64,000 bases of DNA from a virus, in IMG/VR virus record IMGVR_UViG_3300009788_000005, positions 1-64,000 of that record; one strand, 5' to 3'. The position numbers and the translations under genes are program-made. This document shows, piece by piece, positions 1 to 64,000 of this stretch (positions are counted from its first letter, which is position 1; each line of letters opens with the position of its first letter). The notes under the pieces were generated by a model. It worked only from the letters and a program-made list of their open reading frames with translations, made no database searches and had not been told where the DNA came from.

Positions 1-87
1 ATAGTATATACTATCATCCATGCCTACCAAAGATAACCCCGTATCTTATTCTCAATCTCTTGTTGTGTTCTTTCGTATTTCATAACC

Positions 88-420
88 TTAATTATTTACA
101 ATCTCCTTCAAATTTACATGCAAAGCATAAGTACCCGTAGCAGGATGATACTTGATACGCTCAGGCATTACTACCTCATTCCAATGCTTATAAGAACCGG
201 ATACATTATAGTAACCTTTATCAGCAAACAATTGATATAAGGCTAAAACCTCTACCTCAGTAAAATACATCTGCCCTCTCTTAGGAGATACGGTTAGATA
301 TTGACTCATCGTACCTACGCTCTTACGTACATTCACTTTAAATCCTACTTCACCCATAACTAACGCTTTGAATTCTTTAGCTATTTCTGAGAGAGTTTTG
401 GTGCCTATATAAGTTTTCAT
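88..420 (-). CDS. hypothetical protein, probably early
   Basis: 110-aa ORF directly downstream of a repeated TAnnTTTG promoter cassette. Confidence 0.75.
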   Translation of the reverse strand: MKTYIGTKTLSEIAKEFKALVMGEVGFKVNVRKSVGTMSQYLTVSPKRGQMYFTEVEVLALYQLFADKGYYNVSGSYKHWNEVVMPERIKYHPATGTYALHVNLKEIVNN

Positions 421-472
421 AATCTTTTTCGTTTGGTATACCCAAAGATAAGGTAAGGTTTTGATATATCCT
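418..472 (-). promoter_or_regulatory. repeated promoter/leader cassette, copy 1 (Bacteroidota -7 element TATCTTTG)
   Basis: Minus strand GGATATATCAAAACCTTACCTTATCTTTGGGTATACCAAACGAAAAAGATTATG; close copies at ~1103, ~8204 and inverted at ~18442. Confidence 0.75.
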
Positions 473-513
473 AATACAGGTGTAAAAATTTTACAGATTT
501 AGCAGTAATACCT

Positions 514-849
514 CTAATCAATTAAAGCATAATACATACTCTGTATGTGGGATAACCCGAAAGATATGCCTTTATAATACTTCACTACCTGATAGAAATG
601 TTCAAGTAATGATAGATCCTCCTGCTGCTCATCTGTAAACTCTGATAGATCAGGTACAGTATATTCCTTCTTACCTACAATACCTCCTCCCATAGCCCCT
701 ACTATCATACCTCCCGATCGTTTGCCCTGTCCCCTCTTCCTAGGTCCCCAATCGATTGTGTAGGTTCTCATAGGGATAACCGGATTAGGAATCTTATCTA
801 TCCTCTCCCGGTTATCATTTATATGATGTTTATCTTCCTGGGTAATCAT
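514..849 (-). CDS. hypothetical protein
   Basis: 111-aa ORF, co-oriented and tightly packed. Confidence 0.65.
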   Translation of the reverse strand: MITQEDKHHINDNRERIDKIPNPVIPMRTYTIDWGPRKRGQGKRSGGMIVGAMGGGIVGKKEYTVPDLSEFTDEQQEDLSLLEHFYQVVKYYKGISFGLSHIQSMYYALID

Positions 850-859
850 TACCGTAGTA

Positions 860-1105
860 TCAATTACTTAATACTTCACTATAGGAGTAGGGAAATCTTT
901 CTGATTTTATTATGTTAAACTTACTTTCCCCTAACCAACTATACAAAGATCTACGTATGCGCACTAAAGAATTATGCTCCTTATTATATAGATCTTGTAG
1001 AGTATTTTCTTTATAATTATCTACGTTTAAAAACTGACTAGTACGAGTTTCAACTACAATAGCCATATCTTTAATTACCTGCTGAGTAGAGTATTTATAC
1101 TTCAT
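860..1105 (-). CDS. hypothetical protein, probably early
   Basis: 81-aa ORF preceded by promoter cassette copy 2. Confidence 0.7.
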   Translation of the reverse strand: MKYKYSTQQVIKDMAIVVETRTSQFLNVDNYKENTLQDLYNKEHNSLVRIRRSLYSWLGESKFNIIKSERFPYSYSEVLSN

Positions 1106-1160
1106 AATCTTTTCGTTTAAGTATATCCAGAGATAAGGTAAGGTTATGAGAATTCCTAAT
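1103..1160 (-). promoter_or_regulatory. repeated promoter/leader cassette, copy 2 (variant -7 element TATCTCTG)
   Basis: Shares AACCTTACCTTATCT..G and AAACGAAAAGATTATG with copy 1. Confidence 0.65.
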
Positions 1161-1178
1161 AGGTGTAAAATTTTTACA

Positions 1179-1595
1179 CTATCTAGCCATATCCTCTACT
1201 GTCTTTTCCTTGTGACACTCTATACATAACGTCTGATATCCCTTCAAGGTACATCCTCCCCCTCCCTTATAAACGGGTATTATATGATCTGCCTGCCACC
1301 CCTTAGGATCTTCTACAGTTATATGACACTTAGCACATACTCCTTTATCCCTATACAATAACTGATCCCTAATAACCCGGATATCCCCCCATATAATACA
1401 TCTGTAGATATAAGCATTTCGCCTGCATACGTTATCTGTCCACCTAGTACGTCTACCTATAAGTATGGTACCACACCCACAAGCACACCTACCATCAGTC
1501 CTATAAGGAAAAATATCAGAAACACTCAACTGCTTCTGATATCTACTGTAAGGATCTATTGCACCCTTACGTATTAACTCTTCTCTGCTAACCAT
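1179..1595 (-). CDS. HNH endonuclease
   Basis: CAKC...WQADHIIPVYKGGG...YQTLCIECHKEKT HNH/zinc motif. Confidence 0.85.
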   Translation of the reverse strand: MVSREELIRKGAIDPYSRYQKQLSVSDIFPYRTDGRCACGCGTILIGRRTRWTDNVCRRNAYIYRCIIWGDIRVIRDQLLYRDKGVCAKCHITVEDPKGWQADHIIPVYKGGGGCTLKGYQTLCIECHKEKTVEDMAR

Positions 1596-1596
1596 A

Positions 1597-1827
1597 CTAA
1601 AATATAAGCCCTACATCCTCATTACTAACTGCCCTATCAAATTCCTTAAAGGTATAATATAACATAGAAGGTTTACCTATAACCGACTCATCTACTCCCT
1701 CCATTACTACAACACTACCATATTTTCCACCCATTTCTTTATTAGGCATAGAAGTTATTTTCTTCATAAAAAATACCTTACTCCCGATATTAAACCTTCT
1801 ACCTAAGTACTTATCTATATCATTCAT
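1597..1827 (-). CDS. hypothetical protein
   Basis: 76-aa ORF; ATG 3 nt after a palindrome. Confidence 0.6.
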   Translation of the reverse strand: MNDIDKYLGRRFNIGSKVFFMKKITSMPNKEMGGKYGSVVVMEGVDESVIGKPSMLYYTFKEFDRAVSNEDVGLIF

Positions 1828-1840
1828 ATCTGTAAAATTT

Positions 1841-2296
1841 TTACACCTTTAAGGCATCCATCAGAAACTTAAACGTACGTTCGTATATACCAGGATTCTT
1901 AGACTCCCTATTACCTGCTACATTCAATACTACTATTTCCTTATCCCTCAGGAACTTTAGAAACTGCTCCTTAGTAGGATTGCATATAACCGGCTTACTG
2001 TAGGAGGTACAATATCCAAAAGTGAATTTACTACCCGCACTATCTATATCTCCAAAAATTACCGTACCATCAGAGGCTATAATATTACTACCCGTACGAT
2101 CTCTATAGTCTCTGCTTTCTGTCTCTATAAGCCCATATCTTTCTCCTAGTACAGGCATAGGTCCCTTCTCCGTTCTAAAGTCCTTAGGTACTCTCCCTCC
2201 TGTCTGTAGACCTAATTGTATAGCAGCCTCTAACCCGGCTACATCGGCTCCCGTTTGCCCCCCTGATACTATCCTACTTAGTTTTAATTCCTTCAT
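1841..2296 (-). CDS. SLOG-superfamily protein (putative molybdenum carrier/YpsA-like)
   Basis: IVSGGQTGADVAGL, RTGSNIIASDGT, LNVAGNRES motifs; start placed at MKELK (2296); stop codon supplied by the palindrome. Confidence 0.8.
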   Translation of the reverse strand: MKELKLSRIVSGGQTGADVAGLEAAIQLGLQTGGRVPKDFRTEKGPMPVLGERYGLIETESRDYRDRTGSNIIASDGTVIFGDIDSAGSKFTFGYCTSYSKPVICNPTKEQFLKFLRDKEIVVLNVAGNRESKNPGIYERTFKFLMDALKV

Positions 2297-2358
2297 TAGT
2301 TGTTTCTTATACCACGCATTATAAAAGTTTTGTAAATTATAGCACATAGCTTTACTAA

Positions 2359-2832
2359 TCAAATACAAAACCGATCAGAATAAATTATCTTAGGTTCACA
2401 TGCTCTTTCCTTTACCCGTACTATACGGAAAGGTCCGGGATACTTGTAGGTATTGAGATCATTACTAAACTTCTCCCAAGCCCTTGCTACAGGTAGGGGC
2501 ATAAGTACTATATCTACCCGTCCCTTCTCCCATAAAACATACCATCTCCTTATAGCCTCTGATACATCTCTACCTAAATTAAAGCATAGTTCTATATCAG
2601 TAACGTATATAGGATCTCCATTCCCATGATCCCTTAGCCAATACTTATTCTCCTTCTCTTCAACCTCTAAACTCATAGCATCACACCACTCCTTAGAATG
2701 TCCGGGTAGTATCTCTCCAGTATCAAAATGAAAAGGATGAAAGCTACTAAAGTTAGCTATGCGTAACCCACTCTTTAACGTTAGCTGTTGTATTTGTAAT
2801 TCCATTATTAAAGGTAATGTTTTATATATCAA
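2359..2832 (-). CDS. hypothetical protein
   Basis: 157-aa ORF; start uncertain. Confidence 0.65.
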   Translation of the reverse strand: MIYKTLPLIMELQIQQLTLKSGLRIANFSSFHPFHFDTGEILPGHSKEWCDAMSLEVEEKENKYWLRDHGNGDPIYVTDIELCFNLGRDVSEAIRRWYVLWEKGRVDIVLMPLPVARAWEKFSNDLNTYKYPGPFRIVRVKERACEPKIIYSDRFCI

Positions 2833-2859
2833 TATACAACCTGTAAAAATTTTACATAC

Positions 2860-3255
2860 CTAACCAAAAATAAACAACGCCAACAAAAATATCAATACCC
2901 ATATAAGACATCCTCTATTGCCTGTACCCCATCTAGGTAATGTCTGATCACTACCCCTATATATACTATTATGATTCTGCCTACCTACCTGATCCGTATC
3001 ATCTCCTTTTCCTGAAAAATGTCTGTGATCCTCATTAGTAACTCCTACATACTGATGAGCATGCTCATCCACTGACTTAACCATTTGTAAAGTAAATACA
3101 TGTGAGTATAACTTATACGAGTTGGCTAACCTATCCTCCTGCTCATCTACATCCTTACACCCCTCATCCTTATAAGCCTGCTCTATCTTCTCCCTCTGCT
3201 TAATCCATCTCTCCAGGCTATTCTTAATAATCATTACCTTTTTATCCTCAGCCAT
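2860..3255 (-). CDS. hypothetical protein with C-terminal membrane anchor
   Basis: Ends GCLIWVLIFLLALFIFG; bracketed by palindromes at 2842 and 3260. Confidence 0.7.
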   Translation of the reverse strand: MAEDKKVMIIKNSLERWIKQREKIEQAYKDEGCKDVDEQEDRLANSYKLYSHVFTLQMVKSVDEHAHQYVGVTNEDHRHFSGKGDDTDQVGRQNHNSIYRGSDQTLPRWGTGNRGCLIWVLIFLLALFIFG

Positions 3256-3290
3256 AATATGTAAAATTTTTACACCCTAAATATAAACAA

Positions 3291-3324
3291 GAAAGGGGAG
3301 GAAAGCTTGCCGCCAACCTCCCCC
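3291..3324 (-). terminator. putative intrinsic terminator
   Basis: GGGGAGG...CCTCCCC stem followed by TTTCTTGTTT on the minus strand. Confidence 0.45.
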
Positions 3325-3342
3325 AATCAGAGCTATAAGTAG

Positions 3343-3888
3343 TTAGTGTTTTACGTTTATAATCTCCCCCTCAATTCCTAAACATTTCATAGCGTATTCA
3401 TTCCAAACTAATCCTACGTTATCATTCATACAATCAATTATGAAATAATTAACAGTACTAGAAGATAAAGTAAAATCTCCGTCAATATCAATTTCAATGT
3501 TAATACTCCCATATCCTATTCGTATAAAAATATTACTCTCCCCATTATAAAACGATACAAGGTCATTATTTCTACTATAACAAGACCACCCCTTAAATAA
3601 ACAATCCTTATGATCAGGATCAAACATATTAGGAGACATAGATAAAATATATAGATCGCTAATATTCTGATACAGCGTATCATACCTACTTCCTATCTCA
3701 GAGAAAGTCTTAAAATGCTCTCCCGTTTCATCCTGGTAAACATTAGATATCTCCTCTGCATACCTGGTACGGGTATCTCTCCAAATATCTATAAAGGGGA
3801 CTACCTTACTCATAACCAATACCTTTAATTTTCTTAAGCCACAACAATAATAAAGGATCTTTAATAATACTATCCGCATCAAAATCAA
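3343..3888 (-). CDS. hypothetical protein
   Basis: ORF; true start probably internal (MSKVVP). Confidence 0.6.
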   Translation of the reverse strand: MILMRIVLLKILYYCCGLRKLKVLVMSKVVPFIDIWRDTRTRYAEEISNVYQDETGEHFKTFSEIGSRYDTLYQNISDLYILSMSPNMFDPDHKDCLFKGWSCYSRNNDLVSFYNGESNIFIRIGYGSINIEIDIDGDFTLSSSTVNYFIIDCMNDNVGLVWNEYAMKCLGIEGEIINVKH

Positions 3889-4189
3889 CCAGCGATAACC
3901 TAATTATCTCCTCAATCAATTCCTTTTCCTTATCCGACTTAGATAATAAATATTGTACATGATATTTAATGGCTATACCCCTATGTACCTGGGTAAGACT
4001 ATCCGACTGCTCAACAATTTCTATATCTGTAGGGATATCGGTTACTCTTGTAGGACTATCACCGTATATCATTCCACATATAAACATAATACACATTAAC
4101 TCCAGCACTATAACCGTATTCATAAACCCTAATAATATCCTCATACTATTTATCCTCAGTAACTTTTTCGCACTTATAGGTATGTACAT
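3806..4189 (-). CDS. hypothetical membrane protein
   Basis: Hydrophobic segment ILLGFMNTVIVLELMCIMFICGMIY. Confidence 0.55.
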   Translation of the reverse strand: MYIPISAKKLLRINSMRILLGFMNTVIVLELMCIMFICGMIYGDSPTRVTDIPTDIEIVEQSDSLTQVHRGIAIKYHVQYLLSKSDKEKELIEEIIRLSLVDFDADSIIKDPLLLLWLKKIKGIGYE

Positions 4190-4409
4190 TTATTAGGGCT
4201 TTATTCCACTTATTGCAATGCATTACCGACCAACACCACTCTATAAAAGTAGGATCATTATCTCTTAGCCGGCAAAACTCTTCCTCCTCACTCATGTTAT
4301 CCCTTTCTTCCCGAACTTCTTTTAATACATCCTCAAAAGTTAAGACCCTATCATACATAGATAAATCCTCTTCTATATACATTATACTACCTGTAAAAAT
4401 TTTACACAC
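4146..4409 (-). CDS. hypothetical protein
   Basis: Acidic small ORF; the annotated start runs through the palindrome, so the real start is probably MYIEED. Confidence 0.5.
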   Translation of the reverse strand: MCKIFTGSIMYIEEDLSMYDRVLTFEDVLKEVREERDNMSEEEEFCRLRDNDPTFIEWCWSVMHCNKWNKALINVHTYKCEKVTEDK

Positions 4410-4420
4410 CTAAATATAAA

Positions 4421-4450
4421 TAAAATAGGGCATATTAAAGTATGCCCTAT
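4421..4450 (-). terminator. intrinsic terminator
   Basis: Perfect 10-bp stem ATAGGGCATA/TATGCCCTAT followed by TTTATTT. Confidence 0.65.
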
Positions 4451-4621
4451 CACTACCCCAAAGTAAATTATCTCTTTAGCTATTCCTGATCTGCTCTGGC
4501 TTGACACTCATCATATGTACCCGTGTATTTAAGAATATCATACACAAATAAACCCCAGTCTGTTGCACTTATCATTCTTATTTCTATTGGATTTTTCATT
4601 GTTTTGTAAATTAAATTATAA

Positions 4622-4846
4622 TTATCCGTATGTATGTTCCTCCTTGGGAGCATTCACTATCTCAGGATACTCTATCCCCTTTGCAATCATTCCATGATAT
4701 ACAGCTAAGTGTCGGTACAATACTTGAGCCGACTTCTTATTATCAGTTAATATTGCGTTCTCACCCTCTGATGAAACAAATGCCTTTACTTTAGTTAGTA
4801 AAGGATGCATTGACTCTTGATAACCTGTATATTTTATATCTTCCAT
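4622..4846 (-). CDS. hypothetical protein
   Basis: 74-aa ORF with AT-rich upstream region. Confidence 0.6.
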   Translation of the reverse strand: MEDIKYTGYQESMHPLLTKVKAFVSSEGENAILTDNKKSAQVLYRHLAVYHGMIAKGIEYPEIVNAPKEEHTYG

Positions 4847-4881
4847 AATTATATAAATTAATTAATAATACCTATACAATT

Positions 4882-4952
4882 AAAAAAGTAAGGGGGCTTA
4901 GTCGGAATCTAAGTTATCCCCCTCAAAGAACGAATAGCCAAATGCAGCTACC
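4882..4952 (-). terminator. two-hairpin structured element ending in a terminator
   Basis: Minus strand GGTAGC..GCTATT hairpin, then AGGGGG/CTTAG..CTAAG/CCCCCT stem and a T6 run. Confidence 0.5.
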
Positions 4953-4997
4953 TTATACTTATTATACGTAACCAGATTAAAAAGGTTACCTTATACC

Positions 4998-5462
4998 TCA
5001 ATATATAACTTTTATAAAATACCAGCAACCCTCCCACGTCTTAGTAATACTATTATAGGTACTTCTCTCCTCTATACCCCAAGGTCTACCTAACATTTTA
5101 TTAAGCATATTATAAGAATCCTCATTAGACTCTGCACATTTACCATTTATAGATCTAGGATTTATCTGTTTCAAATACCTCTCTATCTCCTTAATCATTC
5201 TTCCCGCATTAAATCTATTACTATCTAAAGCAAATATAGATATAGTAACATCGTTCATAGCCGCCCTATCTATACTTACATGCCCTAAGCAAGATATTTG
5301 ATCATTCACTAAATATATCTCATACCACCCATTAGAATAAGTAGTTAGTGTAGGTACTGCTATGTGTGTATCTATAAACAGATAAGGAGCTACCTTATCA
5401 TCCATCATAGCTTTAGCATAGAAGGCTGTTACGTCCTCCTGGGTAGCCGTTCTTATGCTCAT
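4998..5462 (-). CDS. GNAT-like acetyltransferase (putative)
   Basis: N-terminal IRTATQEDV and C-terminal CAESNEDSYNMLNK pattern typical of the GNAT/RimL fold. Confidence 0.5.
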   Translation of the reverse strand: MSIRTATQEDVTAFYAKAMMDDKVAPYLFIDTHIAVPTLTTYSNGWYEIYLVNDQISCLGHVSIDRAAMNDVTISIFALDSNRFNAGRMIKEIERYLKQINPRSINGKCAESNEDSYNMLNKMLGRPWGIEERSTYNSITKTWEGCWYFIKVIY

Positions 5463-5644
5463 GAGGACTTATCCGCTAAGTACTTTCTAGCAGCCTTAGC
5501 GGCAACCCTCCAGGCATTCACTTGCTTTTGTTTCTTGGGATCATTTGCAAACACATCCCAGGTAGGCAAGTCATCCCCATTAAAGGCTTTACCTCCTACA
5601 GCTTGACAATAAGCCGTGTACATTACATCAGTTAAATTATCCAT
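5459..5644 (-). CDS. hypothetical protein
   Basis: 61-aa ORF with ATGA overlap to the next gene. Confidence 0.65.
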   Translation of the reverse strand: MDNLTDVMYTAYCQAVGGKAFNGDDLPTWDVFANDPKKQKQVNAWRVAAKAARKYLADKSS

Positions 5645-5665
5645 GATATTATCTATTAATTGTGA

Positions 5666-6022
5666 TTAAATTATAAACTCATCTACTTTATTACCATCTA
5701 TATAGATAAGTACTTTCTTTACTGATCGATCAGACATAAATTCTAACATCCTAGTATCTGTTAATCTACTCGGCAATGTATAACTATCTTCGTTATCAAC
5801 ATACACCACAGAAAACAGGGGATATATCGTAATACCTTCTATACCCCTCACCCGATACTTATCTATAGCATTGAATATATACTCCAACTGTTTTGCCTTA
5901 GTATGATCATTACCCTCCCATACAGGAAAATCTTTACCTCTAGCTAATATCTTATAGTCTGAAGTCCATCCACACTCATTCATCTCTACATAAAATCTCA
6001 GCCTAGTAATAGTTCTTTTCAT
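5666..6022 (-). CDS. hypothetical protein
   Basis: 118-aa ORF. Confidence 0.6.
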   Translation of the reverse strand: MKRTITRLRFYVEMNECGWTSDYKILARGKDFPVWEGNDHTKAKQLEYIFNAIDKYRVRGIEGITIYPLFSVVYVDNEDSYTLPSRLTDTRMLEFMSDRSVKKVLIYIDGNKVDEFII

Positions 6023-6190
6023 ATCAGTATCCTTTACTTTTCAAATACTCTACAACACATGTAGTAATAGGTTTAATCCACAACCCTCCTATATCATCTC
6101 TCCTGTGAAACATCTACCCACCAAATCTATTAACGCAATCTAGATAATGATTCCTAGATATCTTTATTCCTACTCCAGGTTTAACGTTAC

Positions 6191-6454
6191 TCATCCCTCT
6201 ACTCCCTTCCTCCATAGATACATGTAATCCAATATATAACCTCTAATCACTTTAAGATTATCACCAAATAAATCAATCATAATAGGCAACTTATTTTCTA
6301 ACTTTAGTTCTTGCAGCTTACTCCAGGTTTCAAACCATAAAGTACAGGCATAATCAAACCCCCTATATAAACATCTACTATATAAAGGATTTCTATTATG
6401 CAGAGATAAGTTCATAGTTGATAGATCCAAATAGGTAACCCTTCCTGTACTCAT
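6191..6454 (-). CDS. hypothetical protein
   Basis: 87-aa ORF, 4-nt overlap with upstream gene. Confidence 0.55.
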   Translation of the reverse strand: MSTGRVTYLDLSTMNLSLHNRNPLYSRCLYRGFDYACTLWFETWSKLQELKLENKLPIMIDLFGDNLKVIRGYILDYMYLWRKGVEG

Positions 6455-7089
6455 AACTGATATCTAATTACTTCATCATCCTTACCCTTAATATCTATTC
6501 TCATAACTAATCCATCACACATCTCTTTTACAATAAAGGACATAATATTATAATCCAACGTATGATAACTACCCGTATACGATACATATACCAATCTAAA
6601 ATATTCATTAGGTATACTAATATCATTAAATCTATCCTCCATCAAATTAAGAACCCGGATTAGATTACTTACCCTATCCCTTAAAGATATAGAAAAATCA
6701 TTCTCTACAATACTGTAGTAACTCTTGTCATGACTATCATTAACCTGATAATACCTCTTATGATCTATGTAAATCGTGTACCTATCACTTATAGGCTTAT
6801 CGGATACCGTTGCTACCCCTATACCCTCATTACCCGATTTAGGATCTTCGCCCACCCTAGTATCAAACCCCTGTACCTCCATAGCGTAATTGAATCCCTT
6901 TATAAAACACTCTCTCATTAAATCATCATCAGCATCCTCAAACCCTAACCCCATCTGCTCTTGTACAAATTTATTAACTACCTCCTCAGCCTTATCCTTA
7001 ACCATCCGACTTAAAGCAATGTGGGCTAATTCTTCTCCGGTAAATGCTTCTTTATCACTCATAGCTACCAAAGATCCGATAATAACCAA
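6451..7089 (-). CDS. hypothetical protein
   Basis: 212-aa ORF; start probably MSDKEA. Confidence 0.65.
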   Translation of the reverse strand: MVIIGSLVAMSDKEAFTGEELAHIALSRMVKDKAEEVVNKFVQEQMGLGFEDADDDLMRECFIKGFNYAMEVQGFDTRVGEDPKSGNEGIGVATVSDKPISDRYTIYIDHKRYYQVNDSHDKSYYSIVENDFSISLRDRVSNLIRVLNLMEDRFNDISIPNEYFRLVYVSYTGSYHTLDYNIMSFIVKEMCDGLVMRIDIKGKDDEVIRYQL

Positions 7090-7511
7090 TACCCTACCTC
7101 ACACTCGTCCTCAGGTATATTAAACTCTTTAATAAATTCCTCTAACTCTTCCCTACAATCCTTAGCTTTAATTATCTCATCCAGGTCTAATAGCATAGGA
7201 TCATTCCAATCACCATCAGCTAATACTCTTCCCCGCATAGTAACAACTATATCAGGCTCCTCATCACCTCCACCACTAGCCTGCTCATAGGGACAAGGGT
7301 TATCTTCATTCCACTTACCTACCTTATCAAAGTACTCTGATTCATCATCATCTCCCTTACCCTCTATAAGCTCCCCCTCTACATAAGGACTCTCAATATC
7401 CATACCGTGTTTCTCCTGCCACCACTCCTCAAGATTATCCCCTTCCCAAGGAAGATACTCAGCATCAACTTTTATTCCATATACAAAAACACTTCTCGGA
7501 TCATGTCCCAT
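7065..7511 (-). CDS. highly acidic hypothetical protein
   Basis: 148-aa ORF strongly enriched in D/E. Confidence 0.7.
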   Translation of the reverse strand: MGHDPRSVFVYGIKVDAEYLPWEGDNLEEWWQEKHGMDIESPYVEGELIEGKGDDDESEYFDKVGKWNEDNPCPYEQASGGGDEEPDIVVTMRGRVLADGDWNDPMLLDLDEIIKAKDCREELEEFIKEFNIPEDECEVGYWLLSDLW

Positions 7512-7888
7512 AATCTTATATTTTTATTTATTCCTAGACTGTAAAATTTTTACATGCCCTCTAAATGATCCTTAGCCTTACTATCCGGAGGTAATACTCC
7601 AGTAGCCTTATGTAATCTCTCTACATTTCTTATCAACCTATCATTACAAGATTTGCAGTAATCTACACGGCTAATATACCTCTTATCCTTAACTTATGTG
7701 GGTACGCTGCACAACACTTATACTCAACTTCCTTACTACCATGAGTATTACTAAGAGACCAAGTAGGAAGACGTACACTCCCTATAAAGATTACATACTT
7801 TCCATCTGTTATATAACTGTACTTCTTAAAGTAATCTTTCTTCTTAATACGCATATACAAATATACTCAGTATAGATAACAAAAGATA

Positions 7889-7916
7889 AGCCCCTACTTA
7901 TTGCTAGGTAGGGGCT
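7889..7916 (-). terminator. putative intrinsic terminator
   Basis: AGCCCCTAC...GTAGGGGCT stem, downstream of 7949..8206. Confidence 0.55.
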
Positions 7917-7948
7917 ACATTCAAAGATAAGGTAAAGTTATTTTTATG

Positions 7949-8206
7949 CTAACTCTTATATCTTATGGTGTACTGATTAGCCTGTCTGATAAGATCCTGT
8001 CTTTCGTCCTCTTCTCTCATAGATAAGTATCCTGCATTAGCAGTCAATACTATAAGTCTATCCACTATAGTCTTATAGTCCTGGTCAGTAGTATAGTGAG
8101 TGGCTATCTCTCTGACAGTCTGATGATCGTTACACTCCTCGTGCTGCTCACATATCTTAATATCTACCGGGCTAGTAATTGTAATTATTTGTTCTTCAGT
8201 TTTCAT
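7949..8206 (-). CDS. hypothetical protein, probably early
   Basis: Start re-placed at MKTEEQ (8206), right after promoter cassette copy 3. Confidence 0.7.
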   Translation of the reverse strand: MKTEEQIITITSPVDIKICEQHEECNDHQTVREIATHYTTDQDYKTIVDRLIVLTANAGYLSMREEDERQDLIRQANQYTIRYKS

Positions 8207-8258
8207 AATCTTTCTTCGTTTGGTATACCCAAAGATAAGGTAATGTTTTGATATAACC
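8204..8258 (-). promoter_or_regulatory. repeated promoter/leader cassette, copy 3
   Basis: TATATCAAAACATTACCTTATCTTTGGGTATACCAAACGAAGAAAGATTATG on the minus strand. Confidence 0.75.
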
Positions 8259-8304
8259 AAACTGAAAAGAAAATACTTTAATAAAAGTGTAAAATTTTTA
8301 CAGT

Positions 8305-8472
8305 CTATCCCTTATCCTCATATCCTGTAGATTTAATCTCTGCCGGAGTAGTCCACATGTTACCACAATTATTACAGGACCAGGTACCTAAACCCATGTA
8401 GACAAATGTACCTCCCTGAACTCCCTTAATGCCACAATCATTACACTGCCTAATAACTATTCTAAGGATCAT
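8305..8472 (-). CDS. small zinc-ribbon protein (55 aa, absent from the ORF track)
   Basis: My translation MILRIVIRQCNDCGIKG...WSCNNCGNMW...; two CxxC; bracketed by palindromes at 8288 and 8481. Confidence 0.6.
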   Translation of the reverse strand: MILRIVIRQCNDCGIKGVQGGTFVYMGLGTWSCNNCGNMWTTPAEIKSTGYEDKG

Positions 8473-8490
8473 ATCTAACCTGTAAAATTT

Positions 8491-8709
8491 TTACACCCTC
8501 CCCTTAGAACCTCCCTTAACACCCTTCATTAATTCAGCCTGCCTAATAACCTCTTCCCTCCTATCTAGCTCATCCTCAATTAATTTCTGATTCCATAAAG
8601 CCCTATGCCAATCAACCATACTAGTAGTTAATTTAAGAATTCTCTCATACCTATGATATAGGGTATGTAACATTATCTCACTATACTCCTCTATAGGTAT
8701 ATTACTCAT
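8491..8709 (-). CDS. hypothetical protein
   Basis: 72-aa ORF whose TAA lies in the palindrome. Confidence 0.6.
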   Translation of the reverse strand: MSNIPIEEYSEIMLHTLYHRYERILKLTTSMVDWHRALWNQKLIEDELDRREEVIRQAELMKGVKGGSKGRV

Positions 8710-8966
8710 ACTATGGGCTCCTCATAATAGTATACTACAGAACTATACCCTTCTGCTACTATCTCTCCGTTATCTACAAATTTCATAAATCCGGGTAATA
8801 GATACATTATAACCTCTACGTTATCCCTATCTATACATATCTCCTCCAAAACTACTATAGGCTCCTGCTCAACCCCTATAAGCCACTGTCTTTGAGGTAA
8901 GCCTACTAATCTAAATTTCTTATCTCCTATACTAAGTACTTTACCTAACAAATCTTCAATAATCAT
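8706..8966 (-). CDS. hypothetical protein
   Basis: 86-aa ORF with ATGA overlaps. Confidence 0.6.
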   Translation of the reverse strand: MIIEDLLGKVLSIGDKKFRLVGLPQRQWLIGVEQEPIVVLEEICIDRDNVEVIMYLLPGFMKFVDNGEIVAEGYSSVVYYYEEPIV

Positions 8967-10246
8967 ATCTTAAAATCCTCTTCTTTAGTTTCCTTACCCT
9001 TGCTTTTCTTAATAGTCTTCTTACCTGTAGGAAGATCATCATCCCGGATAATATCCTCTATCTCCTCCATCACTTCCGACTCCCCTACATCTAAGTCTCC
9101 TAATATACTACTTCTAAACTTATTTCTCTTAGCCCTAAGTTTCTTAATCTTCTTAGTATCCTTCTTCTCTACCTCCTCTACCTTCTGGGCATCTGTAGTA
9201 TGTAGGTGTAAATGTTTACCCTCTATCTGTACTGTATCAGTAGGAGCAGTCCCAGTTAACTTATCCACATACTGCAAGGTAGGTAAGTCTACCTCTAACT
9301 TATCTATCTCTAGTCTCTGCTTATGTATATCGATTGCTATAGGTGTTTTGCTTATCATATTACCTTCCTCATCATACTCAATCTCAAAAGCTATACGCTG
9401 ATCTATAGACTCTACCTGCTTATGCGTTGTACGCTGCTGCATACGGTACTTAAGAGCTTGCCTACTCAATTCCATCAACTCATGTATGTCATTTATACGA
9501 GCTAATCTAATCATCTCTACACGCTTTATTTTCACCTCTTCCCACATACTCTCTAACCTATCATAAAAAGTAGATAAGGCATAGTAAAAGCTTCCCTCTG
9601 CTATACCTACCTTAAAACAGCAATTAGCTAATGTTAAAAATCCTGTCTCATGGCGATATAATTGCTCACCCTGTAAGCTAACTACTGTAGGTATCTTAAC
9701 CGTAGTATACTCAGTATAATACTTACATACCCTAGCAAATGATCTTATTATATTACGTTCTGATTCCTGACTACGAGGCTTACGCTCAAATTCTTTATTT
9801 ATAGCCTTAGCCATAATACCGCATACATCCCACTCACTCTCTAATCCTAAGCTCTCCACCCAATTATAAAAAGATTCTTTAGGTATTTTCTGATCCTTAC
9901 ATAGATCAACTAAAGTTTTATCAGTGTAGGCGTATCCATCCATTATATCAGTAACCTTCTGTCTTTTAGTAGCCTCTGAATACCTCTTAGTTCTTTTGTT
10001 TATTTTCTTAGCTGACGGTGCCTGCCTAGTTAACTTCTCATATACCTTCTCATACTTCTCTTTAATCTTCTCAAACCCATCCCTCTTTAACCAAAAATTA
10101 AATTGTCTCTGACTGATACCATTAAGGTCTATAATATCTTTCAGAGACTTATCAGGATGTTTAGGTATGTCTGCACATATCTTTAGGCATATAGCCTTTC
10201 TCTCTACATCACTTGAAAATTTATGCGTTCGTTTTTTCTTATCCAT
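8963..10246 (-). CDS. multi-HTH DNA-binding protein, terminase small subunit-like
   Basis: Three HTH-like segments (SLKDIIDLNGISQRQFNFW; TLVDLCKDQKIPKESFYNW; TLANCCFKVGIAEGSFYYA) followed by a helical/charged tail. Confidence 0.5.
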   Translation of the reverse strand: MDKKKRTHKFSSDVERKAICLKICADIPKHPDKSLKDIIDLNGISQRQFNFWLKRDGFEKIKEKYEKVYEKLTRQAPSAKKINKRTKRYSEATKRQKVTDIMDGYAYTDKTLVDLCKDQKIPKESFYNWVESLGLESEWDVCGIMAKAINKEFERKPRSQESERNIIRSFARVCKYYTEYTTVKIPTVVSLQGEQLYRHETGFLTLANCCFKVGIAEGSFYYALSTFYDRLESMWEEVKIKRVEMIRLARINDIHELMELSRQALKYRMQQRTTHKQVESIDQRIAFEIEYDEEGNMISKTPIAIDIHKQRLEIDKLEVDLPTLQYVDKLTGTAPTDTVQIEGKHLHLHTTDAQKVEEVEKKDTKKIKKLRAKRNKFRSSILGDLDVGESEVMEEIEDIIRDDDLPTGKKTIKKSKGKETKEEDFKI

Positions 10247-10271
10247 TTACACCTGTAAAAATTTTACACTT

Positions 10272-10484
10272 TTACTTCAATAAAGGATTAACCGTATCCT
10301 TTGCCCTACTCTTATTATAGACTATCAACCTTTCTATACAAGTAGGACCAATTACCTTAGATCCATCCGTAGTGGACTTGCGCATAACACACCACTTACA
10401 CGGATGTAAATTATGCGCACCGCACAATACTGTTAATGATCTACCCCTATAATGTATTACCTGCAATAATTTATGTACAGCCAT
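10272..10484 (-). CDS. hypothetical Cys-rich protein
   Basis: 70-aa ORF. Confidence 0.45.
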   Translation of the reverse strand: MAVHKLLQVIHYRGRSLTVLCGAHNLHPCKWCVMRKSTTDGSKVIGPTCIERLIVYNKSRAKDTVNPLLK

Positions 10485-10761
10485 ATCTTTTACCTTTTAT
10501 AGGTCTAACTTTTATCGGCTCAATAGTAAATTTATCAGTTAACATACTAGTAGTAATACCCATATTATTATCCTGCCTAAATCTAAGCTCACTTTCTAAA
10601 CTACCCGATATATTGACTATCATTCTTTCTCTTTCCTTCAGCAAACGATCTACCTCTCTTTTCGCTCCCCCTTCATCTACCCAACTACTGTTATTCATAT
10701 AGATCTCTTTCAAGCCCGTAAGGCAATTAATATACGTTATCCTGTAGTAAATCTTAGACAT
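10471..10761 (-). CDS. hypothetical protein
   Basis: 96-aa ORF, packed. Confidence 0.55.
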   Translation of the reverse strand: MSKIYYRITYINCLTGLKEIYMNNSSWVDEGGAKREVDRLLKERERMIVNISGSLESELRFRQDNNMGITTSMLTDKFTIEPIKVRPIKGKRYGCT

Positions 10762-11186
10762 TAGTTTATATCTTCTATCGAAGGGTACAAAATAACATGA
10801 TGATTTAACAACTTCTTAATTACTGAAATTCTCATATCTCTGCATGCATCCTCTGTATGTTGTTTAGCCCCTAAAGAATAATACTTACCTTCCACCTTAA
10901 CTACTATTCTAACATCCTCTATATCATTTATATCAACCTCCTTAGATAACTGGACTACCACATCTTGAAAAGGTATCCCCTGGATACGGGCATCTATTAT
11001 TACACGTAACATTATATTAGTAGCACCCGGAGTATCTATCCAAGCTCTATACTCCTGCTCAGTCATCCCCAAAAAATCCCACAACTCAATACCTCCCGGA
11101 TGAGATTCATGCCACATATCTACATACTCCTCAATATCTTTATGTGATACCCTGCCTGCTACACACTCATCTATAAATTTACCCAT
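10761..11186 (-). CDS. hypothetical protein
   Basis: 141-aa ORF, packed. Confidence 0.65.
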   Translation of the reverse strand: MGKFIDECVAGRVSHKDIEEYVDMWHESHPGGIELWDFLGMTEQEYRAWIDTPGATNIMLRVIIDARIQGIPFQDVVVQLSKEVDINDIEDVRIVVKVEGKYYSLGAKQHTEDACRDMRISVIKKLLNHHVILYPSIEDIN

Positions 11187-11472
11187 TTCGTAATACCATT
11201 AAACAATTACTTATTGAATTAATATTATACAATTTCCACACACTACTATAAGTCCTCCTACACTTTAGCACCCTACACTCTACCTCATTCCCCTCCTTAT
11301 CCATCAACATACCCCATATTTTAGCCGGATTAGCTTGTAGGGTCTTAGCCACACCTCTAACTGATCCTCTCCCGCCCCTTACTACCAATATCCTACGAAC
11401 GTCCTCCCAGGAGGATCTTTTAAATTTTACTAAAGGTGTGAGGTAGGTAGTAAAAGGTATCTGCTGTTGCAT
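11179..11472 (-). CDS. hypothetical protein
   Basis: 97-aa ORF. Confidence 0.55.
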   Translation of the reverse strand: MQQQIPFTTYLTPLVKFKRSSWEDVRRILVVRGGRGSVRGVAKTLQANPAKIWGMLMDKEGNEVECRVLKCRRTYSSVWKLYNINSISNCLMVLRNG

Positions 11473-11475
11473 AAC

Positions 11476-11679
11476 TTACTTTTGCCTCCTAAAAGTTACA
11501 ACTACATCCTGCTTATCCATAGGGCACCACTCAGGTCTACTACCCAAACCTGTAACCACATAATCAGATATTATATTATTATATAGACCCATTAAACATG
11601 AATACTTAACCTTTTCATATCCATAATTATAAGCTAAAGCACAATCACTACAACCCTTTACCTCTATAACTTTTCCCAT
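11476..11679 (-). CDS. small Cys-domain protein (CxxC...C...PEWCP)
   Basis: EVKGCSDC...RPEWCPM; same domain at the end of the neighbouring gene. Confidence 0.6.
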   Translation of the reverse strand: MGKVIEVKGCSDCALAYNYGYEKVKYSCLMGLYNNIISDYVVTGLGSRPEWCPMDKQDVVVTFRRQK

Positions 11680-11684
11680 AATAT

Positions 11685-12167
11685 CTACCTCCTTAAAGTT
11701 ACATCACCCCTATTCAAAGGACACCACTCAGGACTAATATTTACTCCTTCTGCTGTATCCTTAAAAATAATTCTACCATCACCCTTACCCTCACATCTAT
11801 ATATTATTATTTGATTAGTATTATTACTTTTATGTCTTAAAGGACAACCATTACACCCAGGCACTTCCCATACTACGGGCTTTACACGCTCCCTCCATAT
11901 AAAAGCATCATCTGTAGGTCTATCCTCAGTATCCAAAATTATAACTAGTGTAGGTAGTAAGCATATATATAGCAACCTCTCCGATCTATCAATATAACAA
12001 CCTACCCACATATCCTTCTTTACCCATCTTAACCTAATCCTTCTACCTATAGTACAGGCTATCAATACAACTACTACAAATAATATCGATAAGAGTAATA
12101 AAATTTTACCTACTACTGATACAACGTCCATAACTAATAACTTAAATATCCCTAATTCATAAAACAA
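11685..12167 (-). CDS. membrane-anchored protein with C-terminal Cys domain
   Basis: Hydrophobic ILLLLSILFVVVVLIA; EVPGCNGC...SPEWCPL. Confidence 0.6.
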   Translation of the reverse strand: MFYELGIFKLLVMDVVSVVGKILLLLSILFVVVVLIACTIGRRIRLRWVKKDMWVGCYIDRSERLLYICLLPTLVIILDTEDRPTDDAFIWRERVKPVVWEVPGCNGCPLRHKSNNTNQIIIYRCEGKGDGRIIFKDTAEGVNISPEWCPLNRGDVTLRR

Positions 12168-12382
12168 TCAGTACACACCCTATCTCCATCATCATCTACA
12201 GCATACATAATATCACACCACCAACTGCATGTATCACACTTAAATACTTCCTCATCCAAAGCATCATTATCCTGATCAGTCATATCCTCTAATGATAATC
12301 CTTGAACCTCTAACCCCTGCTCAAGAGTCTTACTGCTACCCCTAAGATTATGTACTAGTTTGTCTATATCTACTACTCCCAT
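12152..12382 (-). CDS. small zinc-binding protein
   Basis: CDTCSWW...VCTDC. Confidence 0.6.
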   Translation of the reverse strand: MGVVDIDKLVHNLRGSSKTLEQGLEVQGLSLEDMTDQDNDALDEEVFKCDTCSWWCDIMYAVDDDGDRVCTDCFMN

Positions 12383-12391
12383 AGTCTTAAT

Positions 12392-12694
12392 CTATAATGT
12401 ATAAAATACATATAAATGATAAACCTCATCCCCCATAAAATAGGTATCTACATATGTAGATACCTCATCACAAATATAAGGGGGTAATTCCTCACCTGTA
12501 CCGTATAATCTAAATACCATAGTTATGAGGGTACTATCTGTATTATACACTTCTCCCCATACAGCTAATGAATTACCTTGAATAGCCACCTTGATCAAAA
12601 TAGTACCTAAATGTACTTCTGCTATCCATTCTTTACCGTCAGTACTATCAGCCTTATATTTATGAACTACTCTTATTCCCATAATAAACCTCAA
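12392..12694 (-). CDS. hypothetical phage protein
   Basis: 100-aa ORF with YGTGE...VYHLY pattern. Confidence 0.6.
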   Translation of the reverse strand: MRFIMGIRVVHKYKADSTDGKEWIAEVHLGTILIKVAIQGNSLAVWGEVYNTDSTLITMVFRLYGTGEELPPYICDEVSTYVDTYFMGDEVYHLYVFYTL

Positions 12695-12724
12695 CTGTAA
12701 AATTTTTACACTCCATCATTATTC

Positions 12725-13330
12725 TTATTTATATACAATTTCACCATTATCAAAATCAAATAACTTTTTATCATCCGATACTTCACCACACAATTCCTTA
12801 CGAGTAGCAGGCCCATAATCTACATACTCCTTCCAAGAAACCCATCCCAACTTAGTCATAAATCCCCACTTACGCTTAGGCCAAAACATAATAACCAAAG
12901 TCTTAACCGGCTTTATTTGGTGCTGAGGTAGCTGTACTCTATGCAGGCACTTAGCAGATCTATAGACTATAGATCCTGTACTCCTAGTATATACTACCGG
13001 ATATACTACATCCTTCCTTTTCCTATATTCAAAATATTCCCCAGACATAACAAAGGATATGAAAGACCAAGGATGATCATGCAAACACCTATCCTTATCA
13101 CTTCGTAATATCCAATGTATACATATAGAAAATAGGGGAGTCTTAAGTATTGTAAGTCTTTTTAGATAAGGATCTCCATCTATATTTATAATCTCTCTAC
13201 CCCAAATACCCCACCTCTTATACCAAGGATTTTTATTTATAGTTTGGTCTTGTTTCATAGTTAAAGGTACAAAAACTTTCCCTTTAACTAAAACCCCGGT
13301 ACCCATATACCGGAATACAACCAACCCCAT
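12725..13330 (-). CDS. cupin-like protein
   Basis: SDKDRCLHDHPWSFISFVMSGEYFE...HRV metal-binding cupin pattern. Confidence 0.65.
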   Translation of the reverse strand: MGLVVFRYMGTGVLVKGKVFVPLTMKQDQTINKNPWYKRWGIWGREIINIDGDPYLKRLTILKTPLFSICIHWILRSDKDRCLHDHPWSFISFVMSGEYFEYRKRKDVVYPVVYTRSTGSIVYRSAKCLHRVQLPQHQIKPVKTLVIMFWPKRKWGFMTKLGWVSWKEYVDYGPATRKELCGEVSDDKKLFDFDNGEIVYK

Positions 13331-13539
13331 ACTATTACTCCATCTTTCCTAGCTACTACTCTATTTTCAATATCTTCATTAGCAAACAAACAACATTCCT
13401 CAGCAGACCCCTCTAGCAATATGTGTAGCCTCCACCTGTTAACTACGTAAACAGGCTTATATCTGTCTACCCCCGCAATAGTTAATCCAACATCCTTAGC
13501 CTGCCTATCTAGTACATAATATTTATAAAAGGCAATCAA
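13288..13539 (-). CDS. hypothetical protein
   Basis: 83-aa ORF. Confidence 0.5.
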   Translation of the reverse strand: MIAFYKYYVLDRQAKDVGLTIAGVDRYKPVYVVNRWRLHILLEGSAEECCLFANEDIENRVVARKDGVIVWGWLYSGIWVPGF

Positions 13540-13541
13540 TA

Positions 13542-13850
13542 TTATGTACTTAATTTACTTTTCCTACCCTCCTCAGCTACAAGATCCGTACCTAAACTAG
13601 GAGACTTCAACCAGGAAAATATAACAGTAGATTTATCTTTGGGTAAATTATTAATTACTGTTACGGGTATTGTACCTGCATACACAGCCTGATATAAACT
13701 AACCAAATCTACTCTACCTCCAGATGAAAGATCTTGTAACCAAAACTTAACCATATCCTTAGATACATATATCTGAGTAGGTAACCCATCCTTCTCTATC
13801 TTCTGTAAGAGCCTATCCCACTGCTCATCCTGTTTGCTTGTGTCTGTCAT
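13542..13850 (-). CDS. hypothetical protein
   Basis: 102-aa ORF. Confidence 0.6.
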   Translation of the reverse strand: MTDTSKQDEQWDRLLQKIEKDGLPTQIYVSKDMVKFWLQDLSSGGRVDLVSLYQAVYAGTIPVTVINNLPKDKSTVIFSWLKSPSLGTDLVAEEGRKSKLST

Positions 13851-13854
13851 AATA

Positions 13855-14073
13855 TTACCACTTAGATTTTATTCTAATCAATCCTGACATACTATCATAC
13901 CTATACTTTCTTCTTATTCTTTTTGATAGCTGGATTCTATCCATATAATAATTATTAGATTTCTTTAAAACCTGTCTCAATCTGCCCATTTTATCCAGAA
14001 TATCTTGTAGGGATATAAACGCTTCATCTGCTCCTCTTAACTCAATCTTATAAACTAGTTCAACCTTTGCCAT
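13855..14073 (-). CDS. hypothetical protein
   Basis: 72-aa ORF; ATG 3 nt after a palindrome. Confidence 0.55.
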   Translation of the reverse strand: MAKVELVYKIELRGADEAFISLQDILDKMGRLRQVLKKSNNYYMDRIQLSKRIRRKYRYDSMSGLIRIKSKW

Positions 14074-14094
14074 ACCTGTAAAAATTTTACACCC

Positions 14095-14370
14095 CTACGT
14101 AAGGGGTATACCTTGATACTTACCCGAATTACTGGAAATCTGTTGAAGTATCATATCATACTCAGCCTGAGTAGCTACCCTAGTTACATCTACAGTAGCA
14201 TCATCAGCACAATAGATAATTCCATGCCTAATACCGGCAGTACCTAATATCAAATTGTACGTAAAAAAATGTTTATCCGGTTCCGGATTGGTTTCTACTA
14301 AGGCAGTAACCCCCTTGAATATACTACTATCAAAAGTAGATCCCTCTATTAATTTGAATACTTTAGGCAT
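14095..14370 (-). CDS. hypothetical protein
   Basis: 91-aa ORF. Confidence 0.6.
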   Translation of the reverse strand: MPKVFKLIEGSTFDSSIFKGVTALVETNPEPDKHFFTYNLILGTAGIRHGIIYCADDATVDVTRVATQAEYDMILQQISSNSGKYQGIPLT

Positions 14371-14704
14371 AACCTTTTTTTCTTATTTCTAAATAATCTC
14401 CTAATACAAAATTATCTAATAGATGTAATATCTTGTCCTTCTTATTCACATCATCGTAAACTTCTCCAGCTAATATATTTTTAGCCTCATCTGATTTAGT
14501 AATTCCAAGACAAACAAGCTCCCATATCAAGTATAAAAAATCTGTACAATCTATATGATATTTCTTATGATGAATTACAAACTTACCCGAACCAGGATAA
14601 TAAGATATGAGTGTATCTTTAACTTTAAAATCCCTGGATATTTCTGTAGCTAACAAGTATCCTATTATTTTTTGATCTATCCTGTCAGTTATATCTTCCA
14701 TCAA
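14363..14704 (-). CDS. hypothetical protein
   Basis: 113-aa ORF. Confidence 0.6.
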   Translation of the reverse strand: MMEDITDRIDQKIIGYLLATEISRDFKVKDTLISYYPGSGKFVIHHKKYHIDCTDFLYLIWELVCLGITKSDEAKNILAGEVYDDVNKKDKILHLLDNFVLGDYLEIRKKGYA

Positions 14705-14998
14705 TTACTTAATTAGTGATACATCCAACACCATAGCTATATCTCTGAAAGGTCCTATACTTTTACCTACTATAGCTACCCCTGCCTCATGAGGATTCCT
14801 TAAACCTAAATTCATACAAGCTACTCCGTTCAAGCCGTATTGTGTTCCTCTGATCTCTACTACGGGCATATTTCTAACGGGCTGTCTAAGTATAGCATCA
14901 GCATCATTAAAAGCCCATAGATCCTGAAAAATAAAACTCATTACCGTTATCTCCTCTAAGGTCTTAGCCTTGTCTATATAACTGTCTACAACCCCCAT
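14705..14998 (-). CDS. hypothetical protein
   Basis: 97-aa ORF. Confidence 0.6.
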   Translation of the reverse strand: MGVVDSYIDKAKTLEEITVMSFIFQDLWAFNDADAILRQPVRNMPVVEIRGTQYGLNGVACMNLGLRNPHEAGVAIVGKSIGPFRDIAMVLDVSLIK

Positions 14999-15006
14999 AA
15001 TACAAT

Positions 15007-15480
15007 CTAATTCTTTTTAGAGTTTAAAACAATAGTATTTACCTCAGGATGAAATACCTCTATAAGTTGTGTCATATCCACCAAAAAACAAACACACTCC
15101 CCATCCTTCAAATCAAAATTTGTAGTGCCTTGCCAATAAGATACAAACCCAGTATTATATACAGCAGCATATACTTTATACCCCATCCCTATACCCACAG
15201 TACCGTAAGCAGATATAACCATTTTAGAACAATCTTTGATAGATTGATAATGAGCTACAGGATAATTATTAAACGGCTCAGGATGCCCTCTAAACTTTTT
15301 TAGATCGAATCCCATCTCATCCATTTTGGTAAGTAGCAATAAAAATACCGCTTCCTCCATACAAAACTGGCCTATATCACCCGGAAAAGCCCTAACAAAT
15401 ATCCTGTCCCTTTTCCATGCTTTTATCTTGCATACATCTACCCCGCCTAAGTTCAACTCACTATTAGTATATTTTACCAT
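15007..15480 (-). CDS. hypothetical protein
   Basis: 157-aa ORF. Confidence 0.6.
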   Translation of the reverse strand: MVKYTNSELNLGGVDVCKIKAWKRDRIFVRAFPGDIGQFCMEEAVFLLLLTKMDEMGFDLKKFRGHPEPFNNYPVAHYQSIKDCSKMVISAYGTVGIGMGYKVYAAVYNTGFVSYWQGTTNFDLKDGECVCFLVDMTQLIEVFHPEVNTIVLNSKKN

Positions 15481-15482
15481 AG

Positions 15483-17069
15483 CTACAAAATTATAATATT
15501 ATTAGTTATTGCCCTAGAGCAAGCTGTATAGAATACCTTTCTATGATAAGCATCAGTAGCCCTAGATCTATTTATCTTATCTATATCATACTCAAGTATT
15601 ATAGAAGTATCAAAACTAGATCCCATAGACCTATGTACGGTACAAGCATGCGAATAAGTAAAATTAACAAACATCTTAGTGAAAGAATAATACTGCATGA
15701 AGGACATTCTAGCCCCCGACTTATCTCCTGCTCTCTTTAATCTCAAAGCCCTCTCTTTCCACTCCTGCATAAAAGCAGCATAATCAGCCTGCTCATCCTC
15801 ATGCAATATCTTACACGTAGAAGATAATACCTGACCCGTACTATCACACACGTACTCTACCTCTGTATGATAGTACGTAAACTTAGCCTCATTATTACCC
15901 CCTATAGCCTTAATCAAACTCATAGTAGTAGGAGTAACCTTCACTATCCGCAACTCACTAAAATTAGGATGCTTTATTATCTTCTCTCCAGTTTCGGGAT
16001 CTGTTTCTACTATAGAAGATTTAGTTATTATAGTTTCCCCAGGTATCAGTATAGGTAAATGTCCGTTAGGATATCTGTCCGCATACAATAACTTTCTTAC
16101 TCTATGATTCCATAACTCTACTGTATCCTTATAGTAAGCTAGTATTTTAACATAATCTGTATCCTTCGCATAACTATCAGATCCAAAATATTTTATCAGT
16201 ATTGTATCAATATCCTGATCCCTTCTATCCAAATAATACACACCTCCCGTATCACTAACTACAGTATTCTTAGCCCTATCTTTGTACTCTCCTAAGCGTA
16301 TAGAAGTTGCCATAGCAAGGACAGGATTATCTAGGGCTTGTCTCATTACTGTAGCTAATGTTGAACTACGTATATCGTGAAAATCATGGTATGACTTATC
16401 AAATATAACAGACACCCCCCCCTTAGTACCCTTCATATTAATAGGAGGAATTTGCTCCATATCCCCCACAAATATAATATTAACTATGTCTTTCCAAGAT
16501 AATAACTCATCCACCATAGCAGTTTCTAACCAACTATCCTCATCTACTATTATAGTATCGAAATTATTTATAGGCTCCTGACCCTCCATATATGTATTAG
16601 GTCCATACTTCTCCTTACCATTCTCATCTATGAATTGTTTCCACCCTATTAAGCTATGTACTGTAGAATAGTGTACCCTGGAGTGATCAATCCTAGCTAC
16701 CTTATTCCTATCGTTTTCAAACTCCCTAAACTGAGTAGTAAAGGGAGATAACTTACGGGTAATCTTTACAGCCTTATGAGTAGGACTAGCTATACATACC
16801 CTCATATTGGTTTTATGCAGTATCAGATGTACCAGCATGGTAATAAGGGTAGTCTTGCCCGTACCGGCACTACCTAATACCATATGACATTTTCCATGTC
16901 TACCGTTAAAAAATCTCCTACAATTATCGAAAGCTATTTTCTGCTCATCAGTAAGGAAATCTATATTAGGGGGAGAAGTGATATCTACCTTTTGAATGTT
17001 AAGCTTTATAGGCTTAAGCTCAAGAGCTAATATTTTGTCAGATGAATTATCTTTTATGTGTACTGGCAT
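15483..17069 (-). CDS. Dda/RecD-like SF1B DNA helicase
   Basis: Walker A GSAGTGKT, SPTHKAV, IIVDE, VGDMEQIPP, MRQA, HACTVHRSMGSSFD, YTACSRA; start re-placed at MPVHIK. Confidence 0.9.
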   Translation of the reverse strand: MPVHIKDNSSDKILALELKPIKLNIQKVDITSPPNIDFLTDEQKIAFDNCRRFFNGRHGKCHMVLGSAGTGKTTLITMLVHLILHKTNMRVCIASPTHKAVKITRKLSPFTTQFREFENDRNKVARIDHSRVHYSTVHSLIGWKQFIDENGKEKYGPNTYMEGQEPINNFDTIIVDEDSWLETAMVDELLSWKDIVNIIFVGDMEQIPPINMKGTKGGVSVIFDKSYHDFHDIRSSTLATVMRQALDNPVLAMATSIRLGEYKDRAKNTVVSDTGGVYYLDRRDQDIDTILIKYFGSDSYAKDTDYVKILAYYKDTVELWNHRVRKLLYADRYPNGHLPILIPGETIITKSSIVETDPETGEKIIKHPNFSELRIVKVTPTTMSLIKAIGGNNEAKFTYYHTEVEYVCDSTGQVLSSTCKILHEDEQADYAAFMQEWKERALRLKRAGDKSGARMSFMQYYSFTKMFVNFTYSHACTVHRSMGSSFDTSIILEYDIDKINRSRATDAYHRKVFYTACSRAITNNIIIL

Positions 17070-17127
17070 ACACAAAGATACACAGCCTAAGGTAAGATTA
17101 CAAGGGTGTAAAAATTTTACAATACTA

Positions 17128-17541
17128 TTAAGCAGCCTTGACAAATATATCTACATGCGCCACATATTTAATGGCTACATCAGTAAAAAAGTCTTGCCCG
17201 TGCCTAAAATTATTACCTAGTTTATTCATCACAGCAAAACTATCTACATCATTAGCTACTATATCATAATTTTCTGTAACTTCTGCAATTATCACAGCAT
17301 TTACAGCAACTAAAATATTATCTAAAGTAGTATCGGCAGAAGCATTTTCTACCCCTGACTTAGGAACATCAATAATAAACTCTTTAGATATATATTCATC
17401 ATCTGTAAACTCAGTTACTACAGGGAGTGTATATCCTACAGGTATCAAATGAGTACCTATATTTAATCTTGTACCACCGTGTGTTAATCCAGCCATTATA
17501 TAAAGGGTTAGGATACTAAAGTAAAATAATCTACAAAACAA
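17128..17541 (-). CDS. hypothetical protein, paralog B
   Basis: Shares LIPxxxTLP...KSGVEN...TxDNI...FxTDVA with the adjacent gene; start probably MAGLTH. Confidence 0.7.
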   Translation of the reverse strand: MFCRLFYFSILTLYIMAGLTHGGTRLNIGTHLIPVGYTLPVVTEFTDDEYISKEFIIDVPKSGVENASADTTLDNILVAVNAVIIAEVTENYDIVANDVDSFAVMNKLGNNFRHGQDFFTDVAIKYVAHVDIFVKAA

Positions 17542-17906
17542 TAATATACCGTAGCTACATCAGTTAAAAACTCCTCACTAGGAGTAAAGTTACTGGTAAT
17601 ACTACGTACTACAGCATGAGCATTTATATTGTTAGTAGTAGGATCTACATCTGCATCAATAAAAGCATCTATATCTGTATCCAACTGACTAAAGATATTA
17701 TCCATTGTTACACCTGGATCTACATTTTCTACACCTGACTTAGTAACAGGGAAAATTACCCCCTTCTTAGTATAAGTAGATACCTCAGGATCAAAGGTAC
17801 TAGGTGAAGGTAATGTATGGGTATCAGGTATTAAGCTTTTGGCTAATCCATTCTTAGTACCATCATAAACAAATACTCCCATAATGATTTTAATTTTGTT
17901 GAACAA
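17508..17906 (-). CDS. hypothetical protein, paralog A
   Basis: Paralog of the adjacent gene; start probably MGVFVY, after TATATTTG. Confidence 0.7.
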   Translation of the reverse strand: MFNKIKIIMGVFVYDGTKNGLAKSLIPDTHTLPSPSTFDPEVSTYTKKGVIFPVTKSGVENVDPGVTMDNIFSQLDTDIDAFIDADVDPTTNNINAHAVVRSITSNFTPSEEFLTDVATVYYCFVDYFTLVS

Positions 17907-17958
17907 ATATATAAATATTATTCAACAAAACCTATGAAAATAGTAAAGTTCTACCTAC

Positions 17959-18399
17959 TTACAAAACCTCAATAATAACTCCTGCTAATTCCTTATTTAT
18001 AATAACTTTCGGATGAGGAAAAGGTACTACATGTTTATAATCATCATCAGGTATCCAGGCTACTCTAGTACTATACCCCGGCACCTTTTTATCTAAGTAT
18101 CTATACTTCTGACCAGACATACAATCTAATAAAGTCTCCATAGGGTTTACAAAATCAAACCTCCTTTTAGAATCTCTAATAAATTGAAACTGTATATGTA
18201 TAGGATAATCCTTATCCCGTATCAAATACTGAAACTGTCTCTTATACTTAGTCCAGTACTGTAATGTATTAGATATATACTGCCTTACCCTCTCACTATC
18301 TATCAGCTTAGTAAACTTACCCGATCTAACTATCTGTTTATTATTTTTAGAGGAGGGTACATTACCCGGTATATAAATTTGATTTGGTTTTAAGTTCAT
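17959..18399 (-). CDS. RusA-like Holliday junction resolvase
   Basis: IPGNVPSSKN...RRFDFVN..ETLLDCM...IPDDD; start re-placed at MNLKPN. Confidence 0.7.
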   Translation of the reverse strand: MNLKPNQIYIPGNVPSSKNNKQIVRSGKFTKLIDSERVRQYISNTLQYWTKYKRQFQYLIRDKDYPIHIQFQFIRDSKRRFDFVNPMETLLDCMSGQKYRYLDKKVPGYSTRVAWIPDDDYKHVVPFPHPKVIINKELAGVIIEVL

Positions 18400-18441
18400 A
18401 TACAAATATGTAAAAATTTTACATCCTATACCCAAATAATT

Positions 18442-18496
18442 AGGATATATCAAAACCTTACCTTATCTTTGGATATAACCAAACGAAAATAAAATG
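18442..18496 (+). promoter_or_regulatory. repeated promoter/leader cassette, inverted copy 4
   Basis: AGGATATATCAAAACCTTACCTTATCTTTGGATATAACCAAACGAAAATAAAATG on the plus strand. Confidence 0.75.
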
Positions 18497-18943
18497 AAAG
18501 ATCTCAAAAACATAACAATAGGAAATAAAAGAGTACTTGGTTGGGAAGATGGATTTAATGAGTGTGATTGTTGCGGTAAGACTGGATTAAAAGGTACTTA
18601 TGCCTGTGAGTTAGAAGGAGGGGATATTGTACATTATGGCAGTACATGTGTATACTATAATACCGGGTTAAATCAAAAAGAGGTTAAATCTCAGATAGAT
18701 CATGAGATGAAATTCCAAACTAATGAAGTTTATAACCTAATTAATAACAATATCCAAATAACGTTATTAAAATCATATCTTACAAAATTGGATACTCCTG
18801 AAATGTCTTGGCAGGAAAGATTACAAACACTTACCCCGATAGTAGATGAAGTTGAATTACTTGAGAATGCTATTAGAATAAATTTTCCTAGAGCTAATAC
18901 AGTTACTTTGTGGTATGAGGGGTTAGATAATACCCCTTCCTAA
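18494..18943 (+). CDS. zinc-binding hypothetical protein; the only credible plus-strand gene
   Basis: CDCCGKTGLKGT...HYGSTC; own promoter; no overlap with minus-strand genes. Confidence 0.8.
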   Translation: MKDLKNITIGNKRVLGWEDGFNECDCCGKTGLKGTYACELEGGDIVHYGSTCVYYNTGLNQKEVKSQIDHEMKFQTNEVYNLINNNIQITLLKSYLTKLDTPEMSWQERLQTLTPIVDEVELLENAIRINFPRANTVTLWYEGLDNTPS

Positions 18944-18984
18944 ATATTTCTAATCATCTGTAAAACTTTTACACCCCTATATAT

Positions 18985-19596
18985 CTATCCCTCACCATCC
19001 CTAATAAATCCTTTAAGGGCATACTTCTTAACCAAGTATGCCCTTATGCTTTCAAGCTCTTTGTAACACTTCATATCACTCCTCACCTCATTTATCCCGT
19101 TATCCATTTTAGTATGATGCCTACAGCAGGTAGGGACTTGGTTTTCTGGATCTAATACTAACCCCTCATGACTCCCACACTCCCCCTTACCTATTACGTG
19201 GGCATAGTTACATGCCTGATTCATAGTTAACCATCCTACCTCTCTCCCATGTACGGCTACACACTCTATGCAATAATTTTTTTCATTCTCTATCCACTCT
19301 ATCTTTAGCTCTCTCCTTACCTGCATTAACCTATCATTAATTGCAGCCTGTTTAGCAGTTCTCTTTTTAAACCTCTGTAACGGCTTATCTTTTTTATTTG
19401 ATGTACTGCTACCATACTTACCCTTATACCTTACTGGATACCTACCTATACCCTCAGTAGATACCTTCTCATCTACCTTATCCTTCCACTTCTTAGTAGA
19501 CTTAGCCTGATACTCATTATAATGCTCCCAACACTTACTAAGTTTTCTAGCTATTTCATCACAACCCTTCACACTACATATAGGTATCTTTGCCAT
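18985..19596 (-). CDS. HNH/NinG-like endonuclease
   Basis: CIEC...YAHVIGK...PENQVPTCCRHHTKMD; N-terminal CSVKGC zinc motif. Confidence 0.65.
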   Translation of the reverse strand: MAKIPICSVKGCDEIARKLSKCWEHYNEYQAKSTKKWKDKVDEKVSTEGIGRYPVRYKGKYGSSTSNKKDKPLQRFKKRTAKQAAINDRLMQVRRELKIEWIENEKNYCIECVAVHGREVGWLTMNQACNYAHVIGKGECGSHEGLVLDPENQVPTCCRHHTKMDNGINEVRSDMKCYKELESIRAYLVKKYALKGFIRDGEG

Positions 19597-19597
19597 A

Positions 19598-22500
19598 CTA
19601 TTTAATTAACCTGGAGGGCATAGTTTCCCCTCCCTCTATTCGTAGCACATCAGCATAAAACATATCCATAACAGGACTGTGAGTAATAACATGAGTATTA
19701 ATCTTCTCCCTGTCTTTTAGAAAGATCCTGGATACTTGATGTATAGTATCTACATCTAATTGGCTATAGGGTTCATCAAATAACTGTAAGTCTATATCTA
19801 CCCTATCTCTCCACAGTCTGCCAAGACTCTTTGCCAGTAACAAATTAGCAATTACTAATTGACCGTCACTCGCATTACTGGCTAACCTCTCCCGTCCCTG
19901 AATCATTAAAGAACATTCAAATTTATTAGAGTCATCCACAAAAAATCTAAAGCTAGTACCTATCTCAGCAGCGTACTCTGAAGCGTATCTATTAATTCTA
20001 CCTAGCTTCAGGTTTATAATAAACTTCTTAAGACCTTTTACCCCACATATACGGGAAGTTACATATCTTAAAGCCTCTAGTCTATGAGTTAAAATTTTAG
20101 TTTTCTTATCATGTATCTTAGATTCTTTTTTTATAGCAGTAATCTCCTTCTCTATCTTAATACTATCAGACTTATCCGGCTTACTTTTTTGCTCTATACC
20201 TAATTGATCTCTTTGAGTAGTTAGTATACCTATAAACCTACCCTTATCCTCCTTTGCACCTAATATATTAGCCACGATACTTTCCTTATCCGAACATAAC
20301 TTATCCTGAGAATCATATAGTAATAGGGCAGTATTGTACGCCCTAGCTATCTCTTCATACTCCTGCTTATAATCCTCTACTGCCTTATGACAAATAATTA
20401 CATTAGCCTCAAGACCCTCTAATACCTTAGCACACTCCTCTTTAAAATCCCTCTCATATCCCTCTTCATACACCTCAAAAATTTTTAACCCTTCCTCTAG
20501 GGATACTATTTGTAATTCCCTCTCCTTCTGCTCATCCTCTAATTTAGCATATTCCTTAGTAACACGATCTAATACATCCTTAATCCTATCCCTATTAACA
20601 AGTATATCATGACCCTTCTTTAAGACTGTCTCACATGTAGGACAATTATCCCCTATGTGATCATACTCAGACTTTTTAAGAACAATATTATTATATAATC
20701 TACCCAATTCTCTACATACTTCCTTCTGTTTTGAGACACTAGTAAAAACCTGATATTTTTGTCTCGCTAGGTCGTCCTTTACCTGTAAAAATTTTACAGA
20801 TTTTTCAGGATAGTACTCATCACAATTTACTAATTTCCTTTTAGCACTCTTAACCTGTTCCTGTAAATCATATTTCCTATCCTTAGCGGATACAAATTTT
20901 TCCTTCTCAGAGGATATATCTATCTCCTTTATAACCAGGTTTTGTAACTGCTGCTCATATACCTCTATCTCCTTAATAATATCCTGTAAAAGATTATCGT
21001 TAGTATCTATCTTCGATTTTAACTCCTCTACCTTAACCTGCTTATCCTCTTCAAACTTACTTAGTTTAGCCTCCTCACTTTTTAGCCTAACCGATAATGA
21101 AGCTAACCTATTATTAATATCAGATTTTACATTTATTGATGTATCATATTTCTCCGATACCTCTTCTATCTCCTCCTTAGCTAACTCTTTCAAATCGTCT
21201 ACCCATACCACCCCTAATAAAGGTTCTAATATCTTCCTCTTTTCTGCCTCCTTAGCAGATATTAGCCGGCACTTATCAGGAGAGAAGTAAACCGTATTCA
21301 GAATCATATCCATAGTAAACCCATTAAACTTTAACCATGAATTTGTTTTTTGGGTTTTAGTATTAAACTCCTCATCCTCTACTCCTAAATCTTCAGCAGT
21401 TACGATACTCTCGTTCTTATAAATTACAAAGGAATCTTTACCCCTTAAGCCGTTAGTATCCCCCTTAAAATTGATATGCCGGATAACAGTATACTTTATC
21501 CCGTCTACATATTTTACAACCATAACCCTAGTACCTCTCCAGTCTCTACCCATCTCTCTTATCCAAGGTTCTGATACTACATCGTCAACCTTAGACCCTT
21601 CTCGTATAGGAGTTCCGCACTCAGCCCATATAAGAGCCTCAAAAATACTAGTCTTACCACTACCCTTAGGAGCCTGTATATACTGTATCTTATTAGTTCT
21701 AAAGTCATATGTAACCGGATCAACCCAGGACCTAAACCCCTCTATAGTTATAGACTCATACTTAATTACTTTGGTAGACTTAGCTACAGCATCCGGTATA
21801 CCTAATAATAAATAACCAAACTCTACTCCTACCCCCTCAGGTAATCCTCCTGAAATAGTTTCAACATACCAATTGAATAAGTCCAACCTACCCTCCTCTA
21901 CCGTATCATCAAAATCCTCCTCTACCTGCACCTCATAAGTAGGTCTTTCTTTACGTATAATATAATTACCTACATCCTCATCCCGTACATCCTCATCCTG
22001 ATAATAATCAACAAATTCAGGAAACCCTTCATGGGGTATAAACTCAACCTCTTCCCCTACTATATATATCCCGTTTGGTCCTGACCCTTTATCTGTTCCT
22101 TTCTGCTGTAGGAAATTTCCACAGTTATAAAAATTACCGTGCTGACTCTTATTAATTATATGCCCGTTAAACACATACATAAACTCCCCAAAAATATCAT
22201 CATCCTCTTTGATAGTTGACCCAGGTACAGAAGATATAGTATCCTGGTGCATCAAAAGTATAGTTGTATCAGGATTAACTTGCATATCCAACATAACTTT
22301 TAAAGCATCTTTAAAATGTTCCTCATGCCGATAGAAAGGTAATCCTACTACAATACCTACAGAGGTATCCACAGTATAACCATCAAGTATATAAAAATTA
22401 TCACATGCCAAAGCTAAAGCATGTAAAACATGTGAATCCTTTTTAATACTACTAACTAACCCTCCCTCAGGATCATCATGATTACCCGTAATAGTATTAG

Positions 22501-22735
22501 TCTCTACAGCCTGACCCTGAAAAAACTTAACCATTCTATTAAATACCTTATAGTTAGGTTTGGAATGCTCAAATATATCCCCCAATAAAAACACCTGCTC
22601 TATACCCTGATCCCTAGCTATACCGTAGGCCCATTCTAAAGCCTCTATAGTTACATCAATAATATTCTTACCAGACTCATAAGCCTTATTTTTGTGATAC
22701 GTTTGTATATCACCTATTACCATTATTTTCTTCAT
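19598..22735 (-). CDS. fused Mre11/SbcD nuclease - Rad50/SbcC ATPase
   Basis: Metallophosphoesterase motifs GDIQ, LLGDIFE, GNHD, MHQD, NGHI; then Walker A APKGSGKTS, coiled coils, zinc hook CPTC, ASDGQ signature, FDEPYSQLD, VITHS. Start re-placed at MKKIMV. Confidence 0.9.
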   Translation of the reverse strand: MKKIMVIGDIQTYHKNKAYESGKNIIDVTIEALEWAYGIARDQGIEQVFLLGDIFEHSKPNYKVFNRMVKFFQGQAVETNTITGNHDDPEGGLVSSIKKDSHVLHALALACDNFYILDGYTVDTSVGIVVGLPFYRHEEHFKDALKVMLDMQVNPDTTILLMHQDTISSVPGSTIKEDDDIFGEFMYVFNGHIINKSQHGNFYNCGNFLQQKGTDKGSGPNGIYIVGEEVEFIPHEGFPEFVDYYQDEDVRDEDVGNYIIRKERPTYEVQVEEDFDDTVEEGRLDLFNWYVETISGGLPEGVGVEFGYLLLGIPDAVAKSTKVIKYESITIEGFRSWVDPVTYDFRTNKIQYIQAPKGSGKTSIFEALIWAECGTPIREGSKVDDVVSEPWIREMGRDWRGTRVMVVKYVDGIKYTVIRHINFKGDTNGLRGKDSFVIYKNESIVTAEDLGVEDEEFNTKTQKTNSWLKFNGFTMDMILNTVYFSPDKCRLISAKEAEKRKILEPLLGVVWVDDLKELAKEEIEEVSEKYDTSINVKSDINNRLASLSVRLKSEEAKLSKFEEDKQVKVEELKSKIDTNDNLLQDIIKEIEVYEQQLQNLVIKEIDISSEKEKFVSAKDRKYDLQEQVKSAKRKLVNCDEYYPEKSVKFLQVKDDLARQKYQVFTSVSKQKEVCRELGRLYNNIVLKKSEYDHIGDNCPTCETVLKKGHDILVNRDRIKDVLDRVTKEYAKLEDEQKERELQIVSLEEGLKIFEVYEEGYERDFKEECAKVLEGLEANVIICHKAVEDYKQEYEEIARAYNTALLLYDSQDKLCSDKESIVANILGAKEDKGRFIGILTTQRDQLGIEQKSKPDKSDSIKIEKEITAIKKESKIHDKKTKILTHRLEALRYVTSRICGVKGLKKFIINLKLGRINRYASEYAAEIGTSFRFFVDDSNKFECSLMIQGRERLASNASDGQLVIANLLLAKSLGRLWRDRVDIDLQLFDEPYSQLDVDTIHQVSRIFLKDREKINTHVITHSPVMDMFYADVLRIEGGETMPSRLIK

Positions 22736-22767
22736 AATTACACCTGTAAAATTTTTACACCTATAAT

Positions 22768-22802
22768 AAAAAGGGGGAGAGTCCCCAGCAGACAATCCCC
22801 CT
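22768..22802 (-). terminator. intrinsic terminator
   Basis: AGGGGGA...TCCCCCT stem followed by a T run. Confidence 0.6.
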
Positions 22803-22824
22803 AAAAACTAACTTGTCATTACTC

Positions 22825-23796
22825 TTATATATCTGCTGTTTTCCTCTTTCTACCTGTACTTCTTTTTGTCTCCTTAGGCTCCGGCTTATTTTCCTCATCC
22901 TCCTTAGGCTCCTCATCACCAAAATGTACCTTAAGTATATGTAAAGCTTCCTCAGTTTTTATACCCTTCTTAGCCTCATCCAAGAGCTTAGGTAATTTGT
23001 CTTCAGTCCACAACTCAGAATCCTCTATATCTGTCTGAAAATCGCTCCTACGAGTACCTACAAAATAATCACTAGCAGTAGATTTACCTCCTTTAGGTAC
23101 TCTCTCTATATAAAAGTCTACTCCTTTGTACTGATTATATAGGGTATAGCCTACTTCAGTATCCCCTACTAAACCTTTCTTCTTACCTCCCCCAAAAATA
23201 CCGGACTGACAAGACCAATTTATATTAATAATCTTAGCTCCCGAAGGATCAGGGATAGACTTACCATCCTCAACATCTACTATCGGTATTACAGGCAACC
23301 ACCTCTCATCATTACCCGCTCTATTAGTATGCCGAATCTTACTACCCTTACCATCATCTCTCTCGTTTTTTGAAAAAATAAACAGATCCCTATATATCTG
23401 TATATCGTCTGAATCTCCTCCCTCCTCCTCATACATTCCCGGTAAATCATCCAACTTATCTTTCAAATATTCATATACCTGATCTACCGGCTCTCCTAAA
23501 GCTTTCTCAGAAACATGATAGCAAAACTTAGGCTTATTCTCATCATTAAGCCTATAATCCTTTATACCGTACTTCTTAACAGGTAAAAATTCAATCTTAC
23601 CATGAAGCTCTTGCGTAGCTGCATCCGGGGGTAACGCCCTAAAGTAATGTTTTACATTAGGGGCAAGATCTGATACATTCATGAAAATATTCTTACCCCC
23701 CCATCCTGATACAGCTCTTGATACAGATTCTTGGGCCTCAATTTCAGGAGTGTAAGTAATCCCTTGCGGTTTTGGTGATTTTTTTCTTGTAGCCAT
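22825..23796 (-). CDS. putative single-stranded DNA-binding protein (gp32-like)
   Basis: FRALPP and GVDFYIER..G...DY pattern, charged tail, position in the replication module, own terminator. Confidence 0.5.
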   Translation of the reverse strand: MATRKKSPKPQGITYTPEIEAQESVSRAVSGWGGKNIFMNVSDLAPNVKHYFRALPPDAATQELHGKIEFLPVKKYGIKDYRLNDENKPKFCYHVSEKALGEPVDQVYEYLKDKLDDLPGMYEEEGGDSDDIQIYRDLFIFSKNERDDGKGSKIRHTNRAGNDERWLPVIPIVDVEDGKSIPDPSGAKIININWSCQSGIFGGGKKKGLVGDTEVGYTLYNQYKGVDFYIERVPKGGKSTASDYFVGTRRSDFQTDIEDSELWTEDKLPKLLDEAKKGIKTEEALHILKVHFGDEEPKEDEENKPEPKETKRSTGRKRKTADI

Positions 23797-23909
23797 AAAG
23801 CGTTTAAATTTTTAAATTAATGATTAACGTTATTACACAATTAAATTGTATTAAACGTATTAAATTATCAATACAAATGTACCCATTAAACTACTATAAC
23901 CCAACCCCT

Positions 23910-24455
23910 CTAACCCATTCTTTCTATTCTCTCATTAGCATTAATAGACCTAGCAGTATTCCAAGCCAAATCTACTATATTATAACTAGACCTTAACCTG
24001 TTTAGTGTTTGACTAACATTCAATATATTAGATCTTGAATTCTTTACCTCAGTTAATACAGACAACATAGAAATAACTAATTTATCTGTAGGCATTTCGT
24101 TAGCCCTAGACTTAGATAAGTCATCTCTCCCTATCATATCCTCCATCCTCATGGTCTTAAATTGTACATACTGCTCGTTTACTATATCCAACTCCATCCT
24201 ATTCAATTCATCTACAGCCCTTTCATAGTACAACACTAACCCCGATAAAAAAGACATAGTAGATAGAAAATCCATCATTCTTTCCTCTGTACCGTAACTC
24301 TGCAAATCAGCTAATATAGTATTATCGATAGTAACCGTACCTACTCTACCTCCATATTCTACAGCTACCTCATATACCTGTAAAAATTTTACATCTACTC
24401 CCTCTATATATATCCCTTTCATACAACTATATCTATCTCTTTTAAATCTTTCCAA
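23910..24455 (-). CDS. coiled-coil protein, possibly a UvsY-like recombination mediator
   Basis: Helical protein ending ARSINANER, located between polymerase and SSB-like gene. Confidence 0.4.
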   Translation of the reverse strand: MERFKRDRYSCMKGIYIEGVDVKFLQVYEVAVEYGGRVGTVTIDNTILADLQSYGTEERMMDFLSTMSFLSGLVLYYERAVDELNRMELDIVNEQYVQFKTMRMEDMIGRDDLSKSRANEMPTDKLVISMLSVLTEVKNSRSNILNVSQTLNRLRSSYNIVDLAWNTARSINANERIERMG

Positions 24456-27400
24456 TTAGGACCTACCTCTACATCACTTTTCATCTCCACATTATCAAAT
24501 TCAAAACCAAAGTACTCCATATTAGGGGGATTATTGAAAGCCTTAAGCAACCACCTCAAATATAAATCCATTTGACTTCTCCTCACATACCCTAACCCCG
24601 AATCATGCACCGTATTTAACAAGTCTCCATCATACTGTAGTATACTCATTCTATCTTGATGAACTATACAAGAGAATAAAAGCCCCTGACCACTACTACC
24701 TTGTACTGGACTATTAACCCCTATACGCTCATCATGACTCCTTAACCCAGGATCATTAGAATTAATAAAAGGAGTAAATCTTTTACTACCGTAAGCAGTT
24801 CTTACCCACCCATAACGATTAGCCTTAGATCTATATAACTCGTGCGCCTTAGGTATAGCAGGGTGAAGAGTATATAAATAATCTTTATGCTCCTTACGTG
24901 CTTGCTCCATGCTCATTTCTATCCCATACTGTATCTTAGAATACTCCCTATAACTTTCTGCACTCATCACATAAATCAATCCAAAATTCTTAGCCTTACC
25001 TTTATGCCTATGTATTTCTGCTGCCCCAATATCCTCCTCCAACATAATACAGTAATCATCCAAAGAAACATTAGTACCACTACATGAAGCTAATACATGC
25101 AAATCAATATCATCAGCCAAAGCCTCTGCCATTGTATCTACTCTCCATAAATAAGTACACCACCTTAATTCTGATTGAGATAAGTCAGCCTGAAAAAACT
25201 CATACGGATCATCCTTATTAGTATCATACAAAGGAGTACAAAACATCCTCTTAATATAAGATACTGTTTCCTTAACTCTCTCTAAAGAAGTCCTACTAGG
25301 TATATTCTGTAAATTAGGATTATTACTAGTAATCCTCTGAGATCTAGCAGTACCGAAAGTACTATGTACCTTATCCTCATTATCCAAGCAAGATCTTATC
25401 CCCTCAAAATAAGTACTCTTAGCCGTAGACAATAATCTATACTCTAATACTCTTTCTATCAATTTTGTAGGGTCCGGAAACAAACCTAATATATCCTTAT
25501 TAGTAGAGGGATAAGGTCCTGTTTCCTTCTTCATCCTCTTAGTTATAGGATCTTTTATGGTCCTGGTTACTACAGGTAATTCATAATTCAAACCCGCCTT
25601 ACTTGTATAAATAAGTTTTCCTAATTGAGTAGGGGAATTAAAATTAATACTCTCAAAATTATTAACCTCCCCAGACTTCAACTTATCTATTTTAATCTTC
25701 CAAGTTACAATATTTTTATAAGGATAGGAAAGGGAGTAGTAATTTTGATCTAATACCAACTGTCTTTTTTCTACTACGTTAGAATAAGATTTAAGTAGTA
25801 TATACTCATCCGTTTCTTTATCTTTTCTCTTACTATACACCTTATCCTCACTTTCCATTTTCTGCTGAGATATGATCAACTCCTTTAACTTGATACCCTC
25901 AGCCTTAGATATCTTCTCTGTAAGATCCTGTATCATCTCTTGATCTATTCTATCTTTCTCATACCGAATAAATCTCTTTACCAAAGACATATTATTCAAC
26001 TCTTCTGTAACCTCCTGTAATAACTCTGTACATTTACTAAGTCCCTCCTCTAAGACATCCGTATCTACCGGCATACCCTTATATTCCATATCCCCCAATA
26101 ACCGTAACTTAGAAGTTTCATAATTACGATATACCCTATACAACTTAGGATCTTTCAATAACTCATACTCAAATAAATATCTAGCTCTTAAAGTTAAATC
26201 ATTATCATTAGCACAATAATTACCCAATGATCGTAAAGAGTCGTTTGCATAATCCACCTCATCACCATACCCCTCAAACTCAGGATACAATTGAGGCGCT
26301 ATTTTTTTAAGTCCATGAGGTACATCCTCCCGTATAGTATGATGCATAATTAAAGTATCATCCAACCTACCCTCTACCTCTATATCTAATTGTCTCCCTA
26401 TACTGAGATCAAACTTAATATTATGGGCAACCTTACGTATATCCTTCTTTTTAAATATCTCCTCATTAATTTCAGGCAATAAAAAATCATGTAATAAATC
26501 AGGTATATGCTCTCTTTTAACAAACCCCCAATTACTAAACAAGGCATCTATAAATACCTTATTATCCTCCTCAACCATAACAAGCTCCCCATTATATCTT
26601 TCTAAAGGTTCACCATTCTTATACACATACATGTTTACTACCAAAATACCCTCCTCATCTTTCTCCTGTACCGAGACATATTCAAGATCATCATCACAAC
26701 CTATATTCCAAGGGCTTTCACAATGATATATAGGTATTATGTATCCACTTCCAACCTGAAAACTAATACCCAACATACTAGCCTGAGCCTTATGAGGATC
26801 AAGAGAATGATCTTTTATATCCTTAGATTTAGTAAGTCCTTTTAACTTAGGAAAAGTCTCAAAATCAAAACATATTTCTCCTGTAATATTACAGTAATCT
26901 ATTAGAGGTTTTATATCTTCAGGAGTATTAATAAATACTGTTTCAGTCATCGTAGATACAGACTCAAACCCCAATATAGCATTATAGCATAACCCTATAG
27001 CCTTCTCTCCTCTACGTAACTCTACCATTGACTCCGGATCATCCGGATACTGATATAACAATTTAATCTTAAAGGATGAGATAAACCCCCAATAAGTTAC
27101 ATGTGTCCCTGGTTTATTTCCTAAAGAAATTACTTTTTTATTTAGCCTGTATAGTAGGTCTGTATGCCTACCAAACTTTAGGTACTCGGATACCTTAGCC
27201 CCAAAACCTACAACAGCATCCCAATCCCCCCATTCAAATCCCTCCCCCACAGAAACCACATGCTCAAGAGAAACCACATACATTGAATCCTGTACTACCT
27301 GTCTTTGATCAGCCTTCAACAATTTATAATCCGTAACCCCATATATAGCCAATGATAAGGATTCAAATACTAACCTAGCAGCAGACATCATATGCTCCTT

Positions 27401-27469
27401 ATCCGGCTTATCAGATATTACTAATACTCCTTTAATTGGTTTCATCTGTATGCTTGTATCTCCACTCAT
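24419..27469 (-). CDS. polA: family A DNA polymerase with 3'-5' exonuclease
   Basis: Exo motifs DFET, AHNIKFD, YCAND; NFNSPTQL; PNLQNIP; motif A DLSQSELR; motif B RHKGKAKNFGLIY; motif C VHDS. Confidence 0.95.
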   Translation of the reverse strand: MSGDTSIQMKPIKGVLVISDKPDKEHMMSAARLVFESLSLAIYGVTDYKLLKADQRQVVQDSMYVVSLEHVVSVGEGFEWGDWDAVVGFGAKVSEYLKFGRHTDLLYRLNKKVISLGNKPGTHVTYWGFISSFKIKLLYQYPDDPESMVELRRGEKAIGLCYNAILGFESVSTMTETVFINTPEDIKPLIDYCNITGEICFDFETFPKLKGLTKSKDIKDHSLDPHKAQASMLGISFQVGSGYIIPIYHCESPWNIGCDDDLEYVSVQEKDEEGILVVNMYVYKNGEPLERYNGELVMVEEDNKVFIDALFSNWGFVKREHIPDLLHDFLLPEINEEIFKKKDIRKVAHNIKFDLSIGRQLDIEVEGRLDDTLIMHHTIREDVPHGLKKIAPQLYPEFEGYGDEVDYANDSLRSLGNYCANDNDLTLRARYLFEYELLKDPKLYRVYRNYETSKLRLLGDMEYKGMPVDTDVLEEGLSKCTELLQEVTEELNNMSLVKRFIRYEKDRIDQEMIQDLTEKISKAEGIKLKELIISQQKMESEDKVYSKRKDKETDEYILLKSYSNVVEKRQLVLDQNYYSLSYPYKNIVTWKIKIDKLKSGEVNNFESINFNSPTQLGKLIYTSKAGLNYELPVVTRTIKDPITKRMKKETGPYPSTNKDILGLFPDPTKLIERVLEYRLLSTAKSTYFEGIRSCLDNEDKVHSTFGTARSQRITSNNPNLQNIPSRTSLERVKETVSYIKRMFCTPLYDTNKDDPYEFFQADLSQSELRWCTYLWRVDTMAEALADDIDLHVLASCSGTNVSLDDYCIMLEEDIGAAEIHRHKGKAKNFGLIYVMSAESYREYSKIQYGIEMSMEQARKEHKDYLYTLHPAIPKAHELYRSKANRYGWVRTAYGSKRFTPFINSNDPGLRSHDERIGVNSPVQGSSGQGLLFSCIVHQDRMSILQYDGDLLNTVHDSGLGYVRRSQMDLYLRWLLKAFNNPPNMEYFGFEFDNVEMKSDVEVGPNWKDLKEIDIVV

Positions 27470-27959
27470 TCCCTTTATTAATAATATTAGAACTATTACT
27501 TATAGCCTCTAACAATACATCTACTAAATCAAAATCTATAGAATTTAATACCTCCTCTACATCTCTTCTCAACGCCTTACGTAATCGGTCTGTAGTAATT
27601 ACGTCCCCCTCTTCTTCCTTAACCTTAATAGTATATACATAAGTATCCACAAGCTCCCTACCTTTTTCCTTAACCTTATTCTCATCATAAAAAGGTTTTC
27701 CCTCAAAATGATCAAATCTCACAACCTCAACTAGCGTATCTAAGTTATTCATTTTTTGTACTGCCATACATACTAGTGACAAATGACATACTAAACAATT
27801 CCTATCTCCAGGATCATAACCTATATCTCCCGGACCTTTACCAAACTCAGGACATATTTTCCTCCATCTAGGGGTATCATCTACTATACTTTGGTCTTGG
27901 AAAGGCTTAACCATATCGTAAGGATTTTCCTTAACTGGATTCTTATTTACTTGTATCAT
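27432..27959 (-). CDS. hypothetical zinc-binding protein
   Basis: CPEFG...YD....CLVC...C motif. Confidence 0.6.
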   Translation of the reverse strand: MIQVNKNPVKENPYDMVKPFQDQSIVDDTPRWRKICPEFGKGPGDIGYDPGDRNCLVCHLSLVCMAVQKMNNLDTLVEVVRFDHFEGKPFYDENKVKEKGRELVDTYVYTIKVKEEEGDVITTDRLRKALRRDVEEVLNSIDFDLVDVLLEAISNSSNIINKGNEWRYKHTDETN

Positions 27960-28008
27960 GAATGTAAAATTTTTACACCTCTATACTATTTTATATCCTA
28001 GAAAATTA

Positions 28009-28275
28009 TTATTCCTTCACATTATTATACTTCCATTTTTTATCTAAAATATCTAATACCGATTTCCATTTATCAATACAATCATACCCACATGTTACAT
28101 TAGCCCCATCACTCCATGAAAATTGAATATAATATTGCTTTGAATTACTAATCCAACTCTGAATAATAACCAAATTATGTAGGTTTATACTTAAATGCAA
28201 ACACCCAGAAAAGTAAATCCTGATATGTTGCCAACTTGTTTTAGAAGTTATATCCATATCAAATAAATTATCCAC
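28009..28275 (-). CDS. hypothetical protein
   Basis: 88-aa ORF. Confidence 0.6.
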   Translation of the reverse strand: MDNLFDMDITSKTSWQHIRIYFSGCLHLSINLHNLVIIQSWISNSKQYYIQFSWSDGANVTCGYDCIDKWKSVLDILDKKWKYNNVKE

Positions 28276-29998
28276 AACCCTCAGGAATACCTTCTATATG
28301 CTCATATAGATAATTCATAACTGTACCATGCTCCTCCTTAGATAGCTCATCTATGAGCCTCTTACTACCCTCCTCCAAGATCTTATGCCCCTGATCAAAA
28401 AAAGCTAGTATATCAAATTTATAAGCATCCTTATTTTTCCTGGTACCTCTACCTATAGATCCCTGTACTAAGCTTATCTCATTACCCGTAGATTCCCAAT
28501 TAATCCATACCTCTATGTTAGGTATATTTAATCCTTTCTTTATAACCCTATTAGCAACTAATACCCGAATATCTCCCGATCTAAATCTATCTAAAATAGC
28601 AGATCTATTTTTTGTCTTACCATCAATATATCCTACCCTATCAAATATAAGACCAAAATCTAATATCTTTTCAAATAACCATCTACCGTACCCAATTCTA
28701 GCAGCCCCAAAATAAAATATTATTTGCTTATCCAGTAACTTAAGATCTCTAAGCTTTTCTACTACAATATCAAGCCTATCCATAGATCTATAAATATACC
28801 TATCCTTTACATAACCTACATTATTAGACCTAACCCCTCTAATATCATTAAGTAATACATGTACATGAGGCTCTAAGCTTACTCCTTTCTCAACATTATC
28901 AGCAGTTGTTACCTCATACCTTTGACTACCAAACAACCCCAATACGGTATACCTATTTTTACCCTTATCACTTTTTAACGGGGTACCTGAATACCCTATC
29001 TGTAATCCTGGACTTGTCTTACCTATAAAATCTAAAGACTGCTTACCCGTAAAAGTTTCACACTCATCATACATACACAAATTAAACCTAAACAAATCCT
29101 CTACTATTATCTTACTTGATCTTATCCTAGCTTCTACAGTTTGCACCATACATATAGTAAAGTCTGTAAAGGTATCCCATTTGGGTTGCTTAGTTATACC
29201 TTGAGACTTTAACTCCGCCCTAATCATAGCCTTATTTGCTGCCACAACCCCCACATCAAACCCCATACCTAAGTATTCTGCTACAGCTTTAGCACACAAT
29301 ATAGCATCCCTAAAAGGCATCAATACTTTAGCATGTACTACATTCAAAACAAAACACGCTGCCAAAATAGTCTTCCCAAAATTTACCGCCAAATCAAGCA
29401 ATACAGAATTAAAATATTGCCCCATCTGTTTTCTGTCTGTAAAAGTATGCCTAACCTTATCTATAACAGGTTTTTGATCTTCTCTAAGTTTGTAATCTCC
29501 TACTGAGTATACCGGATCTTTTGTTAACCTAATAAAATTTCTCCTTTGGTCTTTAATATCATACAATATCTCTCCATACTCTGTAACTATATCAACAGAC
29601 TGTAGCAACATTAAAACACCTCTCAATAACCCGGATCTAAACTTTAGTCTTCTACCCGCAAAATACAATCTAAATACCGATGAATATCCGTCCGACATTT
29701 GCCAAGCCTTAAACTTTAACCCTAACTTAGTCCTACTATCATCAGTATACTGATACATATTTATATACTTACCAGTAATATGGTAACATAAATAGTTTTG
29801 AAAAAATACAGACTCTACATCAGGAGCTAAAGACTTTAAATGATCCTCATTATTATAATCGAAACCACACTTATTAACCTTCTCCCAACTCCTCACATAA
29901 TCGTTATAGGAATAGTAATCTCTTATATCCTCTAACACACTTTTAGGCTCATCATCTCTTTCAAGTATAACCCACTGATTTGTTAAATATATTACCAT
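28268..29998 (-). CDS. SF2 (UvsW/DEAD-like) helicase
   Basis: LREDQ, AVNFGKT, YDECE, GYSGTP, KGLNIPNI, QGSIGRGTR. Confidence 0.9.
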   Translation of the reverse strand: MVIYLTNQWVILERDDEPKSVLEDIRDYYSYNDYVRSWEKVNKCGFDYNNEDHLKSLAPDVESVFFQNYLCYHITGKYINMYQYTDDSRTKLGLKFKAWQMSDGYSSVFRLYFAGRRLKFRSGLLRGVLMLLQSVDIVTEYGEILYDIKDQRRNFIRLTKDPVYSVGDYKLREDQKPVIDKVRHTFTDRKQMGQYFNSVLLDLAVNFGKTILAACFVLNVVHAKVLMPFRDAILCAKAVAEYLGMGFDVGVVAANKAMIRAELKSQGITKQPKWDTFTDFTICMVQTVEARIRSSKIIVEDLFRFNLCMYDECETFTGKQSLDFIGKTSPGLQIGYSGTPLKSDKGKNRYTVLGLFGSQRYEVTTADNVEKGVSLEPHVHVLLNDIRGVRSNNVGYVKDRYIYRSMDRLDIVVEKLRDLKLLDKQIIFYFGAARIGYGRWLFEKILDFGLIFDRVGYIDGKTKNRSAILDRFRSGDIRVLVANRVIKKGLNIPNIEVWINWESTGNEISLVQGSIGRGTRKNKDAYKFDILAFFDQGHKILEEGSKRLIDELSKEEHGTVMNYLYEHIEGIPEGCG

Positions 29999-30964
29999 TT
30001 AGAATTTATTAATTTTAGGTATTGATTTCTTCTTACTCTTTACTTCCTTCTTTACTTTATCCCTGTATTCTATGTACCTATCTATAGCACCCGGTCCGCA
30101 CAAATAACCAAGCTCTATATCAATATTTCTCTGACCCGAAAAATTATTATTGTAAACTAATAACTGAGATTCTATCCATAAAGGTATATACTTTTCACTA
30201 GCTTTAGCTGAGGAGTCTTTAGCCGTAGATCTAGCCTCCATCAACAATTCAAAAGCTATTAAAAACTTATACCTATACTTTATATTATTACTAAATATAT
30301 CCGTAGACCTATCCGTAATTTTCATAAAAACACCGATCATACTTAAAGTATAGTCCTTATACTTATCATGAGCTACCTTATAATATTCACTCAATATAGA
30401 TCCTGCCTCAGATTGTACATTAGCATCTAAATACGCCTTAATAGAAAACTTCCTTTTGTTACGTAATAACGGAGTAACTATATCAATATATACCTTATAA
30501 AACTCTACCCTGTTTTTAGCAGTATTGGTAGGTCCTATATCCTTCCAGATATCCTCTACTACTTTCCATAAAGATATTAGATCATTATAAGCAGCCGTAC
30601 CTACTACAAACCTCTTAATAAAAGATCTATCCTGCTTCAGTATAACTACCCTAGCCTCATAAACAATATCATTTAATATCTCCACATAATGCTTAGGAGC
30701 TTTAGATACCCTCTTTAATATCTCCGCCTTAGATACTTTACCCTTACCACTAATTTGTATAGTAATTAAATCATCAGGTATAGTTGCATAACCTTCAGAT
30801 TTCTTTGCCAACTCTTTAACAAATCTTTCTACCTGGGTAGGTGTAAAATTTTTACACGCCTTAATCATTGCAGCCTGTACAGATTTCTCCTGTAGTATCA
30901 ACTTAATAGTAGCCTCAACAGTCAATATTACTACAGGATTCTTATCTGATTTACTAACAGTCAT
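29999..30964 (-). CDS. hypothetical protein in the replication module
   Basis: 321-aa ORF; contains an in-frame palindrome (CKNFT). Confidence 0.75.
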   Translation of the reverse strand: MTVSKSDKNPVVILTVEATIKLILQEKSVQAAMIKACKNFTPTQVERFVKELAKKSEGYATIPDDLITIQISGKGKVSKAEILKRVSKAPKHYVEILNDIVYEARVVILKQDRSFIKRFVVGTAAYNDLISLWKVVEDIWKDIGPTNTAKNRVEFYKVYIDIVTPLLRNKRKFSIKAYLDANVQSEAGSILSEYYKVAHDKYKDYTLSMIGVFMKITDRSTDIFSNNIKYRYKFLIAFELLMEARSTAKDSSAKASEKYIPLWIESQLLVYNNNFSGQRNIDIELGYLCGPGAIDRYIEYRDKVKKEVKSKKKSIPKINKF

Positions 30965-30993
30965 TAGTACAAATTAACCTAAATAAATTCAAC

Positions 30994-32055
30994 TTACCAT
31001 AACAACACACTACCCCCTACTTTACCCCTGTATGTTTTCTGTCCCTGCTTAACAACCCTACCCAATTCTTCATAGTAAATATTAGGCGTTATACGTATTG
31101 CCTCTTTGGATAACTTCATCACATAATCCTTACCCTGCTCATTAGCATCACCCTTATCCATATCTATAGCATAGATAGGTTTATCTGTTGCTTGGCTTAA
31201 GATATAAGCCGCATGTATTGAATCTCTCCAGGCTCCCTCATCAAACAAAAAATAATAACTACTACAACTAAAACCTAATAATTTTCTACACTGAATTATA
31301 GATAATGTCTTTCCTTGTATTCCTATGGCATTTTCCATAGTAATAACATCAGCTATACCTTCACAAACAAAAATACTTTCTGTTTTTACACACGCATTCC
31401 ATTCATTATAAAGTACCTCCGACTTTCCAAAAGGGGTTTCATGTTCTTTAGGATTTAACCACCTGTAGGAATGTTCTTTTTTTGCATACCGTGCCTGAAA
31501 ATATACTAACTTTCCTACACTATCTTTAAAAGGAAATATTATACGCCTAAAATACCTACCTGACTTCTTAACATACCCTACCCCATAACCATTTGAAAGT
31601 ACCTCTATAGAAAAGTCTCTATTAGATAAATACTCTCTAGCCTCATCAGCTAACTTACCTCCTCCCTCATCTATAGGTATAAAGTCACTGGGTAATTTAC
31701 AATGAATAGGTCTAACTACAACATCATCCTTACGTAAATCAGATCTAGGTATAAATCCATTTATAACTTTCCCTACTTGCTGATAACTAACGTCCTCACA
31801 GTATTGCACATAGTCTACTATACTTGCCCATCCCTGAGAATATTCACAACTACTCTGATAACATTTTATAGTATTAGTATCCGGGTGATAGTGTCCAGAT
31901 CTACCTAGATCCTCCAAACAAGCAGAACAAGCATAATGATAATACTTGCCTACCTTCTTTGTATCGTGCGTGGTATATAACCACTCAAGACATTTATCAT
32001 TAAAAGACATATACGTTTTGTAAATTGGGGTAAGGAAAGAATTGTACAGCCCCAT
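30994..32055 (-). CDS. DNA primase
   Basis: N-terminal CSAC...C....C zinc domain; YLSNR; RIIFPF; TOPRIM VCEGIAD, FDEG, DANE. Confidence 0.88.
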   Translation of the reverse strand: MGLYNSFLTPIYKTYMSFNDKCLEWLYTTHDTKKVGKYYHYACSACLEDLGRSGHYHPDTNTIKCYQSSCEYSQGWASIVDYVQYCEDVSYQQVGKVINGFIPRSDLRKDDVVVRPIHCKLPSDFIPIDEGGGKLADEAREYLSNRDFSIEVLSNGYGVGYVKKSGRYFRRIIFPFKDSVGKLVYFQARYAKKEHSYRWLNPKEHETPFGKSEVLYNEWNACVKTESIFVCEGIADVITMENAIGIQGKTLSIIQCRKLLGFSCSSYYFLFDEGAWRDSIHAAYILSQATDKPIYAIDMDKGDANEQGKDYVMKLSKEAIRITPNIYYEELGRVVKQGQKTYRGKVGGSVLLW

Positions 32056-32206
32056 ATGAAAACTGAGACACTACAAACCCACACTTACTACATATATCCT
32101 CAGACTCACATACAATATATCCATGCACTCTATCAAATACCCTAGTTTTTATATCATTACTACCACAACAAGTACAATTATCCACAGGATTACCTACTAC
32201 TACCAT
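32000..32206 (-). CDS. small zinc-ribbon protein
   Basis: CTCCGS...CSKCG; ATG 3 nt after a palindrome. Confidence 0.55.
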   Translation of the reverse strand: MVVVGNPVDNCTCCGSNDIKTRVFDRVHGYIVCESEDICSKCGFVVSQFSYGAVQFFPYPNLQNVYVF

Positions 32207-32353
32207 ATCTGTAAAATTTTTACACCCCCTACCAATACTATTTATTTCTCTTCTAACAGCCTAAAACTTACCTACCCTTATCTACATACCAAAATTACTA
32301 TATCCCTTAACACACCTAACCTAGTAACCTACTGGCTATAATACACCTGTATA

Positions 32354-32959
32354 TTAGATACTACTAATATCTATAGTTTCTACTAAGGGCTTTTCCAACT
32401 TAAGTATATACAAATCCTCAGGACAATCAGTAGCCCCAGGATCATACATTTTACCCGGATACTCTATAGCCGTAACTCTTCTAGCTAACCACCTATTAAA
32501 CCTAATACGGACCTTCTTTACCTTATCCTTAAGGATATACTTAGGAATCACAGTAATTAATACTCCTCCAGGCTGTAGTAAGTATCTGTAATTATAAACA
32601 ATATGATGTATAATAAGATCTGTTTCAAAGGGAGGATTTAATATCAAGCAATCAAACATATCTATAAAATCTATACTATAATTTACTAAACTAAAACAGT
32701 TATGATATATAGAAATATAGCCTCCCGTTAAACTAGCCTCCCTCAAAATCTCAAACACATCAGTATTATACTCTATACCCCATACAATCAAATCTCCATA
32801 ATCCTTATCTGGATCAAGACTGTCTACGTAAGTCTTTAATAACCTACCATACCCTGCACTAGTATCTCCCACACATTTAAACCTACGATCACCCAACATA
32901 CACACCATCAACTTAGCCACCTCTATAGGAGTTTCTTTAATATTTACTGTCTTTTCCAT
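32354..32959 (-). CDS. N6-adenine/N4-cytosine-type methyltransferase
   Basis: TP..VAKLM, motif I DTSAGYG, motif IV ILNPPF, LQPGGVL; start re-placed at MEKTVN. Confidence 0.75.
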   Translation of the reverse strand: MEKTVNIKETPIEVAKLMVCMLGDRRFKCVGDTSAGYGRLLKTYVDSLDPDKDYGDLIVWGIEYNTDVFEILREASLTGGYISIYHNCFSLVNYSIDFIDMFDCLILNPPFETDLIIHHIVYNYRYLLQPGGVLITVIPKYILKDKVKKVRIRFNRWLARRVTAIEYPGKMYDPGATDCPEDLYILKLEKPLVETIDISSI

Positions 32960-32989
32960 AACACAATATAACTGTAACCCCATAAATAA

Positions 32990-33015
32990 CAAAAGCCCCA
33001 ACATTGGGGCTTTTG
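32990..33015. terminator. terminator downstream of the ParB-like gene (possibly bidirectional)
   Basis: CAAAAGCCCCA-ACAT-TGGGGCTTTTG perfect inverted repeat. Confidence 0.7.
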
Positions 33016-33047
33016 CAGGAAAAAAATAAACGTGTGAGAAGTATATT

Positions 33048-34199
33048 TTAACTTACTCCCCCTCCATCAGGATTTTCCTGAAAGTTTGCAGCCATTATAA
33101 GGGCATGGGCCATTTCTTCCGCTGAGTGTGACTGCACTTGAGCATCCATCATAACCTGCACAATATCATCTACAAGTCCCCCTTTAAACCGCTTACCGAA
33201 AGGAACATCTTTCTTTTGCCTTTCTACCGTAGATTGTTCATCCTGGATCATATTTACCAGATTACCGCACTCCTCTGCAAAGCTGTAACGCTTTTTAGTT
33301 GTAGGGGTTGCAGCAGCTTCTACATGCTTAGCAGTAACTTTAATTTTACCTTCTCCAGCAGCTTTTTCCTGAGCAACCTTAGCAATCTCAGCAGCAGATT
33401 GTTTTTCTCCTTCTTCCTGAGCAAGTACAGCAGCCTTAGAGGCAGCAGCCAAACTCAACCAACCCTCCTCAATACCTTTAAGCAATTTCTTATCCCGTCC
33501 TGCACGGAGATAATAATGTACTGCCGTCCTACCCATACCTACCTGCTTAGCAATATCCACTACAGACATACCAAGATCATCTTCCAACTTAGCCAAGTTC
33601 ACACACTTCTGATAATTTGACCACTGCTCATGAGTATTATTACTTACTTGCCGGAGTAATAGCATTGCTTCCCCCTCAGGACCTACAGGCTTTTCTACAA
33701 TCTGTACCGCAATCAAATTCTTATCCGCATCACTTCCAGGCCAAACAGCCATCTTAAGTATCACACCTGCCTCATCCTTAATAGTCCCCTTCATGATTTC
33801 ATCAAAGCCATACAGACGACGGAAACCTTCAACAAGCTTAAGCTTAAACTGATTATTACCCCTGGCTTTTATATCCGTAACATAAGCCTCTACGGCAGTA
33901 GTCTGACCATTAACCCCCAAAGATCGTACCCACTCAGTAGGAGTAGTTTTCTTTACCTCATTCTTACCTCCTCTTGGATTATCATTATAAGATACGATAA
34001 TCTGAGCGCGAGGTATCAAAATAATCATACCCGGCTGAGGTTTTTCAGGTAAACCTACAGTAAGTAATCCCACAATAGGGGTATCCTTCTTAGCGGGAGA
34101 TTCTTTGGCAGCTCCATTACCTTTGGAATTCTTAGCAATATTCTTTGCTACACCCTTAGTAGCGGGTTTTTCTTTTGTAGATGTTTCAACTTTTACCAT
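33048..34199 (-). CDS. ParB/Srx-family protein with HTH
   Basis: NPR box, G..TAVE, LVEGFRRL (GxRR), QVSNN, HTH MSVVDIAKQVGMGRTAVHYYL. Confidence 0.85.
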   Translation of the reverse strand: MVKVETSTKEKPATKGVAKNIAKNSKGNGAAKESPAKKDTPIVGLLTVGLPEKPQPGMIILIPRAQIIVSYNDNPRGGKNEVKKTTPTEWVRSLGVNGQTTAVEAYVTDIKARGNNQFKLKLVEGFRRLYGFDEIMKGTIKDEAGVILKMAVWPGSDADKNLIAVQIVEKPVGPEGEAMLLLRQVSNNTHEQWSNYQKCVNLAKLEDDLGMSVVDIAKQVGMGRTAVHYYLRAGRDKKLLKGIEEGWLSLAAASKAAVLAQEEGEKQSAAEIAKVAQEKAAGEGKIKVTAKHVEAAATPTTKKRYSFAEECGNLVNMIQDEQSTVERQKKDVPFGKRFKGGLVDDIVQVMMDAQVQSHSAEEMAHALIMAANFQENPDGGGVS

Positions 34200-34244
34200 G
34201 TTGGATTATATTTGTTTTTGTTATTTTTAATACAACTTATAATC

Positions 34245-34306
34245 CAAAGGTAAGGATTACAGTTTTTATAAACAAGGATTTTTCAAAAAAGCGTAAAATT
34301 TTTACA
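34245..34306 (-). promoter_or_regulatory. promoter of the ParB-like gene with adjacent palindrome variant
   Basis: TACCTTTG (-7) at 34245-34252; one-mismatch palindrome at 34292-34306. Confidence 0.6.
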
Positions 34307-34310
34307 CTCT

Positions 34311-36086
34311 CTAAGCATCTTCTAACTGCTCCTCAGAAAACTGATAACCTAAAGAACCCTTTTTCTTTTTACCTGTAGGGGTATTTTCTCCTGATGACTG
34401 CTCCTCCCAAAATTCAGGACAATTATCCATATGTATTTGCCTATCTATAGGACTAGCAGTCATTATATCATAATCAATATGCAAATATTCTACTACATGA
34501 TCCCCACCATCTCTATCTCTATCCATCCATAATACTAATCTCCTATACCCCTTTTCTTTTTCTTCTTCAGTAGCTAAAGATACTACAGCACACTCAACAT
34601 CATAACCTATATTCCCCGTACCGGCTATCTTTAAATTTCTAAGTCTAAATTTCTCATCCGTTAGTTTTTCATAATCCTTAGGAGCCTCTATCATTAACAT
34701 ATAGATGTTATGCCTATCCCGTAATTCTTTCAGATCTGCGTAATTTTCTCGTATGGCCTGCCAATAATTCAGATCCCTATTATCAGATTTTAAATGCTGT
34801 CCCCAATCTATAATAACTACTTTGGGTCTACTATCGTCACTGAAAAAATTAGTTGGGTCTTCCTTCAACTGAACTATCAACTTATCTAGTTTACCGGGAG
34901 TACAGGATTTAATATACTCTAACCTAATATCCCCTCCTGATTCTGCCTTAATTTTTTCTAAAGTATCATTCAACTTATCCAACAAAGACACATATACCTT
35001 ATCAGGATCAAAATATTTATCTCCCTTGTTACTCAACTCTCTCCAATCATCGTACCCCTGAGGATTTTTCTTTATAGCTTCATAAATTCTAACTACAGTC
35101 TTCCAATTATTTACTTGCTTTTTCTTCCCCTCTATAACTACTTCTTTCTTCCCGTCTTTATAAGATCTAATCCTATACACTTTCTCCCCCTGCAAATATA
35201 TTCTATCTTCCTCATACTGCTTAACTGATTTTATTATATGAGAAGTATCTACCCATACCCCACTATAAAACCACTCCTTAGGAGCCTGTAACAAAGACTG
35301 ATAAAACCTCCTCTCCATCTTAAGTTTACCATTCTCCAAATCAGCAAATAAAACATCAGCCCCCTGCTTAACCAAATCTACTGCTACATTCTGACTTAAT
35401 CCCGACTTAAAGGACTTAGGCCCCGCTATAACAATCGTAATACCTCTAAAGTAAAGTACTATACTTTCATAACAAGTCTTTAACCCTTCTAACTGTTCTA
35501 ACTCCTCCAGGCTATGTACCTTATCAAATATATAAACCCCCTCCGACTCCTCATTAAGTATATCAGAATTAAGCTTATCTATAAATAACTTTCTTTCTCT
35601 GTAGCTCCACTTTATAACCTCTATAGGATCTACATCATCTAACCTTAATTTCTCTGCCTCATCCCTAATCAATTTAGATAAAAAACAATGTACAATAAAT
35701 CCTATTAATTGTGCTATAGTGTAATCCTCATCTTCAGGAGGCTTAAATAAAGCCCTCTCAAAATTACGTAGATCCTGCTTATCCTCTGAGGAACTTAATT
35801 TTAACCATTTTTGAAAAGGATTACTATCTTTTTTTATCTGCCGATATACTTCCTTACTGGGAAGATCTGTATACTCTCCATAATAAGTACCTAATAACTC
35901 TACAATTCTTTGGGCAGCAGATGAACTAAAAGTTTCCTTAAATACCGTAGCATCTACCTCTTTAAAATACTTAAAAAGACGTAAGCCCAACTGCTGAACT
36001 TTGGGCTTAATTTGTCCGTCCGGCAAACGATCTTTCCAGAGTAACCGGGAAATCATTTTTAGCTGTACCTCAGGGGTATACTTCAT
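34311..36086 (-). CDS. DnaB-like (SF4) replicative helicase with internal insertion
   Basis: IAGPKSFKS (Walker A variant), LFADLENG, VIIDWGQHL, WMDRD. Confidence 0.8.
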   Translation of the reverse strand: MKYTPEVQLKMISRLLWKDRLPDGQIKPKVQQLGLRLFKYFKEVDATVFKETFSSSAAQRIVELLGTYYGEYTDLPSKEVYRQIKKDSNPFQKWLKLSSSEDKQDLRNFERALFKPPEDEDYTIAQLIGFIVHCFLSKLIRDEAEKLRLDDVDPIEVIKWSYRERKLFIDKLNSDILNEESEGVYIFDKVHSLEELEQLEGLKTCYESIVLYFRGITIVIAGPKSFKSGLSQNVAVDLVKQGADVLFADLENGKLKMERRFYQSLLQAPKEWFYSGVWVDTSHIIKSVKQYEEDRIYLQGEKVYRIRSYKDGKKEVVIEGKKKQVNNWKTVVRIYEAIKKNPQGYDDWRELSNKGDKYFDPDKVYVSLLDKLNDTLEKIKAESGGDIRLEYIKSCTPGKLDKLIVQLKEDPTNFFSDDSRPKVVIIDWGQHLKSDNRDLNYWQAIRENYADLKELRDRHNIYMLMIEAPKDYEKLTDEKFRLRNLKIAGTGNIGYDVECAVVSLATEEEKEKGYRRLVLWMDRDRDGGDHVVEYLHIDYDIMTASPIDRQIHMDNCPEFWEEQSSGENTPTGKKKKGSLGYQFSEEQLEDA

Positions 36087-36292
36087 TAGCCGTTCAAGCA
36101 GTTAGGGTCTAACACACGCTCAATAGCAAGGAATCCTGCTGTATCTCCCTGAGATATCTTCATAGTCTTAACTTTGTAATCTCTCTCACACTGAGCCAAT
36201 ACAATATACCCTTCCCAAAATCTAACTATAGACGCTTCCCTTTTCATCTCAGCAACAGCATTTTTTATGTATGCTTTTAAATAAGTCATCAA
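36086..36292 (-). CDS. hypothetical protein
   Basis: 68-aa ORF. Confidence 0.5.
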   Translation of the reverse strand: MMTYLKAYIKNAVAEMKREASIVRFWEGYIVLAQCERDYKVKTMKISQGDTAGFLAIERVLDPNCLNG

Positions 36293-36504
36293 CTACCTGA
36301 AGCACATCCCTCTTTAATTAACCTTTGTGATTCTTTACACGATATAGGAATTTCCTTAACTACCTCTTTACACCCATTAAAAAATAAAATAGAGGGCTTT
36401 GAAATACCTCTCCAATTAATATTAATCATAATCTCCATGATGATAAATTATTTAAGAATTATAGTAAATTATACACCTAAGGTAAGGATTTGATTTACTC
36501 TATC

Positions 36505-36843
36505 CTAATTCCCTACCTCCCTATCCTTACATACTCTCCTAGGAAAAGCACACATACCCAATTTTTTATCCATCCTATTCCAAAAAGTATCATAATCCTC
36601 AATAGATACTTTATCCATCAAAAACCCTAGCTCCGCTAAAGAATAGCATGACCCTCTATATACCTGATCACCCTTCCTATCCATAACTATAATACCTGAC
36701 TTATACACATTCAGAAAATGCTTTACAGGGGCAGATAATACGATATCATAAACCTTACACTGCTCCCCAGATGTACCTATAAAAGTCCATCCTAAAGGTT
36801 TAAATAGTTCAGGGTCTAATTCAAATAAATTTTGCATACCCAA
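36505..36843 (-). CDS. hypothetical protein
   Basis: 112-aa ORF; start probably MQNLFE (36837). Confidence 0.6.
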   Translation of the reverse strand: MGMQNLFELDPELFKPLGWTFIGTSGEQCKVYDIVLSAPVKHFLNVYKSGIIVMDRKGDQVYRGSCYSLAELGFLMDKVSIEDYDTFWNRMDKKLGMCAFPRRVCKDREVGN

Positions 36844-36902
36844 AGATACCTAACCCCAGGTAATTAACAAACCTCCAAAACTATCTTCAATGTGTAAAAA
36901 TT

Positions 36903-37484
36903 TTACAGATGATGAGGGTGATCATCTACATCAAACCTACCTCCAAAATCAGGTTTAACTGTACCCCAACTACTGAGAGCAGAGCTATCATTCTCCTTTA
37001 ATAAACAATCATCTGTAGGCAGACAAGGATACAAACTCTTATTATCTTGTAGCCATATCTTAAACATCTCTAAAGACTCTTCCACAGCTATCTTCAAACC
37101 AGATACAAAACCCTCAAACTGTCCCTCTTCGAATTTCTGAGGAAACTTTAACCCCTCTTTTGTAAGTATAGCATATCCTGACTTACGTACATACAAATAT
37201 TCCGTACCATCAACTATAACCATAGTAGCCATATCTATAAGATCTATCCACCTCTGCTCTATAGCTACTTGATTATCTTCAAAATCCTTAATAGCATCAC
37301 ATATCTCCTTAAAACAATCCCCTAAAGGCTGCTTCAAATATTTTATCTGGGCACCATCAAGATGCTTAGTAACTTTATTAGTATCTAAATGAGCATCAAG
37401 TAAAGTTGACTGATCAAATAAACACTTCAGGGTTATAAAAAAACACCTGGAAGCACACTTAGTACATCCTCTTCCTGTTGACAT
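36903..37484 (-). CDS. putative head-tail connector protein
   Basis: Directly after the portal; AQIKYLKQPLG...WLQDNKSLYP resembles Bacteroidota phage connector-type proteins. Confidence 0.5.
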   Translation of the reverse strand: MSTGRGCTKCASRCFFITLKCLFDQSTLLDAHLDTNKVTKHLDGAQIKYLKQPLGDCFKEICDAIKDFEDNQVAIEQRWIDLIDMATMVIVDGTEYLYVRKSGYAILTKEGLKFPQKFEEGQFEGFVSGLKIAVEESLEMFKIWLQDNKSLYPCLPTDDCLLKENDSSALSSWGTVKPDFGGRFDVDDHPHHL

Positions 37485-39103
37485 TATTCTGTATCTCCTT
37501 CTCCGGTATTACTGTTATTATTTTTATTCCTATCCTTTATCTCCTGCTTAACCTCATCCGTAGCAGGTCCATCACCATGCATAGCTCTTGTTTCATCTAT
37601 ACCATAAGAAGATTGTAATACCTCCTTAGGGGGAATTCTACTAAACAATCTCTTCCGGATAAATAGTACCTCGGTTATAGTAGTCTCTACCCTATTTAAC
37701 TCACTCATCCATATAGGTAATAATTCCTCAAATATCCATGATACTAAGGGATGTATTATTTCTGGATCTATTACATTATCATACCACAAATCCTCAGCCA
37801 TTGCTAAAGCATCTGCCTGACTACTCATTCCCTTAGCCGTAACCGGAGGAGATCCTATTAATCTTTCATCTATTACCCCCCATGCAGTCAGTATAGCTTT
37901 AAGTTTTCTAAGCTCCATCTCCTGCTGCATGTCACTAGTATTAGTATGAGGGATTTCAGCTATAGTTATAACATTTTCCTTAGATCTGGGATCTTTAAAT
38001 ACTACTACTATTTGATCTGCATTATCTACTCCCTGTAATTCATCCCTTATTTTTGTCTCTATCTGTGATTTCTTTTCTTCATGAGATCTCTTATCCTTAC
38101 TACTTGTATCTGCTACTTCTACTGTCACTATAAAACCCGCCATCATCCCATTCTGCATACTGCCTATATCCATAGCCCCTAAAGCATCCTCCACCATAAT
38201 AGCAGCTATAGAACTATTAGTTTCCCAGGCAGGCTCAGGGTAATAGACAGAAAATAAATTAGGCTCCCGTATAAGAAAAGAATACCTACCTAAATTATTA
38301 ATAGCCTTATCCTCCCCCTCAAAAAAACCACTCTTTTTATCCTGCTTAACTATTGTAACCTCTGTAGGATTTACTTTATCAAATGACTCATAAACCTTAA
38401 TACCTTTTAATAACGCTTTTCTAGGGGATTTCTCATTAAAGGAGGGATGCTCCCAATGAAATAATACCTTACCTATATCCTTCCCTTCTACCTCCCTCTT
38501 TCCTATTCGGGTAGAGAAATATTTACGTAAATGTATCTGAGATAAAAATTTAGTAGTAGATATCGTTTTATCCGTAACCTCTACTTTATCAATATCAATA
38601 TTTATTTTATCAGAGAATACCTTATGTACGTACGAACCTCCAAAACTTGCTATACTCTGTAATGACTCCTTAAGAAAGTTATAATTATTTACTCCAATCT
38701 TACCTAGCCAATTCAAAAATAAACTACCATCCTCCCCTCCCTCTTCTTCGACTACCGACAATCCTTTACCGTAAGCAATATTAACAGCAGTCTTATATGC
38801 TCTCTTATGTGTATGGGCTAACTTTAAAAGTCTCAATATAAAAAAAGGATATTTGTTATCGTGTCCCGATCTAATATAAGGCTCAGAACTTGTATTAGGT
38901 TTTCTATGTCTCTTATTAGGATCAGAAGAATATCTTAAATAGGATGAGGGTATATTATAATCAAACTGTAATTGGTTAGCAGAAGCATTATATTTGTAAC
39001 TATCTATTCTATATACCTTACTTTCCTCGGAGGAATATAAATTATCCATTAGCTCATTATAGCTAACATGCTTAACAGATAATTTATCTATACTATCCGG
39101 CAT
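37484..39103 (-). CDS. portal protein
   Basis: 539 aa; GHDNKYP...THKRA...AYGKG, YYPEP, NGMMAG, ILTAWGV...LIG, VIDP pattern of Bacteroidota phage portals. Confidence 0.8.
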   Translation of the reverse strand: MPDSIDKLSVKHVSYNELMDNLYSSEESKVYRIDSYKYNASANQLQFDYNIPSSYLRYSSDPNKRHRKPNTSSEPYIRSGHDNKYPFFILRLLKLAHTHKRAYKTAVNIAYGKGLSVVEEEGGEDGSLFLNWLGKIGVNNYNFLKESLQSIASFGGSYVHKVFSDKINIDIDKVEVTDKTISTTKFLSQIHLRKYFSTRIGKREVEGKDIGKVLFHWEHPSFNEKSPRKALLKGIKVYESFDKVNPTEVTIVKQDKKSGFFEGEDKAINNLGRYSFLIREPNLFSVYYPEPAWETNSSIAAIMVEDALGAMDIGSMQNGMMAGFIVTVEVADTSSKDKRSHEEKKSQIETKIRDELQGVDNADQIVVVFKDPRSKENVITIAEIPHTNTSDMQQEMELRKLKAILTAWGVIDERLIGSPPVTAKGMSSQADALAMAEDLWYDNVIDPEIIHPLVSWIFEELLPIWMSELNRVETTITEVLFIRKRLFSRIPPKEVLQSSYGIDETRAMHGDGPATDEVKQEIKDRNKNNNSNTGEGDTE

Positions 39104-39124
39104 AATATGAAGTTAAAATCTCCA

Positions 39125-39418
39125 TTAATAAACAAAAAGATCAAACGTAGAATGTACTATAGAAGCTATAGATAATTCCGCATAATACCTACCCACATCC
39201 AAAGTAAATTTTGAAGAATTACCACACTCATGCTCTAAAGTAATCTTTATAATACTGCCCCCTATACATCTGTCCCCTTGCACGGTATCTTCGTATACCT
39301 GACAGTCTTTACAACTATTCTCCCACACCGTAAGCGTATAAGACTGTAATCCTGTAGGAGGATCATTGATACCTTCTACTACTAAAACATTTACCTTATC
39401 TTGATATGCAGCAATCAT
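39125..39418 (-). CDS. hypothetical structural-module protein
   Basis: 97-aa beta-rich ORF. Confidence 0.6.
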   Translation of the reverse strand: MIAAYQDKVNVLVVEGINDPPTGLQSYTLTVWENSCKDCQVYEDTVQGDRCIGGSIIKITLEHECGNSSKFTLDVGRYYAELSIASIVHSTFDLFVY

Positions 39419-39432
39419 AACAAAATACCTCT

Positions 39433-39476
39433 AAAAAGGGTCCACCCCAACCTCCATTGGAAGCTAGGGCTTTCCC
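39433..39476 (-). terminator. terminator after the capsid/major tail genes
   Basis: GCCCTAGCTTCC/GGAGGTTGGGGT stem with G-U pairs, then CCCTTTTT. Confidence 0.5.
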
Positions 39477-39501
39477 GTCCGCTGAGGTGTAATTGAATTT
39501 C

Positions 39502-39885
39502 TTATTTTTCCGCCTTCTCCCTATTAATCTCCCTCTGTAATACAGCTATCTCCTGTATAGTCATATTCATTAACCTAGCCTCATCTGCCTTGCTTATAGT
39601 AAGGTAATTAAACAGATGAAACTTACGGGCATAATACAAAGGCATCAACATAAACTGATTATATGTTACCTCACTATTTTGCTTATTACGATCAAAAGAA
39701 TTTACTACCTTACCCTCAACTCTGGAAGTATTTACCAGTGATCCAGACCGTATAACCATAGTAGGAGTTAGGCTAGAACTAAGAGTAACCTTAGGTCTAA
39801 AAGGCTTAGGCAAAGATTCCTTCTTAGTCTTTTTAAGAGTAGGAGCTTTTTCTTCCTTAGTATTAATAACCTCTGTATCGGACAT
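39502..39885 (-). CDS. hypothetical protein
   Basis: 127-aa ORF. Confidence 0.65.
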   Translation of the reverse strand: MSDTEVINTKEEKAPTLKKTKKESLPKPFRPKVTLSSSLTPTMVIRSGSLVNTSRVEGKVVNSFDRNKQNSEVTYNQFMLMPLYYARKFHLFNYLTISKADEARLMNMTIQEIAVLQREINREKAEK

Positions 39886-39921
39886 ATATTTACAGCTTAA
39901 AGTTTAACCCTAATTACCCTA

Positions 39922-40509
39922 TTATGCAGTAACAGAATCTACCAGGATATCCGTAGTAGCCTCATCAGTATCAAATACCTCCAGAAAGATATCGGGTACA
40001 TCATCACCTGTAGCAATGAATGTAGTAGGGGTAAACTCGGTAGTACCTGTACCTCCCCTGATCTCCGTAAAATGGATATCACCCTTTCTACCTGTCATAT
40101 ACCAACGATTTGTACCCTTCTCCTTCCACAGAAATACTACTTCCTGACCTACAAAAGTCTTAACTACACAATAAAATTTTCTATCTTTAACATCAACAGA
40201 AAAATTTATTGTTTCTTCAAAAGTAGTAGTACCTGTTTCAGGGTCAAATATCAACCCCCAAATATGTTCTATACTCTTATCCTTAGTAGTAACCTTAAAG
40301 AAAAGGGGAGCAACAGGCAATACACCGTCTTGAGTTACAATATCTGTAATCTTAGCATCATTACCTCCCCCGGCTAAGCAATCATCTTCAGTAACAGTTA
40401 CGAACTTCAAACACGATACCCGTAAATCAAAAGCCCCTGCTTTTTGCGCTCCACAAGATGCAGCACTAGTAGCAATCCCATCCCTTATATCACAACATTC
40501 CTTATCCAT
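39922..40509 (-). CDS. putative major tail (tube) protein
   Basis: CDIRDG.....C.....G N-terminus and beta-rich body like the tube-type proteins that follow the MCP in Bacteroidota phages. Confidence 0.55.
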   Translation of the reverse strand: MDKECCDIRDGIATSAASCGAQKAGAFDLRVSCLKFVTVTEDDCLAGGGNDAKITDIVTQDGVLPVAPLFFKVTTKDKSIEHIWGLIFDPETGTTTFEETINFSVDVKDRKFYCVVKTFVGQEVVFLWKEKGTNRWYMTGRKGDIHFTEIRGGTGTTEFTPTTFIATGDDVPDIFLEVFDTDEATTDILVDSVTA

Positions 40510-40581
40510 GATTCAAAAATTTTAGGTGTAAAAATTTTACATCCAGGACTATAACCTTTATAGTCCTGGATGTTTTTAATA

Positions 40582-42087
40582 CTACTGAGGATCAAGAGGC
40601 TGAGCAGGCTGAAAGATAAGCCGTGCAGGAGCTGCTTCAGAAAAGGTACCAGCAACCTGATCAAGCTGACTGATCTGAAATCCCATATTAAACTTATTCT
40701 TCCACCATGCCGTCTCACACTGCTCATCAAATCCTGTCTTTATTTCTGCCACATCCTGTACAAGATCCGTACCTGCATGAAGATCCTCCGGACGCGCTAT
40801 AAGCATAAAATCGTTAGGCATATAATTCATGCGAGAAATAGGTACTCCCATCCATTCAGGACACGTAGGGTTAACATCACAAGTACCTAAGAATGCTTTT
40901 GTCTCCTCTTTCTCAGCCAAAACTAAAGCATGCCAAATATTTCTCGCCAACATCCAATTAGCTCCAAAATCAGGCTCCAATATCTCAGGCTTTTTAGATA
41001 CAATCTCCTCATACATTGCAGTCATGTAAGCAAATACATTAGCTGAATCAATAGATAATATATCTATACTTATAGGAGTATCGGCATCTACAAACTCCTG
41101 AGTAACAGCAAGAACTACAGCCACACCCGTAACAGTAATAGGAGTATTGGCTAATAGGGTCTGATCTATACATATCATAAACCCATCACAGTTAGTAATG
41201 ACTATACGTACCTGTAAATCAACCCCCTTCTGTCCTTCAATATGTAAAGTATCTCCGCCTACATTAGTAACAACAGTCCACAGATTAACCCCATTTTGAT
41301 CTACATAACCATTAGCAGCCGTAGTAAGTTCTGTAACTACATCATCTAACGTATCAGACAGAGAAGTATTAAAAGGTATAGATACTTGTTTACCTCCTAT
41401 CAACAGATCAATACATAGACCGGTAAGGTCCCCGGTAAAAAGCCAATTATATATAGGCTCCACAGCATCACCCAGAGCAGCATTAGCTATCTTAAAGTAA
41501 CCGTCCGTATGAGAATAATCCTCATTTGCTGAAGCATAATCTCCCCCAAATGCATGTCTGTCCCAAGTTATCTTAGACTCCCTCAACATCGCTATCTCTA
41601 CCTCATCAGAGATTACTATCATATCTCCCTCATCCCTCATTACTCCTCTACCTAATCCGCTTTGTCTCCAGGTCTTAATAAATTCATTTATACAAAAATC
41701 ATCATCCTGAAAAACAGTTTGTATGGTTAAGAATCTATCTACCTTAGGACCTTTAGTAGTAGTACCAGGATCAAAACCGCAATCAGTAGCCCCCTTTGAA
41801 GAGTTTACTTTAGACTTAATCTTAGACTTTATGGTTTCTCTGAACAATCTTTGCCGGGTTTGTACGTCCTCATTAAAGCTCACAAATTGACGACCATTAC
41901 CTGCAACCTCCCCTGTATCGGGAGCCTCATCCTCAAGAGGAATAGCATTCTGTAGGATCTGAGCCTTAGCAAACACCCTACGACGAATAAAAACAGAATC
42001 CTCTACCGGGTAGGTCTTTGCTTCAAACTCATACCTATCCCTGATAGTATGAGTGTGCCTGCAAGTTCCCATATCACATAAGTTCAT
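40582..42087 (-). CDS. major capsid protein
   Basis: Follows the protease; CGFDP, FGGD...DGYFK, WMGVPI...MP.DFML, LHAGTDLVQD, FNMGFQI. Confidence 0.85.
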   Translation of the reverse strand: MNLCDMGTCRHTHTIRDRYEFEAKTYPVEDSVFIRRRVFAKAQILQNAIPLEDEAPDTGEVAGNGRQFVSFNEDVQTRQRLFRETIKSKIKSKVNSSKGATDCGFDPGTTTKGPKVDRFLTIQTVFQDDDFCINEFIKTWRQSGLGRGVMRDEGDMIVISDEVEIAMLRESKITWDRHAFGGDYASANEDYSHTDGYFKIANAALGDAVEPIYNWLFTGDLTGLCIDLLIGGKQVSIPFNTSLSDTLDDVVTELTTAANGYVDQNGVNLWTVVTNVGGDTLHIEGQKGVDLQVRIVITNCDGFMICIDQTLLANTPITVTGVAVVLAVTQEFVDADTPISIDILSIDSANVFAYMTAMYEEIVSKKPEILEPDFGANWMLARNIWHALVLAEKEETKAFLGTCDVNPTCPEWMGVPISRMNYMPNDFMLIARPEDLHAGTDLVQDVAEIKTGFDEQCETAWWKNKFNMGFQISQLDQVAGTFSEAAPARLIFQPAQPLDPQ

Positions 42088-42161
42088 AACTTTATTCTTT
42101 AGAGTTAATTAAATCCGTAAAAATTTTACACACCCCAACGGACTCTAATTAACAGGATATA

Positions 42162-43676
42162 TTATACCCTCTCCAGGCTAGACCTCTTTTTACGAGTCTT
42201 AGACTTCTTATCATCATCCCCTATTTTTCCAGGATCATCAGACTCAGGATCAATAGGCTCAGCAGACTCTTCACCCGCCTTAGCAGCCAAAGCATTATAT
42301 TTACCAACCAAAGCATTATACTTAGAAGCATTAACAGTAGCCTCATCTCCCCAATTTTCCTTATCAGCCTGTAACGTATCCCGCTCATCAGTCAAAGTTA
42401 CTACCTGCTCCTCCAACCCCGTAACCTTAGTCTCCTGATCTGTTGCACTAATAGTAGCTATAGTAACTTCCTCTTCCAATGCGGTTATATTGGTATTGGC
42501 TATTTCCAAAGCCGCCTTAGCAGTTCCATTCTCCTCAATCAAGGATTCAATTTGTCCAGACTGCAACTTATTAGTTGCCTCAAGAGCAATATTATTTTTC
42601 TCCTGAGTATCCAAAGTTGACCTAAGACTATTGGCTTGATCGGCAGTTAATTCTACGGGCTCAGTAGTAGTTGCCGAATTGTTTAAATGCCCATCAAAAA
42701 TTCCCATGTTATTATTTTTTGAAGTTTTATTACTTGATTTCTTACTAGTCTTCGAATTATTATTACGTCTACGTTTTGCAGATCTTACCGCATCATGTAG
42801 AGATCCTATCTTATCTACAAGACCTAGTTTTTTAGCCTCCTTAAATAAGAATACTCTACCCGAAAATATTCTTTGCTCCTCCCGTAGCTTATCTCCTCTA
42901 CCTGTCTTAACATCACCCTGAAATATTTTAGCTATAGGATTTAACGACTTATTAATAATCTCGTTTTTCTCCTCAACAGTTATAGCCCGGGTAGGGGGAG
43001 CAGAAACTTTTTTAGTAGCGTCATCGTTTGTTAGAAATGTTATCTCTAACCCAGCATTGGCAAAAAACATTTCACCGTTAACATGCTGCATCACAACTCC
43101 AATAGATCCTACTTCAGATGTTTCTCCTGATACTATAATCTCATCGGTTTGAGATATAGCCCAAAAGGCAGCAGATGCCGCCAACCCATCTACAAAACCA
43201 ATAACTCTTTTTTTAATGTTGGCATCCTTAATAGCAGCTACTAAATCCTCAGTACCGTCTACCGTACCCCCCGGACTATCAAACACTAATACAATACCAG
43301 ATACATCATCATTATCTGCCGCTTCCCTAATAAATCTAGTAACTCTTGATACTCCCGCTGTAGCTGAGACTGCATCCATATCAGCAGCCCTTTTAAACAT
43401 TGTCCCTATAATAGAGATTACTGCTACATCCCCCTCCTTAACACTAGTCCCCATACGGAAAGTATCCGACTCATCTAAATGGCTGCTTCTCTTTTTGGTA
43501 TTATCAAACCTAGCATACTTAACCTGATTCCTTTCCTTGTTACCTGAAAATTCGCTGCTACGATTACCCCCCATTATACCCTTAATAATAGGATACAATC
43601 TTTCCACTGCTTCGGGCCTCATAGCCCAATAGTTCTGATTTAGTAAAGTACCGAAAAAGGAAACTGATTCAGACAT
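42162..43676 (-). CDS. S49 prohead protease with C-terminal scaffold-like coiled coil
   Basis: FDSPGGTVDG, GLAASAAFWAIS, VGSIGVV, GRVF...AKKLGLVD; long coiled coil. Confidence 0.92.
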   Translation of the reverse strand: MSESVSFFGTLLNQNYWAMRPEAVERLYPIIKGIMGGNRSSEFSGNKERNQVKYARFDNTKKRSSHLDESDTFRMGTSVKEGDVAVISIIGTMFKRAADMDAVSATAGVSRVTRFIREAADNDDVSGIVLVFDSPGGTVDGTEDLVAAIKDANIKKRVIGFVDGLAASAAFWAISQTDEIIVSGETSEVGSIGVVMQHVNGEMFFANAGLEITFLTNDDATKKVSAPPTRAITVEEKNEIINKSLNPIAKIFQGDVKTGRGDKLREEQRIFSGRVFLFKEAKKLGLVDKIGSLHDAVRSAKRRRNNNSKTSKKSSNKTSKNNNMGIFDGHLNNSATTTEPVELTADQANSLRSTLDTQEKNNIALEATNKLQSGQIESLIEENGTAKAALEIANTNITALEEEVTIATISATDQETKVTGLEEQVVTLTDERDTLQADKENWGDEATVNASKYNALVGKYNALAAKAGEESAEPIDPESDDPGKIGDDDKKSKTRKKRSSLERV

Positions 43677-43783
43677 AAATATTTTTATAACCGAATCAAA
43701 AATATGTAAAATTTTTACACCCTCTAAGGATTATCTGTATTTTTTACAAATTTATCCCAATTGGCTATGATTTGTAAAAAAGA

Positions 43784-44605
43784 TTACCTTATAACCATTT
43801 TCCAAACATAATCAAATTTTACCTTAACACTACCTACTGTATCCTCATATAATACATCACTACTAACATTAGAATTAAACCAATTTAACCACCCTACAAA
43901 AACTCCTAAACAATTTTCCCCCACAATATTCACCCCTTTCTTTTGTACAGACTTAGCCAAACCCTCTAACTTAATTAGCGTTAATTCTTTTCTACTACCA
44001 TATAACTTCCTAACGTTATCATAACCCGTATGATACTTAAATATCCATTTTCTTAATAATATTCTATTATCAACAGAATTATGTAACCTCCTCATTAACT
44101 TACAAAACATATCAAACGTACCCCCTCCCTCAAAAGGTACATAAAATATATCTTTATCCTCATTTTGTATTTCTACCTCTAATAATATCGTAGGTTCTAT
44201 TCTGTCATACCTATGTATATGTAAAACACATATTTTAAAATGTAACCCTCCTACTTCTAATTCTGCTACTGGAGATACTACCGGCTCATCAGGATTACTA
44301 CCATTCAATTTAGCAAATTTAAAAGCAACCTGCTCCCCGTTTCCCATCTCCTCCATATATACAGGTTTCAAAGGTCTATACTTACTACATAAACCTTTTA
44401 ATACGTTTCCTGGAGAAGCTACAGGCATTTCTTCAGAAACATTAGAATTTAATATTACAATATCTTTACTACCTTTTACTTTAGGTACCTTCAGTATCAT
44501 CGATCTACCCGTAGAAATATCAGGGTATCCTTCAACAAATAGCTTAGCCTTATGTACATCAAACTCAGATATAACTTTTGTAAATTCTTTAGACGTATTT
44601 TTCAT
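43784..44605 (-). CDS. hypothetical protein
   Basis: 273-aa ORF between TMP and protease. Confidence 0.7.
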   Translation of the reverse strand: MKNTSKEFTKVISEFDVHKAKLFVEGYPDISTGRSMILKVPKVKGSKDIVILNSNVSEEMPVASPGNVLKGLCSKYRPLKPVYMEEMGNGEQVAFKFAKLNGSNPDEPVVSPVAELEVGGLHFKICVLHIHRYDRIEPTILLEVEIQNEDKDIFYVPFEGGGTFDMFCKLMRRLHNSVDNRILLRKWIFKYHTGYDNVRKLYGSRKELTLIKLEGLAKSVQKKGVNIVGENCLGVFVGWLNWFNSNVSSDVLYEDTVGSVKVKFDYVWKMVIR

Positions 44606-44616
44606 ATTACCTCAAC

Positions 44617-47600
44617 TTAAAATTCTGATTTTCTTACTTGCCTGTCTAATTTTAATTGTTGCTTTTTCTGCTCTATAAGAGAAAGGGTTAGTTCTTGTTC
44701 ATCTATAGCAGTAATTACTTTCTCTACACTATCCTTAACCCCCTGTATATCTTGACCTAAATTATCAAATCCTCTACGTAATTCCGCAAAAGCTACAGAT
44801 GTGGATGCCTCACTTATACCTGTAGGTACTGCTCCTCCCGTTTGAAACTTATACTTAGGAGCTTTAACTGGTACTCTAGGTATATTGGCTACTACCCCTG
44901 ATCCTGAAGATTTAACCATACCAAATAAACTAGACATATCCCCATAAGGCTTACCCTGCTTTCTCCTGATTCCTTGGTGATTCATCCACGATAATAAAGG
45001 ATAAAATAATTCCGTAGACCACCTATTATTCTCATACTCTCCTCCCTCTACTTCTATAGGTATTCCTCCCCTACTATGCCTAGGTCCTACGTGCATCCCC
45101 CCATATCCTTTTCTTCGTTTAGGTGGTCTAGTAGCACTTCTAGCTGAGGTTCTACCTCTTATGGGGGTAGGTCCCCCATCAGCAAACAATAAGCCCGTAT
45201 CTCCCCCCAATTCAAAACTTGTAGCACTAGCTGTTAATGATCTAATACTAGCTATACCCGCAGCTACCGCCGCTATAATAGAAATAATAGCGGCTATATT
45301 TCCTGGGAAAGGTATCTTAGCCCCCTCTGATACAGCCTTAATATTATTACTAAGAGTGACAATATTATTTCTAATTATCTGAGCATTATCTATAACAGCT
45401 TGTATAGCCTGTATTTTCTTCTCAAAAGCTATAGCTGCTTCTCTTCTTTGCTCTGCCTTTTTTATAGCTGCTGCTACTCTCTTTTCTTCGTCTGCCCTCC
45501 TCTTATTTTCAGCCGCAACTTGAGCATTTCTCTGAGTATTTAAAGATGCTAATAAACTAGCCTCAGTTTCAGCATCTAATCCCTGCTTTAATATATTACG
45601 CTCCCTAGCTGCAAACTCCTGTTCCAACTGAGTTAACTGATTCTCATGCCCCTCTTGTCTACGGGCATCTCTTTCATTTATTAAAGCAATCTCCTCATCT
45701 ACCCCAAACTCTAATATCTCTCTAATAGATCCCGCAAAATTAACAAGACTATCTAAAGCCTGCCTTTGAAATTCTAAAGTTTTTTCAATCTCCTCCCTCT
45801 TTCTTTCCTCTTGCTTAGTAACTTCATCTATCTCACCGTCCCGTATATCTAATAATATTGCTATTCTTTCCTGCTCCAGTTTTAAAGTTTCCTCAGCACT
45901 TAACCCCACTATCTTTAACTGATCCTCTACAAACTGTAACGAAGCATCTAATCTTTTTTTATCAGCCTCTAACTCTATTTCAAATTTCTCATCCTCAATA
46001 TCCTCTATCCGATCTACAGTTAATTGCCCAGCAATATCTATAGCATTTAATTCTGCTAGTCTTGCTGCCTCTATTCCTTTAAGTCTCTCCTGCAATACTA
46101 AATCTAATGCTTCTGATTCTGCCTCTATTCTTTTTTGTGCTGCACCCCCTCTAGCTTTAACTACTCTTTCATCAAACTCAAGATTTAATTTTGAAAAAAG
46201 TAAAGCCCTTTCCTCCTCTGTAACTTGTAGTATAGTGGATTCGTCTACTCCCTGCTGTATTAAAGCTTGTCTTTCTTTCTCAAACCCTTCTAACTTAATA
46301 TTAAGTCTACCTAATGCCTGCGCTCTTAATACCTCTAATCCTTCGATAGATTTCCTTCCCCCTGCCTCCTCAACATCAGATAATTCTCTCTCTTTTGCTA
46401 TTCTCTTATTAAGAGAATCTAAAGTCTTAGCTAACTGATCTGCCTTTTTACTATCTGCCTTAGTGTTAGATACTATTCTTTTAGTATTAGTAGTTAGCAC
46501 CCCAGTCAAACTACCGTAAGTCTGATTAATCTGCTGTAATATTTCCCTACTTTTACCTACACTAGTAGTTAATAATCCTAACTCTCGTTGCTGTACTATA
46601 GTAGAGTTGGTAGTTACTCTCTGCTGTACTGCTAACTCAAAGGAAGCTTTGCCTGCACCCCCAAACTGAGTACTTACATCATCCCACTGAGATCCTAACC
46701 TCTCAGCAGTAACTTCAGCATCAAATGCCTCCCTGGATTGTGTAGATAGACTTGTAGCTAAATTTATAGAAGCTTTCTGAGAATCGCTTAATCCATTTTC
46801 AAAATCATCTACAGCACCTACATACGAATTAAGCACTCCCTGGGAAGCTGTAAAATTTTTACTAAGCTCAACATTAGCATTCTTTAATTCATTAACAGTC
46901 TTAATAGATCTATTAAGAGATTGTACAAATATATCTGTTATCTCTGTATCCTGATCTATATCACCTAATCTAGCTATCTCAGAGTTAACAGCATCTATGT
47001 CAGTTCCTATACCTAATGTTTGAGTCTCTAAAGCATCTCTTAAATCGTTAAAATTTCCAATAGTATTTTTTACCCCCTGCCCTAAAACATCATCTCCAAA
47101 AACTCCACCTAATCCTCTTACGCTAATTGTAGCACCTTTAGCAGCATCAGATACTAAGTCAGTTCTACCAGATAACTCAGCAAACCTATTTATTAAGGCA
47201 TCAATAGGATCTCTTAAACCATCTAACTCCTTAGCAGAATTCCTTAGCTGTATTCCAGATAACCCAGTAACTTCCTGTAGCTCTTTGGATACTTGGAGTT
47301 GATCCTTCAAAACATCTCCCAACTCTTCCTCTATAGCCTGCTTCTTTAACTTGGCTATTAAATTAGCTTCTATAGCCAAGTTAACCGCCAATTGGGCAGA
47401 TTCAATTTCCTTGAGATTACTTGACTCCGTTAAAAGATTAGGAAGATACTCCCCATACTGATCATTGATAGCATCAATAAGATTAGATCTCTCAGCAGAC
47501 CCCTCATTAGCATTCTTTAAAGATTCAAATAATAAATCTACCTGAGCAACTTCCGTACCTATTTGCTTTTCTGCCTCTTCCCTCCTCTTACCCAATCTAC

Positions 47601-49473
47601 CTTCAAGCTTCTCTAATTCCGTTAACTCCTTTACAGCCCCAGACCCAGAAGAAGCTAACGCAATAAGACCACCAACTAAAGCCCCTATACCTAAAGCTAA
47701 TCCCACAGGATTAAATAACTTAGTTGCTGCATTTAAGGCTATCTGGGCTACTGTCTGTAATTGTATCTTACCCGTCAATAACCCCGTAACTACATTTAAA
47801 GCTTTTGTGGCTGTTTCCTGTAATACCAGCAACTTAAACCCTATAGAGTAAGCCGCATTATTGGCTATAACAGAAAGTGTATTTAAGTTAAGGTTAAGCC
47901 TATTAGCTATTAAGCTGGCAGTATATACCCCTAATGCCGCCGATATAGCGCCAAACAAAGCAGGGAATTGCTGTATCAAATCTAACCCCCCACTAAGCAC
48001 CCTAATAAATGCCGTAAACCCCTGTACTACGGTGCGTATAGCAGGCTCTAAAGTATCAAATATATTTAAAGCAAAAGCCTCTGTAGCTGATGAGGCAGTA
48101 TCTAAATCTCCTCTTAAATCATCTCTAATAATTGCAGCCATTGCAGCAGCAGATCCGGCTGCATTTTCAAACTGAACCCCTAAATCTTCTATCTTATCAG
48201 CATTATCTATAAAAGTAGAAAAAGCTGCTACGGATCTTGTATCCGTTAATTCTAATACCTCTCCCAAACTTGCGCCCTCATCTCTTAGAGTCCTAAGTAC
48301 ACCTATTAATTTCTCAGAGGTATTTATATTAGTACCGAAAGTCTTAGATAACTCACTTGTAGGATCAGCCAATTTTAATAAAATATTCCGTAAAGAAGTT
48401 CCCGCCCTAGAACCTTCTATTCCTACATCAGCTAACCCGGCTAGTAAAGAAGTAACCCCTTCTAAAGAAAATCCTAAAGTTTTTGCTACAGGTGCTACTG
48501 TCTTTATAGACTCCCTGAAAGTCTCAAGATTCAAAGATGACTTAATAAAAGAAACAGCCAATACATCGGTAACCCTCCTAGTCTGATCAGCATCTAATCC
48601 AAAAGCACGTAAAGTCTTAACAGCTACCGTACCTGCCTCAGCCAAATCCTCACCTGTAGCAGTAGCTAAATCTAACGTAGCCGCTGTAGCCTCTAGTATC
48701 TCATCCTGCCTAAATCCTAACTTGGTTAACGATATTTGTAAATTACCTACCTGGGTAGTAGTAAACTCTGTAGCCGCCCCCAAACTACGAGCATCATTTA
48801 CAAGATTATCAATATCTCCCCCCTCATTAAGAGCCTTCAATGTTGATTGTATACGGGAAAAATCAGCCCCTAAATTTATGAGATTTCTAAACCCCCGGGT
48901 TACTTTAGATATTACAGCAGTAACCGCAAAAGCAGTTAAAAAGGTTTCTCCTACCTTCTTAAACGTGCTAATAATACCTTCCCCTATATTGGGGTAATTA
49001 CCTACATTTCTTTGGAATCTACCACTAGCTGCCTCTGCCTCAACAAGCTCATTATTTAATAGGGCTGACTGCTTAGATAATTCCTGAAACTCAGGATTAA
49101 CCTGACCCTTTACGGTTTGTGCCGTATTATCTAATTCCCTACGTACCCCTACTAGCCTATTCCTAAGATCATTAATACTACCAGCAGCAGCAGTACCCTG
49201 CCTTAATGACTTATTAAAATCTAATACCCTCTGTCTCCCTTGAGAGAATTGATTATTTAGATCCTTCTGTACTGAGGCTAATGTTTGAGTACCGTCTGTA
49301 GCCTCTCTTACTTCTTTATCTAAAGTATTATAAGCCTCGGTACCCTCAGCCGGTAGAGACAGTAGAAGTCGCTGTAGCTCCTTCTGATGAAACACTAATT
49401 CCTGTACGGATAAACTTGCTGTATCCGTACCAAGAACTTTTATAGTATATGTTAACGTCTGAGTCTTACCCAC
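44617..49473 (-). CDS. tail tape measure protein
   Basis: 1618 aa; FQRNVGNY; TP901-type core (TEFT..Q, LDLATATG, GSRAGTSLRN); helical repeats; GPRHSRGGIPIEVEGGE. Confidence 0.93.
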   Translation of the reverse strand: MGKTQTLTYTIKVLGTDTASLSVQELVFHQKELQRLLLSLPAEGTEAYNTLDKEVREATDGTQTLASVQKDLNNQFSQGRQRVLDFNKSLRQGTAAAGSINDLRNRLVGVRRELDNTAQTVKGQVNPEFQELSKQSALLNNELVEAEAASGRFQRNVGNYPNIGEGIISTFKKVGETFLTAFAVTAVISKVTRGFRNLINLGADFSRIQSTLKALNEGGDIDNLVNDARSLGAATEFTTTQVGNLQISLTKLGFRQDEILEATAATLDLATATGEDLAEAGTVAVKTLRAFGLDADQTRRVTDVLAVSFIKSSLNLETFRESIKTVAPVAKTLGFSLEGVTSLLAGLADVGIEGSRAGTSLRNILLKLADPTSELSKTFGTNINTSEKLIGVLRTLRDEGASLGEVLELTDTRSVAAFSTFIDNADKIEDLGVQFENAAGSAAAMAAIIRDDLRGDLDTASSATEAFALNIFDTLEPAIRTVVQGFTAFIRVLSGGLDLIQQFPALFGAISAALGVYTASLIANRLNLNLNTLSVIANNAAYSIGFKLLVLQETATKALNVVTGLLTGKIQLQTVAQIALNAATKLFNPVGLALGIGALVGGLIALASSGSGAVKELTELEKLEGRLGKRREEAEKQIGTEVAQVDLLFESLKNANEGSAERSNLIDAINDQYGEYLPNLLTESSNLKEIESAQLAVNLAIEANLIAKLKKQAIEEELGDVLKDQLQVSKELQEVTGLSGIQLRNSAKELDGLRDPIDALINRFAELSGRTDLVSDAAKGATISVRGLGGVFGDDVLGQGVKNTIGNFNDLRDALETQTLGIGTDIDAVNSEIARLGDIDQDTEITDIFVQSLNRSIKTVNELKNANVELSKNFTASQGVLNSYVGAVDDFENGLSDSQKASINLATSLSTQSREAFDAEVTAERLGSQWDDVSTQFGGAGKASFELAVQQRVTTNSTIVQQRELGLLTTSVGKSREILQQINQTYGSLTGVLTTNTKRIVSNTKADSKKADQLAKTLDSLNKRIAKERELSDVEEAGGRKSIEGLEVLRAQALGRLNIKLEGFEKERQALIQQGVDESTILQVTEEERALLFSKLNLEFDERVVKARGGAAQKRIEAESEALDLVLQERLKGIEAARLAELNAIDIAGQLTVDRIEDIEDEKFEIELEADKKRLDASLQFVEDQLKIVGLSAEETLKLEQERIAILLDIRDGEIDEVTKQEERKREEIEKTLEFQRQALDSLVNFAGSIREILEFGVDEEIALINERDARRQEGHENQLTQLEQEFAARERNILKQGLDAETEASLLASLNTQRNAQVAAENKRRADEEKRVAAAIKKAEQRREAAIAFEKKIQAIQAVIDNAQIIRNNIVTLSNNIKAVSEGAKIPFPGNIAAIISIIAAVAAGIASIRSLTASATSFELGGDTGLLFADGGPTPIRGRTSARSATRPPKRRKGYGGMHVGPRHSRGGIPIEVEGGEYENNRWSTELFYPLLSWMNHQGIRRKQGKPYGDMSSLFGMVKSSGSGVVANIPRVPVKAPKYKFQTGGAVPTGISEASTSVAFAELRRGFDNLGQDIQGVKDSVEKVITAIDEQELTLSLIEQKKQQLKLDRQVRKSEF

Positions 49474-49548
49474 TATATGCCTGTAAAAATTTTACACACC
49501 CCAACAGACATAAAAAGTACTAACTCTACTACTTCATATATATAAAAT

Positions 49549-49597
49549 AATTGTCTCCCTAAATTTACAAAAAAAATTCAAATTTAGGGAGACAATT
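49549..49597. repeat. 18-bp perfect inverted repeat (hairpin)
   Basis: AATTGTCTCCCTAAATTT, 13-nt loop, AAATTTAGGGAGACAATT. Confidence 0.85.
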
Positions 49598-49609
49598 TTA
49601 AACAGCTAT

Positions 49610-50671
49610 TTAATCAGTTATAACCACTATACTATTATACCTGTGACTATCACTAGTAACCATAAGTATATACATACCAGGATCTATATTATCAATAGGT
49701 ATAGAAGTACAGTTATGGCATCTATACTTAACTAAATTATCTGCGATACCATACAAAGTTACCTCATATATATTTAAACTAGTATCCGATATATTAAGAT
49801 TAGATCCCTGCCTGACCGGGTTAGGATATACTACTAAAGGATCAATAACTATTTCCTTCTCTGATCCCACAGTTATAGTAGTAACCATACCACATACCCC
49901 TTTTCTATCAGATATGCAAACATTATCTAAATAGTAATAGCTAATGTTCTTAGAACAGTAACTAGTAATACTATCCCCTGCCTCTATACTAAGTATAGCA
50001 CAAGTATCCACTAACATCTTAACACTAAAAGTATCATTCAAAAAATTACCTACAGAGAACCCTCTGAAGTCTTGATTTGTTATAAAACTATCTGACCACA
50101 TAACCCAGGTAGTATCTACTATAGGCTGCATGTAAGCTACGGTAAATAAATTATCAGTTAATGCAGGATTTATGAATTTATCCACATCATCCACTGATAA
50201 CTTTAATCCTAATCCTGTAGCATATCTTGAGGAGTCCGCAATAGCTACTCGTATACTAAAATAATACTTTACCCCGCTGTGTACATAAGCAGCAGTATCA
50301 TTTAAAAAGTCACCTGTTAGATGAGTCCGGGAATTTAAAGTAGTATCTCCATAAGCAATTATACCCGCATAAGATTCTACTACAGCAGCAGCCCAACTAA
50401 ATTGCATACTATCCGGGTACTGGAACCCAAAACTATTATAAGGTACTCCGGCTACAAACCCATCACACTGATGAAAATACTCAGGCCAAATATACATAAG
50501 ATCGGTGTTAGCCGCATCCCAATTAAATGACTTAATTATTTCATCATGATTGAAAGGACATAAACTCATTTGCTCAAAACTTGGATTCTTAACCAAATTT
50601 GTAGTTAATGATTGAGATACAGAAAAAAGGGGGATTGAAATTAGTAAAATTACCAGTAGTTTTTTTAACAT
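49610..50671 (-). CDS. secreted protein with T9SS type-A C-terminal sorting domain
   Basis: Signal peptide MLKKLLVILLISIPLFSVS|Q; NLVKNPSFE...YYYLDNVCI body; CTD VVYPNPV...PGMYILMV...IVVI. Confidence 0.85.
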   Translation of the reverse strand: MLKKLLVILLISIPLFSVSQSLTTNLVKNPSFEQMSLCPFNHDEIIKSFNWDAANTDLMYIWPEYFHQCDGFVAGVPYNSFGFQYPDSMQFSWAAAVVESYAGIIAYGDTTLNSRTHLTGDFLNDTAAYVHSGVKYYFSIRVAIADSSRYATGLGLKLSVDDVDKFINPALTDNLFTVAYMQPIVDTTWVMWSDSFITNQDFRGFSVGNFLNDTFSVKMLVDTCAILSIEAGDSITSYCSKNISYYYLDNVCISDRKGVCGMVTTITVGSEKEIVIDPLVVYPNPVRQGSNLNISDTSLNIYEVTLYGIADNLVKYRCHNCTSIPIDNIDPGMYILMVTSDSHRYNSIVVITD

Positions 50672-50704
50672 AATATAAATTTGAGTTTGAATTATTTACA
50701 CCGT

Positions 50705-52885
50705 TTATACTCCATCCCTCACTAAATAAAATTCACATAACGCTAATAAATCTTCAGGTTGCCAATCCTTAACCTCATTTAACAAATAAATACCCTCAGC
50801 TATTAGAGCAGTCCTAATAATCTTGAACGTAGTGAAATCTAAATTATGTATTTGAGACTCCGTTAGCGTACACCATATTTCTACCGACCTTCCTCTATCT
50901 AAAATACCTAACAAAAAAGCATAAGTATTACTTATTATGCCTGGAAAAACTGTTATTACTCCTAACTGTAAAGTGGGTCCTATCCTCCTATCTACTACAT
51001 CCCCATACGATACAGCAAACTCAGTATTATAATTATAATAATCTACCATATACGCATGAGGATAAAGATCCTCTACCCCAACTATCCCCGTACCAGGATC
51101 ATACTCCCACTTTAAAGGGGCAAAATATCCCGCATCAACCTCATCTATTAATCCCTCATAATAACATATTCTGGGAGCAAAATCATGAGATATTAACTCC
51201 TCTGGATTAGTAGTAGGAAAAGGGGGTTCTGGTACCGTTTTCCACATAGCTAGCCATTGAATTTGTGCAGGAGGTACACTTGTTTGATTAAGGTTGTGCC
51301 TATTTATATTCCATGTAGGAGAATATGTAGGATTAATACTTTCCTCCCTACATATATCTGACGGATCAAATATAGCCTCCCCCGAATATAACCCTTTACC
51401 TCCTAAATTCTCTTCTTCTATTATTTTTACAAAAGCATCACTACTATCCTTTTTAAAAGAGAAAACAAAATTTCTACACTTACCTTTATCTATTTCCTGT
51501 ACTATATCCCTACCACAATCTACCCTATCACTCCACTCCTCTTGTACTTGTGGTCTATAAAATTCTGTTGCCGTAGATACCGTAACTTCCTTAGAACTTT
51601 CATTAGTCTCCCAATATAAATTCTCCAGATGAGTAACCCCATCTAATATATTTTTAACAGTTAATTTAGGGTCCATAGTCTCACACAATTCTATAGTAGA
51701 TCCTATACCTTTAACCTTAGGATTTGTAGGTCTGAAATCCCAAATAGCTTTAAGTATACCTATTGTTATTTGATCACACGGAGGAGGACCTATTAAACAT
51801 TGATCATTAACCCACCTAAGTTTAACTATATCATCCTTAAACAATATAAGAGTAATACACAAATTTATACCCGAAATAGGTATATAAGGCGCTAATGTTA
51901 CTGAAATCGCATTTACTTCTATATGCAAAGATAAACATCCCGCTACTATTCCCTGTCCTGGGTCAACAGTAACACATATCTCCATCTCCGCATCTATAGG
52001 CTGTTCCCACTCTCTTATATTAATAAAGAATCCTCCATTATTTATATCAAATCTCATAAACTGCCCCTCACCCAAAACATCACACGAGTCATATAAATAA
52101 GGCCCTTGATGTACTGCCTGAGCAGTTAACTCAGTTTCCTGATCAAAAGTAAGATCCCAAGCACCACGAGTAAACATATGCATTAAACCCTTATACCTAT
52201 TAGAGTTTATATAATCTCCTTTAAGAGTATATCCTATTTCAGCAAAAGCAACCTGAAATATATGAGCTATATATACATGAGGACGTAAATCCTGTATGTT
52301 TACATTTATAGACCCATCTACAAACCACCCATAATGTACAGGGAAATATGCAGCCCCTATAAAAGTGTGATCAAAAACCACCCCCAATTTACCCTTTCTA
52401 TCCCAACTATTTCTAGTAGTGGTATCATCAAAAATATGAGATCCTAAAGGTAAATCGCAAGCAAATAATTTATCTAATAAAGATACCCACCTAAATCTAC
52501 CCCCGGTAAGATCACATTCATAAAATATAGTTCCTAGAGTTTCATTAGTTCTCATTTCTGTTACCTGCAATACTCCTACACTATAAAGTATATCTACCCC
52601 ATTAACCAATAACTGAGCATCTATATCTATATCAAGAATATTATTAGTAATAACATCTACCCTAAATACATACTGTAAAGCCTTATTAGTTCTAGGGGTA
52701 CCTGAAAGCTCTACATTTTTTGAAAAGTGATTTTTAGGTTTAGATATATCCGTAATATCATTTACAGAATATGATGAAGCTATATCAAGGGCTTTAAATA
52801 AATCAACCTCAAACCAATTTAACCCCCCACTAGGTCTTATCAACAAACATATAGTAGTTAGGGTAGCTGATCCTCCTTTACTCAT
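50705..52885 (-). CDS. tail protein (tail tip/hub-like)
   Basis: 726 aa; VNDITDISK...FSKNVELSGTPRTN N-terminus typical of Bacteroidota siphovirus tail proteins. Confidence 0.7.
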   Translation of the reverse strand: MSKGGSATLTTICLLIRPSGGLNWFEVDLFKALDIASSYSVNDITDISKPKNHFSKNVELSGTPRTNKALQYVFRVDVITNNILDIDIDAQLLVNGVDILYSVGVLQVTEMRTNETLGTIFYECDLTGGRFRWVSLLDKLFACDLPLGSHIFDDTTTRNSWDRKGKLGVVFDHTFIGAAYFPVHYGWFVDGSINVNIQDLRPHVYIAHIFQVAFAEIGYTLKGDYINSNRYKGLMHMFTRGAWDLTFDQETELTAQAVHQGPYLYDSCDVLGEGQFMRFDINNGGFFINIREWEQPIDAEMEICVTVDPGQGIVAGCLSLHIEVNAISVTLAPYIPISGINLCITLILFKDDIVKLRWVNDQCLIGPPPCDQITIGILKAIWDFRPTNPKVKGIGSTIELCETMDPKLTVKNILDGVTHLENLYWETNESSKEVTVSTATEFYRPQVQEEWSDRVDCGRDIVQEIDKGKCRNFVFSFKKDSSDAFVKIIEEENLGGKGLYSGEAIFDPSDICREESINPTYSPTWNINRHNLNQTSVPPAQIQWLAMWKTVPEPPFPTTNPEELISHDFAPRICYYEGLIDEVDAGYFAPLKWEYDPGTGIVGVEDLYPHAYMVDYYNYNTEFAVSYGDVVDRRIGPTLQLGVITVFPGIISNTYAFLLGILDRGRSVEIWCTLTESQIHNLDFTTFKIIRTALIAEGIYLLNEVKDWQPEDLLALCEFYLVRDGV

Positions 52886-52906
52886 GACTGTAAAAATTTT
52901 ACACCT

Positions 52907-53341
52907 CTATCTTATAGTGGTTTTACGTTTCTTTTCTTCTACTGTAACACTAACATTACCTATAGGCTTAATCCCTATTTGTTTTATACTAACATACACA
53001 TCATACACAATAGTAACCACTGCACACAAATAAAGCGAATAGAGCGTAGATACTATTAAAGCTATAGCTATGTACCACCCAGAGAAAGATAGCATCACAC
53101 AAGCCACGATACACCCCCCTAAAGCAGGAATACCTCCCCATATAGATACCATACATTTATAGCAGGTTAAAAAGGGCTTAGCCCAATAGGTACCCAACCT
53201 ACTCTCAAACCATAACCTAACCCCACTTAAAATAAACATCCTCCCCCTATCATCTTTATGATTAGCGGCAATAAAAGCCCCTATAATAATAAAGGCATTA
53301 ATAAACGATATCAAAATAAAACACAAAATATACTCAACCAT
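52907..53341 (-). CDS. membrane protein (three hydrophobic segments, CxxCxxxW)
   Basis: KPFLTCYKCMVSIWG between hydrophobic helices. Confidence 0.65.
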   Translation of the reverse strand: MVEYILCFILISFINAFIIIGAFIAANHKDDRGRMFILSGVRLWFESRLGTYWAKPFLTCYKCMVSIWGGIPALGGCIVACVMLSFSGWYIAIALIVSTLYSLYLCAVVTIVYDVYVSIKQIGIKPIGNVSVTVEEKKRKTTIR

Positions 53342-53351
53342 AATACACCTC

Positions 53352-54929
53352 TCACAAATTAGTTATTGATTTCTTTATAGAAACAGGTTTATATCTGATA
53401 GGTATCTGTACTACCTTATTTGATGCACTTGATACCAATACTTGCTCATCACCCAACACCACTACGGGAATGAGATCGTTATCATCACCTTTAACCATAT
53501 ACACCTCTGGGCTAGAAAAGAAATCAACTAATCTTTCCCTGGTATAATCAGTATTTGGTAACCTATGAGTATATATTCTAAACTCTTCCTCATAAGTCTT
53601 ATTATATATTAATGTTCCTCCAGGAGGACTAAAACAAGACTCACACCCATAAAAATCCTGAGCTGTTATATCCATCTTAAAAAAAGATTCACAGGTACCC
53701 TCCAATATATCCCACCTACCAAACTTATTTAAGTAATAAAATACGGATCTACAATCACAACACTCTCTCTCTTTCCTGCTTCTATAGTTAATTATGATAA
53801 TCTGAAAATTTCTCCCCATATCATCACCAAAATTAACAGAAGCTATACCTTCATAGTGATCTAATATAGTTTCTGACTGATCGGCTATACCAGTTATATT
53901 CATACACAATATACCGTCCCTGGTTAGTACAATATTCTCAACATAAATAGAAGCTCCTCCACCCTGAGAAGGAAAAGTAGTAACCTGTAAAGTCCATGTT
54001 ACCGGAGTAACCGTATCTCCTGCAACATGTGCATACAATAAAAACTCTGTACCCGCACAAAAAGTAAGCTGATCAGTATCTATTACATGTAAAAATTTTG
54101 CATCTACATTATTAAAATATGAGTGATCAAATAAAGCTACTCCAGGTGCATCCTTATCAGCACACAAAGCATTAGTAAATGAGTACGAATCATCTGATAC
54201 CTCAAATATACCCACACCATTTGTATCCTCTACTGCAAACCTAAAAAACATTAAGGCTAATGTTTGATACTGTATTTCCAAAAAAGGAGGTACCAGCGTA
54301 CCCAGTACAGGAATAGGACTTTTTATTACGTCCCGTATAAACTGATCTACCGGTATACATACCTCTAATTCAGGATCACCCGTAAATTTATCAGTAGTAA
54401 GTTTAGGTATAGCAATAATATTATCTATCAAACAAAACTCGAACCCTGATAAACTAATATTAATATGCAACTGTACTAATATCTTATAAGGAGATTTAAC
54501 CTCAATATCTACCCCAGGAGTTAAAGACATTACAAATAAAGGCGAAGTTTCCTGAGCATAAACTATATCAAATTCTGATCCGGGTCTATTGGCAAATATA
54601 AATATTACAGATATTATAGGAAGTATTAAATAATTAGCCGGAGTAGCAAACTGTAATGAAGATATTGCAGCAGCCGTATTATTTAAGGTAGCAGTTACAC
54701 TTCCTCCTATTAAAATATCAAATACTCCTACAGGAACAGTCCTATACGTAAATTGGACTCCATCTATAGAAAAAGTGTCTCCGTCTAAAGGTTGTACTAC
54801 TAAAGCTAATTGTATTGCCCATCTTCCTCCAGGATTAACAATATAATCCGTATCCTCAAAGCATATACAAAACTTACAATGGGCAGGATATAAAGTATCC
54901 TCCTCTATAGGCAAATGTGTTAAGGACAT
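53352..54929 (-). CDS. tail/structural protein (distal tail-like)
   Basis: 525 aa; C-terminal YLNKFGRWD...FFSSPEVYM motif. Confidence 0.65.
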   Translation of the reverse strand: MSLTHLPIEEDTLYPAHCKFCICFEDTDYIVNPGGRWAIQLALVVQPLDGDTFSIDGVQFTYRTVPVGVFDILIGGSVTATLNNTAAAISSLQFATPANYLILPIISVIFIFANRPGSEFDIVYAQETSPLFVMSLTPGVDIEVKSPYKILVQLHINISLSGFEFCLIDNIIAIPKLTTDKFTGDPELEVCIPVDQFIRDVIKSPIPVLGTLVPPFLEIQYQTLALMFFRFAVEDTNGVGIFEVSDDSYSFTNALCADKDAPGVALFDHSYFNNVDAKFLHVIDTDQLTFCAGTEFLLYAHVAGDTVTPVTWTLQVTTFPSQGGGASIYVENIVLTRDGILCMNITGIADQSETILDHYEGIASVNFGDDMGRNFQIIIINYRSRKERECCDCRSVFYYLNKFGRWDILEGTCESFFKMDITAQDFYGCESCFSPPGGTLIYNKTYEEEFRIYTHRLPNTDYTRERLVDFFSSPEVYMVKGDDNDLIPVVVLGDEQVLVSSASNKVVQIPIRYKPVSIKKSITNL

Positions 54930-55132
54930 ACTCCCTCAATAAATTCCTGGGTAAAAGTGAAAGTGCTATCTGCTAATAACGTTTGATCCCCCCCACCACA
55001 AGTTACTATTATATCTATCTTTAACGTAACCTCACTACCCTCTACTACTATACCATTTTGATTAACTACCCTAGCACCATTAAAAACAGTCTCAAAATCT
55101 TCAGGAGATAACGTCAATTCTTCTACAGCCAT
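54920..55132 (-). CDS. hypothetical structural-module protein
   Basis: 70-aa ORF preceded by TATATTTG. Confidence 0.6.
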   Translation of the reverse strand: MAVEELTLSPEDFETVFNGARVVNQNGIVVEGSEVTLKIDIIVTCGGGDQTLLADSTFTFTQEFIEGVCP

Positions 55133-55159
55133 AGCAACACAAATATAGATAATTTTTAC

Positions 55160-55618
55160 CTAATTGCCCTCAATACTTGTAAGCATCCTTAGTACCTCAT
55201 CTCCTATCCCTAACCTGTCTACCTCTACATCTAATATCCGGGTTATAATTACCTCTGATTCCCTAATTAAATTTATAGGGCGTCTCGGATTTATAGCTAT
55301 AGATCGTGCTAACAAAAAATCAGGAATAGACAAACCTTTAGCTCTCTTCCACTCAGCCAAAGGCTTAACCAACTTAAACCTACCTCCCACTCTTCTTACA
55401 GGGAACTTAGTATTAGCTCTCTTGCCTCGTTGAATAAACAAATAACCCCCACCCGTAAATACATCAAAAGTTATAATGTTTGAAGATACGGTAGTAACTA
55501 CCTGTATAGAATTGAAAGTAGTTTTGGTAACTACCTTCCTATGCCTTACTAAAGGAGCCTGGAAAGCCTTCTTTATAAGTCCTGCCAAACGTATTACCCT
55601 ACCTTGATCTACTGCCAT
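55160..55618 (-). CDS. putative neck/tail completion protein
   Basis: Basic protein; FIQRGKRA..KFP...EWKRAKGL...FLLARSIA. Confidence 0.55.
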   Translation of the reverse strand: MAVDQGRVIRLAGLIKKAFQAPLVRHRKVVTKTTFNSIQVVTTVSSNIITFDVFTGGGYLFIQRGKRANTKFPVRRVGGRFKLVKPLAEWKRAKGLSIPDFLLARSIAINPRRPINLIRESEVIITRILDVEVDRLGIGDEVLRMLTSIEGN

Positions 55619-55814
55619 AAGGTGTAAAAATTTTACAGGTCTATTTACTATCTCCCAAATTTACCTTTTCAAGATACTTACTGCAAGTAACCTTAGATAA
55701 ATTAGTAGTAGCTACAACTACCTCCTCCTTACCGCAAGCTACAAACCAAGTCCCCTCACCATCTGACTCATTAGGTGAGGTATCTATTATTTTATAATGT
55801 TTAACAAACATACT

Positions 55815-56408
55815 TTAATTTTTAGGTTGATTAACTGCATCCCAACTAGACCCAGGATCTGCCGGATCAAACCTACTACAACATAACTCTGAATGTGTAC
55901 CTACAAATACTATAGTCATTATCACATTTACAAGCCTATATATTCTCTTCCTATTTGTATCATCAGAATCCTCATTAGTATCAGGATCATACTCTACTAT
56001 TATAGTAGCTTCTCCCTCCTGGTTAAAATCATATATTCCTATAGGATCTCCTGGTTTCTTTTTCTTTCCCGTCAACCACTGAGCTATCTCTAGCAAGTCT
56101 ATCTGAAACCCTCGGGCAGATCGTAACGCCTTCAAATAAAACTCCCCCTCAGTATTACAATTATCCAGCTCGGGCTCAGGAAAAGCTATAGCTACTATAA
56201 GCTCAACCCGTAATATATCCTCCTCAAACCCTAGAACTGAACTTATAGCAGTTATGACAGGAAACTTAACATCCTCATCAAAAGCTATTTTATCTATGGA
56301 TTTTATAGGTATAAATTGTAACTCATTGTTTTGCAAATGACTGCTATCTATTATATCCCTAACAGCATACTCTAAAGGATCTTGTATTAACTCTATAGAT
56401 TCTGTCAT
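55815..56408 (-). CDS. putative tail terminator protein
   Basis: Acidic 197-aa protein between chaperone and neck gene; KFPVI motif. Confidence 0.4.
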   Translation of the reverse strand: MTESIELIQDPLEYAVRDIIDSSHLQNNELQFIPIKSIDKIAFDEDVKFPVITAISSVLGFEEDILRVELIVAIAFPEPELDNCNTEGEFYLKALRSARGFQIDLLEIAQWLTGKKKKPGDPIGIYDFNQEGEATIIVEYDPDTNEDSDDTNRKRIYRLVNVIMTIVFVGTHSELCCSRFDPADPGSSWDAVNQPKN

Positions 56409-57621
56409 TACTTTTTAGTTTTGGTCCTAGCCTCTTCCTCTGCTTCTTTTCTCATTCTAATATGTTCCTTATTTACCATAGTACCGTGCTGATTCATATA
56501 CCTAAGATAATTAAAAACTTTATAAGTAGGTAATGCCATTATCTTCTCTTCCGTATCTGGCGTATAACTGGCAGGTATAAGACTTTCTCTGAGTACTCCC
56601 ATCCAATCCCAAACTTTATAAAAGGCTAATCTTTCGGGGCTTACCGGCTTGCCTATATCCTCTTGTGACTCAAATACATCTAAGTATTTAGTGTCAAGAG
56701 CTTCCGTGCCTGTATAAAAAAATTTATTATAGCCTTAGCCTTATCAAGGGATAACGTCTTAAAATACTTAGCTCTAAGTCCTGCCAAGTTCTCATTATAC
56801 TTTTCACCCTGAGGTACACAAATATGAGATATTAATTTATGAGCATTACCAAATATATTCTTCTTAAACTCAGCAGCATAACCTGCAATAAGTTTAGCCC
56901 TCTCATTCTTCTCTTTCATATCAGTCATACTATCCCAATCCATCTTCTCCACCCACTCCATATACTTATCCTCGTCTATATCTTCTGCCGCCATTTTATC
57001 TTTTAAAGCCTGAGGTATAGAGGGAGATTGTTTCCTGATAAAATCAGTATTCATCCTACTTGCGAAATCTACCTCTGCTACCGGCACCAATACAAAAAAT
57101 CCTTTTTCTAATTTATTAATCTTAGACCTTATCCTCCTCCGTTTAATAATCTCCCACACCTTAACCTTAGCTAACTCATTCTTCAATATCTCTATGTCTG
57201 GAGCCATTGATTCTGAATGATAGAAATGTATTATAGGATCTACAGCCTGAACAGAGACTATAGAAATAGATTCCTTTAATACAAATAGATTAGGTACCGG
57301 TACTCTTCCTAAGACATCATGCTCAGATTGAGGTAAGACAAACCTTAGTTGGTTAGATACAATATCTATAAGCTGTAAATTCAACTCAGCTATATCTAAC
57401 TCTATATTTGAACTCATTACACTCATCCCTGCACCGTCCTCAGTAACCATACTTAATTGTAACTCCAAATCATCAAACCTGGATTTAACTTCTACCTCAT
57501 CAGGTAGCAAAGATGTAAACCCCTGGAAACCTCCTAAAGTTAAATCGCAATCTTCTGTAGGTATATTAAGATACTCAGACCCGGCAGATGTTTCTATAGT
57601 TAATTTCTCCATATCACTCAT
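56408..57621 (-). CDS. tail assembly chaperone pair (G at 56680..57621; GT via -1 frameshift, ending 56408)
   Basis: Slippery A-AAT-TTT-TTT at 56716-56725; the -1 frame is open (YTGTEALDTKYLDVF...FYKVWDW) into ORF 56408..56602. Confidence 0.75.
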
Positions 57622-58507
57622 TTACTAATTTTGCCTTCAACTTAAGTTCCAACCCTATTAGTCTCTTTGCCTCATCTAATGTAAACCTCCTATTTTCTCC
57701 TAAATACTTTAGAGATTGTAAAGCCTCATCTATCTCACAAATATTTAACCAAATTTCCTCCCCCCTATCCTCCAAATATTCTAAGGCATCGTTAACCGTA
57801 AGATGTGATAGACTATGTTCCTCAGGTTTCCTCTTCCACTCTTCTATAACCTTTAATAACTCCTCCCCTACATTCTCATGATAATCTACAGGTATTTTAG
57901 ATACAGCCCTCAATAAGGTGTAAGTACCTATACAATTATTTAACATTACCTTCTCATCATTTTTCGTATGAGATAATTTATCTAGTAACTTATTTATCTG
58001 TAGGTATGTATTTTTTATAGGGTTACGTATACCTTTATACTGAAGGTTATCAGTAAGTATACCCTCTATTGTCTCATACCCTCCCTGAAACAATAATAAC
58101 CCAGATATCATATTTTCCATAGCTAATAAATATCCTTTAGTCCTTTGATCCGGCATAGTAATAGATGCCCTACCATACTTAAGTAAATGATTATTCAAAA
58201 TCTCAAATAAGAATAATTGCATATAACCATATACCTGACACTTATTAGTTAGATTAAAAAAATTAAAGCCCATAGACATAACATACTGTATACTATTCAA
58301 ACTACTAGTACCTTTATCAGATATAATTTTAGTAATAGTTATTTCCCAATCCCACCCCTCTTTCTTACCCTCAACATTTCTAACCTCAACATTCTTAAGC
58401 CCATCGGCTACATAATGATGTAATTCAAATGTTGTACTAGTTATTTTACTAATAAGTTTACTTTTATCTACTGTCCTATTACCTGTCTTTATAAGTTTCT
58501 TACTCAT
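57614..58507 (-). CDS. hypothetical protein
   Basis: 297-aa ORF; ATG 3 nt after a palindrome. Confidence 0.7.
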   Translation of the reverse strand: MSKKLIKTGNRTVDKSKLISKITSTTFELHHYVADGLKNVEVRNVEGKKEGWDWEITITKIISDKGTSSLNSIQYVMSMGFNFFNLTNKCQVYGYMQLFLFEILNNHLLKYGRASITMPDQRTKGYLLAMENMISGLLLFQGGYETIEGILTDNLQYKGIRNPIKNTYLQINKLLDKLSHTKNDEKVMLNNCIGTYTLLRAVSKIPVDYHENVGEELLKVIEEWKRKPEEHSLSHLTVNDALEYLEDRGEEIWLNICEIDEALQSLKYLGENRRFTLDEAKRLIGLELKLKAKLVNE

Positions 58508-58520
58508 ATCTGTAAAATTT

Positions 58521-59171
58521 TTACACCTTATTAATACGCTTATCCCTATAAACTCTCATAGTACCTATAGCTAATTCATGTACTGCATTATTTCTTAAAT
58601 CCGAGCTATGCCCTGGTACGTGACATACATTTATCAAATAATGCTTATCTGTTTTTTTAATCTCCCATACCTTATTCCACAGCTCTTTATGCTCTATCAC
58701 CCCCCCATCAGATTTCTCCCAATCCTTAAAATACCATGACACCAAATAAGAATTATAGGCATTAACTACATATAAAGAATCACACATTATTCTTAGCATA
58801 GTATTAGGCTTATACCTTTTATGCCAACATAATACCCTATATAATCCTAATGCTTCTGTCTTACCTGTTTTCCACCCCTCCAAAGCCTCAGCCTCCTCAT
58901 ATATACATTCCCTTCCTTGACCTATATAAACCCTAAGCCCATAAGCCCCAAATATTCTTCCTTCATGCTCCTCATAATTACTATTTAATATGTGGCTACT
59001 ACCATCTGTATAAGCAACACATATTACAGGAGTAGCCGGTTTCTCCTTAAACCTAATTGCCGGATGTACTATCCTTTTAGGTAAGGGTATATCCCCAGGA
59101 AAATCTACATCCTCTTCTCTCCTGGGTCTATCAGGATCTACCCACAACTTTTTAGTATCTCCTTCATTCAT
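58521..59171 (-). CDS. rnhA: ribonuclease HI-like protein
   Basis: AYTDGSS, TEALG, CDSLYVVN, HKELW, HVPGHS; last Asp position reads His (NNAVHELA). Confidence 0.85.
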   Translation of the reverse strand: MNEGDTKKLWVDPDRPRREEDVDFPGDIPLPKRIVHPAIRFKEKPATPVICVAYTDGSSHILNSNYEEHEGRIFGAYGLRVYIGQGRECIYEEAEALEGWKTGKTEALGLYRVLCWHKRYKPNTMLRIMCDSLYVVNAYNSYLVSWYFKDWEKSDGGVIEHKELWNKVWEIKKTDKHYLINVCHVPGHSSDLRNNAVHELAIGTMRVYRDKRINKV

Positions 59172-59442
59172 TAGATTCTGAATTTTTTAGTACTTCCTGT
59201 AATGTAGGATTTATAAATTCAGTAGATAATTTAGTAGGGTATATAGATTCCCCGTATGTTATGGTAGCTACATATATCTTCCCCGTAAACAAAAACTTAA
59301 TCCTCTTCCAAAGCCCCATACTCCAACATATAACTACCCCTTTTTCTATTGTAGCGATATCTTTAAAAGCGGGTACAGGTTTCATACCTACTTTACCCGC
59401 ACCATATACCGTATTTTGCTGCTTAAATTTTATCGGTTTCAT
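59164..59442 (-). CDS. hypothetical phage protein
   Basis: MKPIKFKQQN...VICW...FLFTGKI. Confidence 0.7.
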   Translation of the reverse strand: MKPIKFKQQNTVYGAGKVGMKPVPAFKDIATIEKGVVICWSMGLWKRIKFLFTGKIYVATITYGESIYPTKLSTEFINPTLQEVLKNSESNE

Positions 59443-59516
59443 GTTAATAATTTTACACCCTAAAAATACAAAAAATGTACCGAGCTACAATATCACCATA
59501 ACCGATAAATAAAATA

Positions 59517-60194
59517 CTAACCATTAACAAATATCTTTCCTACACTACTTACATAAACCTCCTTAAATACAGGAATAGAATATATCAAATTAAAATATAA
59601 CTTCTTCCTAAAACACTGCTCATAAGTATCTGACATTATACGTCCTATATCCCCGTATTCTTTTTGTCGTATCCCTACCCATATAGCAGCCTGTATATCC
59701 CTTGGATAAGCATCTATGCATATACAATAATTACGTATGCTGTATTCTATCTCAGAGTATTGTTTATCTGACACCGAAAAATATTCTTTACCCTTATAAA
59801 TTCGAGGTTTTAATCCAAAAGCTTTAGCAATCCACATATCTACTACTACAGCCTGCTCATCTCCAAACATAGCCCTCCTAAAAGATTCTATTTTTCTACC
59901 TCCTAACTCTTCAAAATTAACCGCTCTTACTACCTGAGGTACCATAGCAGGTAAGAAATCAGGATCATCATTTTCCCCTAAAATATTTACCCCCTCCTGA
60001 ATCCTCCTTAGTACTTTCAAAGTTAATGTTACATTGCTTTGTATAGTTGATCTCTGACTAGTAGCGGCTAACAACCAAATAACTATTACCCAATCATCCC
60101 CAAATAATTTCTTAATAAATTTCAAATTAGATTCATACCAACTTTTATGGTTAGACCCTAATTTAATATACTCCTTTATATCTCGCGTAATCAT
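59517..60194 (-). CDS. HhH-GPD glycosylase-fold-like protein (putative)
   Basis: WY...LAATSQRSTI..N...GRKIESF...VVVDMW...Y......QAAIW pattern. Confidence 0.55.
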   Translation of the reverse strand: MITRDIKEYIKLGSNHKSWYESNLKFIKKLFGDDWVIVIWLLAATSQRSTIQSNVTLTLKVLRRIQEGVNILGENDDPDFLPAMVPQVVRAVNFEELGGRKIESFRRAMFGDEQAVVVDMWIAKAFGLKPRIYKGKEYFSVSDKQYSEIEYSIRNYCICIDAYPRDIQAAIWVGIRQKEYGDIGRIMSDTYEQCFRKKLYFNLIYSIPVFKEVYVSSVGKIFVNG

Positions 60195-60205
60195 TTGTAA
60201 AAATT

Positions 60206-60899
60206 TTACACATAGTAAGTAAATAATTTCTCTAGCCTATGATCATAATTTTCACCTTTTTTATTTATAGTGGTTTGATGATTTATTTCTCTAACACACT
60301 CAAAATCTTCAGGAGCATTATACTCAGATACATAAACTCTATGCCCTTCCTTAGCTCTTTCCCTACACCATACCCAAAAAGATTTATGATCAAAAGGATA
60401 TGCATAACCTAAAACACCCTCATAGGGTTTATCACAATAAATAATACTATTAGAGGGTATGACCAACCCTCTATAATCTCCCGCATAAAATTGTACTCCT
60501 TCTAAATTGTTTGCTTGTCTTAATAAATTATCTCTACCCTCCCTGGAATAATTTCTACGATCATCCTTAGCATAACCTCCCCACCACTTACCCCCGAAGG
60601 AGCATAAAAAAACCTACAAATCCTACTAGATGATTAAGGTAATTACCCTTATTACTTTTAATAGAGTAGTACTCCCCTCTAGAAACATCTGTAGGGGGTA
60701 CCCAACCATCTCTAACAGCTATAAGTAAAGCTATAAGGTACATATGATTATCATTACCTATCCTATTCCCCGTAACCTTATCGATCATATTAGCACCTCC
60801 TACAAAAGGCTCTACATAATATTGATTGTGTCTACGACCTAATAAAATTATCCGTAATAACTCTTTAGCTAATCTGTTCTTACTCCCTACGTACTTCAT
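60206..60899 (-). pseudogene. dam: Dam-like DNA adenine methyltransferase split by a 1-nt frameshift in a T7 run
   Basis: MKYVGSKNRLAK, EPFVGGAN; removing one T at 60606-60612 gives GFLCSFGGKWWGGY...IIYCDKPY...VYVSEYNAP in one frame. Confidence 0.8.
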
Positions 60900-61126
60900 A
60901 TATCTGTAAAATTTTTACACATCTCTTCAATTTCTCCCCACTCTCTCAACTCTTCCGAAAATATTTCCCCTGCCTGTTGTAGGGTTATTAACCCCTCATC
61001 AAAAGCCCTCTTAAAATCCTCCTCACTCAATTCATCATCCTCTTTACGTGCATAGTAACAGCACTCCTTAGCAGCATCTTTAATAGATGCTATAACTAAT
61101 TCTAATAAATCATAATCAGATCTCAT
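60896..61126 (-). CDS. hypothetical acidic protein
   Basis: 76-aa ORF; C-terminal CKNFT is encoded by a palindrome. Confidence 0.6.
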   Translation of the reverse strand: MRSDYDLLELVIASIKDAAKECCYYARKEDDELSEEDFKRAFDEGLITLQQAGEIFSEELREWGEIEEMCKNFTDI

Positions 61127-61242
61127 ACCTACTTGTAAAATTTTTACACATCCTTATTAATCTCAATGTACACATAAACAACCCCTCCAACAAGACTAAT
61201 GCCGGCCCAGGCATGTTACCAGAATAAGAAGTTACAAAGTAT

Positions 61243-62121
61243 TTACCGTAATGGTTTAGATCTAACCCCTACTAGATAAGACTCTACTAACTGTAACTCA
61301 TTACATTCCTGGTAAGCATAGCAATCTCTATCATGATGCCAAATAAGATTTACACCTTCTTTAATAGATTTTATATACTTAACCTCTGAATCAGTATACC
61401 TAGTTAAAGTAAATACCTGATTCATTTTAATAAATCCATACTGTAGTAACAGGGTCCTGAAGTAACTACCAGACATAATACTAAGTCCAAACCACTCTCC
61501 TACTTTTCGGGCTGATAAAGGTCTTTGCTTGATTGCTCCAGTTTTAGCAGTCTTTCCCTTTATCCTATCCTTATAGGATTGTACTTTATAACTATAGATT
61601 AGTCTAGCATATACACAACCCGCTTTAAGAGTCGTTACAGAAGTTAATAAGCATGGATTTAGTTTAGCCGTTTGTATCCTGGTTCTATCTTTACCTCCGC
61701 ATAACTTACTTATCTTCTTCCATCCTCTTACAAACCCCTCAGTAATCCACCCCATCCTAATCAACTTTTTTAAATGACTATTAGCAGTTTGCCTGGTATA
61801 TGATAAACTATCTGATAACTCTGTAGTAGTTACTTCATACCTCCCATCCCCCGCTACAGTACAGTAGTATTTTAAATACAGAAAGGTCCTCAGTAGTGAT
61901 ACCTGCCCTGATCCTATTATATAGGTAATAACCGGCAGAGGGATATTAATAGTATGACTTAACCCGAACTTATTAGACTTAGTAATAGCCTCCTTTACGG
62001 GTAAAGGGATACACTCAGTAACTACAGTTTCAAAGTTAGATATCATACTCTCAAGGGACCTAGCAAAGGTATCATACAGAGTATGAATTACAAACACTCC
62101 AAAACCAGTAAGGAGAGACAA
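61243..62121 (-). CDS. double winged-HTH protein (replication initiator/regulator-like)
   Basis: TTTELSDSLSYTRQTANSHLKKLIRMGWI and SARKVGEWFGLSIMSGSYFRTLLLQYGFI. Confidence 0.65.
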   Translation of the reverse strand: MSLLTGFGVFVIHTLYDTFARSLESMISNFETVVTECIPLPVKEAITKSNKFGLSHTINIPLPVITYIIGSGQVSLLRTFLYLKYYCTVAGDGRYEVTTTELSDSLSYTRQTANSHLKKLIRMGWITEGFVRGWKKISKLCGGKDRTRIQTAKLNPCLLTSVTTLKAGCVYARLIYSYKVQSYKDRIKGKTAKTGAIKQRPLSARKVGEWFGLSIMSGSYFRTLLLQYGFIKMNQVFTLTRYTDSEVKYIKSIKEGVNLIWHHDRDCYAYQECNELQLVESYLVGVRSKPLR

Positions 62122-62233
62122 CTAAGAGTATGGCTATTAAGCTCTCTTGTGTCTCTCCTTACATTATCTAAGAGTAAACGATACCTACATATCACCCCAC
62201 CTTTTCAGGCTCTTAGACGATACAAAAATAATA

Positions 62234-62893
62234 TTACTCCTCCTCTTCCTGTACTACTTGTATTGATCCGTTATCTTCTTTAACCTTTACCTCAAATCTG
62301 CCTGCTTCAGGATGTAGTATCTTGGAGTATATAGGTATTCTTTCGTCCCCGGTAACCAAATTATAAATAAACATATCATCCCTAGTATTAGGATTTTTTA
62401 ATATAAGATCTCTCAAAATCTTATCTACGTTAACTTTAGTATAAGACATAACATGATCAAAGGCCATAGTTTGCTTAGGAAAGAATCCTATTTTCTGGCC
62501 TGGAGGGGTAGATATAAAATATATCTGAGTAGGATTATTAGCCTGCCCCCTACATATCGCCCATTGAGCCGTTATATCTAAATCCTTAGTATTGGTCTTA
62601 ATTCCGAACATAGCCTGGGTAAAACTATTCCCTTGATTCATTAAAGATATAGACCTAGAGAACTGATTACACATCTGAGTTAACTGACCTTTTTCAGTAT
62701 TAAACTTAGCCCATACATTCACAAACTCTTTCCCTAACCCTCCTTCCTCTATAGACATATTTTTATTTTTAAGATCCTTCTCCCTCTCCTCATATTTCTT
62801 ATATACCTTAGTTACATTATCAGATAGCTCTACAAGTATCTGTAGTCTATCCTTATGATTGTCTGGCTTTAATTTGTACTCAAGTGTTACCAT
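62234..62893 (-). CDS. hypothetical protein
   Basis: 219-aa ORF. Confidence 0.7.
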   Translation of the reverse strand: MVTLEYKLKPDNHKDRLQILVELSDNVTKVYKKYEEREKDLKNKNMSIEEGGLGKEFVNVWAKFNTEKGQLTQMCNQFSRSISLMNQGNSFTQAMFGIKTNTKDLDITAQWAICRGQANNPTQIYFISTPPGQKIGFFPKQTMAFDHVMSYTKVNVDKILRDLILKNPNTRDDMFIYNLVTGDERIPIYSKILHPEAGRFEVKVKEDNGSIQVVQEEEE

Positions 62894-62904
62894 GTTTTTA
62901 TCAA

Positions 62905-63510
62905 TTAAAAATTATTTTTAATAAGTTGTGAATCGTCTAAGTTAGTTTTTTCTTTTATAATCCTCAACAGTATAACTTCTGTTGCAGTTTGTGCTACTTC
63001 AACTACCTCAACAGGTAACACAAAATTATCCCTATCATCATACCCCTCAACAAGTCTATAATTTTGCTGTCTTTTTATATTGAATTTCTTAGTACTTATC
63101 ATGAGATTGTCCAATCTATAGGACTTGTTAGGGTCTATTCTATCTATCTCATAATCACACGTCCTATTACCTATTTTATTATTAGACCCACTTAATACAT
63201 TCTTCTTCTTCAATTCCCACTTATCAGGATATAGTACTGACCAAAAATATACAAATTGTAAAAAAGTTAATTCGTAAGATATTCCTCTTCTCTTAGCATT
63301 CTGTTTATGGTATCTATAACAGTATTTGAGAGGATATCTACATTTATAATTACGACTCTTACATTTTGAACATAACCCAGCTTTACCATAATAAGGCTTA
63401 CCTGTACAATACAAAGCAATACAAATCCCTTTCTTAGGATTCTTCTTTAAAGGGATTGCATACACCATGATTACGCTTATATACTGTATCCTTATCTCCC
63501 TGCCCCCCAT
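62905..63510 (-). CDS. HNH-like endonuclease
   Basis: AKRRGISYELTF..F...IDRIDPNKSYRLDNL......N. Confidence 0.65.
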   Translation of the reverse strand: MGGREIRIQYISVIMVYAIPLKKNPKKGICIALYCTGKPYYGKAGLCSKCKSRNYKCRYPLKYCYRYHKQNAKRRGISYELTFLQFVYFWSVLYPDKWELKKKNVLSGSNNKIGNRTCDYEIDRIDPNKSYRLDNLMISTKKFNIKRQQNYRLVEGYDDRDNFVLPVEVVEVAQTATEVILLRIIKEKTNLDDSQLIKNNF

Positions 63511-63766
63511 AACGTACTACCAACTTCTCCTTAACCATCCAACTTACCAGCCCTTTAAGATATGTATTCATACTAGGTATCTTACCCTCTTCCAAATATA
63601 ACTCCAATATAAGACTATCCAGCATATCCTTAAAAGTCATATACGTCTGATACTTATAAAAAGGTCTATCGAACGAGGCTAATATTATAGCAGTGCGTTT
63701 GGCCCTCTTACTTGAATGCTTAAGTGTTACCGGTATTTTTATATTTCCGTTTATATCCTTATTCAT
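63434..63766 (-). CDS. hypothetical protein, possible wHTH
   Basis: 110-aa ORF. Confidence 0.6.
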   Translation of the reverse strand: MNKDINGNIKIPVTLKHSSKRAKRTAIILASFDRPFYKYQTYMTFKDMLDSLILELYLEEGKIPSMNTYLKGLVSWMVKEKLVVRYGGQGDKDTVYKRNHGVCNPFKEES

Positions 63767-64000
63767 GATCCCTCAATATACAAAATCTTATCAAAATATT
63801 CCCAATCAAATTTACGCCACTCATCTATAGTATGATCATAAAAACTCTGGATCCCGACTATACCTTTCATGGGTACAGTATAATTAGGGTCTTTTGACAA
63901 CGCATCACGCTCTACAAGTATCTCCTGCTTAGTTGATCCTATAGCGAACCTAGGTAACCCAGTACTCTTTTTTATAAATACAAAAGCAACCTTACCTGCA
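63763..64000 (-). CDS. partial SH3-like (WYL_2/DUF2693-like) protein
   Basis: My translation ...KVAFVFIKKSTGLPRFAIGS...FYDHTIDEWRKF...; 5' end lies outside the window. Confidence 0.55.
   Translation of the reverse strand, partial: AGKVAFVFIKKSTGLPRFAIGSTKQEILVERDALSKDPNYTVPMKGIVGIQSFYDHTIDEWRKFDWEYFDKILYIEGS

Follow-up and report, generated by a model that had tools for sequence, protein, structure and literature searches.

A near-invariant 15-base palindrome at the gene boundaries of an uncultured Bacteroidota phage: a possible operator array

In this study, we undertook a computational analysis of a 15-base palindrome, TGTAAAAWTTTTACA, that recurs throughout the genome of an uncultured phage of Bacteroidota and appears to be a phage-specific site of gene control, such as has already been seen in other phages. 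Our tentative reading, to which we give somewhat less than an even chance, is that it is an operator for a dimeric protein controlling transcription at gene boundaries. The window, the whole stretch analyzed here, comprises bases 1–64,000 of an 85,758-bp virus record that ends in terminal repeats of 123 bp. A pattern search of the window identified 30 exact matches (the first at 481–495, the last at 61134–61148), and a search at up to two mismatches identified 35 sites, consisting of the exact copies, five with one mismatch and none with two (Table 1). An earlier examination of the DNA letters (hereafter the sequence-only reading) had arrived at the same numbers and the same positions. The whole phage has 44 exact copies, compared with zero for a reversed-pattern control, and 49 sites at up to one mismatch (44 exact and five one-mismatch); no two-mismatch copies were found in it.

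Table 1. Palindrome sites in the window and proteins considered as their binders
Feature	Coordinates	Strand	Surroundings or remarks
Exact copy	481..495		18 nt past 514..849 stop; upstream of conserved host-type promoter cassette for 88..420; TATCTTTG box end 53 nt from palindrome start
Exact copy	1164..1178		Adjoins 1179..1595 stop; promoter-like cassette next; 860..1105 ATG 58 nt downstream
Exact copy	1831..1845		Holds upstream gene's TAA; 3 nt to ATG of 1597..1827
Exact copy	2842..2856		3 nt past 2860..3255 stop; downstream ORF 2359..2805, start uncertain
Exact copy	3260..3274		Strong terminator-like hairpin 16–20 nt before; 2860..3255 ATG 4 nt downstream
Exact copy	4392..4406		Terminator-like hairpin 17–19 nt before; ATG 9 nt downstream
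Exact copy	7540..7554		28 nt to ATG of 7065..7511
Exact copy	8288..8302		Promoter cassette downstream, TATCTTTG at about 8237; with 8481 copy, flanks 55-aa ORF 8305..8472 on both sides
Exact copy	8481..8495		Holds TAA of 8491..8709; 8 nt to ATG of 8305..8472
427-aa protein	8963..10246	-	Putative; third candidate of sequence-only reading; helix-turn-helix matches sub-threshold only
Exact copy	10254..10268		3 nt past 10272..10484 stop; 7 nt to ATG of 8963..10246 (427 aa)
Exact copy	12696..12710		14 nt past 12725..13306 stop; 12392..12694 start 1–13 nt downstream (TTG or ATG, uncertain)
Exact copy	14077..14091		3 nt past 14095..14370 stop; 3 nt to ATG of 13855..14073
Exact copy	17107..17121		6 nt past 17128..17496 stop; host-type promoter downstream, its box 3 nt before ATG of RecD/PIF1-like helicase
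Exact copy	18409..18423		Between divergent units; minus-strand ATG 9 nt away; promoter cassette for 18494..18943 next on plus-strand side
One-mismatch copy, centre G/C	18959..18973		Convergent junction of 18985..19596 (-) and 18494..18943 (+)
Exact copy	20784..20798		Within Mre11-Rad50-like ORF 19598..22735
Exact copy	22745..22759		Strong terminator-like hairpin 11–13 nt before; Mre11-Rad50-like ORF ATG 9 nt downstream, no host-type promoter box between
Exact copy	24379..24393		25 nt past DNA polymerase gene stop; in 5' end of called ORF 23910..24422 (start uncertain)
Exact copy	27963..27977		3 nt to ATG of 27432..27959
Exact copy	30842..30856		Within ORF 29999..30964, about 108 nt past its ATG
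Exact copy	32210..32224		3 nt to ATG of 32000..32206; primase gene next
ParB/Spo0J/KorB-family protein, 383 aa	33048..34199	-	GFRR motif and helix-turn-helix; candidate binder of sequence-only reading
One-mismatch copy, coding-strand last base G	34292..34306		4 nt past DnaB-like gene stop; TACCTTTG promoter of ParB-like gene downstream
Exact copy	36893..36907		Holds TAA of 36903..37484; host-type promoter boxes next, one 3 nt before ATG
Exact copy	40527..40541		17 nt to ATG of 39922..40509
One-mismatch copy, coding-strand last base G	42116..42130		28 nt to ATG of 40582..42087
Exact copy	43705..43719		Adjoins TATTTTTG box; 28 nt to ATG of protease-like gene 42162..43676
One-mismatch copy	46849..46863		Within tape-measure ORF
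Exact copy	49482..49496		Long terminator-like hairpin 54 nt before; tape-measure called GTG start 8 nt downstream
Exact copy	52889..52903		3 nt past 52907..53341 stop; 3 nt to ATG of 50705..52885
One-mismatch copy	54088..54102		Within ORF 53352..54929
Exact copy	55623..55637		4 nt to ATG of 55160..55618
Exact copy	58511..58525		Holds TAA of RNase H-like gene 58521..59171; 3 nt to ATG of 57614..58507
Exact copy	60196..60210		Holds TAA of Dam-like methyltransferase frame; 1 nt to ATG of 59517..60194
Exact copy	60905..60919		In final codons of 60896..61126; Dam-like methyltransferase gene ATG 5 nt downstream
Exact copy	61134..61148		7 nt to ATG of 60896..61126; with 60905 copy, flanks this 76-aa ORF on both sides
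Winged helix-turn-helix protein, 292 aa	61243..62121	-	Putative binder; HTH_24, 3.4e-5

Such a number of copies far exceeds chance. Dinucleotide-preserving shuffles of the window (n = 100) had a mean of 0.00 exact matches (maximum 0) and, at up to two mismatches, a mean of 0.52 (maximum 3) versus the 35 seen. The codon-preserving control that the sequence-only reading had proposed gave the same picture for the whole phage: 200 shuffles, which left all called proteins and the codon usage intact and permuted each intergenic stretch, averaged 0.35 exact copies with a maximum of two, compared with 44 observed. The copies are near-invariant and have a perfect 7-1-7 dyad. The exact window copies are split evenly between A and T as central base on the plus strand (15 each), as had been claimed, and those of the whole genome comprise 20 with A and 24 with T. 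Nearly all genes lie on one strand, as also claimed, this being the minus strand judging from the ORF list and a GC skew of about -0.35 throughout. A perfect dyad with an A/T center lacking strand preference is what would be expected of a symmetric dimer on duplex DNA.

The palindrome is a feature of gene boundaries. Across the whole phage, 45 of the 49 sites at up to one mismatch are outside long reading frames, and just six of the 44 exact copies are within called ORFs though the genome is 91% coding (binomial P about 7e-34), the in-ORF count and coding figure both resting on a crude gene model. Of the 44 exact copies, 21 start at most 6 nt from the stop upstream of them and 23 end within 13 nt of the next start codon, the commonest distance to the ATG being exactly 3 nt (10 copies). 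The evenness check proposed earlier revealed that the copies are more regularly spaced than random gene junctions (CV 0.67 vs 1.10, P = 0.0004), with a largest gap of 5.8 kb versus a mean of 10.8 kb for the latter (P = 0.007). Gaps between the 35 window sites average 1,784 bp and reach 3,634 bp, within the 4 kb previously given as their limit; the largest between the 30 exact window copies alone is 5,777 bp. The intergenic location, the paucity of copies in ORFs and the even spacing fit transcription control. The spread had been said to recall Noc or matS sites, a resemblance that does not hold up, as the phage copies are not spread like those sites but sit at gene boundaries.

Some copies adjoin or overlie host-type promoters. 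Four promoter cassettes share an exact distance of 53 nt from the palindrome start to the end of the TAnnTTTG box downstream, several copies begin 8–27 nt after such a box and that at 43705 is next to one, all being places where operators sit. However, the modal 3-nt spacing to the ATG is not predicted by an operator or roadblock model and counts against it, as do the asymmetric coding-strand flanks, which are G-rich on the 5' side and have T at +3 in 30 of 35 sites. The two exact copies in essential-looking ORFs (20784 and 30842) also argue against an operator since a tight roadblock there would be costly. Placement at gene boundaries, with that modal spacing, points to gene expression and keeps two other readings alive, namely that the palindrome is a phage-specific promoter for near-leaderless mRNAs or that it is an RNA-level start-associated element. 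Both intergenic arm variants (34292 and 42116) retain a U-G pair in the coding-strand RNA, which slightly favors an RNA-level element (n = 2). At 37 °C the hairpin is marginal in either form, at -1.0 kcal/mol for RNA and -2.1 kcal/mol for single-stranded DNA. The earlier preference for a dimeric double-stranded DNA-binding site over an RNA signal therefore stands as regards the strict dyad, the free A/T center and the weak hairpin, whereas the flanks and start-proximal placement run counter to it.

Comparison with related phages, which the sequence-only reading had suggested, revealed that they carry other motifs at the same start-proximal position. The palindrome TAAAGTWACTTTA has 36 copies in relative G001, six in G002 and 27 in G003, and none of the three has a copy of the palindrome of the present phage. 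G001 and G003 have an identical palindrome core despite a mean identity of only 39% across the 50 ORFs they share, and two early promoters of G003 have their box overlapped by the palindrome. Among these distant relatives, the same place is occupied either by TAAAGTWACTTTA or, in G011, by a non-palindromic motif that is oriented (13 of its 14 copies share a strand), so that whatever takes place there does not require dyad symmetry, a point against the operator reading. That motif specificity is lineage-specific counts in favor of that reading. The palindrome is rare in the host phylum, being present in 22 of 401 Bacteroidota genomes none having more than three copies, which is similar to the reversed control, and the richest genome has 12 sites (up to one mismatch) in about 2 Mb compared with 49 in 86 kb of phage. 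Across these genomes it is not a dense host motif.

The dyad symmetry, free A/T center, marginal RNA hairpin and low density in the host phylum leave a dimeric, sequence-specific reader as the simplest reading. The ParB/KorB-family protein put forward as binder is indeed of that family; it is not supported as reader of the array because it fails to predict arrays. ParB-like domains were found in seven of ten array-less relatives, one of which, G005, has zero exact copies of its relatives' palindrome even though its orthologue is almost identical in the helix-turn-helix. The protein at 61243..62121 has the sole other DNA-binding fold recognized. No repressor, integrase, Cro/CI-type protein or sigma factor was recognized among 112 ORFs, so that both a reader and a lifestyle requiring global silencing are missing, and no credible protein was common to G001 and G003 yet absent from the nine other compared genomes, which likewise counts against the operator reading.

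The stoperators of L5 are a precedent for comparable phage repeats. Genome-wide invariant palindromes, as in the present phage, also occur in Cluster O mycobacteriophages, for which a 17-bp palindrome present in 34 invariant copies has been described and read by the authors as dimeric-protein sites (PMC4351075). Since these and the start-associated sequences (SAS) of Cluster K phages (PMC3203893) are already in print, to call the array an undescribed system was an overstatement.

About one in three genes has the palindrome at its 5' boundary. Potentially, it acts in cis, being recognized by a homodimeric protein that is sequence-specific and most likely phage-encoded. We infer protein binding, its dimeric nature, a DNA rather than RNA target and repression by binding; the palindrome would most likely be an operator at gene boundaries that works on the DNA duplex, an occupied site blocking RNA polymerase from starting at, clearing or reading into the downstream gene. 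A single protein would in that case be able to switch some 45 evenly spaced genome segments, and we propose that the palindrome may be the palindromic counterpart of mycobacteriophage stoperators.

The sequence-only reading had reported about 35 copies of the 15-base palindrome in the window, and our counts agreed with it: 30 copies are exact, five carry one mismatch and none carries two. Across the whole genome there are 44 exact copies and five with one mismatch, again with none at two mismatches, which amounts to a density of one copy per 1.9 kb. The rough estimate that chance would supply far less than one copy was borne out by dinucleotide shuffles, which gave a mean of 0.00 exact copies, and by codon-preserving shuffles, in which the mean was 0.35 and the maximum 2, versus the 44 observed in the genome. 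The indifference of the central base to orientation likewise held, both among the exact copies of the window (A in 15, T in 15) and among the 44 of the genome (20 A, 24 T). When the palindrome was sought elsewhere it was found in 22 of 401 Bacteroidota genomes, with at most three copies in each, and 11 related phage records held 0 exact copies; a scan of IMG/VR gave only single-copy stretches among the 80 matches listed. This rarity in the host phylum does not support a host regulator site, although exact and one-mismatch counts would miss a degenerate regulon.

The 85,758-bp IMG/VR record, of which the window makes up bases 1-64000, has a 123-bp terminal repeat, a GC content of ~36% and a uniform GC skew of ~-0.35, and nearly all of its ORFs lie on the minus strand. 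It belongs to a tailed phage, of which the recognised virion genes encode a tape-measure protein, a portal, a protease and TerL, and the recognised replication genes a DNA polymerase, DnaB-like and other helicases and a primase; an Mre11-Rad50-like protein, RNase H, RusA, HNH nucleases and a Dam-like methyltransferase were also identified. No cultured phage is close to it, the best TerL identity being ~26% (Arthrobacter phages), and a nucleotide search of cultured phages gave no match; the DNA polymerase as query found no relative in IMG/VR. Only one sequencing run contains the stretch; it is DNA from a subsurface metagenome, which may be the source of the record, and no RNA run is listed. The host almost certainly belongs to Bacteroidota, as judged from the absence of a Shine-Dalgarno (SD) signal (SD-like sequence before 18 of 94 non-palindrome genes, versus 0.167 of random windows), the TAnnTTTG type of the phage promoters, a type IX secretion sorting domain on one ORF, and the genome bins that hold the nearest TerL relatives, which are assigned to Raineyaceae, Raineya, Crocinitomicaceae, Flavobacterium and Cyclobacteriaceae. 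Gene starts came from a crude ORF model, and several of the TTG starts that it picked are in reality promoter boxes. The genome has a single tRNA gene, with anticodon CAT and of the Met or Ile2 type, which is probably not an initiator since positions 1-72 are paired. A frame change at seven consecutive T residues interrupts the gene for the D12-class (Dam-like) adenine methyltransferase; the downstream frame of this gene has the catalytic DKPY motif and ends in a TAA that lies inside a palindrome copy. The interruption could mean that the gene is a pseudogene, that slippage is programmed or that the assembly is in error.

Copies of the palindrome are present in all genome modules, and 45 of the 49 lie outside long open frames. 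The distance from the end of the palindrome to the next called start has its mode at 3 nt (10 of 44 exact copies) and is no more than 13 nt in 23 of 44, the remaining 21 lying beyond that distance or lacking a called start. A comparable coupling exists on the other side, where the TAA of the upstream gene falls inside the palindrome in eight of the 44 exact copies and in 21 the stop of that gene is found between -5 and +6 nt relative to the palindrome start. Three contexts recur: a stop, the palindrome and ATG within operons; the palindrome and ATG after a host-type promoter or terminator; and a stop, the palindrome and then a conserved host-type promoter cassette. This cassette of ~55 bp consists of TTAGGA, CCTTACCT, the TAnnTTTG box, an A-rich leader and ATG AAA, and in four sites of the third context the distance from the start of the palindrome to the end of the box downstream is exactly 53 nt. 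The first codons are also common to the cassette copies, which suggests a recombination-mediated spread. The spacing of the copies, which the sequence-only reading had proposed for testing, was markedly even, with a coefficient of variation of 0.67 versus 1.10 for 44 random gene junctions (P = 0.0004), and the largest gap was 5.8 kb versus a mean of 10.8 kb for random junctions (P = 0.007). The flanks are asymmetric, with G at positions -1 to -4 in 15-22 of 35 sites and T at +3 in 30 of 35.

Coordinates of features in the phage genome and on one compared contig
Feature	Coordinates	Remarks
Exact palindrome copies inside long frames	20784, 30842	
One-mismatch palindrome copies inside long frames	46849, 54088	
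Palindrome copies with a strong terminator-like hairpin 4-20 nt upstream	80775, 80147, 76804, 22745, 4392, 3260	
Terminator-palindrome sites with no host-type box before the gene	3260, 4392, 22745, 49482	
Promoters with box, 3 nt and ATG	window 7865, 17080, 36848; genome 78135, 82046	one serves a RecD/PIF1-like helicase
Promoter cassette (~55 bp)	window 418-480, 1106-1163, 8207-8287; genome ~72260-72320, ~80110-80146	
Small ORFs each bracketed by two palindrome copies	genome 8305..8472, 60896..61126, 83257..83484	
ParB-like protein	33048..34199 (-)	
Winged-helix protein	61243..62121 (-)	
D12-class (Dam-like) adenine methyltransferase	window 60206-60899 (-)	frame change ~60600; palindrome with terminal TAA at 60196
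Mre11-Rad50-like ORF	window 19598-22735	
tRNA, anticodon CAT	genome 80237-80309 (-)	L120:237-309
Tandem array of 8-bp unit	L315:11452-12900	

Among the five readings that we weighed, we tentatively favour a gene-boundary operator bound by a dimeric protein on duplex DNA, followed in descending order of probability by a phage-specific promoter, an RNA-level start element, loading sites for a ParB-family protein and a repeat spread by recombination. The operator is favoured because the dyad is perfect and free of orientation, the hairpin is weak, the spacing is even, some positions at promoters are operator-like and there are precedents for such sites in other phages. Three points are left unexplained by it, namely the 3-nt offset, the asymmetric flanks and the oriented motif of the relative G011. 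We infer both the binding and the regulation, for this and every other reading, from sequence. A role as an intrinsic terminator was ruled out, as the AT-rich stem has a folding energy of -1.0 kcal/mol at 37 C as RNA, no T run follows it, and separate strong terminators stand upstream of several copies.

To place the palindrome among related phages, exact palindromes were counted in 80 TerL-related loci from IMG/VR (30-41% identity), and arrays were found in only three of these, L130, L143 and L156. Their whole records, G001, G002 and G003, have 36, 6 and 27 copies, respectively, of a different palindrome, TAAAGTWACTTTA, and 0 copies of its reversed control. The G001 palindrome extends to 17 bp and by hand count lies 5 nt or less before ATG in 19 of 36 copies; that of G003 is 2-23 nt from ATG, with two copies overlapping a host-type promoter box. 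G001 and G003 have 50 ORFs in common with a mean identity of 39%, and at the DNA level they align in no more than a few short segments, mostly near TerL; the 13-bp core of the palindrome is nonetheless identical. A further TerL relative, G011 (the record of L150; examples are L291-L294), has an oriented, non-palindromic 12-nt motif, TCAACGGAATAT, in 14 copies, 13 of which are on one strand; nine of those 13 are 1-8 nt before ATG, and several copies stand immediately after hairpins. No such array was found in nine other near-complete relatives, and one of these, G005, is as near to G001 and G003 as those two are to each other. In G005 and G009 there are sequences close to the relatives' palindrome, which appear to be AT-rich coding sequence that resembles it by chance. 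Based on the arrays in this phage and in G001-G003, the oriented motif in G011 and the nine relatives with neither, a near-invariant, lineage-specific motif against start codons is a recurrent but patchy trait of the phage group, in which dyad symmetry is frequent and not obligatory.

Several other features were observed in the relatives. A second, different use of palindromes in the phage group is at early promoters of several relatives (L302, a Flavobacterium sp. bin contig; L136/L137 of G005; L168/L170), in which a palindrome of 14-18 bp lies over the -33 region, with a TAnnTTTG-type box ~20 nt later; one example, TTTTGTTT..AAACAAAA, has six copies in 16 kb. At locus L259 there are three copies of GTTTAGC-N-GCTAAAC beside a ParB-like gene, a sequence that we take to resemble the KorB operator of IncP plasmids. 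In an Ignavibacteriaceae bin contig with a related terminase, an 8-bp unit (AAAGATTC/G) is repeated in tandem over a long stretch. The Mre11-like and Rad50-like genes are separate in G001 and G003 (L210, L211), with the ParB-like gene between them, whereas in this phage a single ORF is Mre11-Rad50-like.

The position of the palindrome relative to start codons raises the possibility, which we consider less probable than the operator though deserving of weight, that it constitutes the whole or the core of a phage-specific promoter. An RNA polymerase that is phage-encoded, or one redirected by a phage factor, would start a few bases downstream, yielding leaderless or near-leaderless mRNAs at about half of the sites, and the rest would be tandem second promoters. 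In five host-type promoters of the genome, TAnnTTTG is separated by exactly 3 nt from an in-frame ATG, and the ORFs that start there are 53-528 aa long. Since the sigma-A box of Flavobacterium is at -12 to -5 (available text of PMC9723704), these five should give leaderless mRNAs, and the phage thus appears to use such mRNAs. Few Bacteroidota mRNAs are of this kind (3.7-5.5% in two transcriptome papers). The modal 3-nt offset of the palindrome equals this box-to-ATG spacing. In addition, seven of the 12 strong intergenic terminator-like hairpins have a palindrome 4-54 nt downstream, and at four of these seven no host-type box stands before the gene. The density and even spacing of the copies suit transcription units, and their near-invariance resembles that of the promoters for phage-encoded polymerases, as in T7-like phages. 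Support also comes from the relatives: the G011 motif is oriented, as a promoter should be, with most of its plus-strand copies close before ATG, and with a central A the 3' half of the palindrome of G001-G003 reads TAACTTTA, which is near TAnnTTTG, the central A being commoner on the coding strand in G001 (26 of 36) and G003 (19 of 27).

Other observations speak against a promoter. Transcription from a perfect dyad whose centre has no orientation would run both ways, and we know of no class of perfect-palindrome promoters except the N4 hairpin promoters; no N4-type polymerase is present here, and no RNA polymerase or sigma factor was recognised. The palindrome has no TAnnTTTG box and is a poor match to the host -7 box, with genuine boxes found elsewhere in the genome. 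Four strong terminators precede genes with neither palindrome nor box, so the argument that a terminator needs a promoter after it is not strict. Finally, the box-like half of the G001 palindrome is only 2 nt from ATG, a base closer than the box of the leaderless host-type promoters.

The same coupling to starts and stops is compatible with a role of the palindrome in RNA, a reading we judge unlikely and rank just after the promoter. Once transcribed, the palindrome would form a short hairpin 5' of AUG that is read by an RNA-binding protein or nuclease of phage or host and acts in translation initiation, re-initiation after an upstream stop, mRNA processing or mRNA stability. As the host does not use SD pairing, another aid to initiation is plausible. 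Copies that follow promoters would sit at the extreme 5' end of the transcript, and both intergenic arm variants retain a U-G pair. There are parallels in T4, genes 38 and 25 of which have a hairpin between SD and AUG, and both T4 RegA and lambda boxB represent RNA sites read by phage proteins. In Cluster K mycobacteriophages, start-associated sequences (SAS) 3-7 bp before starts have been proposed to act in translation (available text of PMC3203893), a role still described as unverified in 2025 (accessible part of PMC12699233). Nevertheless, the hairpin is weak, and the copies are identical, leaving no compensatory variation to show pairing. The even genome-wide spacing has no obvious translational reason, nearly half of the exact copies are distant from any called start, and at least eight lie upstream of a promoter and hence not in the leader. 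The G011 motif cannot form a hairpin. An SD-hairpin-AUG design in the style of T4 gene 38 is not supported, as the SD-like, G-rich 5' run is no commoner at start-proximal copies (nine of 22) than at others (13 of 25) and the genome does not use SD.

A search for the protein that reads the array began from 112 ORFs compared with Pfam and PHROGs; no integrase, repressor, sigma factor, RNA polymerase or transposase was among the matches listed, and most ORFs had no family. The only DNA-binding folds recognised were those of a winged-helix protein and a ParB-like protein, both of which the sequence-only reading had put forward for binding assays. The ParB-like protein (383 aa, with a GFRR motif) matched PHROG 1033 at 5e-12. 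Compared alone with solved structures it matched nothing, and its own sequence scored below Pfam ParB_N; a profile built from it and three relatives matched ParB (6t1f, 2e-6), Spo0J (1vz0, 8e-6) and KorB (8qa8, 2e-4) across the N-domain and helix-turn-helix. On these profile matches it is a true member of the ParB/Spo0J/KorB family. An alignment led by the protein of this phage found no relatives, and among 5.8 billion proteins its only homologue was P0123, which is 55% identical, carries a Cys where the GxRR motif has its first Arg and comes from a 94.8-kb contig that was not located among viral or metagenome contigs.

Potentially, the copies are loading sites for this stand-alone ParB/KorB-family protein, which would clamp and spread from ~45 sites to organise, condense, protect or silence the genome. 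In keeping with this are the family membership, the even spacing of the copies, and the presence of a ~380-aa ParB-like protein in all three array-bearing relative records, where G001 and G003 have the helix-turn-helix in common as they do the palindrome, and this phage differs from them in both. In addition, the sites of the family are short near-invariant palindromes, and KorB silences over long range as a CTP-dependent clamp (available text of PMC11790492). The co-occurrence breaks down in a wider set, as ParB-like domains occur in seven of ten array-less relatives, and G005 has an orthologue 38% identical to that of G001 with a nearly identical recognition region and 0 exact copies of the palindrome; generic ParB-carrying phages also had no arrays. 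The closest homologue lacks the first Arg of its motif, no ParA-type ATPase was among the commonest 13 and 25 Pfam/PHROG families listed for the 112 ORFs, and nothing about a loading site would call for a position 3 nt before a start codon. The proposal that a ParB/KorB-family protein reads the array is weakened by these findings, and we regard the loading-site reading as very unlikely. Other routes to a reader were also unproductive. An iterative search with all minus-strand ORFs against 12 related records returned only TerL, replication genes and a few others, with no small DNA-binding protein; no protein was found to track the arrays, the ten G001 ORFs with a homologue in G003 and none elsewhere being mostly antisense artefacts; and an 856-aa early protein considered as a hidden RNA polymerase had no family and no usable Atlas match. 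A conserved host factor may be the reader of the G001/G003 motif.

We also considered that the copies have no dedicated function and represent a repeat spread by recombination, gene conversion or mobile activity to tolerant intergenic spots, with its main effect being to mark cassette boundaries for gene gain and loss. Three small ORFs each bracketed by two copies, the promoter-plus-leader cassette that travels with the palindrome and the patchy distribution among relatives are consistent with such a history, and indels in Cluster O mycobacteriophages are flanked by their own repeat (available text of PMC4351075). Against this, no transposase or RAYT-type protein was among the matches listed for the 112 ORFs, and 15 bp is far below the length of known mobile repeats; the brevity and perfection of the unit likewise do not fit a REP/MITE-type mobile repeat. 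The fixed 3-nt ATG offset and the even spacing argue for selection, and the core is identical in G001, G002 and G003 despite ~39% protein identity. We therefore consider a functionless repeat to be highly improbable and the least favoured of the five readings.

Genome-wide invariant short repeats at gene boundaries are already known in actinobacteriophages as stoperators, SAS/ESAS and the Cluster O palindrome. The stoperators of Cluster A phages such as L5 are tens of near-identical sites in short intergenic regions, at which one phage protein blocks transcription. The array here is similar in having many near-identical intergenic sites genome-wide; stoperators differ in being asymmetric and orientation-dependent with no fixed distance to ATG, whereas the palindrome has no orientation, and the protein that reads them is a temperate phage's immunity repressor; here, no repressor or integrase was found among the matches listed for the 112 ORFs, most of them without a family. 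Stoperators are also mentioned in the available text of PMC3203893.

The closest system in print is the Cluster O repeat (Corndog), a 17-bp 7-3-7 palindrome with 34 copies and three one-off variants, for which dimeric binding proteins were suggested and the function left open (available text of PMC4351075). Both are phage-specific palindromes with invariant 7-bp arms, more than 30 copies and few variants (44 plus five here), and the centre of each is A/T-rich and not clearly oriented; short intergenic regions hold many of the copies, and the motifs are absent or rare in hosts. They differ in that the Cluster O arms are GC-rich and 3 bp apart, as opposed to the AT-rich 7-1-7 form here, and in that 10-11 of the 34 Corndog copies are clearly intragenic versus two of 44; no modal start-codon offset is reported in the available account, and the host is an actinobacterium that uses SD. 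As the motif differs and cultured TerL proteins are so distant, the resemblance would be one of kind and not of descent. The closest system by position is the Cluster K SAS, which are asymmetric, lie 3-7 bp before starts and have an SD core inside (available text of PMC3203893). The likeness lies in a short motif near the starts of many genes, sometimes with the upstream stop inside, that is absent or rare in the host and varies between subclusters, and here it shows in the distances to called starts. SAS have one orientation and an SD core and are confined to the non-structural half of the genome, whereas here a perfect palindrome with no SD role is present in all modules; the oriented motif of G011 is the closer analogue.

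KorB operators of RK2 and the ParB-parS and Noc-NBS systems have about a dozen sites that are not close to start codons, and a ParA partner. Their dispersed, near-invariant palindromes of odd or even length are read by the helix-turn-helix of a ParB-family protein, and such a protein is encoded here. The differences are the number of sites (about a dozen versus 44), the absence of a ParA among the families listed here and the failed co-occurrence in G005. N4 virion-polymerase promoters are hairpins, and T4 PeSL cassettes combine a stem-loop with an early promoter. With the 3-nt spacing, the palindrome centre is 11 nt before the A of ATG, as is the loop centre from +1 in N4; T4 genes 38 and 25 also have a hairpin directly 5' of AUG, and the PeSL cassettes are matched by the palindrome followed by a conserved promoter cassette. 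These elements occur in one to three copies (N4, T4 genes) or are far longer (PeSL), and this phage has no N4-type polymerase and no SD use. The inverted repeats of phiC31 and the operators of P1 are further comparators. No description of a palindrome array in a Bacteroidota phage was found in the literature searched.

What is new here, therefore, is a 7-1-7 AT-rich palindrome in the phage of an SD-free host that is almost wholly intergenic, with a 3-nt modal ATG offset, even spacing and motif swaps among relatives. Among the gene-boundary repeats of actinobacteriophages the reader and mechanism are known for stoperators only, and the array here adds a separate example from the phages of another phylum, one in which a confounder of the SAS debate is removed because the hosts lack Shine-Dalgarno pairing. 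The relatives offer natural variation, in the form of two unrelated palindromes and one oriented motif at the same start-proximal place and an equally related phage without an array, which should allow a clean test of DNA, RNA and promoter readings as well as a search for the reader. Possibly, though we think it improbable, some uncultured Bacteroidota phages have, against the start codon of many genes, a private expression signal of 13-17 bp, palindromic in this phage and the G001/G003 lineage and oriented in G011, which a candidate phage factor would read, starting or processing transcripts so as to leave them leaderless or nearly so, with a specificity that shifts by lineage. If true, this would bypass the host's unusual SD-free initiation rules, and a whole genome would be switched by one protein. 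Should the element prove to be a portable and compact promoter or gene switch for Bacteroidota, genetic work on that phylum would benefit from it.
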